From assembly GCF_004010195.1 (NCBI RefSeq), contig NC_057749.1:12149650-12213649 (forward strand): DNA of 64,000 nucleotides, read 5' to 3'. The first letter of the stretch is position 1; each line of letters begins with the position of its first letter. The translations under genes and the position numbers were made by a program. Of the stretch, positions 1-64,000 are shown one piece after another. The notes under the pieces are model-generated. The model was not told the origin of the DNA. It did not search any database and worked only from the letters and a program-made list of their open reading frames with translations. Source of the DNA: Chiloscyllium plagiosum. Taxonomy: Eukaryota.

Positions 1-334
1 TTTTTTTGTGAAGAATGGTTGAAATAGAGGTGAAAATCAGTCTGCTGAAAGCTAATAACATAAGCAGCTCGTGAGGCCTTGGGTTTTTTTCAAATTTGGA
101 GCAATCCTAGCGGCAAGAAGAGAACCCCAACTTTTAACTGTAACAGAGAGAGGAATAAGGGCTTCTACAACCAACATTAAGATCCCAGCAACTGCTGAAA
201 ACTAAAAATCCCGGTTCTGTGGGAGCTTGACCCCACCCATTCAGGCTGCTTCTATTGTTCCAACTTAAAAAGAAATGGCTTCATAAGCTTATTTAGCTTT
301 GAGCAGACTGCTCTGTGCCTCTGTTTCAACAGTC

Positions 335-590
335 AGAGTCATTGAGTTATGCAGCATGGAAACAGACCCTTTGGCCCAACTTGTCCATGCTGACCAGATA
401 CCTAACCTAATCTAGTCCCATTTGCCAGCACTTGCTTGATATCCCTCTAAACCCTTCCTAATCATGCACCAATCCAGATGACTTTTGAATGCTGTAATTG
501 TACCATTCTCCACTATTTCCTCTGACAGCTCATTCCTTACACACACCACCCTCTGCATGAAATAGTTGCCCCTTAGGTCCCCTTCAAATT
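335..590 (-). mobile_element. CR1-type LINE 3' end fragment
   Basis: Reverse complement of the 3' UTR and (gactctat) tail shared with copies ending at about 4675, 31055 and 46358. Confidence 0.8.
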
Positions 591-812
591 TTCATAACGA
601 AAGGACAAAAATACACCTTTAAAAGCCATCTTAGCTACAATGAAAACCATTTGAGGTTCCATTTTGTGAAGACTCAAAAGTACATTTCTATGTTTTCACT
701 GTCTCTTGCAGACCTTATCAATGTTGTTTCTTAGTTGGCTTCAGTTGGCTTTCACTTTAGGTGGCTTGGATCTAGTCAGCAGTTCCTAATTTTGCACTTT
801 ATGTTTTACAGT

Positions 813-1068
813 CACAAGTATCAGCTTTAAGGGGAGGTAGGTATAGGACAGATGTTAGGGGTAGGTTCTTTACTCAGCGAGTCGTGAGTTCATGGAATGC
901 CCTGCCAGTAGCAGTGGTGGACTCTCCCTCATTATGGGCATTTAAGCGGGCATTGGATAGGCATATGGAGGATAGTGGGCTAGTGTAGGTTAGGTGGGCT
1001 TGGATCGGCGCAACATCGAGGGCCGAAGGGCCTGTACTGCACTGTATTGTTCTATGTTCTATGTTCTA
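813..1068 (+). mobile_element. CR1-type LINE 3' end with (tgttcta)n tail
   Basis: ORF2 C-terminus (GRFFTQRVVSSWNALP) plus a 3' UTR nearly the same as 17040-17290. Confidence 0.85.
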
Positions 1069-1104
1069 AATTGGAGGAAGGCCAATTTTGATGGTATTAG
1101 GCAA

Positions 1105-2411
1105 GAACAAAGAAGAACAAAGAAATTTTACAGCCCAGGAACAGGCCCTTCAGCCCTCCAAGCCTGAGCCGATCCAAATGTACTGTCTAAACCTGTCGGT
1201 CAATTCCTAAGCATTTGTATTCCTCTGCTCCCCACCTACTCATGCATCTGTGTCTGCCTCTACCACCCCAGCTGGCAATGCTTTCCAAACGCCCACCACA
1301 CTGTGTGAAATACTTGTCGCGTGTATCCCCCTTAAACTTTCCACCTCTCACCATGAAAACATGACCTCTCGCTATTGAATCCTTCACCCTGGGAAAAAGC
1401 TTGTCTCTATCCACCCTGTTTTTACCCTTCATTATTTTGTAAACCTCAATCAGGTCCCCCCTCAATCTCCTTTTTTCTAGTGAAAATAAACCTAACCTAC
1501 TCAACCTCTCTTCATAGCTACCACCTTCCATACCAGGCAACATCCTCGTAAACCTTCTCTGCACCCTCTCCAAAGCGTCCACATCCTTTTGGTAACGTGG
1601 CGACCAGAACTGTACACAGTCTTCTAAATGCGGCCGAACCAATGTCTTGTTAAAATTGTACACGACTTGCCAGCTCTTATACTCAATACCCCATCCAATG
1701 AAGGCAGGCATACTATATGCCTTCTTGACCACTCGATCTACCTGTGCAGCAACCTTCAGGGTACAATGGACCTGCACTCCAGATCTCTCTGCCCATCAAC
1801 TTTTCCCAAGGCTCTTCCAGTCTTTGTATAATTCACTCTAGAATTCGACTTGCCTAAATGCATCACCTCACATTTCTCTGGATTGAAAGCCACCTGCCAC
1901 TTTTTCGCCCAACTCTCCAGTTTATCTATATCCTTCTGTATTCTCTGACAGTCCCTTATGCTTTCTGCTACTCCGCCAATCTTTGTCTCATCTGCAAACT
2001 TGCTGATCATACCAACAGTGCTCTCTTCTAGATCATTTATGTATATTACAAACAACAGTGGCCCCAATACTGACCCCTGTGGAACACCACTGGTCACCTT
2101 TCTCCATTTCGAGAAATTCCTTCAACCATTACTCTATCTCCTGTTGCTCAACCAGATCTTAATCCACCTAGCTAGAGCACCCTGCACACCATGTGGCTTC
2201 ACTTTCTCCATTCGTCTACAAAGGGGAACCTTACCAAACGCCCTACTAATGTCCATGTATATGACATCAACAGCCCATCCTTTATCTAACAACTTGGTCA
2301 CTTTCTCGAAGAACTCCATTAAGTTGGTAAGGCACGATCTCCCCCGCACAAAACCATGTTGCTTATCACTGATAAGCTCATTCTTTTCTAAATATAAATA
2401 GATCCTATCCA
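1105..2411 (-). mobile_element. 5'-truncated CR1 LINE (RT domain to tail), nested in another CR1
   Basis: ORFs with QHGFVRGRSCLTNL, SGVPQGSVLGPLLF, KFADETK, VRPHLEDCVQFWSP; (ttctttg) tail at 1105-1125; frameshifted. Confidence 0.92.
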
Positions 2412-4393
2412 TTCAAAAGTTCATTGGGGAGGCTATTTGCAGGTAAAGGGATAGCTGGAAAATGGGAAACCTTCAAAAATGGGATAATGAGAGCCCAGAG
2501 ACAGTCTGCTTCAGTTAGTGTGAATGGCAAGGCTGGTAGGTGTAGCAACGAGAGAAATTGAGGCTCTGGTCAAGAAAAAGGAAGCAGCATAGGTCAGGCG
2601 TAGACAGTTGAAATTGACGGAATCCCCAGCAGAGTACAAAGGCAGTAGGAGTATACTCAAGAGGGAAATCAGGAGAGCAAGAGGAGGAAATGAGATAGCT
2701 TTGGCAAATAGGGTTAAGGAGAATCCAAAGAGATACTACAAATACATTAATGACAAAAGAGTAACTATGGAGAGAATATGGCTCCTTAAAGATCAACAAG
2801 GCCACCTATGTGTGGAACTGCAAAAAGTGGGTGAGATACTAAACGGGTGTTTTGCATTAGTGTTTACTGTAGAGAAGGTTTTGGAAGTTATAGAACCTGG
2901 AGAAATAAATAATGATATATTGGGAAGTGTCCCCATTTCAGAGGAGGAGATGCTGGACATCTTAAAATGCATAAGAGTGGATAAATCTCAGTGACCTGGT
3001 CAGGTGCACCCTAGAACTTTATGGGAAGCTAGCGAAGTGATTGTTGGCCCCTTTGCTGAAACATTTGTATCATCGATAGCCACAGGTGAGGTGCCAAAAG
3101 TTGGTTAACATGGTGTCATTACTTAAGAAAGATGGTAAGGAAAGGCCAGGGAACTATAGACTGGTGAGCCTGTCGTAAATCGTGGGTAAGGCTGAGGAAC
3201 AGGATGTACTTGTATTTGAATAGGCAAGGACCGATTGGGGTAGTCAACGTGGCTTTGTGCATTGGAAATCATGTCTGACTAACTTGATTGAGTTTTTTTG
3301 AATAAGTGACAAAATAGATTGATAAAGGTAGAGTAATGGACATTGTCAAATGCCTTGCTGAAGTCCATGTAGCCAAAGTTCCGCATGGTAGACTGGTTAG
3401 CAAGGTTAGATCACATGGAATAAAGGGAGAGCTATTTCAATACAAAACTATCTTGAAGATAAGATACAGAGGATGGTGGTGAAGGATTGTTTTTCGGACT
3501 GAGGGCCTGTGACCAGATGTGTGCCACAAGGATTGGTGTTTGGTCCACTGTTTTTTGTCATTTGCTTAAATGATTTGGATGTAAACATAGGCATGGTTAG
3601 TACATTTGCAGATGACACCAAAATTGGTGTAGTCGACAGTGAAAAAGGTTACATCAGAGTACAATGGGATCTTGATCAGATGGGCCACAAAGAGGAGTGG
3701 CAGATGGAGTTAAACTGAGATAAATGAGAGGTGCTGCATTTTGGTAAGGCTAATCAGGATAGCACTTACTGATAAGGTCCTGGGGAATGTTGCTGAACAA
3801 ATAGACCTTGGGGTGCAGGTTCCTAGTTCCTTGAAAGTGGAATCATAAGTAGATAGGATAATGAAGGCAGCGCTTGGAATGCTTTCCTTTATTGGTCAGC
3901 GCATTGAGTATAGGAGTTGAGAGGTCATCTGGTGGCTGTACAGGATGTTGCTTGGGCGACGTTTATAACACTGCATTCAATTTTGAACTCCCTGCTATAG
4001 GAAAGTTGTTTCAAAGCTTGAAAGGGTTCAGAAAGGTTTTACAAGGATGTTGCCAGGTGTTTTAGGAGTGGGTGGGCGGGGTCTGAGCTATAGGGAGAGG
4101 CTGGATAGGTTGGGGTTGTTTTCCCTGGTGTATGGGAGGCTGAGGGCTGACCTTACAGAAGTTTATAAGATCATGAGGGGCATGAATAGGGTGAACAGCC
4201 AAGGTCTTTTCCCCAGGTTAGGGAGTCCAAAACTAAAGGGTACACATTTAAGGTGAGAGGGGAAAGATTTAAAACTGACCTAAGAAGCAACTCTTTCCTG
4301 CAGAGGGTGGTGCATGTATGGAATGAGCTGCCAGAAGTGGTGGTTGAGGCTGGTACAACGACATTTAAAATGCAACTAGATGGGTACATGAAT

Positions 4394-4534
4394 ATGATGT
4401 AGAGATACTGGTGTTAGACCTGAATAGACAAAATCAGAAGTCACATGACACCAGGTTAAAGTCCAACAGGTTTATTTGAAATCACAAGTTTTCAGAGCGT
4501 TGCTCCTTCATCAGGTTAAGTGGAGGGAAGTGAA
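4394..4534 (-). mobile_element. Penelope-like terminal fragment (family A) with degenerate hammerhead motif
   Basis: Similar to the reverse complement of 26640-26771. Minus strand reads CTGATGA A GGAGC AAC GCTCT GAAAACTT. Confidence 0.7.
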
Positions 4535-6472
4535 GGGTATGTCAATTGGAAGGGGTTAGAGGGATGTGGGCCAACAAACACTGGCAAAAGGGACCAAATT
4601 AATTTAGCAAATCTGGTCAGCACGGACGAGTTGGACAAGAAGGTCTGATTCCATGCTGTACATCTCTATCACTCTATATACACAGATTGAAGTAATTTTC
4701 TTTCGTGCAAATGAAAAGACCGTTCTGCAACTTATAGCTGAGCTTCAAACCACCAGGTTAACTGAAGAAGCATCATCTCAACAACCAAACAAGCATGTAC
4801 ATGAATATATGACATGAAAGAAACCACCTTCTTTTAACTCTATGCTAGGGGCAAAAATTAAGCAAAGTACCATCACACCGTCTCTGTCACTGTGACCCAC
4901 TTCCACGTGCTAACTAATCTTTGCAGAGACACTGGTATATCCTTTGGGAATATTAGCACAGCTGCAAAACAATCAGTTAAACCACAAAGAATTGCTGGGT
5001 CAGCTAAAAAAATCATCAAAGGGTCTTTATTTGTCAGTTGGTTTAAGGATGAGAAAATTAGGGAAGTAAACACGTGACGAAAGGAGTGGTGTGAGAAAGA
5101 GGGGTTTCATTTCATGAGGCACTGGCATCAGCTCTGGAATGGGGATCTGTACTAATGGGACAGTCTCCACCTGAACTGATCTGGAATCAGTGTTCTCGTG
5201 AAAAGGGTGGTCACAAAGACCATAAATTAGTGAATCGGGGGAAGGTAAGGGGAAAACAAATGACAAGAAGTATGATGGTAAATAGAGAGGAAAGCATGTG
5301 TGCAAACTATGCAAGAAATTAAAAGGAAGGATAACTCAGGAGATATGATTAATGGAGATGTTAGAATTCATAAAGATGGTATAAAAACCAGCAGAAAAGC
5401 ACTTTACCTGAATGTTTGTTGCATTCGAAACAAGGTAGATGAGTTAATAGCACAAATCATCGCAAAAGAGTATGATTTAGTAGCAGGATGGTCATGATTG
5501 GGAATTAAATAAGCAGGGTACCAGACTATTTGGAAGGACAGACAGGAAGATAAGGGAGGTGGTGTAGCTCTGATATTTAAGGTCACATCAGGGCAGTGGT
5601 GAAACATGATAAAGATTCGATGGAGAATAAGGTTGAATCCATTAGAAATTCTAAGAATAAAATGTCACTGATAGGCGTAGTCTATCGGCTACCAAACAAT
5701 ATCACATTGGGGCAGGCAATAAGCAAAGAAATATCTATTGCCTATAAAAAAAATGGCATGGCAGTTATCATGGGCAATTTTAATCGTATATGTTGATTGT
5801 TCGAATAAAGTCGGTCATGGTAGCCTTGAGGAAAAAATTCATTGCATGTATCCACGATAGTTTTCTTGAACATGTAATAGAACCAACAAGGGAGCACACG
5901 ATCCTGGATCTGGTCCTGTGTAATGAGACAGGAATAATGCATGATATCATAGGGATCCTCTTGGAAGGCACGATCACAGTATGGGTGAATTTAGAATACA
6001 GATAGAAAATACGAAGATAAAATCCAATACGACGGTCCTGTGCTTAAATAAAGGAGACTACAATAGGATGAGGGAGAAGTCGGCTAAAGTAGACTAGAAG
6101 CAAAGACTTCATGGTGGCAATGTGATGAATAGTGGAGGACTTTCAAAGGACTCAGCAAAAGTGTATACCAGTGAAAAGGAAAGTCTGAAGGAAAAGGGGT
6201 AATCTACCATGAGTGTTGAAGGAAATAAGGAAGGCTTTCAAATTAAAAGAGAAGGCATACAAAGTGGCAAGGACCAGCGGGAAACTAGAAGATTGGAAAA
6301 ACGTTATCTTTCTTTTCTTTATAACTTTTAGATAATGAGAGTAAACTAGCTCTGAATAAAAAGACAGATAGCAAAAGTTTCAAGAAATATAAAAAACAAA
6401 AGAGTGGCTCAGGTAAAATATTGGTCTTTTACAGGATGAGAAGGAGGACTAGTCATGGGATATAAGGACATG

Positions 6473-8280
6473 AAGAAAGTGAGGACTGCAGATGCTAGAG
6501 TTCAGAATCAAGGGTGTAGTGCCGGAAAAGCACAGCAGGCCAGCCAGCATCAGAGGAGGAGAATTGACATTTTGGGCATAAGCCCTTCATCAGGAATGAG
6601 GCTTGTGGGTCAGGGCTGAGAGATAAATGGGAGGGGTGTGGGGTTGGGGGAACGTAGCTGGGAAAGTGACAGGTGGGTGAAGGTGATAGATTGGGAGGAG
6701 GGGGATGATGGATGGGTCCAGGGGGGAGTGCAGAATTGGAAGCTTGGGACTGGGATAATGTGAGGGGAGGGGAAATGAGGAAGCTGTTTATCCCATGTGG
6801 TTACAGGGTCCCAAGGCAGAATAGGAGGCATTCCTCCTCCAGGCATCAGGTGCTAACAATTTGGCAGTGGAGGAGGCCCAGGACCTGCATGTCCTTGACG
6901 GAGCGGGAGGGGGAGTTGAAGTCTTCAACCATGGGGTGGTGGGGTTGGTGGGTGCAGGTGTCCCAGGGATTTCTCTGAAACGATCTGCAAGAAGGCGTCC
7001 TGTGTCCCTGATGTAGAGGAAACTACATCGGGTGCAATGGATGCAGCAGGTGACATTGGTAGAGGTAGAGGTAAATTTCCAATAGATATGGAAGGATCTC
7101 TTGGGGCCTTGGACGGAGGTGAAGGGAGTGGTGTGGGCGCAGGTTTTGCACTTTCTGTGGTGGCAGGGAAAGATGCCAGTAGTGGGGTATGGGCTGGTGG
7201 GGGTTGTGGATCTGATGAGTGGGTCGCAGAGGGAATGGTCTTTTCAGAACAATGACAGGGATGGGGAGGGAAATATCTCTCTGTGGTGGGGTCCATTTGG
7301 AGGTGGCGGAAATGGCAGAGGATGATGTGTTGTATACACAGGTTGGTGAGGTGGAATGCGAGGACTAGGGAGGGTTATTTCCTTGGATGCTGCCTGAACT
7401 GCTGTGCTCTTCCAGCACCACTAATCCAGAATCTGGTTTCCAGCATCTGCAGTCATTGTTTTTACCAGGGTTATTTCCTTGTTGCATTGGGAGGGATGGG
7501 GTTCAATGGTGGTGGTGTGTAAAGTTGAGGAGATGCTCTGGAGGGCAATGTCAACCATTTGGGACCTGTGGAAGTCGATGGGTTGTAGTATATGTCTGTG
7601 GTTAGTTGGTCGCCAGAGATGGTGATGGAGAGGTCCAGGAAGGGGAGGAAGGTTTCTGAGATGGTCCAGATGAATTTAAGGTCAGGGTGGAAGGTGTTGG
7701 TAGAGTTGATGAACTGTTCAACCTCCTCGCAGGAGCACAAGACAGCGCCAATACAGTCATCAATGTAATGGAGGAACAGGTGGGGAGTGGTGCCGGTGTA
7801 ACTGTGGAAGATCGACTGCTCCACATATCCAACAAACAGGCAGGCATAGCTGAGTCCCATGGCTACCTCTTTGGTTTGGGGGAAGTGGGAAGATTGGAAG
7901 GAGAAGTTGTTGAGGGTGAGGACCAGTTCAGCCAGGTGGATGAGGGTATCGGTGGAAGGATACTGGTTGGGACAGTGAGAGTAAGAAACGGAGGGCTTGG
8001 AGACCTTCGTCATGGGAGATGGATGTGTACAGGACTGGATGTCCATGGTGAAGATGAGGCATTAGGGGCTAGGGAAATGAAAATTTTGGAGGAGGTGAAG
8101 GATATGGATGGTGTCATGAACCAGCTGGTGTCCCAGCTACTTTCCCCCTAAGATCAATTCCCTCCCATTTATCTCTCAGGCCCGAATCACAAGCGTCATT
8201 CGAAGGGTCTGTTTCCATGCTGTACATCTCTATGACTCTATGAAGGGCTAAGACCCAAAACGTTGAATCTCCTGCTCCTT
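6473..8280 (-). mobile_element. 5'-truncated Penelope-like retroelement (family B) with RT, GIY-YIG remnant and inverted terminal repeat copy
   Basis: LAELVLTLNNFSF...AMG..YACLFVGYVEQ...YIDDCIG (PLE-type RT); CCIHCTRCSFLYI near 6990-7060. 8125-8280 is an inverted copy of 6540-6670. TSD GGATATAAGGACATG at 6458-6472 and 8281-8295. Confidence 0.88.
7386..7466 (+). mobile_element. 81-bp PLE family B 3' terminal fragment inserted in the PLE
   Basis: Reverse complement of the 6475-6555 type terminus; perfect 15-bp TSD AGGGTTATTTCCTTG (7371-7385 / 7467-7481). Confidence 0.85.
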
Positions 8281-8785
8281 GGATATAAGGACATGGCCGA
8301 GGCATTGAATAGGTATTTTGTGTTGTTCTTCACAGTGAAGGAACACTAATAACATGCCAGTAATTGACAAGGAGACGAAAGTAAGTGAGGACCTGGAAAC
8401 AACCATTATCACAAAAGAGATAGCGTTGGACAAGCTAATGGAGGTAAAGAGATAGCAGGAGAGACAGCAAATGCACTTCCTCTAATTTTCCAAAATTCAC
8501 TGACCTCTGAAGCAGTTCCAGTGGATTGGAAAACAGCAAATGTGACACCACTGTTTAAAAAAGGCGATAGACAAAATTTGGGGAACTTTAGACCAGTTGG
8601 CTTAACTTCTGTAGTGGGGAAAATACTTGAGTCTATTATCAACTAAGAACTAGCAAGGCATCCAGAGAGAAATTGTCCCATTGGGCAGATGCAGCATAGG
8701 TTCATTAAAGGCAGGTCATGCTTAACTAATCTGCTGGAATTCTATAAAGATATTATGAGCACGGTTGACAACAAGGATCCAGCAT

Positions 8786-9132
8786 GGGCAGCACAGTGGT
8801 TAGCACTGCTACCTCACAGCGCCAGGGACCCGGGTTTGATTCCAGCCTCGGGCAACTGTCTGTGTGGAGTTTGCAGTCTCCCACTGTCTGCATGGGTTTC
8901 CTCTGGGTGCTCCGGATTCCTTCCACTGTCCAAAGATGGGCACGTTGGGTGAACTGGCCATGCTAAATTTACCATAATGTTCAGGGCTATGTAGGTTAGG
9001 TGCATTACTCAGAGGAAATGTCGAGGAATAAGGTTGGGGAACGGGTGTGGGTGGGTTACTCTTTGAACGATTGTTGTGGGCTTGTTGGGCCAAATGGCCA
9101 GCTTTCACACTGTAGGGATTCTATGATTCTAT
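8786..9132 (+). mobile_element. HE1-like tRNA-derived SINE
   Basis: A box (CAGTGGTTAGC), B-box-like GGTTTGATTCC, central GGGTTTCCTCTGGGTGCTCCGG core, CR1-like tail. Confidence 0.88.
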
Positions 9133-10523
9133 AGTAGTTGTGATGTATCTAGATTTCCAAAAGGCATTCAACAAGGTGCCACATAAAAGGCTGCTGCATA
9201 AGATAAAAATGCATAGCTTTAAGGGTAATCAACTAGCATGGATAGAGGATTGATTAACTAACAGGAAGCATAAAGTGGGAATAAATGAGCGCTTTTCTGG
9301 TTGGCGATCAGTGACTAGTGGTGTGCCTCAGGGATCATTATTGGATCCTCAATTATTCACCATTTACATAGATGCTTTGGAGTTTGGGATCACGTGTAGT
9401 GTTTCAAGTTTGCGGATGACACAAACATGAGTGGTAGATCCAAGTGTGCAGAGGACTGTGAAACTTTGCAGAGGGACATAGACACTTCAAGTGAGTGGGC
9501 CAAGGTCTGGCAGATGGGACACAATGCTAATAAATGTGAAGTCATCCATTTTGCTGGGAATAACACTAAAGAGGATTATTATGTGAATGGTAAAAAAAAA
9601 TTGCAGCATGCTGCTGTGCAGAGGGATCTAGGTGTCCCTGTGCATGAATCACAGAGGGTTGGTCTGCAGGTGCAACAGGTAAATGAGGAGGTAAATTGAA
9701 TTTTGTCCTTCATTGCTAAAGGGATTGAGTTTCAAACAGGGAGGTTATGTTGCAGTTGTAGAGAGTGCTGGTGAGACCACACCTGGAATACTGTGTGCAA
9801 TCTCCTTGTATGAGAAAGGATATACTGGTATCAGAGAGGTGCAGAGTAGGTTCAGTAGGTTGATTCCAGAGTCAAGGGGGTTGTCTTATGAGGAGAGACT
9901 GGGATTATATTCACTGGAATTTAGAAGAATGAGTCAGGTTCTTACAGAAACATAAAATTATGTAGGGAGTAGACAAGATAGAGGTAGAGAGGACGTTTCC
10001 ACTGGCAGGCGAAACTAGGACAAGAGGGCAGTGCCTCAAAATCTGGGGAAGCAGATTTAGGACTGAATTAAGAAGGAATTTCTTCACCCAGACGGTTGGG
10101 AATCTGAGTAATTCCATGTCCAGTGAAGTAGTTAAGCCAAGATAAATAATTTTTTGAACAGTAAAAAAACAAAGAGTTATGGTGAGAAGGCAGTTAAGTG
10201 AAGCTAGGCTACGAAAAGATCAGCCAATATCATATTGAATGGCGGAGTGGGCTTGAAGGCCCAGATGGCCTACTCCTAATGTTCTTTTGTTCTAATAATT
10301 AAATTATCAAAATTAGACCCTCAAGGAAAAATAAACATTACATGAAGCTCAATTGAGGTATGACAGGAAGTTGCAAGTAACACATGGAACCAGAACTAGG
10401 AACCATCTGGAAATGCTTTTTGGATCACTCAAGATAGCATTTCTTCACAGTTCTTTAGCGCTGAGGAAACTGCTCTCGAGCAGCAGTTGTCACAGCATAG
10501 ATCTGAATTTCATGACTGAAACA

Positions 10524-10724
10524 TGAGGTGGAGGAATTGGTGTTGGACTGGGGTGGACAAAGTTAAAAATCACACAACACCATGTTATAGTCGAACAGGT
10601 TTATTTGGAAGCACGAGCTTTCAGAGCACTGCTCTTTCAGCTACCTGAAGGAGCAGCTCTCTGAAAGCTAGTGCTTCTAAACAAACCTGCTATATTATAA
10701 CCTGGTGTTGTGTGATTTTTAACT
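10524..10724. mobile_element. Fold-back PLE family A short element
   Basis: Inverted arms 10561-10635 and 10648-10724; TSD ATGACTGAAACA (10512-10523 / 10725-10736). Confidence 0.85.
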
Positions 10725-10789
10725 ATGACTGAAACACAAAGACACAAATGGAATACTTGGCTTTGTATCAGATCAGAATTTAAAAACGA

Positions 10790-11122
10790 GATTAGGTTAG
10801 ATTCCCTACAGTGTGGAAACAGGCCCTTCGGCCCAACCAGTCCACACACTGACCCTCCGAAGAGTAACCCAACCAGACCCACTTCCCTCTGACTAATGCA
10901 CATAACACTAGGTTAGTAAACACTATGGGCAATTTAGCATAGCCAATTCACCTGAGCTGCACATCTTTGGACTGTGGGAGGAAACCGGAGCACCCGGAGA
11001 AAACCCACGCAGACACAGGGAGAATGTGCAAACTCCACACAGACAGTTGCCAGAGACTGGAATCGAACCTGGAATCCTGGTGCTGTGAGGCAGCAGTGCT
11101 AACCACTGCCACCGTGCCACCC
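10790..11122 (-). mobile_element. HE1-like SINE
   Basis: Reverse complement of 55194-55510; B box GGTTCGATTCC. Confidence 0.9.
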
Positions 11123-11556
11123 TTATAATAATGTAACTGGTCAAAGATCCAATTTAAGCCTTAACGATAACTTTACACATTTTTAAAATATCGTTCACAT
11201 GCCCAAAACTTCACAAATGGGCAGCGGTCACAGGAATTGAAGGTTACGAGACAAAAAAAAGTTATAAATTGCAACAAAAATTTCAGAAACATGTCAAAAA
11301 ATGTACAGGAATAAAAAGGGATGTTTATATGACAAATACTGAGGGCTCATAATACCAGAAGCTCAAGGCATACAGAAAGTGCAGGGATTACTTAAAGAAA
11401 TTAGGGAAGTGAAGAGACAGCATGAAAAACACATAGGTAAAACAAAGGAAAAATCGAAAGGCATTTTCGAAGAGTGCAAGGAGCAAAAGTATAACCAGGA
11501 AAAGGTGGCTCCCATACAGGCAATCTGTGGACTCTGAAGACATAGATGAGGCCTCG

Positions 11557-12130
11557 GAGATGATTTGTACCTCAGGTTGTGGATGAGGTTGTAGGTTTGT
11601 TTGCAGACTGTTCATCACCATGCTAGGTAACATCATCAGTGAGCCTCCGATGAAGTGTTGGTGTTCTGTCCTACTTGCAATTTGCGTGTCTTGGTTTGTT
11701 GTGGTGGCTGATATCTTTTCCACTTCTGTTTCTGAAAATTTGGTAAACCAGGTCCAAATCGATAAGTTTGTTAATGGAGTTCTGGTTTGAATGCCAGGCC
11801 TCTAGGAATTCCCATCTGTGTCTCTGTTTGGTCTGTCCCAGGACAAATATATTGTCCCATGGTGGTTATGTATCCTGGTGGCTAGTTATCTGCCAGTTTG
11901 TCCAATGTAATGTTTGTTACAGTATTAAAAGGGATTTTGTACGTTACATTTGTTCTGCTGGTTGTGGGTATGGGGTCCTTTCAATTCATCAGTAGTTGTT
12001 ACGGTGTGGTAATAGATTTGTGGGCTACCATGATGCCTAGGGGCCGGAGTAGTCTGATGGTCATCTCTGAAATGTCTTTAATGGATGGGAGGGTGACTCT
12101 GGACATGTTGTGTCTTCCTGTTCAGGTCCA
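11557..12130 (-). mobile_element. Penelope-like element (family C) 3' part: GIY-YIG endonuclease and terminal repeat with degenerate hammerhead
   Basis: Minus strand reads TNVTYKIP..CNKHYIGQTGR*LATRIH and WDNIFVLGQTKQRHRWEFLEAWHSNQNSINKLIDLD; CTGATGA T GTTACC..GGTGAT GAAC at about 11612-11640. Confidence 0.85.
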
Positions 12131-12269
12131 TTGTGCAACGATAAATGATGCCCACAACTGACTCCACAAAAACGAACAAGAAATTTTAGGCCAAAAAACT
12201 CTGTACACCAATGTGACTGACCATGAATGGACAACTACACTGGAACAAGTCATCAGTATTCAACAACAA

Positions 12270-13045
12270 CCACATCCTTCCTATAAAGCAGTGACCAGAA
12301 CTGCAAACAATACTCCAGGTGCGGCCTTACCAGTGCAGCTGAAGCATGACCTCATGGCTCTGAAACTCAGTCCCTATACCAATAAATGTCAACACACCAT
12401 ATGCCTTCTTAACAACCCTATCAACCTGGGAGGCAACTTTCAGGATGAATAGACTTGTTCATCTACACTGCCTAGAATTTTACCATTAGCCTAGTACTTT
12501 GCATTCCTGTTACTTCTTCCTCACACTTTTCTGCATTAAACTCCATTTGCCACTTCTCCACTCAACTCTACATCTTATCTATGTCTCTTTGTAACCCACA
12601 ATATCCTTTGGCACTATCCACAACTCAGCCTATCATAGTGTCATCTCCAAATTTACTCACCATCCTTCTTTGCCGACCTCCAGATCATTTATAAAAATGA
12701 TAAATAGCAGTGTCCCCAAAATAGATCCTTGCGGCACACCACTGGGAACAGCTCCAGGATGAACATTTCCCGTCAACCACCACCCTCTGTCTTCTTTCAG
12801 CTAGCCAATTTCTGATCCAAACCACGAAAACACCTTCAATCCCGAAACTCCTGATTTTGTGCAATAGCCTACCGTGTGGAACTTCATCAAACACCTTACT
12901 GAAGTCTAGATACACCACTGCGTTACCTTCATCCATCTGTTTTGTCACCTTTTCGAAGAACTCAATAAGGTTTGTGAGGCACAACTGACGCTTCACAAAA
13001 CCAGTGTTGATTATCCGTAATCAAATTATTCCTTTCCAGATGATT
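12270..13045 (-). mobile_element. CR1 RT fragment
   Basis: CLTNLIEFFEKVTK...VYLDFSKVFDEVPHGRLL. Confidence 0.88.
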
Positions 13046-13389
13046 ATATAAATCCTTCATTTTAACTGGCAACTTCAGAAGGTATTTTAAGCAAAATCCT
13101 GAATGATATTTAAGTGCTGCAAATTTAATTTAATTTCAATTTTTAAATTCATAGCAAGCATAGTTTTAGATAAAGTATTAGACTACAGATGGCTAACAAC
13201 AAGTTAGTGAAAAAGGCACAACAAATATTCAGCAGATTTATTTTAAAGCAAATACATTAGTATATTATTTCAGCAATTCAAATATTTCAGAAGTTTACTT
13301 TCTCTCAGGACATAAAAAATGGAGCATCACTTAAATTTCATAATTGATAAAGGAAATAATTTATTATTGCCAGTCTCTTTTCCTATTCT

Positions 13390-13509
13390 GGGAGAAAGTG
13401 AGGACTACAGATGCTGGAGAGTCAGAGTCCTGATGAAGGGCTTATGCCTGAAAGGTCGACTCTCCTGTTCCTTGGATGCAGCCTGATCTGCTGTGCTTTT
13501 CCAGCACCA
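13390..13509. mobile_element. PLE family B short element with internal inversion
   Basis: Terminus GAGAAAGTGAGGACT.CAGATGCTGGAG joined to an inverted segment; TSD CTCTTTTCCYATTCT (13375-13389 / 13510-13524, one mismatch). Confidence 0.82.
13424..13463 (+). ncRNA. Minimal type I hammerhead ribozyme motif (one substitution in the helix III palindrome)
   Basis: AGAGTC-CTGATGA-A-GGGC TTAT GCCT-GAAA-GGTC-GACTCT; 6-bp helix I, predicted cut after GUC at 13457. Confidence 0.6.
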
Positions 13510-13544
13510 CTCTTTTCCCATTCTCCCAAAGCAGCTATCCAAAT

Positions 13545-14270
13545 TATCTAGACATTGTGTCAAAGGTTATTTATCCAAATCCTCAAAACATGTCAATGAT
13601 ACCAAACTTGGAGAAGTGGCAATTGTGAAGATAATACAAATCAACTGCATCCAGACAAAGCTAGGGTAAAACAATGTGTAGACAAGGAACAGATAGCATT
13701 TAATACCTGGAAATGTGAGGTCATGCATCGTGTAAAGATGACATAAAGAGAAGCAATAGAGACTAAATGACAGAGTTTTATACAGTGTGCAGGGAAAGTG
13801 GGCCCTAGGGTGTAACTGGGATCTTTAAAGGTAGCATGAAATATTCAGCATGGTTCGTAAAGTACCTTGAGTTTCATAAAACGATTTATTTAGTTCAAAG
13901 GCAGGGAAATTACATTGAACTTTTGAGAGTCACTGATTAGGCTACATGTAGGATATTACATTTATCTCTCATCACCATAATATTAACAATGGATACTGGA
14001 GATGGAATTGTTCCAGAGATAGAGGAATATTATTTTAAAAATGTTAATTTGGAGAAACTCTGATTGCTTGGAACAAAGGAGGTCAAAGGAAGATTTTGTA
14101 AAATATGTCCAAGGTTATAGCAGGTTTGAATAAGATAGAGTCATAGAGATGTACAGCATGGAAACAAACCCTTTGGTCCAACCTGTTCATGTTGACCAGA
14201 TATGATAAAGAGAAAAGATAATTCAATTAATTGACTGGGTTTGGGACAACAGATTCAGGGAGATCTGAGA
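13545..14270 (+). mobile_element. Highly decayed CR1-clade RT, with a short minus-strand CR1 tail inserted at about 14137-14200
   Basis: Residual DTKLG, KCEVMH and LIRL motifs; its 3' end appears to resume after 17290. Confidence 0.6.
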
Positions 14271-14271
14271 A

Positions 14272-17200
14272 AGAGCTTCGGTCTTCACTTGAACCAGAGG
14301 GGTATTAATATTCTGGGTGGGAAATTTGCTGGTGCTATTCGGTTCGGTTTAAACTAGTTCAGCAGGGGAATGGGAACCTGAGGTATAGCTCCAGTGCACA
14401 GGAGGATGAGAATAGGGAGGGCATGGACAGGACTTCACGGTCACAGGAATGTGCTGGCAGACAGCAAGCTCGTTTGAAGTGTGTCTACTTCAATGCCAGA
14501 AGTATCCGAAATAAGGTAGGTGAGCTTGCAGCATAGAGAGATACCCAAGACTTCAATATTGTGGCCAGTTCGGAGACATGGATAGCACAGGGTCAGGAAA
14601 GGATGTTGCAGGTTCCAGGGTTTAGATCTTTCATTAAGGACAGGCAAGGCGGTAAAAGAGGGGGTGGTGTGGTCTTGTTAGTCAAGGATAGTATAATGGT
14701 GGCTGAAAGAGCTTTTGATGAGAACCCATTGACTGAGGTAGTATCGGCTGAGGTTAGAAACAGGAAAGGAGAAGTCACAATGCTGGGAGGTTTTTATAGG
14801 CCTCCGCAGAGTTCCAGGGAGGTGAAGGGGAGGATTGGCAAAATGATTCTGGGTAGGAGTGAAAGGAACAGGGTGGCCATAATGGGGGACTTTAACTTCC
14901 CCAACATCGACTGGAAATGCTATACCTCTAGTATGTTGGATGGATCAGTTTTTGTTCAATATGTGCAGGAGGGTTTTCTGACACAGAATATATAAGGGTC
15001 GACAAGAGGGGAGACAACACTGGACCTGGTGCTTGGTAATGTACCAGGCCAGGCGTTTGATTTAGTTGGAGGTGAGCACTTTGAAGAGAGTGATCATTAT
15101 TCAGTTATGTTTAGTTTAGCAATGGAAAGGGATAGGTACATGCCACAAGGCAAGAGCAATTATAATGCGATTAGGCAAAATTTATGATGTATAGAACGGG
15201 GTAGCAAAATGCAGGAAATGGGGACAATCGAAATGTGGAGCTGGTTTAAGGAACAGATATTGCATGTCCTTGATAGGAATGTCCCTGTCAGGCAGAAAGT
15301 GATAAGGTAAAGGAACTGTGGTTTACGACACAAATTGCATCTCTTGTTAAGCGGAAGGAGGCTTACATGACGATGAGACAAGATGGTTCAGATGAGGTGA
15401 TGGAGAGTTACAGATTAGCCAGGAAGGATTTAAAGGGAGAGTTAAGAGGAGCCTTAGAGAGAACACAAACAGTCTTTAGCAGGTAGAATAAAGGAGAACC
15501 CGAAAGCTTTCTATAGGTATATGAGGGGGAAAAAAGGACTACTAGGGTAGGAATAGGGCCAGTCAAAGACAGAAGTGGGGATTTGTATGGGAGATCAGAG
15601 AGGTGCTAAACAAATATTTCTCATCGGTTTTCACTGAGGAAAAGGATAATATTATAGAGGAGAAGAATGAGATACGAGATATGAGACTAGAAAGGATCGA
15701 GGTTAGTAAGGAAGAGGTGTTATCAATTCTAGAAGGAGTGAAAGTAGACAAGTCCCTTGGGCCTGAAGGGATTTATCAGAGGATCCTCTGGGAAACTAGG
15801 GAGGAGATGGCAGAGTATTTGACTTTGATATTTGAGTCGTCATTGTCTACAGATTTAGTATAGAGGACTGGAGGATTGCAAATGTTGTGCGCTTGAAGGG
15901 CAGTGAAGATGACCCAGGTAATTATAGACCAGTGAGCCTTACGTCTGTTGTAAGAAAAGTTTTGGAAAGGATTATAAGAGATATGATTTATAATCATCTA
16001 GCAAGCAATTTGATTTCAGATAGTCAACATGGTTTCATCAAGGGCAGATCATGTCTCACAAACCTCACAGATGAATTTTGAGAAGGTGACCAAGCATGTG
16101 GATGAGGGTACGGCAGTTGACGTGGTATACATAGACTTCAGTAAAGCCTTTGATAAGGTTCCACATGGTAGGTTGATGGAGAAAATTTGGAGGTAAGGGA
16201 TTGAGGGTGATTTAGCAGTATGGATTAGAAACTGGCTTTTTGAAAGAAGGCAGCGAGCGGTGGTTAATGGAAAATATTCAGCCTGGAGTCTGGTTACGAG
16301 TGGTATGCCACAAGGATCTGTTTTGGGACGATTTCTGTTTGTCATTTTTATAAATGACTTAGATGCAGACAAAGGTGGATGGATTAGTAAGTTTGCAGAT
16401 GACACTAAAGTGGGTGGAGTGGTGGACACTGTGGAAAAATGTTGCAGGTTGCAGGGGGGCTTGGATAAACCGCAGAATTGGGTTGAGAGGTGGCAAATGG
16501 AGTTCAATGCAGCTAAATGTGAGGTGATTCACTTTGGGAAGAATAACACGAAGGCAGACTACTGGGTCAATGGAAAGATTCTTGGTAGTATAAATGTGCA
16601 GAGGGATCTTCGAGTCCATGTACATAGATCCCTGAAAGTTGCCACCCAGGTTGATTGTGCTGTTAAAGAGGCGTACAGTGTATTTGGTTTTATTGGGAGA
16701 GGGATTGAATTCCAGAGCCGTAATGTCATGCTGCAACTATACAAAATGCTGGTGCGGCCTCACTTGGAATATTGTGTGCAGTTCTGGTCGCCCCATTACA
16801 GGAAGGATGTGGAAGCATCAGAAAAAGTGCAGAGGAGATTTACCAGGATGTTGCCTGCTCTGGAGGGAAGGTCTTATGAGGAAAGGTTGAGAGACTTGGA
16901 TCTGTTCTCATTGGAAAGAAGAAGGCTAAGAGGGAATTTGATAGAGACATACAAGATGATCAGAAGATTAGATAGGGTACACACAAAGTCTTTTTCCAAG
17001 GATGACAATGTCAGCTTGTTCAAGGAAGCTTAAATACAAATTGAGGGGTGATACATTTAAGACAGATGTCAGAGGCAGGTTCTTTACTCAGAGGGTGGTA
17101 AGGGCGTGGAATGCCCAGTCTGCCAATGTAGTTAACTCAGCCACGTTAGGGAGATTAAAACAATCCTTGGATAAGCACATGGATGATGATGGGATAGTGT

Positions 17201-17290
17201 AGGGGGATGAACTTAGATGAATTCACAGATTGGTGCAACATCGAGGGCCGAAGGGCCTGTTATGCACTATATTGTTCTGTGTTCTATATT
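14272..17290 (+). mobile_element. Near-complete CR1 ORF2 (APE endonuclease and RT) with ORF1 end and (tgttcta) tail; disrupted
   Basis: LHLNQRG..LN* ORF1 end; [66 protein letters not shown]; several stops and frameshifts. Confidence 0.95.
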
Positions 17291-17354
17291 GTGTGGTAAT
17301 GACTTGGAACGAACTGTCCACAAGGGTGATAGAAGCAGAGACAAATCAATGATT

Positions 17355-17729
17355 GAAGAATCTCTACTGTGTGGAAGCAAATCATTTGGCCTATCAAATC
17401 CACACTGACCCTCCGAATAGCATCCCATCTGACCCAATCCCTAACCCACTCCTGTAAAGCTGCATTTCCCATTGCTAATCCCTGGACACTACGGGCAATT
17501 TAGCATGGCCCTCTGCTAATCCCTGTACACTACGGGCAACTAGTATTAACCTGCACCTTTGGTGGTGCACCAACCTTTGGGCTGTGGTGAGAAACCGGTG
17601 TATGTGGAGGAAAGCCACACAAACACTGGGAGAATGTCTGTATGGAGTTTGTACAGTTGCCCAAGGGTGGAATTGAACCTGGGTCTCTGGAGCTGTGAGG
17701 CAGCAGTGCTAACCATTGAGCCATCGAGC
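17355..17729 (-). mobile_element. HE1-like SINE with internal duplications
   Basis: Reverse-complement SINE; GCTAATCCCTG.ACACTACGGGCAA occurs twice (17474 and 17515). Confidence 0.85.
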
Positions 17730-17861
17730 CGCACTGATTTCAAAAGGAAATTAGATGGACACTTAAAGGACTGCGGGCCTGTGTAGCACGGCCAAAAGGT
17801 CCAAGGCACTGAACCCAAGTTCCAGGCACTATAGATGCCACCGCTGCCAGTTTTGATTTGA

Positions 17862-18165
17862 AGGGGAGGTGATGGCCTAAGTGGTATTATCACTGGACTA
17901 TTAATCCAGAGAACCAGGTAATGTCGTTGAGATCCGGCAAATTGTGGAATCTGACTTCAAGAAAAGTCTGGAATTAAGAGCCTAATTAAGTCGATTGTCA
18001 GGAAAAACCTATCTAATTCACTAATATCCTTTAAGGAAAGAAGCTGACAACCTTACTTCATCTGGCCTACATGTGACTCCAGACCAATAGCATTGTGGTT
18101 CACTCTTACCTGTCCTCTGGGCAATTAGTGATGGGCAATAAATTAATCCCATGAATGAATATTTT
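17862..18165 (+). mobile_element. Second tRNA-derived SINE family, ending CCCATGAATGAAT
   Basis: A-box-like TGGCCTAAGTGG head; a homologous inverted copy lies at about 25390-25770. Confidence 0.65.
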
Positions 18166-19168
18166 AAAAAATTAATTTGCAATCTACGGGAACAGATCCA
18201 GAGCACGAGGCTGACTGGATTTAGTTCATGGATAGTCAGCAGAGATATAATGAGCTGAATGGCCACTTTTATACAGTATATGACTCTGCAGCTCTTGTCA
18301 AACTTTTAAAATTCTTCTAGCTGTCTCTCTCTCTCCAACCACACACCATCCAGATCCGGAACCCTCTATTCCCTTCAAGCCTCTCAAATGTGCCAATGTT
18401 CTCCGCTTCCTGTTGCGGCAAGTTATACATTTCTTAACATGCCAAAAACAACTTATACATTTATGACTAGCTTATACTTATAAACTTTGCTCTTAGTTTA
18501 ACCACAAGTAATGTTTTCTCCATTTCCACTCCAACATATCTTTTTACAATTTAGGTCTCCCCATAGTCTTCCCCTCTCATTCAAAATATTCCTCAGGTTG
18601 CAAAATTTTCCTGATAGTGAAACCATCTCAAGGGTAATGTGATTCAAGTGATTCATTAACCTTTTCATCAAATGTAGAGCAGAACCGTACAGTGGTCTAC
18701 GCTGACTTAATCTAAGTGTTTTATACATTTAGCACTATCTACCTGATCTGGTATCTTATTCTTCTGGAAGTGATCCTATTCATCTTCTGTTTGCCTTATC
18801 AACTTGCATCTGATGTCCGTATCTGCATTTCCATATTTTTTCTTTGACTGCATTTAATTTCTTATCTTTCAAGGAATAAATAACCTCTATACTCCTACTT
18901 TCAAAATGATTTGCTTTACCATTTGTTATTTTGAATTTCATTTGCCACATATCAACACATTCTTAAAGTATGTTTTTATTTTCTGTATTTTGGTGTAGCC
19001 CGAGACATTGTTAACCATCTCCTCTAAGTTGGTACCAATGGTTATTTTGTTACCTGTACAGCTAATTTGGGTTCAACTCATTTGCATGTATGATAAGCAG
19101 CAATGCTCTCAACACCTTGTCATTTCCCAACATTTTGTAAAATCACCATCACTTCATGTGAATTGCTA

Positions 19169-19462
<294 letters not shown>

Positions 19463-20249
19463 CTAGAAAATACCCAGAATCAGCAACTTGATTACAATGC
19501 AATGTATAGAAAGTAAAAATGCAAATCTGAAATTCACAAAACAACATAAATAAGGAATTAGCACATAAAATGAAATAGTTTAAAAATGTAATATTTTCCT
19601 TCAGAATGAACATAAAATATTCACTATTACTCATGTATACAAATATTTTAAAACCACAGTTTTGATATGATGGCTAAAAGTGTTGGTAAATGTCAGACCA
19701 TGAACAACTTAAATGTGATATCAAGTGAAGTGAATAGAGAAAGAAAAAGGACATATCCTGTATATAACACAACACCTATATTCAAACATCTCTTTTTGCA
19801 CCCAGACATTTCAGAAAATAGAAGATAAATGTAACTATGAGCGTTTTTAAATAGTGAAGTGAAAATTAATCCGTATATCACTCAAAGAAAAAGTCTTGCA
19901 TTAAACTTGTGTACATTTTTAATCAAGTCCTTTGCCTTTTGAGTTTCAATGAAAAAGACATTCTCAGTACTCTGGTCTTTACCACTGAAACAACACATCC
20001 AACCTCTGCAACCTAATTCTATGGTAAAAATGTTAGTTAGATCACTGTGATAGGAAGTGTAAAGTCTTAACTTTAAGCAAAATTACACCTGCACAAAAAC
20101 ACAGAAAAACATTTTGAAGGCAATTTGTGACAAAAACATTGGATCAGCAGCTTTTAAAGGCAGTTTTGTCCGCGAGTTGCTAAATATATTTTATACAATC
20201 ATGTTTTATATGACAAACTATGAAAGATTAACCAGGGGTTACATCAAAA

Positions 20250-23200
20250 AAGTAATTAAAAGAAGAGGTAAATTATGAAAGAAAACTCATGCAAGATATA
20301 AGAATGGACAGCAAAAGCTTCTTTAAATATATAAAAAGGAAGAGAAAGTGAATTGGTCCATTGAAGGATGAGACTACCCCATTATTAATGGGGTACACAG
20401 TGGGATTAGAGAAACAGTGGAGACACAATCAATATTTTGCCTCAGTTTTCACACTGGAGGACACTCGTACTACACCAATAGTAATAGGTCATTCAGAGGC
20501 TATAGAAAGGGAAGAATTTGGAATAATCTTCACTGGGAGAAAAAGTACTGAGCGAACTATCGAGACTGAAAGCAGACCGTTCCCAGGATCCAATAACCTA
20601 TATCGTAGAATCTTGAAGGAAGTGGTAGCAGGGGAAAATGAATCCATGGCTATTATAATCCAAAATTCACTGGAGGCAGGAAAGGTTCCAGTGATTTAAA
20701 AAAATGCTAATAATATGTCCTTACTCAAAAAGGGAGGGAGGCAGAGAGGAGGGAACTATAGACCAGCAAGTTTATCATCTAACCTTGGGAAATTGTTAGA
20801 ATCCATTATAAAGCAAATAATAGCAGGACATTTGCAAAGACAAAATACAATCAGAGTCACATTCTTTCATGAAAGGTAAATCATGTTTGACTAATTTGCT
20901 AGAGGTCTTTGAAGATATGACTGGAGGGTGGCTAACATGGTGTCACTATTTGAGAAAGGTGGTAAGGAAAAGCCAAGGAACTATGGACTGGTGAGCCTGA
21001 CATCAGTGGTGGGCAAGCTGTTGGAGGGAATCCTGAAGGACAGGATTGACATGCATTTGGAAAGGCAAGGATTGATTAGGAATAGTCAATATGGCTTTGT
21101 GCATGGGAATTCATGTCTCACTAAGTTGACTGAGTTTTTTGAAGAAGTAACCAAGAGGATTGATGAGGATAGAGCTGTGGACATGATTGAAATGGACTTC
21201 AGTAAGGTATTCAACAAGGTTCCTCAGGGTAGACTGGTTAGCAAGGTTAGATCACATGCAACACAGGGAGAACTAGCCATCTGGATACAGAACTGGCTCA
21301 AAGGTAGAGGTCAGATGGTGGTGGTGGAGGGTTGCTTTTCACACTGGAGGCCTGTGTCCAGTGGTGTGCCACAAGGATCGATGCTGGGTCCACTGCTTTT
21401 TGTCGTTTACATAAATGATTCGGATGTGAACATAGGAGGTATACTTAGTAAGTCTGCAGGTGACACCAAAATTGGAGGTGTAGTGGACAGCGAAGAAGGT
21501 TACCTCAGAGCAGAAAGGGATCTTGATCTGATAGGGCCAATGGGCTGAGCAGTGGCAGATGGAGTTTAATTTAGATAAATGTGAGGTTCTGCATTTTGAG
21601 AAAGCAAATCAGGACAGAATTTATACACTTAATGGTAAGGTCCTGGGGAGTGTTGCTGAACCAAGAGACCTTGGAGTATAGATTCATTGTTCCTTGAAAG
21701 TGGAGTCACTGGTCGATAGGGTAGTGAAGGCAGCCTTTGGTATGCTTTCCTTTACTGATCAGTGCATTGAGCATAGGATTTGGGAGGTCATATTGCAGCT
21801 GTACAGAACAACGGGTTAGGTCACACTGCACCTGCTCTGGGCAGTGGCCCACACTGCGCCTCCGTGTTAGTCTGCCAGCCAGCTGAGGGACTGGGGAAGG
21901 GGAACATACTTTGCAAAATTTCTTCCCATCATGTTCTTCCTCTTTGGGAAGTGATTTAATTGAAACCTACAAATTACTTAAAAGGATAGACATGACAGCT
22001 ATAGGAAAGAAGTTTCCTATTTGGTGAATCTAGTATAAAGTGGGTACGTGATTTAGGACCAAGAAAAATTTGTTCACTCAGAGGAAGCTCAGGTTATTTG
22101 AAGTAGATAGGTTTCTGATTACCAATGATGTCAAGTTCATATATAAACTTACTTAAGTTGCCCAGTCACTTCGGTCTGTCCTCAAGACCCACTGAGGGAA
22201 CCAACACATTGACAGCATTTTTCCACAATGTTAACAAGTTACAAATTGGACACAGTAAAAGATTGGCTGCTTTGAGTTTAGGTCCTTTGGATATCAATAT
22301 CTCTGCACATGTTCAGAATTTTCCATTCTATTTTGTAAGTACACATGTAAACCACTATACTGCAGATTATGCAATATTTTTACATTGCTTCAAAATACAT
22401 GAATAGGAGAGGTTTAGAGGAATTGAGCCAAATGCAGACAAATAGATCTTGTTTAGTCTGGAAAACCTGCTCGGCAAGGACTGAGGGTTCTGTTTCCATA
22501 CTCTATGACTTTAATTAGCAAGGCTCGGACACATGGGATCCAAGGAGCTAGCCATTTGGATACAAAACTGGCTTAAAGATGGCAGAGGATGGTTGTGAAG
22601 GGTTCTTTATTGGATTGAAGGCCTCAGTGTGCCACGTGGATCAGTGGTGGGTCCACTACTTTTTATCGTTTATATATATTATTTGGATGGGAATATAGCA
22701 GGAATAGTTAGTAAATTTGAAATTATTTGCCAAAATTGATGGTGCAAGTGGACAGTGAATGTGGTCAGCTCAAAGTACATTGGACCTTCATCAGATGAGT
22801 TGATGCACCAAGGACTGGCCAATGGAGTTTAATTTAGATAAATGAGTGCTGCAGTTGGGTAAGGCAAATCAGGGCAGGTCTTATACACTTCGGTAGGGCC
22901 CTGCTCAGGTGTATTTCCAAGCAAAGAGACCTTGGGGATGCAGGTTCACAGTTCCTTGAAGATGGACGCACAAGTCAACAGGGTAGCGAAGGTGGCATTT
23001 GGTATGTTAGCCTTTGTTGGTCAGCGCATTGATTATAGGAGTTGGGATTTCAGGTTGAGGCTTTACAGGACCTTTTAAATACTGTATTTAATTCTGGTCT
23101 CCATGTTATAGGAAAGATGTTGTTAAACTTGAAAAGATTTACAAGGATGTTGCCAGGGTTAGAGGGTTTAAATTATAGGGAGAGATTGAATAGGCTGGGG

Positions 23201-23535
23201 CTACTTCTCCTGAAGCATTGGAGATTGAGAGGTGATGTAATAGAGGTTTATAGAATTATGAAGGGCATGGATAGAGTGAATAGCCAAGGTGAGAGGGGAA
23301 AGATTTAAAAGGGTCTTGAAGAGCAACTTTTTCACGCAGAGGGTGGTGTGTGCATTGAATGAGCTGCCAGAAGAAGTGATGGAGTCTGTTAGAATCACAA
23401 CATTTAAAAGGCATATGTATGGGTACATGAATAGGTAGGGTTTAGAGGGAAATGGGCCAAATGTTGGCAAATGGAACTTGGACGAATTGGACAGAAGGAT
23501 GTATTTCCAAGCTGTTCAACTCTGTGACTCCATGA
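20250..23535 (+). mobile_element. Tandem or nested cluster of three or four degenerate CR1 pieces
   Basis: 206-aa RT ORF at 20928-21548 (GVPQGSMLGPLLF, GDTKIGG); second RT and 3' UTR at 22515-23535, ending about 40 bp from the exon donor. Confidence 0.88.
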
Positions 23536-23574
23536 CCTGTAGGAATGTTGTGTTCCAACTGGGAAACAGATTAC

Positions 23575-23745
23575 CTTGAGCAAATTCATCCTGTCTCTGC
23601 TCAGATGTTTTCATTTGATCGGACAGTTCTTGGTCTTGCTGCCTGTAGAAGCTTCCTTCATTGAACACACAAGGTAGATTCCCAGTATGAACTTGTCGAA
23701 GTTGTTCGAAGTCATTCAGTGCTGCACTTAGATCCCAGTTTTTAC
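23575..23745 (-). CDS. OTUD7A: OTUD7A second coding exon (171 nt)
   Basis: Encodes (G)[30 protein letters not shown]...QRQDEFAQ(E). Acceptor tctttgtAG (23747-23746), donor G|GTAAT (23574-23573). Phase 1-1 keeps the frame with both neighbouring exons. Confidence 0.95.
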
Positions 23746-24144
23746 CTACAAAGATAAAATTGTACATTGTTGCTTATTATCCAAATATAACTGATACGTT
23801 ATCTAAAGAGAAAAAAAAAAATCAGCTGACTTCCCTCCATGACCTTTATTTAGGCATCAAACTCTTTATGGATGAAATAAGTTACTTGGAAACAAATCAA
23901 TATAGGAATACTTGCTCATTGCATTTCTAAAAGGTCTACTTACAAAAAAAATTGGATACACACTTGTTATATCATCACTGAGCAATAGAAGTCTAAAATT
24001 TCTAACTCATTTTTAGATGTGATGATGCAACTGCTCATCAAATAATTAACAAAGTAATAATAATCAATCAATATCACTATTGGACAATGGTTAACTGAGT
24101 TCTGCGCAGTACTGTACAGAATATTTGACATTCAGTGCTTCCAC

Positions 24145-24790
24145 ATATGGCCTTGGTTCAGTGGTAGCACTCTTATGGATTCATGTTCCACTCCATAGAT
24201 TTGGGCAAAGTTTGGGCTGACATTTCAGTGCAGTGTGAAGGAGGTTTGCCTTTTGTTTCAAATTATTACAACAAAGGACAAGGCTATCATATTGGTTAAA
24301 AGCACTTTGAAAGCCGCTCATTTAGTCCCATACCCATTCTCTTTCACCAAAACCCTACAAGGATTTCCTTTTCAAGTCTATTTCCAATTTCCTTTTGAAA
24401 ATTACTCTTAAATCTGCTCTCATGACTTTTCAGGCAGCACATTCTGGATCGTGTCGACTCACAACACTAAATAACTTCTCTGTAATCCTTTGGGGTTTTT
24501 TTTGCCAATTAACTTCAACCCATAGTCTTTGGGATGGTGGGCAAAATGCTCTCTGTCCTCTCAGATGGACTTTAAAGGTCTCATGCTATTTTAAAAAAAA
24601 AACCCAGAAGAATTCTCTTGCTGTATAGCCAATATTTATTCCTCAAATGAGTACCAATATTAATTCAGTAATTGATGCCATTGCAGTTTGAAGGAATGTT
24701 GCTATGAATAAAATTATAACAGTGACTCTACTTCAGAAGAGTTATTTAGTTATGAAACATGAGATACCCCAATGTTTTAAATACATTGAG
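24145..24790 (+). mobile_element. Old Deu-domain SINE (SacSINE1/AmnSINE1-like), interrupted
   Basis: tRNA-like head GGTTCAGTGGTAGCACTCT; Deu-like core CTCTCAGATGGAC..AAAGGTCTCATG...GCCAATATTTATTCCTCAA. Recognised from memory of the consensus. Confidence 0.6.
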
Positions 24791-25458
24791 CAGTGCTCCT
24801 GAATATAGAGACAATGCATTGGATTGCATTTCAGATTGAGAGTAATGTAGGCTGGTGAACCTTCTATTCCCCTTTGCTGTAAGCCTTTGACACAGTTACT
24901 AGTAGCAAAAAGTAGAGAAGCAGGAACATGAGTAAGCCATACACCCAATTGAGCCTATTCTGCCATTCAATTAGACCACGGCTGATGTGCACTCCTAGTT
25001 ACATTTATATTTCAGCATCAGATTTGTGAAAGACAGCAGAGCTTCCTTCAGATAATTTAAAATATTAATCAGTTCTTACTAACCAGAATAATTGTTTACT
25101 AAACTAATTTCTATTAAGTACATTAAAAATTTTGAAACTGATATTTAACATAAGCAGCAAATTCACTGACTAGAATGAATGCATATATTTACATAAGACA
25201 TCAACCTCATGTCAATGATCATTTTAATTTGATTTAATATCAAAATTTACTATAATTGTGAGGTACTTGAAGCACATTCCAATAAAAAGTTGGCATTACA
25301 ATAACAGCATACTGCTCAGCAGAGCACGTCTACATCATTCTGTATGCAGATATGTTAACTCATAATACTTGATTATTTAGGGATTTGAGAGGAGAGTTAA
25401 GAGTCAACTGTATTGCCATGGATCTGGAGTTACATATAAGCCACACAAAGTATGAATG

Positions 25459-25579
25459 GGGAGAAAGTGAGGACTGCAGATGCTCCAGATCCTGAAGAAG
25501 GGCTTATGGCCGAAACGTCAATTCTCCTGTTCCCTGGATGCTGCCTGACCTGCTGCGCTTTTCCAGCAACACATTTTCA
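25459..25579. mobile_element. PLE family B short element with internal inversion, inserted in a minus-strand SINE (about 25390-25770)
   Basis: Perfect 16-bp TSD ACACAAAGTATGAATG (25443-25458 / 25580-25595); hammerhead core CTGAAGA..GAAACGTC at 25492-25519. Confidence 0.88.
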
Positions 25580-26373
25580 ACACAAAGTATGAATGACAGA
25601 TTTCTTTTCCTAAAGGACACTAGTGATGAATGATGATTTTTTACAACAATCTAGAATTTGCATGTCACCTTAACTGAAACTAGCTTCACTTATTCCATAT
25701 ATATTTATTTAATTGAATTTAAGTGCCTGAACTGCTGTGGTGGGAATAATGCTTGTCTCCAGGTCATTAATTCAATTCAGTTTTTTTTTTAAAAGTGTAA
25801 ATTAAAGCAATAAAAACAGAATGACATCAACCATCATTAAAAGGGAACAATCAAATCTTCCTATCCTGAAACAAATTGTATCAGAATTAGAAGAAAGATT
25901 GATAATGAATATAGTTATTATAGGTTCTTCAGATTAATATCCCTGAATCACCTTTGTAATCAAACGGTTTATGTCAAAGAGAAAAACTTGTTATTATTCA
26001 TTAAAAAGCAATCAGCTTTATAATTTCGGTTTCTGCAGCAAATGCTTCTGCTGTGGCCTTACTTAAAGTTTAGCTTAATTTTGGAGAAATTAAAGGCTTG
26101 ACTGTTTTATCCTCCAGAACTAGAATTCTGACTCCAAACTACCTAGTGTGAACACCCAATCCTTTCCATAAGTTAAGCAACTGATCATTTTCTATTAAGT
26201 ATCTATGTCTGCATTAGTTCCTATGTTTATCCCTTCTAAACATAGCAGAGATATTGCATGAAATCAAATTGAAATAGTGGACAAAGTGATACTCTATTTA
26301 AAAGTATCCCAAGCAACCTTTATGTCATTTGGAGTTAAAGGCCAAGTATAAAATCAATTACAAAACAAAAGGA

Positions 26374-26771
26374 TAAAAATCAATCTAAACATCAGGTCAT
26401 AGACAGAGAACACAGGGGGCTAACACCTTCAACATATTGTCTAGCTATCAGCATTGTTAACAGCTAACCTAAGAATGCAACTTTTAAAAAAAGATTTTGT
26501 GATTTACACATGAAAGAAGTGAAACTATCACTGTATTCTAACAGATGAAAGGCTTAACAGACAATCAATTTTTCAATGCATAATTTCAGTTACATCACAC
26601 TGCAAATTTTTGCTATAAATTCTGTGTTACAATTGAGCCCTCCACTATCACCTGATGAAGGAGCGTCGCTCCGAAAGCTAGTGTGCTTCCAATTAAACCT
26701 GTTGGACTATAACCTGGTGTTGTGTGATTTTTAACTTTGTACACCCCAGTCCAACACCGGCATCTCCAAAT
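26374..26771 (+). mobile_element. PLE family A 3' terminal 400 bp
   Basis: 13-bp TSD CAAAACAAAAGGA (26361-26373 / 26772-26784); terminus nearly the same as the 34497-34675 arms; carries a hammerhead motif. No coding remnant, so the PLE assignment is by analogy. Confidence 0.75.
26649..26683 (+). ncRNA. Minimal hammerhead ribozyme motif, intact core
   Basis: CAC-CTGATGA-A-GGAGC GTC GCTCC-GAA-AGCT-A/GTG: helix I CAC:GTG, 5-bp helix II, palindromic AGCU, predicted cut after 26680. Confidence 0.72.
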
Positions 26772-28871
26772 CAAAACAAAAGGAGGCCACTTGGTCAATC
26801 AAGTACGGTCTGGCTCGATGCAGAATAATGCAGTTTCTCCTATTCCTCCCATAGCCATTCAAATGGTCCCCAATTTTCTTTTGGAATCATTTGATTATTC
26901 CCACTTCCAAGAAAAATTTCTTTACCCAGCGTGTGATGAGAATATAGTGAAAGGGAACACATTTTTATTTTCCTTTACAACTGTAAGCTGAAATGATTGT
27001 TGGACTACGATATAGCTACACCTTTTTAGCTTTTTGAAGCACTGAGATTCTAACTGAGAAAATGGTTTAAGGAGTTTCTGAGAAAAGGAAGAACTGCCTG
27101 ACAATAGCCTTTTATTGGTTGAGTTGCAGTCTGTTGCAAATCTCTAATTGTAAAGAAACCAGACACCTCCAGAGTTGGCAAACTGAAAATATCTCTCTCA
27201 CTCTCCCTTTTTCCTGATGAGAGAGATAAAGTTTTGAAGACAGAATTCTAATAGGGCTTTTATTTAAACCACTGAAATGAAAAATGACCATTGCTTTACA
27301 GACAACAGCTTTTCATTATTGCTGAAGTCAAAATGAAGTATGTCAGCTAATTTAACCCACCTTTGTATGCAGCTGCTCGATCTTCAGAATTTTGCACCAT
27401 CTTTTTTCCACCAATAATATGTAAAGCCAACAGTCTTTATAGGGGTACAGTTTAAGTAGCAGAGTATTAGATTAGTAGTCCTTTCTTTTCCCTCTGCTAT
27501 TTGTTCAAGTTAGGTGTGCTATAATTTTTTTCATTATGAATGGGAAAACCTGGAGTGAATTGCTTTTGTCCTGTCAATCAGGCAAGCTGTCATCTTGGTG
27601 GTCCAACTGGAATTTTATACATCTTGTGAAGGCTTGTTCAACAGTGGGGTATAATTCTCAGTGCATTCTTCCCAATTCAATCACGACAGTGAAACTTGCA
27701 ATCATGAGAATTGGTGCATTTAAGGGGAAGCTCCACAAGGGAACTAAGTTGCTCACATGTAAACGAGGAAGAATAAAGAAGCCTCAAGTGGAGAATAAAT
27801 ACTGGCACAGCTTAACTGTAATAAATGCCCTGCTTTTGTGCTGCAAGTCCAATTCAATTCAATTTAAGAACTCAAACAATAAGATGCAACACAATCCACA
27901 AAGGAAAATTTAAAAAGGAATGAAGCTTGACGTAACGCACAAAGTAAGTGCTTGAGAAAGTTAGCTCATTATTACTGGGGAAAACAGCATGTAATTTAAA
28001 ATTACTAGCAATTTAACATCAATATGCTGATAACTTAATACATTGCAGGAGTGAGCACCCAGCAGCAAAGGAAAATTTCAAATTCAAACCCTACTCCATG
28101 TAAATTGGTTGAACCTATCAAGGCACTGAGGACTAAGCCCATGGAATTCTCTTCCTCAGAAAAGAGTGACAGCTGCGTGATTGAATCTTTTAAAGGCTGA
28201 GGCAGATTAATTTTTGAGAAGAGAGCCAAAGATTATGGGGGAAAAACTGAAAAGTGGAGATGAGATGTCATTCACATGATCTTATTGAATGATGGAGCAT
28301 GATAAGGGCTGAATAGCCGATTCCCACTGAATGGCCTATGTTTTAATGACATGAAAACTGGCCTTCGTAATACTGAGTTATGAGTGGTGGGTTTGATGGA
28401 TCCTGAACATGCTCAGGAATTCATCTTTCGTAGCTTTAAGTGACTCTGACAGACAGGTCCAAATATGTAGGGATGTTAGAAAGCAAAGAGCAGGACCAGG
28501 CTTTAATTTACACACAAACAATATTCAATACCTGCATTTAATTTCCTGTCTTTTCCCATGGGGTGTGGGCATAAATAGTTAAGACCAGCATTTGTTACCC
28601 ACTCCTTTTTTTCCAATAGTTTTTACTATACTCTGTATTTGTAAACTTTAGAATTTCTTAACCTGACCACATATTGTAGGAGTGTGACGTTTTGGTTGGT
28701 TATTGGACAGATTTGCTGCTTTTATGCTGCCATATTCAACTTTTACAACACAGAATATCACCATTCATGCTAATTGTTCACATTCGCAGGAGTGGGAGCT
28801 GCCTTAGAGTCATAGAGATGAACAATATTGAAAAGGATCCTTTGGTCCAACTGGTTCATTACCAATCAGAT

Positions 28872-29745
28872 TTTTTTTATTTGAAAAATATACTTTATTC
28901 ATAAAATACTTTGATGATCTGTACAACTGGACATACCATACATTTATAAACATTCCATTTGTTTGCATACCGAAAACAGAGTAATCATTCCTATTTACAG
29001 GTCTGTACGATTACATTTTTAGCTGAGGCGTCAGCGGAGCCCAAATGACTGCGCGGGCCCTCTGTTCTTCTTTAGGCAGGCAGATGTTACACAGTGGTCT
29101 TTCCCCACCGCGCCTTGGCAGCAGCTGCTCCAAGCTTCAGCACGTCCCTCAACACGTAGTCCTGGACCTTGGAATGTGCCAGTCTGCAACACTCAGTCGG
29201 GGTCAACTCCTTCAGCTGGAAGATCAACAGGTTTCGGACCGCCCAGAGAGCGTCCTTCACCGAGTTGATGATTCTCCATGCACAGTTGATGTTCGTCTCG
29301 GTGTGCGTCCTGGGGAACAGGCCATACAGCATGGAGTCGCGCGTCACGGCGCTGCTCGGGACGAACCTCGACAAACACCACTGCATTCCTCTCCAGACTT
29401 CTTCTGTGTAGGCACATTCCAGAAGGAGGTGTGTGACAGTTTCGTCCCCCCCCGCAGCCGCTTCGAGGGCAGCGTGCGATGCGGCTGAGAGTCCGGGCAT
29501 GCATAAAGGATCTCACAGGCAGAGCCCTTCTCACCACCAGGCAAGCCATGTCTTGGTGCTTGTTGGAAAGTTCTGGCGATGAGGCATTCTGCCAAATGGC
29601 TTTGACAGTCTGCTCAGGGAACCGCTCGACAGGATCCGCCCTCTCCTTTTCCCGAAGGATCTCAAGGACACTACGTGCTGACCAATTCCTGATGGACTTG
29701 TGGTCAAAGGTGTTTTTCTTCATAAACTTCTCACCGAAGGACAGG
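28872..29745 (-). mobile_element. Tx1/L1-clade LINE 3' end: zinc-knuckle C-terminus, 3' UTR, AATAAA and poly(A)
   Basis: CPRSGCGG.ETVTHLLLECAY (one frameshift in a G run); the minus strand ends GAATAAAGTATATTTTTCAAATAAAAAAAA. Confidence 0.88.
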
Positions 29746-30419
29746 TGATCTTTTATGGATGTTGGGCAGGCTTTGAGAGTCAGGAAGTCAGTCTTCTGTT
29801 GCAGGCTTCCCAGCGTCTGACCTGCTGTTGTATCCACTGTATTGATATGGTAAGTACAATTCAATTGCTGGTCAATGATAAATTACCAAATTATTAATCA
29901 AATTGTTCATTATTCAGTTACTGCAAACAGCTCCCGAAATTCTTAATCCATTTCTTTAAAGATACCTCAAAGAGTTAATGCAAAGTGTGATTAGTTCTGG
30001 TTATAGAAAGCTGAATATGCTGAATCTCACTCAATTATTCCCAGAGGAGATCTTACATAGTGACAGCAATGTCCAGGTGTGAGGTGGAAGTGGCTCATGA
30101 GGCACAGTGTTGTAACTGCCTTGTTGCAGTTTTACTGTCAGATTAGTGTGTTTTACATTTCAGCAGATATTCAGGCAGCAGGTGGAACAGGATGGTGACT
30201 CAACTGGGTGACGTATAGGCAAAGTTGCAAATGTTAAATCAGCAGCTGTGAAAGGAAACTTCCTGATCCCAAATGACTGTCCTATTTATACTGCAAAGGC
30301 ACGAAAGAGTGTCAGCAAATTTAATGGCTATCTAGCAATGTTGCTTTTTAATGAATATTTTGCACAGTTTGCTCAGTAGAATTATGGGCAGTTGCTCCAC
30401 TAAGAGCGACACTGACTAG

Positions 30420-31055
30420 ATTTTACCAAGATGTTTGGTACACATCCTTTATTGATCAGAGCATTGAGTAGAGGTGTTGATCTGGTCGATTAGGCCTTTT
30501 TTTGGAATACTACCTTCAATTCTGGTCTCCCTGTTGTGAAACTTGAAAGGGTTGAGATGTTGTGACACTTGAAAGGGTTCAGTAAAGATTTACAAGGATG
30601 TTGCCAGGTTTGCAGGGTTTGAGCTATAGAGAGAGGCTGAATAGGCTGGGACTGTTTTCCCTGGAGCGTCGGAGGCTGAGGGGTGACCTAATAGAGCTTT
30701 ATAAAATCATGAGAGGCCTGGATAGAATGAGTAGCCAAGGGGTGGCGGAGATCAAAACTAGAGGGTATACGTTTAAGATGAGATGGGAAGTGTTTAAAAG
30801 GGATTTAAGGGTAACCTTTTCACACAGCGGGTGGTGCGTGCGTGGAATGAACTGCCAGAGGAAGTGGTGGAGGTTGGTACAATTGCAACATTTTTAAAAG
30901 GCATCTGGATGGGTATATGAAGAGGAAGAGTTTAAAGGGACATTGCCCAAATACTGGCAAGTGGGACTAGATTAATATAGAATATCTGACTGGCATGGAC
31001 AAGTTGGACCGAAGGGTCTGTTTTCGTGCTATACATCTCTATGACACTGTGACTG
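30420..31055 (+). mobile_element. CR1 3' fragment
   Basis: MLPGLQGLSYRERLNRLGLFSLERRRLRGDLIE plus tail. Confidence 0.9.
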
Positions 31056-31958
31056 TACGTCCCCTGTTGTGATTGCTAGTCCATACAGAGGTAGACAATG
31101 GCTGAGCCTTAAGTATTGAAGCTACAACTAATGTCAGTGCCAGAGACAAGGCAGCAGAAAAACCTTAGCTTCTCTCGCGAGATCTTCTATCCTTCTTCTC
31201 CACTTCATCCTTACTAAGGGTTGCACTTTGGATAGGAAATTAGTTCAAGACCAGATGTAACACCCAGGATGGTGAGCTGTACTGTCAATTCTCAGCATTT
31301 AGGTTCAGTCTCAAAGAAGTGCCAATGGACTCTCAAATCTGCAAAGGGACCGGCCCTTAGATATAAAACAAATTCTACAATTTGAATATAGTTTACTGCA
31401 GGGAATGCTCACATTCAAGCAATCAATACTTGGATGTTTGTATGGTTATTGTTTTAACTTTGTTCAGGTATCTGTATTCTTTAACATAGGGGTTGGAAGT
31501 ACTGAAAGGGGAGAAATGTTTCTTTTTTCTCATAATCAATAAAGTTATGACATTCTCTTGTTCAATGCTATAGCAAACATTTACAACTGTCTTGAATGTG
31601 ACATCAGGACACCGGATACCAGAGAATTTTCTCCTTCCATCCATGTCAAGCTCAGCTTGTTTATTTAACACCCTTTGCTTCAGCAGTGCCTCAGAGGTAA
31701 CCCTCTCACCTCTGAGTCAGAGAGTTGTTGCTTTGAGTTGCACTCCAAGTTCCTGAGCACATAATCTCACCTGATAATCCAGAGTAGCATTGCTGGGGAA
31801 TGACATCTCTCACATGATGCCTTAAACATTCCACCACACAGGATCTGGGAAGAGCTCCAAAGGGTGGGCAGGAGGTGTGCTCCCATTGCCGTTCAGAGCA
31901 TCACCATAGCCATTTGGAAAAGACCAAAGGAATCCTCATGCAACCCATTTCATGGACA

Positions 31959-32052
31959 GGCAGCAAGGTGGCTCAGTGGTTAGCACTGCTGCCTCACAGC
32001 CCCACGGAGCCGGGTTTGATTCTAGCCTCGGGTGACTGGAGTTTGGACATTC
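31959..32052 (+). mobile_element. HE1-like SINE head only (3'-truncated); a Deu-SINE-like head also lies at about 31685-31830
   Basis: GGCAGCAAGGTGGCTCAGTGGTTAGCACTGCTGCCTCACAG; ends abruptly at the Tx1 sequence. Confidence 0.8.
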
Positions 32053-32466
32053 AACCTGCGTAGTCCCTCTTGAGCTCCTCAGTGTTTCCCAGGGTCAACA
32101 GCTTTGTGTTCAGCTTCCACGTTCCCTTACCAGCCAGTCCTGTAGGTGACAGTCGGCCAGCAGGAGGCAGTGGTCAGAGAAGAACACCGGCTTGACGTCG
32201 GTGGATCTGACAGAGAGCGTTCAGGACACAAACAGGTAATCTATCCTTGAGCGGATAGACCCGTCTGCCCGTGACCAGGTTTATCTGAACTGCGCTCCGT
32301 CTGCAGGGGTGCTCAAGACGTTGTGCAGCTTGGCATCTTTTACCGGTGTCCATTAGGGCTCTGGACGTGGCGTCCAGTTTACTGCCCCCCCCCGCCAGAT
32401 CGTCCATCTCCATCAATGATACAGTTGAAGTCTCCGGCCAGAATGACCGGCCTGGACAACAGTGGA
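32053..32466 (-). mobile_element. Tx1/L1-clade APE endonuclease fragment
   Basis: Minus strand reads RPVILAGDFNCII ... TWSRADGSIRSRIDYLFVS ... VFFSDHCLL; GC-rich like 28872-29745. Confidence 0.85.
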
Positions 32467-33674
32467 ACCAATCAGATATCCCAACCTAATCTAGCCCTTT
32501 GCTAGCACTTGGCCCAAATCTCTCCAAGCCTTTCCTATTCATATATCCATCCAGATGCCTTTGAAATGTTGTAATTGTACCAGCCTCCACTTCCTCTGGC
32601 AGCTCATTCCATACATGTACCACCCTCTGCGTTAAAAGGTTGCCCCTTAGTTCTCTTTTATATCTTTCCCCTCACCCTAAACATATGCTCTCTAATTCTG
32701 GAGTCTCCCCACCCCAGGGAAAAGACTTTGCCTATTTATCCTATCCATGCCCATGATTTTATAAACCTCTATAAAGGTTACCTCCTCAGCCTCTGACATG
32801 CTAGGGATAACAGCCCCAGCCTATTCAGCCTTCCCCTATAGATCAAATCCTCCAAATCTTGCAACATCCTTGTAAAGCTTTTCTGAATCCTTTCAAGTTT
32901 CAGAACATCCTTCTGATAGGAAGACGACCAGACCAGCACGCAATATTTTAAAGTAGCCTAACCGACGTACTTCTGTCTTTAGAAGCATTGTATTTCATAA
33001 TGGTTAGATAAGTCCACTGCTGTTAGAAAGGGTGTCTCAGGATATTGATCAGGGAACAGTGAAGAAACGGCAATAAGATTCAAAATCAGGATGGTTTAAG
33101 GCTCGGAGTTGATCTTACAGGTGGTAATGCTCCCATCCATCTGCTGTCCTTGCCTCCCAGTTGTCAGAGGTTGTGGGATTTGGAAGGTGATTTCAAAATA
33201 GGTTTGACAAGTTACTGCAGTGCATATTGCATGTGCCATCATCTATCTGTGGTCGAGAACTAGATGTTTAAAGTAATTGGTGGGTACTAATCACATAGGC
33301 TGCTTTGTTCTGAATCACATCAAGCTTTTAACAATGTTGATGGAGTTGTACTTTCCTAGACAGATGAGAAGTATTCTATCACACCCCTGACTTGTGCTTT
33401 ATAGATGGAGGACAGGCTTTTGGAAAATCAGGCAATGAAGTACTTGCCATAGAATTCTCAGCGATTGACATGTGCTTGTAGCTACAGTATTTATACGGTT
33501 AGTCGAGCAGAGTTTCTGGTCAGTGGTAAACACAGAATATTAATAACTGAAGGATGTTATGCAAAATGTTTGGCCACTAGATCAAAGAAACATAAGACTA
33601 CCAGTGTTTATGGCACTATACTCCAGAAAATGCCAATGTCTTCATAATAGTAGGACAGAAGGGGAAAACTAAAT

Positions 33675-34125
33675 CTCGCAGAGCGCTTTAAGGAACATCT
33701 CCAGGACACCCGCACCAATCAACCCCACCAATCCGTGGCCGAACATCTCAACTGTGATAGTAGAAAAAACACAGAACAGTGAAAGAACCACAAAAGTGTA
33801 CAGAAAAGCCACACACACGGACCAGATCCTAAACGACAACAGCAACCACCCAAACACACACAAGAGAAGCTGCATTAGAACCCAGTTCAAAAGGGCTACA
33901 ACACACTGGAACACTTTCAACCTGCCAATGGAGGAACAACATCTCGACAGGGTGTTCACCAAAAATGGATATCCCTGCAACTTTATCCGCAGATGCCTAA
34001 CAGACAAATAACGCAACGAGGACTTGCCGCGACGCAACACACTAACTAGTCAACAGGTTAAGTTTGCTCACTGAGCTGGTCGGTTTATTCTCAGAAATTT
34101 CATCACCTTGCTAGTGAACATCAGT
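33675..34125 (+). mobile_element. Composite of Penelope fragments: GIY-YIG piece, RT-thumb piece, inverted terminal piece
   Basis: LAERFKEHLQD..TNQPHQSVAEH; TTKVYRKATHTDQILN..SNHPNTHKRSCIRT..NGYP.NFIRRCL; 34050-34125 resembles 11585-11640. Confidence 0.75.
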
Positions 34126-34496
34126 TCATACATATGCAGAACAAAACAGTGGTCAGAAGAAAGCGGTTTTGCCTGATCGACACAAATTAAACTCCCTGAA
34201 TCGAAGAGTCCAGTCAAAATCACTCTATGCTAGGTGAACAGTGGTGGAGTTCTCAGAATATGGAGTCATTACAGGAACAAAGTCATTTCATGTCAATCCA
34301 ATAGATAAGAAGCCATCAAGGCTGATATCTGTAAAAATTGGGCCCTCAATATTACTGCTAGTAAACGAACTTTCCCTTAGGTAGGAATTTGATGAAAGGC
34401 CTTGAAACAATACAGAAATGGCATGTTCACAAATAGTCATCTGGTTTTAAAAGCATCAGTATTTTCATGGACAAGAACAAGACAGAGGTTAAACAG

Positions 34497-34675
34497 TCAT
34501 GATTTGGAGATGCCTGTGTTGGACTGGGGTGTACAAAGTTAAAAATCACACAACACCAGGTTATAGTCCAACAGGTTTAATTGGAAGCACACTAGCTTGG
34601 AGCGTCGCTCTGAAAGCTAGTGTGCTTCCAATTAAACCTGTTGGACTATAACCTGGTGTTGTGTGATTTTTAACA
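34497..34675. mobile_element. Fold-back PLE family A element with a perfect 61-bp inverted repeat
   Basis: Arms 34538-34598 and 34614-34674 are exact reverse complements; TSD AGGTTAAACAG (34486-34496 / 34676-34686). Confidence 0.9.
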
Positions 34676-35044
34676 AGGTTAAACAGCTTATTGAAAAGCT
34701 ACATATGAACAGACATACATTCTAACCGAAATGGACTAAAGTAGCTTCAAAGAATACTTTTTCCCCCACTCCTGCAGAATGTGAACAACTAACACGAGTG
34801 GCGGTATTCTGCAGCATTGTAACAATTTAGTATGGCAGCATAAAAGCAGCAAAGATGGCCAATAATCAACCAAAAAGTCATACTCCTACATCATGTGGTC
34901 AAGGTAAGAAATTCTAAACATTACAACTTTACATGGTAAAACCTATTGAAAAAAAGATGTGCAACAACAAAATATTCTACCCTTCTTCACTAAAGATTAT
35001 ACAATACTATATAACAATGAACAATATTTCAGCATTTAACTCAC

Positions 35045-35129
35045 CTTCCAGCAGGTCTCTTGCCAGACCAGGTTCTGCCCCAGTGGAGCGAACAAAGTCT
35101 GACAGGACCAAATCCATATCAAATGTCAT
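35045..35129 (-). CDS. OTUD7A: OTU deubiquitinase 7A (Cezanne-2), first coding exon. The full exon is 35045-35199; the CDS is shown from the first in-frame ATG.
   Basis: Minus strand reads [28 protein letters not shown](G), the UBA-like N-terminus of OTUD7A/B. Acceptor tttttttaacAG at 35200-35201, donor G|GTGAGT at 35044-35043, phase 1. Confidence 0.95.
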
Positions 35130-35759
35130 GTGATCATGTAGATGCTCTACTTGAAGCACAGCAGAACTGGTTTTGGTCTCAAGACTTTTAGTCAGTCATC
35201 TGTTAAAAAAAATAAATAGTAGTTTCCAGGGCATATAAAACAAACTTTATGTCAATCATCAATCCAGGACAAGCCCACAGCTATTGCCCTCTGATTGCTG
35301 CAGTCAGTCAGGGAAGTACAACATCCTTCACAGAATTACTTACTTGTTTTCTACTGCTCAAAGTAATATGAATGCAGCAGCTCACTCCTAACTGTTTGTA
35401 CCATCCAGTAGCTGTGAAAGTAACAATTCCACCAGTGTGTGACAATGACTCATACCTTATGAGCCAAAAGAATCAAGAAAACAATCCACAACTGCAACCA
35501 GGATGCAGTTGAAAGATAATGACTATTCCATTTCACCACAGTAAGTAATTAAGAATTAAAAACCAAAGCAACTCTTTCTTAGCCACTACAAAACAAGTCT
35601 GTTTCACCTAAAAAGTGAGATGCTGAAATCCAAACAAAAATGTCTAAATAGCAGGTAGCATTGCATCGTAACTTAATTTAGTTAAGGCCTACTTCTGCTC
35701 CAATTTTGAATAAACGTCACAGCAGTACTTCAAGCGGATATTTGTGGTAGTTCGCCCAG

Positions 35760-38580
35760 CGAAGCTAAATGGATGGAACTGAGAAATAAGAAGGGGGTGA
35801 TAACTTTGATGGGATTGCACTATAGGCTCCCATATTGTCAGTGGAAAATTAAGAAACACACATATGTAGGGAGATCGCAGATAGATCTAAGAATCATACT
35901 TTTGCAATAGTAAGGGATTTTAACTTTCTACACATCATCTGAAACTGCCAGAGTGTTAAGGGCTTGGATGGAAAGGAATTTGTTCAGTGCATTCAAGAAA
36001 ACTTTCTCAATCAATACATAGATGGCCCTTCTGGGGGAAGAGGTAAAACTTAACCCTTGGGAAATATGGCAGAGCAAGTGACTAAGGTGTTAGTTGGGGA
36101 ACAGTTTGGAACTGGTCCACAAGATAAAGTTCTAAATGGGGGCAAGGCCAATTTTCATGGTATTAGACAGGAACTTTCAAAAGTTGATTGGGGCAGGCTA
36201 TTTGTAAGTAAAGGGATATCTCTGTTAAGTTGGAGGCTTTCAAAAGTGAGATAACAAGAGTTCAAGGAGAACATATTCCTTTTAGTGTGAAGGGCAACGT
36301 TGACAGGATGAGTGAACACTGGATGTCTAGAGATACTGAGGCTCTGTTCAAGAAAAAGAAACAGGCACACATCAGCTCGGATCAAGTGAACCCCTTCAGG
36401 GATATAGGGAGTGTCGGAGTACACTTAAGAGGGAAATCAGGAGGGAACAAAGGGGACATAAGATAGCTTTCACAAATAATGTTAAGGAGAATGTGAAGAG
36501 ATCCTGCAAGTACATTAAGGATAAAAGAGTAACAAGTGAGAGAATAGGGCTTCTGAAAGATCAACTAAGTCATCTACGAGTGGATCCACAGGAGATGGAA
36601 GAGATGCTGAACAAATATTTCATGTCAGTATTTACTGTGGAGAAAGACATGGGAGCTCAGGAACTCAGGGAAATAAATAGTGATGTCTTGAAAAGAGTCC
36701 ATATTACAGAAGAGGTGGCGCTGGAGGTCCTAAATGCATAAAGGTAGAAACATCTTTCCTACCTGAAGAAGTGTATCCCAGGATATTTGTGGCAAGCTTG
36801 GGAAGAAATTACAGGGCCCTTTGCAGAGACATTTGTTTTTTGTGTCAGACACAGGCGAGGTGCGGGAAGGCTGAAAGTAGCTACTGTTGCACCAATATTT
36901 AAAAAAGACTGCAAGGAAAAGCTTTGAGGATTCCAGACCAATGAGCATGATGTCAGTGGTGAATACTTTGTTGGAGGGAATTTACATCCATTTGGAAAGG
37001 CAAGGACTGATTAGGGATAATCAGCATGGCTTGGTGGATGGAAAATTGTGTTCCAAAAACTTGATAATTTTTTTTGAAGAGGTGAACAAGAAGATAGATG
37101 AAAGAAGAATGGTAGACATTATCTACGTGGACTTCAGCTAGGCCTTTGACAGGGTTCCACATGGTAGACTGATAAGTAAGGTTAGATCACATGGGATCCA
37201 GGGAGACTTAGCCAATTGAATACAAAATTGGCTTGATGGTAGAAGACAACGGCTGTTGTTTAGACTGGTGGCCTTTATCAGTAGTGTGCCACAACAATCG
37301 ATGATTCCCCTGTTGTTCATCATTTATATACCATATATACACAAATAATAATCAAATTTTTTTGAGTACTTTTTAAGGTTACATTTATGGGGTCGACTAT
37401 TACATGGACACTATTTTTGAGGGCTGAAATTCATGCCTGTCAAAATTCAGTAGCAGAAGCCCAAGTGATCTCTAAACAACAAAGAAAAATAAACATTGAA
37501 TTGTGGTAATTCAGAAAACCCGGAGGGAAACACAAAAGCCAGATGGCCTGGAAGACTGGGACAGGAGTGGAACAACGGCAGACTGGAGAGCTGGAGCAGA
37601 ATGTGACAGCCGGCACACTGACTCGTAAATGTTGATCTACTATCTGTGAATAACTAGGCTCAACCGTTACACAAGGTATTCGGAAAATTCCAGACTATTT
37701 GGCCAAAAATAGGGGGTCAAGTTTACATGAGAACAACTATTACTTGAGTATATATGGTAAAGAATTTGGATGAGAATATAGAAGGCATGGTTGGTAAGTT
37801 TGCAGATGACAACAAAGTTAATGGTATAAGTGGACAGTGAATTTTAAGAGTATAACAGGATCTTGAATAACTGGGCAGAGGGTTGAGCAATGGCAGATGG
37901 AGTTTAATTTAGAAAAATGTGAGGTGTTGCATTTTGGTTAGACAAATCAGGGCAGGACTTGCATAGTATTTGGAAGGCTCGGGCCCTTGGAAGTATTGTC
38001 GAACAGACTGACCCAGCAATGTAAGTACATAGTTCCTTGAAAGTGGTGTCACAGGTAGGTAGGGTGGTGAAGGGGCATTTGGCACGCTTGCCTTCATTTG
38101 TCACAGCAGTGAGAACAGAAATTGGGACATCATGTGATAGATGTACAACACACTGGTAAGGCCACATTTGGAGCACTGTGTACAATTCTGGTCACCCTCC
38201 TACAGGAAGGATATTATTAAACTGGAAAGGGTGCAAAAAAGATTTACAATAATGTCACAGACTGGAGGCTTTGAATAGGCTCAGACTTTTCTCCTCTGGA
38301 GCATAAGATGCTGATGGGTGACCTTATAGAGGTTTATAAAATCATGAGGGACATAGATAAGGTGAATAACCAAGGGAATAGGTTTAAGGTGAGAAAGAAA
38401 GATTTAGAAGGAACCTGAGGAACAATGTTTTCACACAGAGAATGGTGCATATATATTATATATATGTAACGAGCTGCCAAAGGAAATGGCCGAGGAGAGT
38501 ACAATTACAGCATCAAAAAGACGTTTTGATTGGAAAGGTTTAGAGGGATATCAACCAAACGCAATTGATTGGTACAATTT
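35760..38580 (+). mobile_element. Degenerate CR1 ORF2, endonuclease to 3' UTR, interrupted by a MITE
   Basis: VRDFNF, IYVDFS, KFADD and [14 protein letters not shown] motifs. Confidence 0.9.
37331..37757. mobile_element. Non-autonomous Tc1/mariner-pogo (Tc2-like) DNA transposon (MITE)
   Basis: TIRs CCATATATACACAAATAATA and TATTACTTGAGTATATATGG; TA duplication (37329-30 / 37758-59); the CR1 host sequence is continuous across it. Confidence 0.85.
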
Positions 38581-39479
38581 TCAGAAGCTTCCCGAAACAA
38601 ATTAAGAAGTGTGAAAAAGACAGAAAAACACAAAGATATCATAATCTCTATAAGTGTCACTATAATTTAATGAAGGAGTTTTGACATCTTGAGCACAAGC
38701 TAGAGATTTAGCTTTTTTGCTCCGATGCCTGTAAGACGATATTATTCTAATTCTAATACTGCTGCTTTTGTTTTTGTCGGGTTACTGGAAAATTCCATTG
38801 CACAAAGGACTGTGCAGACAAGATATCTTGGTTACAATGTTTGTGAATGTGACATTAGTATTCCTTTCTTAAATTCTGAATAATGAAACAGAGCCAAAAT
38901 TAATGGATAAAATACAAATTAGCAAGAGCGAGCCAGAGGACAGAGTTTTGATGGACCCTAGAGGTGCCCTGTGTAAGGGGAAAAATAGACTGTTTGGAGT
39001 CTACAAAACAGCGTGTTCAACACAAAGTCTTTACTGACGTAAGCTTAAGACTTATGCCTATAATGTACATGGTAGAAGTCACATGGCTTTGGCAGACTAA
39101 CAGGAACATTTGTGCATGATTATGCTTTAATTCAAATTCCACTTTCTACACAAAAAAAAATTGCATGCATTATCATGTATATTTGCAGTTACCCAACTTA
39201 CCAAACATATGCCTTCCTCATGCCTTAGCAGGTAATTAAGCTCATTAGTCTACACACATGCATTATTTGCACACTTTCCTTGAGTTGTGCTGGTCTCTTA
39301 GTAGTGTGGGCATGCACGTTGTCATTGGAAGTTCATCTAGCTGTTCTTTTCCAAGGGAGTGTCATTCCTGAATCATTCACTACAGCTGCTGTAGTACTAT
39401 TAATGTATTTCTGTTGGGTTGCTGCAAACCCTTTCTCCGATTGTTGATGTGCAAACTGTACAGGTGGTGAATTCACCTA

Positions 39480-39586
39480 GGAGGAGAAAGGGAGGGCTGC
39501 AGATGCTGGAGATCAGAGCTGAAAATGTGTTGCTGGAAAAGCACAGCAGGTCGGGCAGCATCCAAGGAACAGGAGAATCGACGTTT
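39480..39586 (-). mobile_element. PLE family B terminus truncated inside the hammerhead
   Basis: Minus strand starts at GAAACGTCGATTCTCC; TSD TTCACCTA (39472-39479 / 39585-39592). Confidence 0.82.
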
Positions 39587-40429
39587 CACCTATTCCTGAC
39601 CAGACATGTGCAGCTACTCCAGTTAAGGAGATGTGATGATATATCCACTGCACATGATCAAAGAGATAACTGCTCCATGCAGATCCCAATTTGGCAGGTT
39701 TTTGTCAAGTGTTGAAGGTTTATACTTTACCTGGTTCTCCAATGTTCAGCGGTCTTGTCAAAATGAAATTTGGTTTTATGCTGTTTCATCTTGATTTTGC
39801 CCCTCACACCAGTTAGTATTTCTGGCTTCAGTAGCTCTTTGGTATTGGAAGAGTAGTTTCTACGCAGTGTGTAACTGGTCTTTGTCCTGGATTATTTTCC
39901 ATTCTGTCAGTATGCATGCTTTCCAACTTGAGAATTTCTTTGCATAAATATGTGGGATTTGCTTGATATCTTAATGATTCTTTTACCATTTTCACTGCTG
40001 CTTCAGCCCTTATTTGACCTGGATCATGTGGAAATGATGGGCGGTGCAGTTAATGAAATGACACAATTCCTCACTCATGAACAGTGGCTCATGCACATTC
40101 ACGACAATGTTGGATTGCTGTAATGGTCAGCATTCACTTTTAGAAATTTAACAATTTCACCTGTAGTCATTGAGAAGGCTGGTCCACTTCAACAGTGGTC
40201 TGAATAGTATTCTACAGTGATAAGATAAATCTGTTCCTCTCAATGTTCCTCAGCTTCATCCATGGCCTTTCTGGGGTTTGTGTATCGACCACATTTCTCA
40301 GTTTGTTTAGCTGGTGCACATTAGAACAGTGCAACTGGCATAGATCTGGCTCATTCCCAGAATCTGCGCAGTTGCAGTCACCCGAACCATCTTCCACTTC
40401 ATCTGAAGCTCTAAGGTAAACCAAATCCG

Positions 40430-41430
40430 TAGTAACACAATGAAGAAAACTCTGGAGAAGGTGGGGGAAAAGAACTTGCTAAACACCCCCTTCATGCTGA
40501 TGGCCACCTTTTTGTACGGCTGCATTAAGCGGTGTATAGAACTCCATGTGCAAACACAAAGTGTCACTGAGATTCTACCTGTCCCCAGTATTGCAAAGGA
40601 TGGGGCTGGCCTCGTTGCCACGGATTGCTCAAAGTAGTTTGACCATTCTATATCACCTGTCCTTAAGGGAGAGATTTGCAAAGAAAATCACCTTTGACCA
40701 TAAATCCATCAGGAAGTGGTAAGCAGGTAGCATCCTTGAGACCCTGTGGGAAAGAGAGGGTGGATCCTGTCGGATTGTTCCCTAAGCAGATTGTCAGTCA
40801 TTTGGCACAATGACTCAACAGAGCTTTGCAGCAAGCACCGAAATATCGCCTGGCTGGTGGTGAGAAGTACATTCCCTGTTAGATCCTGCATGTATACCCA
40901 GACTTTCTGCATCATCGCACATTGCCCCTGAAGCTGCTGCAGAGGGATAGAGATTGTCACACATCTCCGACTGAAATGTGCCTTTGCAAAGGAAGTCTGC
41001 AGAGAAATGCAGTAGTCTTTGCAAAGGTTCATCCTGAGCAACTCCGTGACACAGGATTCTTATGTTCTGTTCTCCCGGAAGCATACTGAGACAAACATCA
41101 AATACGCCTGGAGGACCATCAACTCAGTGAAAGATGCTCTCGGGTCTGCCTGAAACTGGTTGGTCTTCCGGAGCAAGGTCTTGACCTCATCCAGGTGTTG
41201 TAGACTGGCACATTCCAAGTTTCAGGACTACATGCCGAGAGACACACTAAAGCTTGGGGCAGCTGCTGCCAAGGTGTGGTGTGCGTGACCACTGTTCATT
41301 CTACCCAAGTTAAATGGGGGTCCATTCAGTTATCAGACCCTCTCGGTGCCTCAACTATATTAAATATAGTCTTGTAAGTAAGAAATGCTTTTGATTTGTT
41401 TGCTGGATAGAGTTAAACTCCAATGTTTGT
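40430..41430 (+). mobile_element. Older Tx1/L1-clade 3' fragment, same family as 28872-29745
   Basis: LMATFLYGCIK, WHNDSTELCSKHRNIAWLVVR; alignable to the reverse complement of 29090-29745. Confidence 0.85.
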
Positions 41431-41434
41431 TTAA

Positions 41435-41613
41435 AACCCAAAAGAACTGCGGATGCAGGAAATCATAAACAAAAAACAGAAATGCTGGAAAAGCACAGGA
41501 GGTCTGGCAGTATCTGTGGAGAAATCAGAGTTGACATTTTCGATCCAATTATTCTTCCTCAGAGTGGACTATATGAACTCAGTTTTCTCTCCACAGATCC
41601 TGCTAGACCTCAG
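41435..41613. mobile_element. Degenerate fold-back PLE terminus (family B-related)
   Basis: GGTCTGGCAGTATCTGTGGAGA versus TCTCCACAGATCCTGCTAGACC; decayed minus-strand CTGAGGA..GAAA. Confidence 0.65.
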
Positions 41614-42626
41614 AGTCAGAGATTTTCATCATGGTAACAGACCCTTCAGTCCAACTCGTCTATGCCAACCAGATATCCTAAATTAATCTAATGCCATTTG
41701 CCAGCACTTGGACCATATCCCGCTAAGCCCCTCCTATTCATATACCCATGCCTTTTAAAATGTTGTAGTTGTACCTGCCTCTACCACTTCCTCACTCCAT
41801 ACACACACCACCCTCTGCGTGAAAACGTTGATCTTCAAATCCCTTTTAAATCTTTCACCTCTGACCTTAAACCTATATCCTCTAGTTTTGTCTCTCCTAT
41901 CCTGGTCAAAATACTTTGGCTATTCACCCTCTCCACACCCCTCATCATTTTATAAACCCTTAAGGTCACCCTTCTGCCTACATTTTAGGGAAAATAGCCC
42001 CATGCCTATTCAACCTCTGCCTATAGCTTAACTTCTTCCACCCAGCAACATCCTTGTAAAACTTTTCTGCACCCTTTCAAGTTTCACAGCATCTTTCCTA
42101 TAGCAGGGAGACCAGAACTGAATGCAGTATTCCAACAGTGGCCTCACCAACATCTTGTATAGCCGCAACATGACATCCCAACTTCTGTAATCAGTACACT
42201 CACCAATTAAGGCAAGCATAGTATATGCCTGCTATACTACCTTGTCTATCTGCAACTCCCATTATTAAAGAAATACAAACCTGCACCCCACAATCTCTTT
42301 GTTCAGCAACATCCCCAGAACCCTACCATTACATGTAAAGTCTGGTCTTGATCGGTCTTACCAAATTGCAACACCTCACATTTTTCTAAATTAAATTCCA
42401 CCTGCCATCCCTCGGCCCATCTGATCAATGTCCCATTGTATTCTGAGAAAATCTTCTTCATTGTCCGTTACACCACCAATCTGTGTCATCTGCAAACTTA
42501 CCAACCATTCTTCCTATATGAGCATCCAAATCATTTATATAAATGATAAAAAGCAGTGGACACAGCACCGATCCTCGGGGCACATCACTGGTCACAAGCC
42601 TGCAGTCTGATAAACAATGCTCCACT

Positions 42627-43605
42627 CTTTTAAATAAAGGGTGTAAACAGACAAATCCAACATCCCCCGCTACTGCTCCCATTAGACACTTCGGGGACAG
42701 GGACAGCACCGGGTGAAACTCAGCAAAGCCCACACTGCTCCTTCAAAACAGAAAATAAAGCTGCCTTGAATCTTTTAAAGAAAAATAAAGATCCTATTAC
42801 TCTGGGGAAAAACAAACAATTAACCAGCAAAAAATGGCTCTCCCCTGACTCTGATCCCACCAACCTCTTTTGGGCAGGGACCACAGAGGACCAATATAAA
42901 AAGAGACTAAAGGAAAATCAAAGAAAACAAATAAAAAACAAATAACTAAATAAATCAATGCCAGTAAATCAATGCCCTCTGCTCCATCCCCATCAAACAC
43001 TCCTGGGATAGAGACAACAAAGGTTTAACATCCAGAGGATGTTTTCATACTCATTCCAACTAAAAATAAAATTCTCTTCGTCCCAATCCCCATCAAGTAC
43101 ATCTGGACAGGGATAATACAAGAGGTCCAAAATTGGAACAAAGGGCAAATAAAACAGCCCTCTTCCCAAGGCACCAAATCAGAAAACAAATGCAAACTTA
43201 AAAGGCAAAATAGAAACTTATACTACAGAAACAATTAACTAAATCAGAATATCATTATCCCGATTGATAATGCACTTCAGCCCTCACTACGCCCAGCCTC
43301 TTGAAAGGCCTCAAATGTGCCACTGAGCACGGCATGCTTCCCCTCCAAGGACACCTGAGCGCAGATGTAACCACTAAAGAGGGGCAGACAGGCAGGAACA
43401 ACAAGCTCCTCTTCAAGCTGTTACATGGACCTATTAATGGTTATCTTGGCCAGGCCTAGAAGCAAAGCCACAAGAAGGCTCATAGACTTGTCTACCGTAC
43501 CCTGCTTCAGGTGCCCATAGATCAGGAGTGTGGGGCTGAAGTGCAACCAGAATTTTAACAGCAGCCCCTTCAAAAAACTTAAATGGGTCTGCAGATGAAT
43601 GCATT
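42627..43605 (-). mobile_element. Second Tx1/L1-clade family: ORF2 C-terminus and long 3' UTR
   Basis: LLVALLLGLAKITINRS...LPLFSGYICAQVSLE..HAVLSGTFEAF; T-rich 3' UTR ending TTTATTTAAAAA. Confidence 0.65.
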
Positions 43606-44022
43606 ATTTTCCCCACTATCCTCTGTCTCCCACCTTCAAGCAAATTTTATATCCAAATGGCTCGGTATCCCTGAATCCCACGTGATCTAACCAGTCCAGC
43701 ATGCAGAACTTTCAAGTCTTGCTGAAGTCCACACAATGTCCAATGCTCTGCCTTCTTCGTCACTTCTTCAAAATATTCAATCAAGTTCATTAGACACAAT
43801 TCCCCATGCTCAAAGCCATGCTGACTCTCTAATCAGTTCTTACCTTTCGAAATACATATAAACCCTGCTCCTCAGAATCCCCTCCACAAATGTCAGGCTC
43901 ACCAGTCTACAGTTCCCTTGCTTTTCCTGACCATCTTTCTTAAATAATGGCACCACACTAGCCACCCTCCAGGCTTCTGGCACTTCACCCGTGGCTATCT
44001 ATGATCAAACATCTCAGCAAGT

Positions 44023-44232
44023 ATAAAATGAGGACTGCAGATGCTGGAGATCAGAGCTGAAAATATGTTGCTGGAAAAGCGCAGCAGAAATATGTTGCTG
44101 GAAAAGCGCAGCAGGTCAGGCAGCATCCAAGGAGCAGAAGAATCAACGTTTTGGTTCATGCCCGAAACGTCGATTCTCCTGCTCCTTGGATGCTGCCTGA
44201 CCTGCTGCGCTTTTCCAGCAACATATTTTCAG
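44023..44232. mobile_element. Fold-back PLE family B element with a 27-bp internal tandem duplication
   Basis: TSD ATCTCAGCAAGT (44011-44022 / 44233-44244); arms pivot at 44151-44165; AAATATGTTGCTGGAAAAGCGCAGCAG occurs twice. Confidence 0.88.
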
Positions 44233-45524
44233 ATCTCAGCAAGTGGCCCAGCAATCACTTCCCGAACTTCCCTCAAAGTTCTAGGTTCACCTGATCAAGG
44301 ATTTATCCACCTTTTTGCATTCTAAGGTGTCCAGCATCACCACCTCTAAAATATGGACATGTTCCAATATATCACTCCTTACTTCTCCAAGTTCTCCAGC
44401 TTCCACAGCCTTCGTCACAGTAAACAGATCTGTGAAATACTCGTTTAATATCTCATCCATCTCCAACCTCTCGATAGAGACAGCCTTGTTCACTTTTAAG
44501 GCGCCTTATTCTCTCCCTAGTTACTCTTATGCCCTTAATGCATTTGTCGATGTTCTTTGGATTCTTGCTAATCCTATTTGCCAAAGCTATTTCACATCCC
44601 TTTCTTGCCCTCTTGATTTTCCCCTTAAGTATACTCTTACTGCCCTTATACTCTTCTAGGGATTCACTTAATCTGAGCTATCTATACCTAATATTTGCCT
44701 CCTCCTTTTTCTTGACCACAACCTCTAGTCATCCAGCATTCTCTACACCTACCACCCTTGTCCTTCACTGTAAGAGAAACAGTATGTTCCTGAACTCTCC
44801 TGAAAGGCCTCCCATTTACCAACTAGCCATTCACCTGTAAATAGCCTTTCCCAATCAACTTTTGAAAGTTCTTGACTTCGCTTGACTTCAGGTATTGTTA
44901 AATTGTAAATTTTTCTTGTTCAGCTTCAGGCTTACCTGAAAAGGTCTGTCAAGCAGTTCACCGTATTTTGATCGCGGTCAGCGATGGATTCTTTGATTGT
45001 ATCTCCACATCCATAAATAAGCTGATAATCCACTATAGTTTCCAATCCAGGAAGATCAAAAATGATTTGATACTGTCTGTGGTGATATTCTTCCAGAGCA
45101 GTGGAAATACCAAATGGCATGCAAAATCATCTGTATTTACCAAAGCGGGTCAAGGACATGGTTAGAAAATTGCTGCTTTCATCCGGCCTGATTTACCAGC
45201 AACGATCCTTCACATCTAAAAAAAGTGTTGAAAATTTTTGATGTTGCAAATTGTGACAACTTCTTTTTCAATTATTTGCATGGAATACTGAGATCCCTTC
45301 AGGGCCTTATTTAGATACTTGGGTCGATGCATGCACTTAGCTTTCCAGGTGGTTTCATTGCTACCATGCAGGTAACTTGCTCTGTAGGAATTATCATTTC
45401 CTTAACTATGCCCTTCTTTTCCAGCTCTTCCATCTAATCTTTGTGGCTGGCCATGAGTGCAGTAGAAGTTTCCTCAATAGACCAAAACTAGTCTTGCATT
45501 CAAGTAGATATTCTCCAGGAAAAT

Positions 45525-46358
45525 GCCTCAGAGCACAACAGGCTCTTGATCAGATGGGCCAATGGGCTGAGAAGTGGCAGATGGAGTTTAATTTAGATAA
45601 ATGTGAGGTGCTGCATTTTGGAAAGGCAAATTAGAGCAGGACTTATACACTTAATGGCAAGGTCCTGGGTAAAACTTGGATTGCAGGTTCATAGTTCCTT
45701 GAAAATGGAGTTGCAGGTAGATAGATAGCGAAGACAGCATTTGGTATGCTTTCCGTTTTGGTCACAGCAGTGAGTATATGACTGGGGAGGTCATGTTGCA
45801 ATTATACAAGACATTTGTTAGATCCCTTTTGGAATAGTGTGTGCAATTCTGGTCTCTCTGCTATAAGGAGGATGCTGTGAAACTTGAAAGGGTTCAGAAA
45901 AGACTTACAAGGGTTTGCCAGGGTTCGAGGATTCGAGCTACAGGGAGAGGCTGTTTTTCCTAGAACGTCAGAGACTGAGGGGTGACCTTATAGAGGTTTA
46001 TAAAATCATGAATGGCATGGATAGGGTAATTAGACAAGGTATTTTCCCTGGGATGGGGAATCCAGAGCTAGAGGGCATAGGTCTAGAGTGAGAGGGGAAG
46101 ATTTAAAAGGTTACTAATGGGCATTTTCTTCACGCAGAGGGCAGTGCATATATGGAATGAGCTGCTACAGGAAATGATGGAGGCTGGTACAATTACAATA
46201 TTTAAAAAGCATCTGAATGGGTACATGAGTGGGAAGGGTTTAGAGGGATATGGGCCAAGTACTGGCAAATGGGCCTAGATTAGGTTAGGGTATCTGGTCA
46301 ACTTGGATGAGTTGGACTGACGGGTCTGTTTCCGTGCTGTACATCTCTATGACTCTAT
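45525..46358 (+). mobile_element. CR1 3' fragment inserted in the Gypsy pol region
   Basis: WAEKWQMEFNLDKCEVLHFG through to the gactctat tail. Confidence 0.9.
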
Positions 46359-49045
46359 ATGCTAACCCCGTAAACACAATGTTGTACTCCTCTAGGAATT
46401 GTCCCAAAATAAATGGCTTAAACTGTGCTATGACACATTGCAAATCTTGTTTGGCACAGTGAGGGTTACCAGTCTACATTTTAGACTTGCCCCAGCTGAG
46501 ATGACTAGCATTTGCTCTCCATCTATGATCTGAAATTCCAGATCCTCGGTCATGTTGTTACAATGGGTTCTTGGAGTAATCTATCCTCTTGGCATTAGCA
46601 CAGACCTATCATATGGCATTACTGTTACTTTCTAGGCCTTCATTTTTGGACTGTCATGTTTAGCCACTTCTCACAGGTCTGTGAACATTATGCATGATGC
46701 ACCAGTATCTGACACTTCATGTTGATTGGTTAGTTTCCTTCTGTAGTTCTCATTTTAATAAGACATAAACCATGTCTCAAATAGTGACTTCACTGAACCA
46801 ACCTGTTATATGGTGTCTGAGTAATTGGTCAGAATCTTCCGTTTCTCTCTCTCCAGTGGCCATCTGTACTTGCTTGTATGCTCCTTTTTAGACGACACTT
46901 GGGTGCAAAATGATTCAGTTCTTGCATTGAGAACACTGCTTTCCCCATGCTGGATGTGCTGCCTTCTCCTTTGTACAATGTCCTCCATAATATTTGCATT
47001 CCGCTCTTGGTCTGTTGTTGTTCTGCCCTTTGTACTTGGAGAATCTATTAGCATAATGCAAGAGCCAGCACTTCTGAACAGGTAAATTACTCTCCTGAGT
47101 GTAAACTTCTCTTCTCTTAACAGGCGTGTTCGCATTTTGGGATCTTTTATGCCTAATACAATCCTGGCTTTAAATGGATTATTCCTTAATTGTGCAAATT
47201 CAAAGGTTTCTGCAAGATGGAGTCATGATTTACAGATTGATGAATATATATGCTAAAGAACTCTTTCTTCACTTTGATCCATTCATACATAACATGCATC
47301 CTGAGCTCAAACGTAACTTCAGAGCAATTAAAGTTTCTGTGGTGTGTTTTCTCTGTTCTTCAGAGAGGTTTTAGGGTGGAATATATTTTGAAATTGTTGC
47401 TTCCCAACAGTGATAAAAGTGTTATTTCATAACTTTGCCATTGTGCCCAGAAAAATTCCAGTTTATACTGTGGCTTGCTTTGTTGTTATTCACTTCTGTT
47501 TCAATGGCAGCTCAGAGCTCAACTATGCCCAACTGTCAGTGCCTGCACTTTATTACTGCTCTGCAAGTCACCTAAGTGTCATTTCTGACACAATGTTTAA
47601 AGTGTATAACACAGAAGTATGCGCAACACCAGATCTTTACTGAAATGAGCTCAAGATGTCAGTCTACAGCAATGTACGTCATGGTAAAGGCCACATGACT
47701 ACAATAGACTGGGAGGGGCCTTTGTACATGATTGCATCTCAATCCAAATACATTGCTCGAGATGCATACTGGAGAAATGCCGCCATGTAAAGGGGCTGTT
47801 TAAAAAAAATGTGACATTGAATTAATAGCACAACTGATTCTAATAAGATCATGAAAAGGGACACCTTTCATTAGTTCAGCTGGTGCCACTTTAATGTTGT
47901 GAAGAGGCTGGGAGACTGTAGAGATTCAAACAGGAAATTTAAGGTGAGATGGGTGTGGAGCTCACGTGGAACATCTTCAACCATGTTATAAAGAAATCAA
48001 GGGTTAGAGATGATATAATAACTGGAGAGGACAGATGGTGCCAATGAACTTCAGAGGTGAGTGACACAGTCCTCAAGAAAAAGCGAATAATGCCAATGTT
48101 AGATAGCACATGAAATCATGGGTAGGGGGTTGAGTGCAGTGAGTCTAAGGCATGGTGTTATCTTACTTTCTAGCATGATCCTTAATAACACGTGATTCCA
48201 GCAGAGGACAGTGAAATATATTGGCAATTAATGATTTGGCTAATTGTGCTTCTGATATTTTCAAATTTATGACCGAAAGCATGGAGTCTGACATGCAAGA
48301 TAGTGCTCAAATGAAGGAAGGGAGCAAGGGTGTCAAAACCAAAAACATGAGGGCGATTAAGCAGGCTATAATAGAGTTGCTGTGATAAATGATAGGTCAA
48401 AGTCAAGGAAATCAAAATTTCCAAATGCAAATAAAAATTTGGAATTATTGCCATTGGTGGATGGGGAGAACACAGGAAATTGAAGTTACAAGAGAAAGAT
48501 GTGGTCACTAAAGTCTAGAGGTAGCGGATTAAGTTTGCCTCAAGTGATCAAAACTTTGGATCTTGAGAGGCAGGGAGCTGTCGATGAAGACAAGGAGGTT
48601 TCAAAGCACATGAATGAGAGGCAAGTCACAAGGCAAGTCTAAAGGAGGAAAACAGAAGTGCAAAGTAAGAACAGAGGATGCTGATGTAGTTAGACTACGG
48701 GTTCAGGACAATTTGAGAACACAGAGAAATGAGTTCACATCTTAGTACAAATCTAAGCAAAAGGTTTAGGAGCATTTTTGAGTGAGGCACGATTTTGAAA
48801 ATGAAAAAGATTTTGAAAGATACCAAAGTGCAGTTGCAATAAATCAAGAAGCCAATTTCATACGCAGTGATTAAATCCATGTCACCACAATGAAAGATTT
48901 CCAAGTGAAAGTTGGATAGAACTGCTGGATGAGAGTCATATCTTGAGCCTGACATGATTAGAATTATCTGAAATAAAGATCATGAATCCAAGGACCTTGT
49001 TCACAGGTATGTGCATGCTCAAGAGAGAGATGTGAAGGCAGTACG

Positions 49046-49560
49046 AGAGTCATAGAGATGTACAGCACAGAAACAGAGCCTTCAGTCCAACCTGTCCATG
49101 CCGACCAGATTTCCCAACCCAATCTAGTTGCACCTGCCAGCACTTGGCCCATATCCTTCCAAAACCCTTCCTATTCATATACCCATCCAGTTGCCTTTTA
49201 AATGCTGCAATTGTACTAGGCTCCACCACTTCCTCTGGCAGCTCATTCCACACATGCACCACCCTCTGCATGAAAACATTGCCCCATAGGCCTCTTTCCC
49301 CTTTCACCCTAAACCTATGCCCTCTAGTACTGGACTCTTCCACCCCAGGGAAAAGACCTTGGCTATTTACCCTAACTCTTTAAGGTCACCCCTCACCCTC
49401 AGACGCTCCAGGGAAAACAGCCCTCGCCTATTCAACCCCTCCTTACAGTTCAAATCCTACAACCCTGGCAACATCCTTGTAAATTTTTTCAGAACACTTT
49501 GAAGTTTCACAACATCCTTTCGATAGGAAGGAGACCAGAACTTCATGCAATATTCCAAGA
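49046..49560 (-). mobile_element. CR1 3' fragment
   Basis: TRGHRFRVKG..FMQRVVHVWNELPEEVV plus tail. Confidence 0.9.
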
Positions 49561-49624
49561 TGCAAGGTTTTCTGACAGCAATGGTTAAAGGAAAGGAAAG
49601 AGATGGCAAGGACAAGGAAGTAAC

Positions 49625-50150
49625 TGGGTGCAAAAATAGAAATTGCTAGAAAAGCTCAGCAGTCTGGCAGCATCTGTGAAGAGAAGTCAGCATGAATGTT
49701 TTGAGTCAAGAGACCCTTCCTCTGATTTGATGGTAGCTGGAAAATGTTGGTTAATATGCAGGAGATAGGGTCGGGGAGATCGATAAGGAGTAAATGATAG
49801 GTGGGGATAAAGGCCAAAGAGGGAGAAGAGCATTTGGACAGACAAAGGAGTGGACAATGATCCAGCTAAGAGGGTGAACAGCTATTAATGGGAACTGTTA
49901 GTGGCTAACAATAGGTAGTGTGTAATAGCGCATGTGTAATACGTGATAACAAGGCTTGGTTTGCGGGGGTTGGGGTAAGGACATGGGAGAGCTCAAGCTC
50001 CAAAGTAACTCAACTCAATACTGAGTCCGGAAGACTGCAGGATCCCCAAGCAGAAAATGAAGTGCTGTTTTTCCAGTTTATGCTGAGCTTCGCTAGAGCA
50101 CTACAGCAAGCCTGAGGCAGAGATGGTGGCCAAGGAACAGGGTAATTTGA
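49625..50150 (-). mobile_element. Decayed PLE 3' end (family B-related); another small terminus lies at about 58355-58450
   Basis: Terminus similar to 41470-41560; 50020-50150 resembles the endonuclease C-terminus at 6800-6910. Confidence 0.6.
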
Positions 50151-50599
50151 TGAAGCATTTCCAAGTAACTGGGGGTATCAGTTTCCAAGGAGTATTTTGA
50201 GATGTGTAGCTGGGACAAAGTTGGAGCCATTTGAACTTGCTCCCTGGAATAGCTACCATTCGGTCCTAGGATAAATCTTCAAATCAAGCAAAGCATGTAA
50301 AGAACCCCATTCAGGAGTATCAATCTATAGGCCTATTTAATGAAAACAGGAAAGGTTGTGGAGCACAAAGGATGAATACAGGTATGGAGGAAGAAGGCCA
50401 CCATGGTCATACAAAAGGGGTCATCAAAGATAGGTTAGCTGAATAAGAGGGAGATTAAGGAGCAAAGACAGTTTGACCTCAGGATTGAAAAGAAAGCAGG
50501 AGCCTTGGGCTCGAGTCCAAACTGCAGTCTATCTGCACCTGAGGTACAAAAACATTTCAAAAGTTTAGATGACATCAAAAAGACTAGATCAGTCAAAAT

Positions 50600-51170
50600 A
50601 TGGGGTCCTATTGAGGCATGAGCGCACAAACCAGGAGCAGGTTTGGTGCCTCAACTCTGCCACACTTCACAAGTTCATGTCTGATTGTAGCCCAATTCCC
50701 CTTTCCTGTGTACCTCCTATACTCTGTGACTCCCTTGTTGGTCAAAGATTTATCAGCTTCTCACTTAAAAATATTCAAAGGCTCTACTTCCACCGCACTC
50801 TGGAAAAGAGTTCCCCACACACAATCCTTGGAGGAAAAGAAATCTGCACATAACTGCCTTAAATAGAAGGCCCCTTGTTTTCAAACTGTGTCACCTAAGT
50901 TTGAGTCTTACAAAGGAGAAACAATTTTTAATATTCACCACTGTCAAGCTCCCTCAGGATTGTGTGTGTTTCAATAATATCACCTTTCATTTTTCTAAAC
51001 TCCTAGGATGGATACAGTCCCAATCTGTCAGACCTATCCTCATAAGATAACGCCCTTATATCAGCAATCAATTGAATAAACTTTCTCTGAACTGCTTCCA
51101 ATACAATTATGTCCCTTCTTAAATAAGAAAACCAACACATTACTCCAGATGTGGCCTCAATAATTCCCGA
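50600..51170 (-). mobile_element. Decayed CR1-clade 3' end
   Basis: Similar to the reverse complement of 9850-10290. Confidence 0.6.
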
Positions 51171-51454
51171 GTTATTAACAAGAAGCTGCTGGGGGAGTTA
51201 CAGCAGCCACTAGTCAGTTAAAGGAGAAGCATAGTGCCAAGCAAGTGCATCCATTAAATTAGAATTGCTGGATACACAAATGAACTCATTTGAAGAATCA
51301 TGCACAGCAGACCCAGTCCATGACGAAAAAGACTAGAATTATAAACATGTCTGACTCTCATCTCAGCAACCAAGCCAGGTATTTCATTCACTCAACAGGT
51401 ATCAAAAAATATAAACATCAAACTTTTGATTCTCAGCATAAGTTACCAAAAAAA

Positions 51455-52690
51455 TTGACAAGGCAGAGCAGTAGACTTTAATGAAGTCTTGGACAAGATT
51501 CCACATGGTAGACTGATTAGTAAAGTTAGGTCACATAGGTTCCACGTGAGCTTGCCAACTGGATACATAATTGACTCAACAGCAGGAAACAGAGTAGTGA
51601 TGGAGGGTTGCTTTTCAGACTGGAGGCCTGTGACCAGCAGTGTTCAACAGGCATCGTTTCGGAGTCCTCTTTTGTTTGTCATTTGGATGAATTAGATAAA
51701 AATATAGAAGACTTGGTTAGTAAGTTTGCGGAAGACACCAAAATTGATGGCATAGTAGGCAGTGAAGAAGGTTTTTAAAATTACGAAGAGATCTTGATCA
51801 AACGGGTCAATGGGTTGAAAATGACAAATAGTGTTCAATCTGGATAATGTGAGTTATTGCATTTTGGTACAACAAATGGGGACAGAACTTATACAATTAA
51901 TGGCAGGGCCTTGGGTAGTGTTGTAGAACAGAGGGACCTACAGGTTCAAGTACATAATTCTTTGAACTTTCAGTCACATATAGACAGGGTGGTTAAAAAG
52001 ATGTTTAGCATGCTTGCCTTCATTGGTCAGTCCTTTGAGTATAGCAGTAGGGTTGTCATGTTGATATTGTGCAGGATATTGATGAGGCTGTGTCCTGTTC
52101 TGGTGATCCTGTTGTCGGAAGGAAAGGATCAGGCTGGAGAGGGTTCAGAAGAGATTTACCAGGATGTTGCCGGGTATGGAAGATTTGAGTTACACAGAAA
52201 GGCTGGGAGTTGTTTCACTGGAGCGTACGAGGTTGAGAGGTGATCTTATAGATGCTTTAAAATCATAGAACATTACAGCACAGTACAGGCCCTTCGGCTC
52301 TCGATGTTGCTCTGACCTGTCATACCAATCTGAAGCCCATCTAACCTACACGATTGCATGTACATCCATGATGTGTAATAGTAGGGTTAATGATAGGTGC
52401 TATTTCCCTAGGATGGGGGATTTCAAGACTGGGGAATACATTTTTAAAGTGAGAGAAGAGAGATTTAAAAAAAAGACATGAGTGCGGTGTGCGTATGGAA
52501 TGAACTTAAGAGGAAGTGGCAAATGTGGGCCCAGTTCCAACATTCAGAAGTCACTTAGATAAGTACATGAATAGGAAAGGTTTGGAGGGATATGGGGCAG
52601 GAGAAGCAGGTGGGACTAGTTTAGTTGGGCATTATATTTGGCATGGACTGGTTGAACCAAAGGGTCTGTTTCCTTGCTTTGTGACTCTAT
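51455..52690 (+). mobile_element. CR1 RT and 3' UTR, with a short minus-strand CR1 tail inserted at about 52264-52370
   Basis: DKIPHGRLISKVRSH, KFAEDTK, HFGTTNGDRTYTING. Confidence 0.88.
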
Positions 52691-53757
52691 CAGGTGGTCA
52701 AGATTTAGATATAAATATATTGGCTTTGACTAATAGCAAGTTCAATTCAACAGTCGATAAATTTGATTTGTAGTCTTCTTTGATCCAGGCACATAAGTGG
52801 ATGTCTTTACCACTCACAGTTACACAACTTTAATGAAGAAGGGTCCTTGTGACAAGCTACAATCATTGCTGAGTCCCAGGATTTTCAGCTACCAAGTAAT
52901 TAGTCTGTTTGACTCAACAACTAATCCTTTAATTATATGTTGACTGAGGTTGGGTGCAAGAATTGCCATAGTTTCTGAACAGTTTTCAATGTAAGGAAAA
53001 AGAAGTGTTTCCAGAAAGCATGAAAACATACCTGCCTGAGTTAGTGATAGTCACCATGGAATCAGATTTTCTTTACACGCAGATAACATCCAATTCTACT
53101 TCTCCACCACTTCAGTTGTGCAAACACAAGTGTCTCGTCAGATTACCTGCCTGATATAAGTCATGTATTAGTCAAAATTTCTTCCAATTGAACAGCAGGG
53201 AGACCAATTGCAACCGTTACCCTTCAGTGCTCGACTCTTTCAGCCTAAACCAAACTGTGCAAACTCTATACAACAGGATTAAGTTTAGAATTCTAGATCT
53301 AATACCTCCTCCATTACCACTTAGCCTTACTTTTACAACTATTTTCACCCCTATCCCACAATTGCTGCCAAAATTTGTAACCTATATTTAGCCACTCCCG
53401 GACCTGATTTATCCAATATCTGCCGAACCATCTCTTACCTTCTTGTACTCGCTTGCATTGAAAAATGAATTCAATAACTTTTTAAGAAAGTGCATGTGGT
53501 CAATTTTGGGGACACTTTGAAAGAAATACAGCTTATATGGACTTCTTAAACACTGGATAAGGGACCATATAGGAGTATATTAACATGTGCAACCCACAAA
53601 CATTACCCTTCTAAACCTCTCATCAGTTTCCTTACTATGATTGAGTTAATAACAGGAATCCATTTAGTCTGCTGCTAAAATAAAAACAGAAAGAAGAGAC
53701 TATTGCTATTTTCCTTTTATCTTTCTCATTTGTTTTAGTTTGGAACTGAGTGTCGAA

Positions 53758-54026
53758 ATTATAGAATCCCTACAGTATGGAAGTAGGGCATTCGACCCAT
53801 AGAGTCCACACCGACTCTCCAAAGCACATCCCACTCACCTATTTTATCCCCATAATCCCACATTTCCCATGGCTAATCTACCTAGCCTGCACAACTTTGG
53901 ACAGTGGGAGGAAACCCATGCAGTAACAGGGAGAACGCACAAACTTCACACAGACAGTAGCCCAAGAGTGAAATCGAACCTGGGTCACTGGCACTGTGAG
54001 GCTGCAGTGTTATCCACCGTGCTGCC
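53758..54026 (-). mobile_element. HE1-like SINE
   Basis: Reverse-complement SINE with B box GGTTCGATTTC. Confidence 0.85.
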
Positions 54027-55193
54027 AAAGTTAATAAGTGAACTTTGAACAGGAGTTTGTTTTAAAAGAGAAGAGAACAAAGATAGATGCTTTCTGCTGG
54101 GAACTGGTCTGGAAGATACTGCATCTTTATTACTGATTAAGGACTCTATCAGTGCTGAGTTGATGCTATGCCCAGGGCTAGTAGCTGGTTGGCTGTTGAG
54201 TTGGTCAATCAAGGATGAACTGGTTCTGACTCAGGTTAGCAGGAGGCAGTGATTCTTTGGAGACTTCCAGAGACTGTGCTGCTTTGTTTAGCTCTCTCTC
54301 CAGTTATCCAAGAGTGAATATGTAGACATGATACTTGGGTAATTACATAGTCATTGTGTTAAGGGTTTATTGGGGCAAATTCCTCGAAATGTATCCAGGG
54401 GAGCTTTTTAAGACCATAAGACATAGGAGCAGAAATCAGGCCATTCAGCCCAGAGAGTCTGCTCAACCATTCAATAGTGGCTAATAGGTTTCTCAACTCC
54501 ATTCTCCCGTTTTCCCCCTGTAATCTTTGATTACTTTGATACTCAAAAACCTATTTCATTCTTAAATACACCCAATCAATACTCATAAATATATTCTATC
54601 GATACGGAGAAGGTCCGACAAGAATCTGGTTCTGTGGAAAAGAATTCGGACAAATGTTTGATATGGCAGTCCGGGTACATTTAGGTAATGGGAACCACAA
54701 CATGATATATAGTTCAAATTTATTCTGGATAAGAAAAAAGATGGCCTGCAAAAGACGCTTTGGATTGGTGGAAGGCAGATTTCATTACAATAAAGCAGGA
54801 TTTCGCCACTAGACTGGGAACAGCTCCTTGCAGGTAGATCTACAGCAGAGCAATGGCGGGGGGGGGGGGGGGAGGAGGAGACCGGGGGTGGGGGGGACGC
54901 ATTCAGAAAGAAGCAAGAGGGAGTACAGGTTCAACATGTACTCTTTAGAGGGAAATGTAGCATCAATTAGTTCACAGAACCCTGGATGACTAGGACATTT
55001 CAGGACTGGATATAGAAAAGTCAGGCTTTTAGCAAGTCCAAAGGGAGCAATTCAACTGTGGCCTTACAGGAATACAGGAAGTGCAGGAGAGAACTTAAGA
55101 ACACAATTTGAAGAGCAAAAGGGAAGCATGAGAAAGGACCTGCATACAAGATTACAGAGAATCCTAAGATAGTCTGTAAATACATGAATTTAT

Positions 55194-55510
55194 GGGCAGC
55201 ACAGTGGCACAGGGGTTAGCACTGCTGCCTCACAGCGCCAGAGACCCGGGTTCAATTCCCGCCTCAGGCGACTGACTGTGTGGAGTTTGCACGTTCTCCC
55301 CGTGTCTGCGTGGGTTTCCTCAGGGTGCTCCGGTTTTCTCCCACAGTCCAAAGATGTGCAGGTCAGGTGAATTGGCCATGCTAAATTGCCCGTAGTGTTA
55401 GGTAAGGGGTAAATGTAGGGGTCTGGGTGGGTTGCGCTTCGGCGGGTCGGTGTGGACTTGTTGGGCCAAAGGGCCTGTTTCCACACTGTAATGTAATCTA
55501 AATCTAATCT
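55194..55510 (+). mobile_element. HE1-like SINE, best-preserved copy
   Basis: A box, B box GGTTCAATTCC (55249-55259), central core, (aatct)n tail. Confidence 0.92.
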
Positions 55511-56362
55511 GAAGGGAAGACGTTAACCAAGGAAAGAGTAGAGTCCACTAGGGATATTGGAAGAATTTTGAATGAATACTTCTCTTTAGTTTTTATTCTG
55601 GATAAGACAATGCTGGAGTGAAATTCAGGAAAAGAGACTATGGAGAACTCGCACAATTTGACATAGGAAATGGGGAGGTATTGGAGGCTTTGTTGGGCTT
55701 AAAAACAGACAAATCCCCTGGCTCGGATGAAATGCACCTCCAGCTACTGTGGGAGGCAAGGCAGGAAATTGCAGGAGCTCTGACACAAATTTTTAATTCC
55801 TAACTGGCCACAAGGGAAGTGCCAGAGAACTGGAGGATGGACAATATGGTTCCACCTTTTAACGACAGTAGTAGATATTACAGGCTGGTGAGTTTCAAGT
55901 CATGGTAGGGAAACTATTGGAGAAAACTCTGAAAAAATGAATTACAACCACTTGGAAAGGCATGGGTTAATTAGGGATAGTCAGTATGGCTTTGTCATAT
56001 GGAGGTCTGACAAATGTTAGAATTCTTTGAAAATGTGATCTAGTGTGTGGATGAGGAAAATTCAGTTTATGTAGTTTATATCAATTTTAGAAAAGCTTTT
56101 GACAAAGATCCAATTGGGAGAATGATTGAGAAGGTTAAAGCACATGGAATTAAGGGAATTTGGCAAGATAGATCAGAAACTGGTTTAGTAATAGGACAAA
56201 GGGTAGTGGTAGAAGGCTACTTGAGTGACTGGAAGGCTGGTGTCCAGCAGTGTACTGCAAGGATCAGTACTGAGACCATTGTTGTTTGTTACATACATAA
56301 CTGATATAGATAAAAATGTGGGGGGAATGTCAAGCAAACTTTGCAAAACACCAAATCTGCTA

Positions 56363-56593
56363 TTGTTGTGGTTCTGTTCGCCGAGCTGGGAATTTGTGTT
56401 GCAGACGTTTCGTCCCCTGTCTGGGTGACATCCTCAGTGCTTGGGAGCCTCCTGTGAAGCGTCCTCCAGCATTTATAGTGATTTGTATGTGCCACCTAGA
56501 CAGGGGACGAAAAGTCTGCAACACAAATTCCCAGCGCGGCGAACAGAACCACAACCACGAGCACCCGAGCTACAAATCTTCTCCCAAACTTTG
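56363..56593. mobile_element. Fold-back PLE family C element
   Basis: Arms at about 56366-56428 and 56491-56554; 13-bp TSD ACCAAATCTGCTA (56350-56362 / 56594-56606); homologous to 11570-11680. Confidence 0.88.
56401..56440 (-). ncRNA. Minimal hammerhead ribozyme motif, intact core
   Basis: Minus strand GCA-CTGAGGA-T-GTC A CC CAGACA GG G GAC-GAA-ACGT-C/TGC; helix I GCA:TGC, predicted cut between 56404 and 56403. Confidence 0.72.
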
Positions 56594-57086
56594 ACCAAAT
56601 CTGCTAGAATGGATAATAGCAAAGAAAATGGATGTAGGTTACAGGAAGATACAGATGGGTTTGTCAGACGGGCAGAGCAGTGGCAGATGGTATTTAAGCC
56701 TGGTAAGTGTGAGGTGATGCACTTTGAAAGAAGAAACAAGATGAAGGAGTACTGGGTTCAGGACATTGGGTAGCTTAGAGGAACAGAAGGTATTATTCAC
56801 AGATATCTGAAATCTGCAGAGCATGTGAATTGGACAGTTAAGGAGGCATGTGGAACATTTGCTTGCATTAGTCATGGGATAGTGTATAAGAGCAAGGAGG
56901 TAATGTTGGATTGTACAAAGCATTGGTCAGGCAACAATTGGAGTACTGTATGCAGTTCTGGTCACTTCACTACATCAAGGATATGACAGTACTAGAGGAG
57001 GTTCACCAGAATGTTGTCTGGGTTGGAGAAATGGAGCCATAAGGAGAGAATACATAGACTTGGATTTCTTTCTTGAGTGCACAGAT

Positions 57087-57405
57087 GATTAGATTAGATT
57101 AGATGCCCTACAGTATGGAAACAGGCCCTTCGGCCAACAAGTCCACACTGACCCTCCAAAGAATAATCCACCCAGACCCAGTCCCCTACCCTATATAGAC
57201 CCCTGACTAATGCACCTAACACTACGGGCAATTCACCTGACCTGCTCATCTTTGGATTATGGCAGGTTACCGGAATACCCGGAGGAAACCCACGCACTCA
57301 CTGGGAGAATGTGCAAACTCCACACAGTCAGTTGCCAGAGGTGGGAATTGAACTTGGATCCCTGGCGCTGTGAGGCAACAGTGCTAACCACTGAGCCACC
57401 ATGCG
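57087..57405 (-). mobile_element. HE1-like SINE
   Basis: Reverse-complement SINE with (aatct)n tail. Confidence 0.9.
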
Positions 57406-59379
57406 ATGACTGAGGGGGGACATGATTGAGGTGTACAAGGTTACGAAGGGAATGGACAGGGTGAATAGAGAGCAACTGTTCCCCTTGGTTTAGGGGTCAA
57501 TCACAAGAGGGTATAACTTTTGGAAAAGGGGTAGGAAATTCAGAGGGGATCTGGGAAAAAAAAACTTTTCACTCAGCAGGTGGTGGGACTCTGGAATGCA
57601 CTGCATGGGAAGGTAATGGATGCTAGAAACCTTAGAACCTTTAAAAAAAATTGAATGACTACTTCAAATATTATAACATTCAAGCATATGGGACAAGTGC
57701 AGGAAATTGGTATTAGCACACTTTTAATAGTAGCTTTATCAACACAGACTCAATGGGCTGAAGGGTCTTTTCCACATTGTACAAATTCATGAATCAACTT
57801 GTTGAAAGTTCAAAGAAAAGAACCCCAATCTGTAAGAAATTGGAGGGTCAGTGTGGACTTGTTGGGCCTGTTTCCATACTTCTGAAAATTTGAAGTTGTT
57901 TGCACTAACTTGTGACTTCAGAATTCAAGCAAGATATAGAACATACGAACATAACATATGCAGTTCTACTTGTCTGTGAACAGCCTATTGTCCAATGATT
58001 TCATGAATGCCTGGTATCAATCATTGGAAACTGGTTGTTTTATTTTCTTTGTTAATTTATCCCTTAACTGTGTCTGTCTTTGTGCAAAAGGGGGTTTATA
58101 ATTAAAAAAGGGCTTTAGATTGTAGATATTAATCAGATTACCTTATTGCTTACTTGTGTTCTGCTAAAGTTTCATTAGTAATAATAAACTGTTAACTTTT
58201 GTTTTAAGTTATAAAGTCAGTGTCCAAGATCCGTTATTCATAAAATCAGATTAGCAGCAATTGGGCAGTTTGGAGGGTTATTGAATGTTTTAACTTCACT
58301 GTACTGGGAATCCAGTGACAGTGGGGCTGATTTGGTTTGGCTTGGCCTGTGTTGCAGCAAGAAAGTACTGGAGAAACTCAGCAGGCCTGGCAGTGGCTGT
58401 GGAGAAAGAAGTAGAGTTAACGTTTCAAGTCCAGAACAACTCTTGCAAAGATTTTTGTTTAATTTGTCTGCTTTCATAATGTTTCTCTTCAAACAACATT
58501 CCTGAAAAATCAATTCAACAATTATACTTAGTCCATTTAAAGATGGAGAAGTTACAAAAAGGTATTATTCAAATATTGCAAGGGGTGAAGGATTTCAATT
58601 ATTATGGGAAAAGCAGTGGTCCAGGAAAGATTAGTGTTGGCGTGATGGTGTTCAAATTGACAAGGGTTTTGGTAAAGGTATATTGGAAGAAACTAATTTC
58701 ACTGGCAGGAAGGGTGGTAACCAGAGGATAGCCTTACTGTAACTAGCAAGAGAGCCATAGGAGAAATATGTAGATTTACTTTCACAGCAGATTATTAATG
58801 ATCGTGGATGACCAGGCTAAAAAGGTGTAGTGAAACCTGATTTATAGTAAAAGAGAACTGAACGTACAGTTGAAAAGGAAAAACGTGCTATGGGGAAAGA
58901 GATGGGAGAGTAAGACTAATTGACGAACACTTTCAAAGAGTCAGCAAGCAGAATGGACCAAACGGTCCCGTTCTCAGAGTCATAGAGATGTACAGCACGG
59001 AAACAGACCCTTTGGTCCAACTCGTCCGTGCCGACCAGACATCCTAACCTAATCTAGCCCCAATTGCTCTACTTTGTAAAATTCCATTAATATGGTAAAC
59101 ATTGCCACAGAAGTTTCACTATTCTACAAAAAATGTTAACATAGAACAGTACTACGGTGTATGCACTTCCAAATATTCATGCCAATTTATCAAACACTGA
59201 TTAGATTGTTCCTCATCACTTTCCAGCAAAAAAAAAAGCATTAACAATAAAGACTTCAATTCAAAGCTTTTATTTTTACTTTCAAGTAATTTCAAAAGGT
59301 AAGAAAAATATCTGAAGATAATATGTTTAACATCAGGATTTGATCTACAGAACTGGGATGTCGGAAACGGTGCACATAA

Positions 59380-61140
59380 TGTCTGTGTTGGGTAAATTGT
59401 TAGAGGGGATTCAGAGATGCAGGATCTAAAGACATTTAGAGATGCAGGGACTCATTTGGGACAATCAGCATGGCTCTGTGCATGGGAAATAAATATCACA
59501 TGTATCTGATTTTTTTTGAAGGGGTGACCCAGAAAGTAGATGAAGGCAGTGCAGTAGGCGTTATCTACATTGATTTCAGCAAGACCTTTGACAAGGTACC
59601 ATATGGTGAGCTACCATATGGTGAGTAAGGTTAAATCTCACAGCAAACAGGGAGAGCTGGCCAACTGGATATTAAACTGGCTTGAAGGGAAAAGACAGAG
59701 GATGATGGTAGACAGTTGGTTTTCATACTAGAGGCCTGTGACCAGCAGTGCCACAAGGATAGGTGCTGGTTCCAATGCTTTTTGTTGCTTTTATAAATGA
59801 TTTGAATGAGAATTGAGGAGGTATGGTTAGTGAAATTGCGGATGACACCATAATTGGTGGTATAGTGGACAGTGAAGAAGATTATCTGGGAATACAGCGA
59901 GATCTTGATCAACCAGAGTTTAATTTAGATAAATGCAAAGTGTCGCATTTTAGTAGGTCAAATTAGGGCAGGGTTTACAATAATAAATGATAGGGTCTTG
60001 GGGAGTGTTAAAGAACAAAGAGGTATATGAGTACAGGTTCATAGCTCCTTGAAAGTGGAGTCACAGGTAGACATAGGGTAGTGAAGTCAGCTTTTGGCAT
60101 GCTTACCTTCACTGGTCAGAGCACTGAGTATACAAATTGGGACATCGTTTGCAGCAGTACAAGATGTTGGTGAGGCCATATAAGAGTATACTACATAGGA
60201 GAAGTAGTTAAGCCATTCAGCCCATCGTTTGCTCCACCATTCAATCATGGCTGATAAGTTTCCCAATGCCATTCTTCCACTTTCTCCCTGTAACCCTTAG
60301 CCCCTTCACAATCAAGAACTTATCTATCTCTGTCTTAAATACCAACTGACCTGGCCTCCACAGCCTTCTGTGGCAATAAATTCCATAGATTCTTCTGGCT
60401 GAAGAAGTTTCTCCTTTTCTCAGTTCTAAAATGCCTTCCCTTTACTCTCAGGCTGTGCCCTCTGGTCCTAGTCTCTCCTACCAATGGAAACATCTTTCCA
60501 ACATCCACTCTGTCCAGCATCCAGTATTCTGTTAATTTCAAACAGATCCCCCTCATCCGTCTAAATTCCATTGAGTACAGACCCGGAGTCCTCAAACATT
60601 CCTCACTTCTTACACATATGGAGTACAGCATGCAGTTCTGGTCGCCCTATTATAAAAAGGACATTATTAAACTAGAAAGATGGCAAAAAAGGTTTACTAG
60701 TATGCTACCTGGACTGGAAAGTTAGAGTTATAAGGGGAGGCTGGATAGGCTGGGACTTTTATCACTGGATTGTTGGAGATTGAAGAGTGACCTTATAGAG
60801 GTATATAATATCATGAGAGGTACAGATAAAGTAAATAGCTAATAGCTTTTCCCCACTGAGGGGGAATTTAAAATTGGAAAGTCATAAGAGAGTTACAAAA
60901 AGGTCCAGAGGGGCAATTGTTTTCCAGAGAGGGTGGTGAGTGTCTGGAACAGAGGTAGTGGTGGAGGAGTACAATTTTGTCACTTAAGAAACAATTGGAC
61001 AGGCTCGTGGATGGGACAGGCATGGAAGGATATGGACCAAACGCAGACAAATGGGACTAGGTTAATTGTAAAAACTGAGCAACATGGACAAGTTGGGCCA
61101 AAGGGCCTATTTCCTGATTGTAAACCTACAGGACTCTACA
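59380..61140 (+). mobile_element. CR1 RT and 3' UTR with a nested minus-strand CR1-clade 3' end (about 60197-60605)
   Basis: IYIDFSK.FDKVP, IADDT; the insert encodes GLYSMEFRRMRG..TRGHSLRVKG. Confidence 0.85.
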
Positions 61141-64000
61141 ACTGCCTTTTACACAACTAATAGTCTTTATTCGGTGCTAAAGCTATTTAATACCCTTCAA
61201 TGCAGATAAATAAAAGACAAGGGGGAAACTCAGTAGGAGGAGTACGAAATAAACAAAAATAGATGCAAAATTCAACACCTTCCTTAACATAAGTGTAAAC
61301 TTAGTCGTGCCACAGGTGCAATTCACTGACATTTTTGTTTGGCTGAGTTGGAAAAATGCCACATTTACAAGGTAATAACACTGAAGTAGATATTGCAGTA
61401 CTTACTCAGGCTGCTACTGTTTGAAAGAAACCTTGGCCATAATTTGTCTATCCCCAGCTATGAAAGTTGTTGGGATTTCTGATATGACTCTGTTGTGAGC
61501 TACACAATTAGAAACCTAGAAAGAGAAATATGATATTTAGTACCTTCGAGCTATTCCACTATGATACCTGTGATCTAACTCCATATGCCTGCTTTTACCT
61601 CATATTCCTTAATACCTTTTGCGAAATAAAATTCATCTCACATTTAAAATCAACAGTTGATCTAACATCAATTGCCACATATTAAGAGTTTAAACTTTTA
61701 TCATCATTAAAGTGAAAATGTTTATTTCCTAATATGACTCCAGATACGTCTGGCTCTAATTTTTACACTGTATCCCTGAACACTCAACTTTCTAGCGAGT
61801 GGAAAAGTTGGATTCTCCATTAAACCCACCTATTCTTCTCAATATCTTGAAAGCTTTGATCAATTAACCCATTACCCTTCTAAATTTCATGTTCCTTCCT
61901 ATTTTCCTTTGCAGTGTTTGATAGGCTCTGTCCGTGGTCCATTTGAGATTGCCACATGGCTGAAAATCTAAGAATTACACACAGCCAGACTGTTCCCTTC
62001 ATGATAAATGTGTGGATAATACAGAATGTAAGACATAATACCAAATACAATCAATCAGAGGGCGTGTCATCTCTCATGACTAACCCTTGGAACCCAAGGA
62101 ATATTCCGGCAAAGTCACACCATCCTCCCTTCAACACTAATACACTAAGTCTTGATTTTATGTTGTTTTCTTTTAATGTGCCTATATTGTAATTTATATT
62201 TCAAGTCTTGTTTTAAAACTGTTTCACATTAGTCTGGCATAGGGCCACATGATCTGATTGATGTCATTTTAAAATGGCCCCTCCTGCACGTTGACCCTAT
62301 GTCACATTGCCAACCCTCCATGGTCACAGCCTCTGCTTCTCACTAACACTCCCTCTTATCAAACCTCCTATGCCCCAATTCCTTCTCTTGGAATTCCTTC
62401 CACCTGACATTTTCTTCTCTTGAAGCTTCACTATAAGCAGGGGTTCTGGACAGGAACGGCAAGAGTCAGGTAGAGCAGCTTAGACCTGGAGACAGCAGCA
62501 AGAGGGAGAGGCCATGAGTCTATCTAGTCAGCAGTGAGAGCAAGGGCCAAGGAATAGCAGATGGTCACAGAAAGAAAAGTGGCATCTAGGAGTTGGAGGT
62601 GTGTTCTGGTGGTTACAGCAAGCAAAAGTGAAGTTGAAAGTGACCACGTTCCTTTAATATTTATCAATTATTTTAAAAGTTTTTCATTTACCAATATTAA
62701 GTGATTCAATTTTCAGGATATAGAGTTTATGGAGTTTTTTTTCTAACAACGTAGGTCCGAAAGAACATAACTACAGCTCTTACATTTTTTCTAACGAAGG
62801 AATCTGATTCACTTAAAATCAATTAACTTTAAGTTTAACTTGTGCAACCATAACTTCAATTGAGGATTCACTATATGTCCTTCCCAAGGTGTGATGGCCA
62901 GCACAATTTTCAGTATTTCAGAAGTAGTTTAATTAGGGCTTCATATATTTGTAGTAGAAGGTTTATTCTTTTGTATTCTAATGCTCTATGTAAAACAGAA
63001 TACATTCCCTCAGCCTTCGGCTAATTTATAATGCAATACATGACATTTTAACAATACATGCACTTGTACATTCTGATTTGATCCATTCAATAGCAGTTTC
63101 CAATGAACAATAAAGGCAGAGAAAGGATGGGACATCTAACTCCTGCTACAAGTGTCAAATCTGAAATCTGCATAGATAAAAATGTTTAGGAAAAATCACG
63201 AGAAGCCAAAGAATTGTCTGATTACTATCAAATTAGGACACATGTTACCTAGCCAGTGTCTGAAGCTCATGTACCAAAGCCAAAAAAAGCAGTCTCAAAA
63301 GATAAAATATTGTGTTTGTAGGAAACGGAGACATAAAAGGGAAGGTATTAGTCTTATCGTTTAATTCATTTAGATTCTGTCCTTCTCTCCTCATATTTAC
63401 CCAATAGTCCTTGTTGTTCTCACCCATCTAAATTTTCAGGAAGGATATTACATCAATTTTTGTACATGGCTACAATTCTATTAATCTTTTTGTTTATTTA
63501 TTGTCAATGTTTGGCCAGGACCTGCAGGTTGTACTGCTTTGCTGCTATGGTGGTGTACACAATATTATAAAATAAACCATCTAGTGAGCACATTTCACTA
63601 TTGAATTCTGTAGTGGTATAAACAAACTGGAAAACTCAGGAACCAGAGTGGAATAAATCCTATATAAAAAGAGATAACTAAATTCTGCAGAATTAAATTG
63701 ACACCATCCACAAAACCTGTGTTTCCAGAGAAGGACATTGTCATGGCTAGAGACCTCATGTGAAATGACCTCAACAGACATATCAAGAACAAATAAGGAC
63801 AAAATTTTGTTTTCTAAGGAACTAAATTCAAGATCCATTGGAAGGATCAGATTTCATTGCAATTTGATAAACAGGTTTCATTGCAATTTGATCAAGTCAG
63901 AGGGAGGGTAATTCATGCTGTAGCAATTGAGCTCAGTCTCAGTCATAGAAAATGTTAAAAAATTCTCCAGAACCAGACAGCATCAAACCCTAAAAGACCG

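Follow-up and report, generated by a model that had tools for sequence, protein, structure and literature searches.

Short Penelope-like element termini, in one- and two-armed units with hammerhead motifs, in the genome of Chiloscyllium plagiosum

Related elements already described

Canonical insertion units of endonuclease-positive (EN+) Penelope-like elements (PLEs) were reportedly described by Evgen'ev and Arkhipova in 2005 and by Arkhipova in 2006. As set out in the available text of Craig et al. (2021, PMC8557442), PLEs are subject to a high degree of 5' truncation, have an adjacent inverted and truncated copy, and often carry a tail at one end only. The insertions considered here, from the genome of Chiloscyllium plagiosum, share with canonical EN+ units, as far as that text portrays them, the high 5' truncation, the inverted 5'-truncated neighbouring copy, a tail of 30–40 bp that is confined to one end, a terminal repeat with a hammerhead, target duplications of variable length and the lack of poly(A). 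They differ in that both arms are usually short and coding sequence is absent. Moreover, this short class represents about four fifths of events here, whereas the available text of Craig et al. gives no such proportion, nor does it contain a map of arm ends against the hammerhead such as the one presented below.

In vitro work with Poseidon PAc of Anolis (Frangieh et al. 2024, PMC11167929) has demonstrated two adjacent internal start sites for reverse transcription, the tail corresponding to the stretch that separates them. Both target strands were cleaved and extended, hammerhead cleavage was dispensable, and none of the reads ended at the cleavage site. The present insertions resemble PAc in possessing two internal start sites a tail length apart, in the apparent extension of both target strands without a need for hammerhead cleavage, and in a hammerhead situated roughly 60–100 nt upstream of the start sites; a further likeness is that, in two of five long copies of the family termed A below, a frame reaching the terminus starts at an ATG within the helix II loop. 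In contrast, mini-insertions ending at the hammerhead are not described in that paper, and whereas the start sites were used alike on both strands in vitro, the two-armed units here have strictly one tailed and one tail-less arm, so a strict one-tail rule is not predicted by PMC11167929 alone.

The hammerheads are likewise of a described kind. According to the available text of Cervera and de la Pena (2014, PMC4209133), minimal PLE hammerheads combine a CUGAnGA box and GAAA with a helix III cut down to a palindromic ACGU or AGCU, the palindrome suggesting action as a dimer. Most are single motifs “probably related to truncated PLEs”, and some lie on opposite strands, 100–700 bp apart. Measured against that text, the motifs here show no difference in kind, sharing the box, the GAAA, a paired helix II that varies by family, the palindromic helix III, the massive numbers of single motifs, and a number of opposite-strand pairs.

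Published work already includes a ribozyme-bearing, non-autonomous class that PLEs mobilise, namely the metazoan non-LTR retrozymes (Cervera and de la Pena 2020, PMC7229834; Li et al. 2026, bioRxiv 10.64898/2026.07.22.740005). These two sources describe 150–450-bp tandem repeats with canonical type I hammerheads and circular RNAs, and they count one cartilaginous fish among the species credited with retrozymes. The insertions here are similarly short, non-coding and hammerhead-bearing, with kinship to PLE terminal repeats and duplications of more than 4 bp, but they showed no tandem arrays in 340 kb, contain minimal hammerheads, and are arranged as inverted pairs or single arms.

Insertion units in the window

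The window is a 64-kb stretch of contig NC_057749.1 (positions 12,149,650 to 12,213,649), in which an initial annotation had listed ten PLE-terminus insertions, each with its own target duplication, as one possible class. All ten were found at their coordinates, and the units are 3'-terminal pieces of at least three PLE families. The idea of a single class is therefore sound as regards their shared nature as PLE 3' termini, but not as regards sequence, which separates the ten into three mutually unrelated families: family A (units beginning at 6473, 7386, 13390, 25459, 39480 and 44023), family B (10524, 26374 and 34497) and family C (56363).

Evidence for the PLE identity comes from the coding copy at 6473..8280 (minus strand), a member of an older family-A subfamily whose long arm contains reverse-transcriptase (RT) and GIY-YIG-like endonuclease frames, with a YIDD motif visible in the former. 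Since these frames lie on the minus strand, the tailed 3' end of the insertion is at 6473, and a 15-bp target duplication (6458–6472 and 8281–8295) surrounds it. Pfam did not match an RT domain in the window's own fragments, and in related frames RVT_1 scored at or just below the cut-off of 29.6 bits (23.2, 29.6, 29.6 and 29.4). Pfam likewise left GIY-YIG unmatched in the window fragments and in the related frames, and a stretch that follows a Cys-rich motif downstream of the RT, both in this copy and in a long insertion elsewhere (L028), is one that we take to be GIY-YIG-like. Genome-wide, a first look yielded 52,339 RT candidates, and all 150 that were scored had E-values of 6e-65 or lower. 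Language-model neighbours were RVT_1/HTH_animal/DUF8422 clusters of cnidarians, rotifers and chordates (score 0.91). Neither tRNA nor 7SL appeared among the Rfam results for the window, and the unit tails match PLE termini rather than the LINE tail that is also present there.

Direct repeats of 8–18 bp flank all ten units (best repeats of 16, 13, 15, 18, 14, 11, 8, 14, 14 and 17 bp, with unit boundaries free to shift by 3 nt and one mismatch permitted from 13 bp up). These lie far above what random intervals of the same lengths produced in the same window, where repeats of at least 11 bp were found in 0 of 3000 and of at least 8 bp in 1 of 3000. Terminal poly(A) was seen at none of the ten. 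The annotated picture of short insertions with individual duplications of variable length and no poly(A) is thus borne out, the repeats abutting the borders of the short units themselves. As for the annotated sizes, a duplication is present in every case, but the 8-bp repeat at 39480–39586 requires that the unit end at 39584, the repeat being 6 bp as drawn; in addition, reading 25459–25579 as 25459–25577 gives an 18-bp repeat with one mismatch. Overall, duplications vary from 8 to 19 bp. An origin by deletion from long elements, or as fold-back DNA transposons of the MITE type, is scarcely credible for these units: the palindromic shape and sub-threshold matches to miRNA hairpins in Rfam would suit it, but the duplications directly border the short units and vary in size where a transposase would leave a constant one, the inequality of the arms corresponds exactly to the tail, and the sequences are those of PLE termini.

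The simplest units have a single arm with a tail. These include a 398-bp family-B terminus on the plus strand at 26374..26771 (hammerhead motif 26652–26688, 13-bp duplication), which served as the family-B reference, and a family-A terminus of ~105 bp on the minus strand at 39480..39586, with its 8-bp duplication and an arm that ends 7 nt upstream of the predicted cleavage position. A third, of only 81 bp, is nested inside the coding copy at 7386..7466 (plus strand, 15-bp duplication) and belongs to a subfamily with a TAATCCAGAAT-type tail. Two-armed units, to which no single strand is assigned, are found in all three families. In family B, the unit at 10524..10724 (12-bp duplication) has a minus-sense left arm with tail, a right arm without, and a centre just 5' of both hammerhead boxes, and the one at 34497..34675 (11-bp duplication) has its tailed arm on the left, a tail-less right arm, and a centre within hammerhead helix II. 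The family-A unit at 44023..44232 (12-bp target duplication) is centred in the helix II loop, and the family-C unit at 56363..56593 (13-bp duplication) has a tail-less left arm, bearing a minus-strand hammerhead motif at 56437–56396, and a tailed right arm.

Two further family-A units, also without an assigned strand, join a tail to an inverted body. The first, at 13390..13509, has a 15-bp duplication with one mismatch, and its minus-sense tail (13390–13427) is followed by a plus-sense hammerhead and body (13428–13509; motif 13430–13465). The second, at 25459..25579, has its motif at 25492–25527 and a duplication of 16–18 bp. Two more units of the same kind, absent from the initial annotation, were also discovered. 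One is a single-armed minus-strand terminus of an older family-B subfamily at 4402..4527 (motif 4514–4478), around which a target duplication was looked for but not found, and the other, from a further PLE subfamily, is a decayed unit with two arms at approximately 41443..41590, assigned to neither strand, with a minus-strand hammerhead-like motif at 41562–41526.

A regex scan located the minimal hammerhead core (CUGAnGA, GAAA and the cleavage triplet) in units of families A, B and C, about 100 nt from the 3' end of each family. By-eye reading indicates that helix II varies in sequence among families while its complementarity is kept, and the native family-A context provides a helix I of only ~2 bp. 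Rfam returned no matches at the gathering score in the window, and the hammerhead was absent from the eight matches at E up to 5, as expected for motifs without helix III.

Two-armed anatomy and the position of arm ends

In a two-armed unit, two head-to-head arms lie within one target duplication with their 3' ends pointing outward, and the units show internal inverted symmetry. In 214 kb of sequence, 14 of 34 units had this form and 2 of 34 were of the tail-plus-inverted-body type. Extreme 5' truncation, one of the origins proposed in the initial annotation, accordingly describes the short 3' termini but falls short for most units, which are not simple 5' truncations and are commonly two-armed. 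One arm has a terminal tail of 30–42 nt and the other starts just inside it, the arms differing in length by 29–42 nt in all 15 short two-armed units with a duplication. The same layout occurs in two long insertions, L028 (573-nt arms, 14–15-bp duplication) and L035, and the short two-armed units are known PLE insertion anatomy in miniature. An exception is 6473–8280, where the short inverted arm (8131..8280, plus strand) copies the stretch from ~191 to 77 nt from the 3' end; its outer end falls within the body instead of at the second start site, at a distance of ~75–79 nt from the terminus, and a 39-bp LINE-tail fragment at 8203–8241 splits its hammerhead box.

Two broader surveys bear on this anatomy. 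A reference-free palindrome scan of 333 kb returned 20 palindromes, and in 17 the centre falls on hammerhead sequence. In the first 17.8 Mb of contig 1, which contains 185 arms with an exact 30-mer, 16 pairs of neighbouring arms lay within 300 bp of each other, against a chance expectation of ~0.6, and all 16 had their 3' ends outward, with none inward and none on the same strand. The two cleavage positions were 19–61 nt apart in 14 of these 16 pairs.

The units are of a known kind that matches published PLE biology and is very abundant in this genome, and they are probably abortive PLE insertion products with one or two arms. Each is a single insertion event delimited by a staggered-cut duplication of 8–19 bp, with one or two arms copied from the last 100–140 nt of a PLE RNA. 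Where two arms are present, exactly one begins at the outer start site, and hence carries the tail, and the other at the inner start site. Judging from the in vitro work on the Anolis PLE, the two arms may be cDNAs primed from the two nicked target strands, which would then be joined at their 3' ends, often via short microhomologies or through helix II, which is self-complementary. Most units are already defunct when inserted.

Human L1 elements provide a parallel in twin priming, where two cDNAs primed from two nicked strands are joined within one target duplication; the second primer anneals by microhomology at variable internal positions, and the arms do not overlap. The latter is also true of the tail-plus-inverted-body units here, but the starting point of the second arm here is constant within each family, and one stretch is usually copied twice, once in each arm. 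Another conceivable source of two arms is a first cDNA that bends back at the helix II hairpin and serves as its own template, with no second priming at the inner site. Reverse transcriptases are able to self-prime on hairpins, and several centres are indeed perfect hairpins on the helix II loop (L056, L058 and 44023–44232). This origin is nevertheless improbable. It leaves unexplained why, in each of three unrelated families, the second arm should end precisely at the inner start site; in addition, many centres are not located in a hairpin, the arms of tail-plus-inverted-body units do not overlap, and single tail-less arms also exist. Furthermore, 3 of the 16 contig-1 pairs mix two sequence variants, compared with ~0.6 expected from one-site mutation.

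Among the 34 insertions in the 214 kb, 27 were short and 7 long, and if just the 150 kb of arbitrarily selected loci are counted, 17 of 22 were short; this tally was curated by hand, with three ambiguous clusters dropped and family C left out of the arbitrary loci. Both arms of short units usually measure less than 140 nt, giving whole insertions of 80–260 bp without coding sequence. The initial annotation had set a peak near the hammerhead against a smooth length distribution, and the peak is strong, the 27 short insertions ending in the hammerhead zone. Inner arm ends cluster inside the hammerhead or up to ~9 nt upstream of the CUGAnGA box, and those that could be checked lie 7–37 nt upstream of the predicted cleavage site, except in 7386–7466, where the end is ~19 nt downstream; none of the checkable arms ends exactly at the site. 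In families B, C and older A subfamilies the spread is wider, with some ends 36–55 nt upstream of the cleavage position. Young family-A arms form two length groups, of at most 131 nt and at least 166 nt: of 24 arms with at least 86% identity to a family-A reference that includes upstream sequence, 18 end 106–131 nt from the terminus, where the box starts at 127, and 6 at 166 nt or more, although 8 of the 18 are not independent, having been fetched as relatives of one query. Among the 100 tail-to-box junctions listed, the native ATTC precedes the box in 29, 5–6 native nucleotides do so in 9, and 7–10 in none.

Why the arms are short can be answered more tentatively. Quite possibly, cDNA synthesis runs off its template at the 5' end of the mRNA of the element, and for family A this end would be placed 4 nt upstream of the hammerhead box, in what we take to be an initiator-like TCATTC. 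The start sites would then be ~95–130 nt downstream of the proposed RNA 5' end, and initiation on the 5'-proximal copy of these sites would generate a mini-cDNA of the strong-stop type. One raw-read RNA run revealed no place where many molecules begin. It also gave no pile-up of RNA ends, which, as the library was a poly(A) single-cell one, is weak evidence on self-cleavage.

The same anatomy would also arise if the RT stalled or fell off at a folded, protein-bound hammerhead while the template continued. Many arm ends do fall within helix II, 12–17 nt upstream of the cleavage position, the ends are scattered over ~30 nt instead of occupying one position, and the protein studied in vitro contacts RNA beginning near the cleavage site and aids the ribozyme (PMC11167929). 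Such stalling is rather unlikely, however. A block should halt synthesis on the 3' side of the structure, whereas the modal single-arm and tail-to-box ends are 28–32 nt upstream, with the whole core already copied, and have a sharp limit at 32–34 nt upstream. Additionally, the helix II ends come mostly from two-armed units, in which the pairing of self-complementary cDNA ends would place the joint in helix II whatever the length of the cDNA.

Independence of the insertion events

A different possibility, also raised by the initial annotation, is that the short units constitute a self-propagating, non-autonomous, ribozyme-bearing class in which short RNAs, self-cleaved or circular and transcribed from the short units, serve as templates for the PLE RT and endonuclease in trans. 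A class of this sort has been proposed for other vertebrates (PMC7229834; 10.64898/2026.07.22.740005). The junction 25-mer of the unit at 25459–25579 occurs 26 times exactly in the genome, and each of the seven further loci retrieved alongside it is flanked by a separate duplication, of 11–16 bp. Nested shared variants are present in eight tail-plus-inverted-body copies with one junction (three share one variant, and two of those a second), and some short units could have been copied again. The layout also places the complement of the post-cleavage strand just before the hammerhead box, where it is predicted from sequence to supply the 6–7-bp helix I that is missing in the native context. Finally, RNA reads on both strands include short-unit sequence.

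Despite these points, retrozyme-like propagation of the short units is highly improbable. About 50 different tail-to-box junctions occur among the 100 listed, and those that recur coincide with microhomologies (CTGAA, of 5 nt, in 23 and TC in 13), so recurrent formation explains shared junctions. The 26 copies amount to ~0.2% of that variant's 14,254 exact arms. Two-armed centres are individual, with five different ones in six family-B copies, and that of 34497–34675 has no second occurrence in the 3.56-Gb genome. The depth of RNA reads on the two strands resembles passive read-through, and neither discrete starts nor discrete ends were seen in the poly(A) single-cell run. With no checkable arm ending at the cleavage position, no tandem arrays in 340 kb, no discrete RNA ends in that run and individual junctions, the peak near the hammerhead does not agree with the annotated suggestion of retrozyme-like mobilisation. 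Given the differing centre junctions and the lack of tandem arrays in the 340 kb, most units appear to be independent abortive products and not members of a replicating class.

Tandem arrays of the short units, which the initial annotation had proposed looking for, were not encountered in 340 kb, where none of the six arrays with a period of at least 60 consisted of hammerhead units, and the first 17.8 Mb of contig 1 had no same-strand neighbour pairs within 300 bp. In the window, TRF reported only a 27-bp tandem duplication at 44061–44114, which lies in the tailed arm of the unit 44023..44232 and adjoins the second start site.

Identity of the units and their target duplications

The initial annotation had described ten units in this window, comprising nine short insertions of the 3′ terminus of Penelope-like elements (PLEs), named here by their window start, and one coding copy at 6473-8280, each with its own flanking duplication and none with poly(A). 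Both claims held, as flank reading and a chance test confirmed all ten duplications, and 0/10 units end in poly(A). With borders left free by 3 nt, the flanking repeats measure 16, 13, 15, 18, 14, 11, 8, 14, 14, and 17 bp; in a control set of 3000 length-matched random intervals, repeats of at least 11 bp were absent and a single interval had one of 8 bp. For two units the duplication stands with a reservation about its border: at 39480 it reaches 8 bp only under the border 39480-39584, and at 25459 one alternative border is also possible. The target duplications rule out two other origins for the units, namely a fold-back DNA transposon and the deletion remnant of a long element.

Compared with the window by BLAST, the units fall into three unrelated sequence families: family A (7386, 13390, 25459, 39480, 44023, and the coding copy), family B (10524, 26374, 34497, and a further copy at 4402-4527 that was absent from the earlier list), and family C (56363). 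The 1.8-kb coding copy carries a reverse transcriptase (RT) frame with YIDD and, downstream, a GIY-YIG-like frame, both on the minus strand, which places its 3′ end at 6473. An RT fragment searched against the 3.56-Gb assembly gave 52,339 first-look candidates, and all 150 of those that were scored had E ≤ 6e-65. Pfam RVT_1 matched related frames at its cut-off or just below, and the RT and EN fragments of the window copy returned nothing from Pfam; no GIY-YIG model was matched, including by the EN frame of L028, a long PLE insertion from elsewhere in the same genome. A PDB sequence search with a 598-aa frame found no match, and the homologue search with the EN fragment retrieved one uncharacterised bamboo-shark protein without a family name. 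Because RVT_1 is borderline and GIY-YIG is unmatched by Pfam, the PLE assignment comes mainly from insertion anatomy. Adjoining the PLE copy, at 8389-9699 (+), are frames with LINE-type RT motifs that belong to a different retroelement family.

Each family possesses a minimal hammerhead core about 90–100 nt from the 3′ terminus, consisting of the CUGAnGA box, a short GC-rich helix II, and GAAA, with a helix III that is only the palindromic ACGU or AGCU. Rfam reported no hammerhead in the window, either at the gathering score or at E up to 5, and its only matches were sub-threshold miRNA-type hairpins of plant and animal precursors, which arise because the units are palindromic. These miRNA-like palindromes lie at 34546-34665, 44103-44211, and 10603-10682 (e.g., 69.8 bits vs. 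a cut-off of 89). Palindromic units of this sort could pass for miRNA genes in automatic pipelines, and repeat pipelines will class them as unknown palindromic repeats or miRNA-like hairpins. The helix II loop of the family-A core contains an ATG, and in two of five long copies (L028:3056-3168 and L033:2905-3018) the frame that starts there stays open as far as the 3′ terminus; in the other three (L035, L020, and L045) it is broken by a stop codon or by a slip of 1 nt. The Anolis element is comparable in that its ORF begins within the hammerhead. Runs of N take up much of the coding part in several long PLE copies, L033, L045, and L020 among them.

Two-armed anatomy and genomic abundance

Each unit is the product of one insertion event and consists of one or two arms (stretches copied from the PLE 3′ end) with fixed starts. 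Just three units (7386, 26374, and 39480) consist of no more than a truncated tail, and the anatomy of the others had escaped the initial annotation. Four units (10524, 34497, 44023, and 56363) are made of two head-to-head arms with their 3′ ends outward, and in 13390 and 25459 the last 33–38 nt in one sense are fused to hammerhead and body in the opposite sense. Of the two arms in each head-to-head unit, one extends to the true 3′ terminus and the other stops 30–42 nt short of it, at a position that is the same throughout each family, so that the terminal 30–42 nt, or tail, occurs once per unit.

The same layout recurs well beyond the window. A reference-free, BLAST-based palindrome scan of 333 kb of sampled DNA identified 20 palindromes, of which 17 have hammerhead sequence at their centre, and a motif-pair scan of the same 333 kb, with a criterion (at most one mismatch) that proved too strict, still found seven outward pairs and no inward ones. 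In a set of 15 short two-armed units with recognisable duplications (nine scanned palindromes, L041:8591, 44023, and four fetched family-B copies), all 15 had one arm longer by 29–42 nt and the other flush with the duplication. Long insertions can be built likewise; L028 is a 2.8-kb insertion with a 14–15-bp duplication and 573-nt arms that are 95% complementary, with the tail on only one arm and the coding sequence on the tail-less one, and L035, a second long insertion, has a similar layout. The exception is 6473-8280, whose short inverted arm starts within the body, about 75–79 nt from the terminus.

Two irregularities within arms deserve mention. At 44061-44114, within the tailed arm of 44023, 27 bp are perfectly duplicated in tandem; the duplication begins a few nt from the inner of the two RT start sites and would fit a restart of synthesis at that site. 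In the short arm of 6473-8280, a 39-bp fragment like a common LINE 3′ end lies exactly within the hammerhead box (8203-8241), and the same 36–45-bp LINE end also closes seven longer LINE-like copies in the window (335-371, 4642-4677, 14135-14173, 31010-31052, 46319-46358, 49046-49083, and 58968-59012); the fragment may be an extreme LINE truncation or the outcome of a template switch during PLE insertion.

Short PLE termini apparently make up a large class of repeats in this genome. A pair of exact family-A 30-mers across the cleavage position have 14,254 and 18,379 genome copies (32,633 in sum), and the sampled DNA contains roughly one insertion per 6 kb. Among the matches listed for these two 30-mers in the first 17.8 Mb of contig 1, 185 arms include 16 neighbour pairs within 300 bp, vs. 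about 0.6 expected by chance, and all 16 have their 3′ ends outward, with no inward or same-strand pair. The gap between the two cleavage positions is 19–61 nt in 14 of the 16 and, as the hammerhead core extends 28 nt upstream of the cleavage position, both arms of such pairs end within the core or a few nt past it. Three of the 16 (7417158/7417230, 8952872/8952932, and 9273674/9273749, all family A) mix two variants, C and T at one body position, vs. a rough expectation of ~0.6 from mutation at that one site; these small numbers hint that the two arms can be copied from two separate RNA templates.

Known PLE integration and the ends of the arms

The units belong to a kind already known from the PLE literature. 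Craig et al. (2021, PMC8557442) describe PLE insertions as highly 5′-truncated, often adjoining an inverted truncated copy, and with a 30–40-bp tail that is often present at only one end. The minimal hammerheads surveyed by Cervera and de la Pena (2014, PMC4209133) are mostly single motifs, “probably related to truncated PLEs”, and some lie on opposite strands 100–700 bp apart. For tandem retrozymes, the idea that PLE terminal repeats gave rise to a non-autonomous class with hammerheads has also been published (PMC7229834; bioRxiv 10.64898/2026.07.22.740005). The value of the present units is as a large natural record of PLE integration and not as a new class. Purified Anolis PLE protein cleaves and extends both target strands, its RT initiates at two adjacent internal sites of which the interval constitutes the tail, and hammerhead cleavage is dispensable, with no reads ending at the cleavage site (Frangieh et al. 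2024, PMC11167929). The shark record agrees with this in vitro work in its two start sites and in the extension of both strands, and goes beyond it in two respects: each event pairs a tailed with a tail-less arm, and the arms end nowhere but in the hammerhead zone.

Arm lengths were compiled from 15 arbitrary 10-kb stretches plus the window, with all family-A-like and family-B matches curated by hand, family C searched in the window only, and three ambiguous clusters left out (in L039, a larger segment present in two duplicate copies; in L043, an incomplete second copy). The resulting 34 insertions comprise 14 short and two-armed, nine short and single-armed with a tail, two with a single tail-less arm and an uncertain inner end, two of tail plus inverted body, and seven with at least one arm above 150 nt; the arbitrary loci by themselves give 17 short insertions out of 22. 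BLAST ends may stop early where subfamilies diverge, and as a guard against this the family-A arms retained were at least 86% identical to a reference including native upstream sequence. Eighteen of the 24 guarded arms end 106–131 nt from the terminus and six at 166 nt or more (eight of the 18 were fetched as relatives of one query and are not independent). Family-A arm lengths thus have two modes, the shorter being cut off sharply 4 nt upstream of the box, which in the reference starts at 127 nt from the terminus, the cleavage position being at 99. No arm ends at the cleavage position among all verifiable ends; the closest of the hammerhead-reaching arms, in 39480, ends 7 nt upstream of it, and 7386-7466 (81 bp) stops about 19 nt downstream, before the hammerhead.

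By analogy with the in vitro work, the two arms would be cDNAs primed from two nicked strands, one per start site, and joined at their 3′ ends, often via the self-complementary helix II or short microhomologies. One possible explanation for the short arms, at a little under an even chance, is run-off of the cDNA at an RNA 5′ end that would lie four nt before the box. In support, young short arms never pass this point and, among 100 listed junctions, the native nucleotides before the box are ATTC in 29, 5–6 nt in nine, and 7–10 nt in none. The TCATTC around the proposed RNA end may resemble an initiator. The start sites would lie 95–130 nt downstream of that end, so initiation on the 5′-proximal copy would give a strong-stop-like product. 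In Drosophila Penelope, the transcription start has been mapped 46 nt ahead of an intron, at an initiator-type internal promoter (PMC2377424), and the hammerhead directly adjoins the end of that intron (PMC4209133).

Counting against run-off, the spread of arm ends is wider in families B and C and among old copies of family A, and RNA reads from L028 lend the proposed 5′ end no support. In one poly(A) single-cell raw-read run, examined over 801 bases of L028, depth was 1–15 over the ORF end and 3′ UTR and climbed to 300–780, on both strands, between the hammerhead and the terminus. No site where many molecules begin or end was reported in this run and interval; loose read ends with heterogeneous continuations occur at the inner start site, the outer terminus, and the 5′ edge of the hammerhead. 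Such a depth profile would be expected if many short genomic copies were transcribed by read-through. For the step that halts the cDNA, the main rival to run-off is arrest of the enzyme at a folded, protein-bound hammerhead, which seems unlikely given the ATTC junctions and the sharp upper limit. Were run-off correct, the closeness of the start sites to the mRNA 5′ end would make most PLE integration attempts abortive, and the abundance of orphan minimal hammerheads in metazoan genomes would be explained.

Independent events and possible re-copying

The inner ends of the arms fall in the hammerhead zone and their junctions are individual. For example, six family-B two-armed copies have five different centres, and the centre of 34497-34675 has a single genome occurrence, even with one mismatch allowed. 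The pattern of tail end followed by box within 10 nt occurs at 335 sites, and about 50 different junctions are found among the 100 matches listed. Recurrent junctions fall at microhomologies (in the same 100, 23 at CTGAA and 13 at a zero-insert TC), and this together with the junction diversity means that recurrent formation accounts for most of the sharing. Neither the window nor the 340 kb examined contains a tandem array of hammerhead units, and the RNA profile of L028 does not show a dedicated short RNA. Consequently, from the initial annotation's reading, the short inserted PLE termini stand, and the alternative of retrozyme-like mobilisation lacks support for the bulk of the units, given their individual junctions, the absence of arrays, and the RNA profile.

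It is conceivable, if rather improbable, that some short units are not dead and have been re-copied. The tail-plus-inverted-body layout of 13390-13509 and 25459-25579 (about 119 bp) would place two RT start sites facing outward at both ends, and the inverted tail would supply the helix I that the native hammerhead is without; such a unit, transcribed by read-through, might be copied again by PLE RT. A search with 25459-25579 found that 38 of 41 among the matches listed are near full length, at 90–97% identity, and its junction 25-mer has 26 exact occurrences. Seven other fetched loci of this type have their own duplications of 11–16 bp each, and the eight copies with this junction carry nested shared variants, as re-copying predicts. 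The shared junction had been considered proof of re-mobilisation, an argument weakened by the diverse junctions and microhomologies, and a C/T body variant thought private to this lineage was rejected as a marker, the T form having 14,254 exact copies. If re-copying is true, the unit would be the smallest known non-autonomous PLE parasite and a retrozyme-like element needing neither tandem copies nor circles.

Finally, two observations concern loci elsewhere in the genome. The two-armed unit L041:8591-8807 sits at the edge of a satellite array with a 69-bp period (8808-9605), and its duplication is satellite sequence. In L043, a 139-bp single-armed unit (9651-9789) is followed 160 bp downstream by its last 36 nt and the same flank again (9950-9985); the border of the insertion has been duplicated locally.

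Follow-up and report, generated by a model that had tools for sequence, protein, structure and literature searches.

The closest described systems to the motifs presented here are the minimal type I hammerhead ribozymes of Penelope-like elements (PLEs). So far as the portions of the literature available to us indicate, canonical hammerheads occur in all PLEs except those of the Naiad and Chlamys clades (Craig et al. 2021, PMC8557442), and the minimal forms exhibit low activity in vitro (Cervera and De la Pena 2014, PMC4209133). Typical PLE insertions show strong 5' truncation, an inverted and 5'-truncated copy adjoining the 5' end, a tail of 30-40 bp that is often found at one end only, and a hammerhead near the 3' end (PMC8557442); the tail has been attributed to reverse transcription starting at two sites (Frangieh et al. 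2024, PMC11167929). According to the accessible portions of the latter report, the enzyme of an anole PLE cleaves and extends both target strands, hammerhead cleavage is assisted by protein and is dispensable for insertion in vitro, and RNA-seq reads neither begin nor end at the cut site. Among cartilaginous fishes, the available parts of the sources report PLEs in elephant shark (PMC4350176) and whale shark (PMC8455134), and non-LTR retrozymes together with PLEs in one species (Li, Clavereau and Pollet 2026 preprint).

Here we describe three repeat families, termed A, B and C, within a stretch of 64,000 nt from Chiloscyllium plagiosum (assembly GCF_004010195.1, NC_057749.1, positions 12,149,650-12,213,649, forward strand), hereafter called the window. 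We judge it probable, at about 0.82, that these families represent PLE-kind minimal type I hammerheads carried in non-coding modules at the 3' ends of PLEs from at least three lineages, or of short non-autonomous elements derived from these, in a shark/ray genome. As in the minimal hammerheads described by Cervera and De la Pena, the motifs in the window combine CUGANGA and GAA boxes, a base left unpaired between positions 9 and 10.1, pairing of G10.1 with C11.1, a four-nucleotide palindrome instead of a real helix III, and a short helix I (PMC4209133). The sequence-only reading had assigned the motifs to this very class, and the assignment is borne out feature by feature within the available parts of that paper. 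The same source portrays genomes with numerous consensus families whose copies are mostly single and dispersed, with some close pairs on opposite strands, which is also the pattern in the window. However, helix II spans 4-6 bp in the window versus 7-8 bp in the Schistosoma families, and the examples in the accessible portion of the paper come from fishes, coelacanth, Xenopus, reptiles and invertebrates, a list in which the shark/ray lineage of the window does not appear.

The wider architecture can be compared in the same manner, again within the accessible parts of the sources. Canonical PLEs of the Neptune and Penelope-Poseidon kinds (PMC8557442, PMC11167929) share with the window a reverse transcriptase with a C-terminal GIY-YIG endonuclease and a CX4CxxC linker, as well as 5' truncation, an inverted abutting copy, a one-sided optional tail of 30-40 bp and a hammerhead near the 3' end, but the partial tandem (pseudo-LTR) arrangement of canonical PLEs is absent from the window. 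Non-LTR retrozymes (PMC7229834; Li, Clavereau and Pollet 2026 preprint) are likewise short non-coding repeats with type I hammerheads and kinship to PLE termini. However, retrozymes form tandem arrays and circular RNAs have been reported for them, whereas the repeats in the window are non-tandem and are known here from DNA alone.

Both strands of the window were scanned with a strict minimal type I descriptor, which demanded helices I and II of at least 3 bp each, the CUGANGA and GAA boxes, no more than one extra base separating CUGANGA from helix II, an A-NN-U palindrome and H at position 17. Exactly two intact sites were returned, one in family A and one in family C (A1 and C1 in Table 1). 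The same descriptor applied to 300 dinucleotide-preserving shuffles gave a mean of 0.01 matches, with at least one match in two shuffles and at least two in one. Because shuffling destroys repeats, descriptors with scrambled cores were also run on the real window; among 540 arrangements of the core boxes, 530 gave no match and nine a single match, and two matches were reached by the true core alone. When up to two defects were allowed, six loci were found (10645+, 13430+, 25492+, 26652+, 4486- and 56404-), against an average of 1.15 in 40 shuffles, none of which exceeded 4. Each of the six falls in family A, B or C and depends on the additional base that follows A9. The hammerhead motifs in the window are real and exceed chance expectation.

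Homology extends this collection to 11 copies in which both core boxes are recognisable (four of family A, five of B and two of C), plus six copies that retain only the 3' half; two of these 17 are strictly intact. The earlier reading had counted about ten recognisable copies and had placed hammerhead cores at six sites in three dissimilar families. The count agrees well with ours, and each of the six sites holds the motif or a decayed copy of it. Rfam covariance models gave no match in the window at gathering score, and no hammerhead was present among the nine matches at E<=10, as would be expected if the models require the helix III stem-loop that these motifs do not have. Certain sub-threshold matches (MIR860, mir-3202, mir-2756, mir-9457 and others) were considered as microRNA genes and rejected; these microRNA-like and other matches are produced by the long near-perfect hairpins of head-to-head copies of families A and B (34546-34665, 44103-44211 and 10603-10682).

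Table 1. Hammerhead-bearing repeats and associated PLE features in the window (positions count from the first nucleotide of the window; a dot denotes a pair with arms on both strands)
Feature	Positions	Strand	Description
A1, intact minimal type I hammerhead	26649-26683	+	Helix I CAC/GUG (3 bp), CUGAUGA, extra A; helix II GGAGC/GCUCC, loop GUC, GAA, AGCU, A17; predicted cut after 26680
Family A unit common to A1 and A2	26638-26773	+	Sharp 3' end at 26773
A2 repeat	4395-4527	-	Hammerhead 4483-4517; both core boxes present
Family A head-to-head pair	10539-10727	.	Arms 10558-10640 and 10645-10727, 86% complementary
Family A head-to-head pair	34500-34674	.	Arms 34538-34598 and 34614-34674, 100% complementary
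B1	13390-13510	+	Hammerhead 13427-13460; helix I 6 bp; C11.1>U, ACGU>AGGU
B2	25459-25572	+	Hammerhead 25489-25522; both core boxes and ACGU kept; one helix II mismatch, G1.1>A
B3	6562-6597	-	G12>A, ACGU>AUGU, G1.1>A (CpG-type transitions); helix II GGGC/GCCC intact
B4, inverted 5'-truncated copy	8145-8290	+	Adjoins the PLE 5' end at 8121
B5, strongly decayed	41483-41539	-	
B6	39483-39588	-	5'-truncated just upstream of GAAACGUC; 3' half intact, tail present
Family B head-to-head pair	44025-44236	.	Arms 44088-44154 and 44162-44228, 96% complementary
Family B head-to-head pair (fifth pair of the window)	6553-6650 and 8145-8277		PLE 3' region and the copy at the PLE 5' end
Family B 3'-end fragment	7380-7454	+	75 nt; inside the PLE reading frame in opposite orientation; protein alignment breaks down there
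PLE, 5'-truncated	6474-8121	-	Stops and frameshifts present; GIY-YIG followed by 3' untranslated region, family B hammerhead and tail
PLE, partial reverse transcriptase	8121-7240	-	
PLE, CX4CxxC linker and GIY-YIG endonuclease	7282-6786	-	
C1, intact minimal hammerhead	56401-56440	-	Helix I GCA/UGC (3 bp), CUGAGGA, extra U; helix II GUC(A)CC-CAGACA-GG(G)GAC (A-G mismatch at one position), GAA, ACGU, C17; cut predicted after 56404
C2	11603-11642	-	CUGAUGA, extra U, 6-bp helix II; helix III damaged (CAGU)
C3, inverted copy truncated within helix II	56490-56555	+	ACGU>AAGU
GIY-YIG core remnant, 20 aa	11862-11921	-	About 220 nt upstream of C2

The three families exhibit a common anatomy despite their unrelated sequences. 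The core (C3 U4 G5 A6 N7 G8 A9 / G12 A13 A14 A15.1 / U16.1 H17) is complete in A1 and C1, and in B2 apart from its helices, and other copies carry one to three substitutions at differing positions. A single unpaired base lies between positions 9 and 10.1 in all three families (A in families A and B, U in family C). The adjoining 10.1-11.1 pair is G-C in four of seven copies (A1, B2, B3 and C1) and is weakened to G.U in the other three (A2, B1 and C2) through C11.1>U changes at CpG. The tetranucleotide palindrome that replaces helix III is intact in A1 (AGCU) and in B2 and C1 (ACGU), and has decayed in A2, B1, B3 and C2. All helix positions other than 10.1-11.1 differ between families, and pairing is nevertheless kept.

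The preservation of pairing had been described earlier as resembling covariation, a term we do not retain, since the families cannot be aligned outside the core and the pattern is therefore one of structural conservation between non-homologous sequences rather than of covariation within an alignment. A MAFFT alignment of the seven hammerheads was dropped when the 3' halves were found to be misaligned, and the pairs were consequently tabulated by eye without a formal pair count. A second point in need of adjustment is the proposed position at the termini of the repeats. The motifs do lie in the 3' region, approximately 56-125 nt from the repeat 3' end, and not at the very terminus. Minimum-energy folds of A1, B1, B2 and C1, computed as monomers and homodimers, did not return the hammerhead fold, by a method that is uninformative for motifs this small; the same limit applies to the A1 homodimer fold, in which helix II is paired between molecules.

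Family B provides the most direct connection to a PLE. A tblastn search of the whole window with eight PLE proteins revealed one decayed reading frame, at 6786-8121 (-), and nothing elsewhere. For the frame at 7474-8061 (-) within it, 62 of 408 candidates proved to be relatives at E<=1e-3, the best of them belonging to carpet sharks and rays (Chiloscyllium, Rhincodon, Stegostoma, Hypanus and Mobula). Four of these relatives were examined with Pfam, and RVT_1 was recognised in all four and, at the C terminus, a GIY-YIG domain in three (one below the cut-off). With an E value of 8e-12, the frame at 6791-7243 (-) matches P0044 over residues 771-862, which comprise the zinc-finger linker and GIY-YIG core. 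A C-x4-C-xx-C linker is described for the Neptune and Nematis clades in the available parts of Craig et al. (2021, PMC8557442), and any clade assignment of the window PLE relies on a linker motif read by eye. The B3 hammerhead starts approximately 170 nt downstream of the inferred end of the PLE reading frame, and family B is therefore the 3' module of a PLE.

Linkage to PLE reverse transcriptase or GIY-YIG remnants had been proposed for families B and C alike. The adjoining frame of B3 upholds the first of these, and the second depends on a weak but consistent match, in that the 20-aa remnant near C2 is aligned by 19 of the 62 PLE proteins with a best E value of 4e-4 on a 1.3-kb segment. No PLE coding remnant adjoins A1, A2 or C1. 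With no PLE frame nearby, the PLE origin of family A and of C1 rests on the type of motif and on the insertion signatures described below.

Other reverse transcriptase fragments are scattered through the window. Among 135 stop-to-stop frames with a length of 80 aa or more, Pfam recognised RVT_1 in eight, an AP-type endonuclease in one and GIY-YIG in none; even at E<=10 it missed the PLE reverse transcriptase and endonuclease frames, both of which were recognised by homology search and BLAST. Decayed LINE fragments with RVT_1 are located at 1190-2412 (-), 9400-9952 (+), 12688-13020 (-), 14537-17030 (+), 20913-21545 (+) and 42461-42742 (-), and one of them also carries the AP-type endonuclease. 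They are unrelated to the hammerhead families, and by eye the RVT_1 fragments outside the PLE carry what we take to be CR1/L2-type LINE motifs. These fragments (15836-17030 in the case of the fourth) were rejected as PLEs, with none of eight PLE proteins aligning to them.

Family B has a GGGC-UUAU-GCCC helix II, an ACGU palindrome and C17, and none of its copies in the window is intact. Its core includes three CpGs (C11.1-G12, ACGU and C17-G1.1), and most of the decay consists of transitions at these sites, as expected in a methylated vertebrate genome, such that the decay says little about selection. B4 contains approximately 55 nt of 3' untranslated region and a decayed hammerhead. Both B1 and B2 carry, just 5' of the hammerhead (13390-13426 and 25459-25491, respectively), the family B tail of about 30 nt as its reverse complement; in B2 it directly abuts the CUGA box and in B1 7 nt intervene, and this inverted tail can lengthen helix I to 6-7 bp. 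The two copies are arranged almost identically, suggesting that a short non-autonomous master with inverted repeats at its termini was amplified. In family C, the A-G mismatch in helix II of C1 is replaced by A-U in C2, where two of the pairs are G-U, and C3 forms with 56365-56430 a 66-nt inverted repeat that is 94% complementary.

The manner in which the copies are inserted is also characteristic of PLEs. An optional tail of 30-37 nt is present in families A and B, and head-to-head truncated pairs are found in all three families, for a total of five in the window (two of A, two of B and one of C). In the family B pair near 44.1 kb, the join is in the helix II loop and the tail of approximately 30 nt is carried by the minus-strand arm only. 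Family A has an alternative short 3' end at 26736/26737 in contigs of three public runs placed on 26400-27000, which makes the final 37 nt an optional tail. In both family A pairs the short arm ends at this short 3' end; in the pair at 34500-34674 the full 3' end is present on the long arm, and the short arm terminates at the position equivalent to 26735. The join of that pair falls inside the helix II palindrome and its 5' core box is missing, and the pair at 10539-10727 is joined at the 5' edge of the CUGA box, with a 2-nt deletion in the 5' box decaying both of its hammerheads. A2 is damaged differently, by C11.1>U, by AACU (no palindrome) in place of helix III and by a helix I of 2 bp. Solo copies and head-to-head pairs are the only arrangements present in the window; no same-strand tandem pair of one family was found, and hence no tandem pair able to supply a second hammerhead in cis.

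Across the five pairs, the join lies within the helix II palindrome in two (family A at 34.6 kb and family B at 44.1 kb) and elsewhere in three. The two helix II joins would fit an arrangement in which two cDNAs that were primed on the opposing target strands anneal there, or in which one cDNA snaps back. Observations of this type lend themselves to an alternative in which the PLE 3' region retains the motif as an RNA module with a structural role or one in protein binding, perhaps so that the reverse transcriptase can recognise it or the two cDNA strands can be joined, with self-cleavage having no role in the life cycle. Available portions of the literature add to its appeal, in that catalytic mutants of the anole element were without effect on insertion in vitro and RNA-seq ends were not seen at the cut site (PMC11167929), and in that PLE clades devoid of the motif proliferate well (Craig et al., PMC8557442). 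Against it, three otherwise unrelated families have in common the nucleotides of the catalytic core in addition to helices, and published PLE hammerheads do cleave, as dimers or with the help of protein (PMC4209133, PMC11167929, in their accessible parts). We consider this alternative distinctly unlikely, and favour the reading as PLE-kind minimal hammerheads.

A broader speculation, which we regard as improbable though deserving of mention, is that the helix II hairpin is mechanically active in PLE integration and, separately, that family A and the short form of family B are hyper-abundant, shark-specific non-autonomous elements. The family A unit of approximately 135 nt and the short, inverted-tail form of family B may have kept only the hammerhead and the module where reverse transcription starts.

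The public contigs provide further information regarding family A as a DNA repeat; the RNA origin of the three runs is a guess, and they have no bearing on expression or RNA ends. The 3' portion of the family (about 80 nt) is very abundant in these contigs. The AT-rich stretch upstream of A1 (26400-26637, +) is also repeated in them, at about one tenth of the depth of the 3' part, and in some contigs it is joined to the hammerhead and reaches at least 250 nt upstream of it. This stretch contains no reading frame and has no other copy in the window, and 26400-26650 may represent a longer form of the family A element. The consensus of the contigs upstream of 26683 keeps both core boxes. A step in depth near the A1 cut site was rejected as an RNA 5' end, because a 2-nt indel at 26683 between the window copy and the family breaks alignments there. 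No reads were placed from the one raw RNA run used.

Two additional observations were made with public data. Within the 29-nt hammerhead at 26652-26680 (+), the only variants at 10% or more are the first two bases of loop II (26665 and 26666), in contigs of three public runs from two organisms and three studies; with counts this small and contigs this filtered, the pattern does not suffice to call selection. In addition, at least one third of the sampled words of 26400-27000 are present in runs labelled with four different organisms, and the family A repeat is thus probably shared nearly unchanged among several related species.

The abundance of family A raises the question of whether it and the short, inverted-tail form of family B are truncated PLE ends at all, or independent non-autonomous elements that borrow the PLE machinery, either as monomeric 'non-LTR retrozymes' or as SINE-like parasites. 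Neither A1 nor A2 has a reading frame within 2 kb, the inverted tail shared by B1 and B2 suggests amplification from a short master, and the available part of the 2026 preprint proposes that vertebrate retrozymes are derivatives of PLEs and reports them in one cartilaginous fish. On the other hand, tandem arrays are absent from the window, and the contigs that run at least 250 nt upstream of the family A hammerhead are at odds with a short independent unit. We find this proposal very unlikely as a replacement for PLE-derived 3' modules, which it would refine rather than contradict. Chance look-alikes amplified by repeat copying, for which one might cite the shortness of the descriptor and the fact that each family amounts to one independent event, are exceedingly improbable when 0.01 expected matches per window are set against two unrelated families that are strictly intact and a third that is nearly so, all three with an extra nucleotide and a G10.1-C11.1 pair that a match does not require.

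If the preferred reading of PLE-kind minimal hammerheads is correct, published work on PLEs indicates how the motifs would operate. Helix I and helix II would form inside one transcript molecule, and the AGCU or ACGU palindrome would pair with that of a second copy, located either in tandem on the same RNA or on another RNA. The resulting dimer would be an active hammerhead that is predicted to cut after H17, corresponding to 26680 (+) and 56404 (-). Cleavage would probably be slow and aided by the element's own protein. By analogy with these elements, a catalytic role in vivo is presumed for families A, B and C, and most of the copies in the window are probably dead fossils.

Our search of the literature found no description of families A, B or C, which may be named in the supplements of the 2026 preprint. 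Regardless, the arrangement is already well described in other animals and is textbook for PLEs. The findings leave the knowledge of ribozymes and of PLEs unchanged and are useful for the annotation of repeats in shark genomes. A single 64-kb window displays the full insertion signature of PLEs, in that 5' ends are truncated, copies lie head to head, the tail is optional and the ribozyme core has decayed through its CpGs, and cartilaginous fishes join the animals whose PLE termini visibly carry minimal hammerheads of the dimer type.
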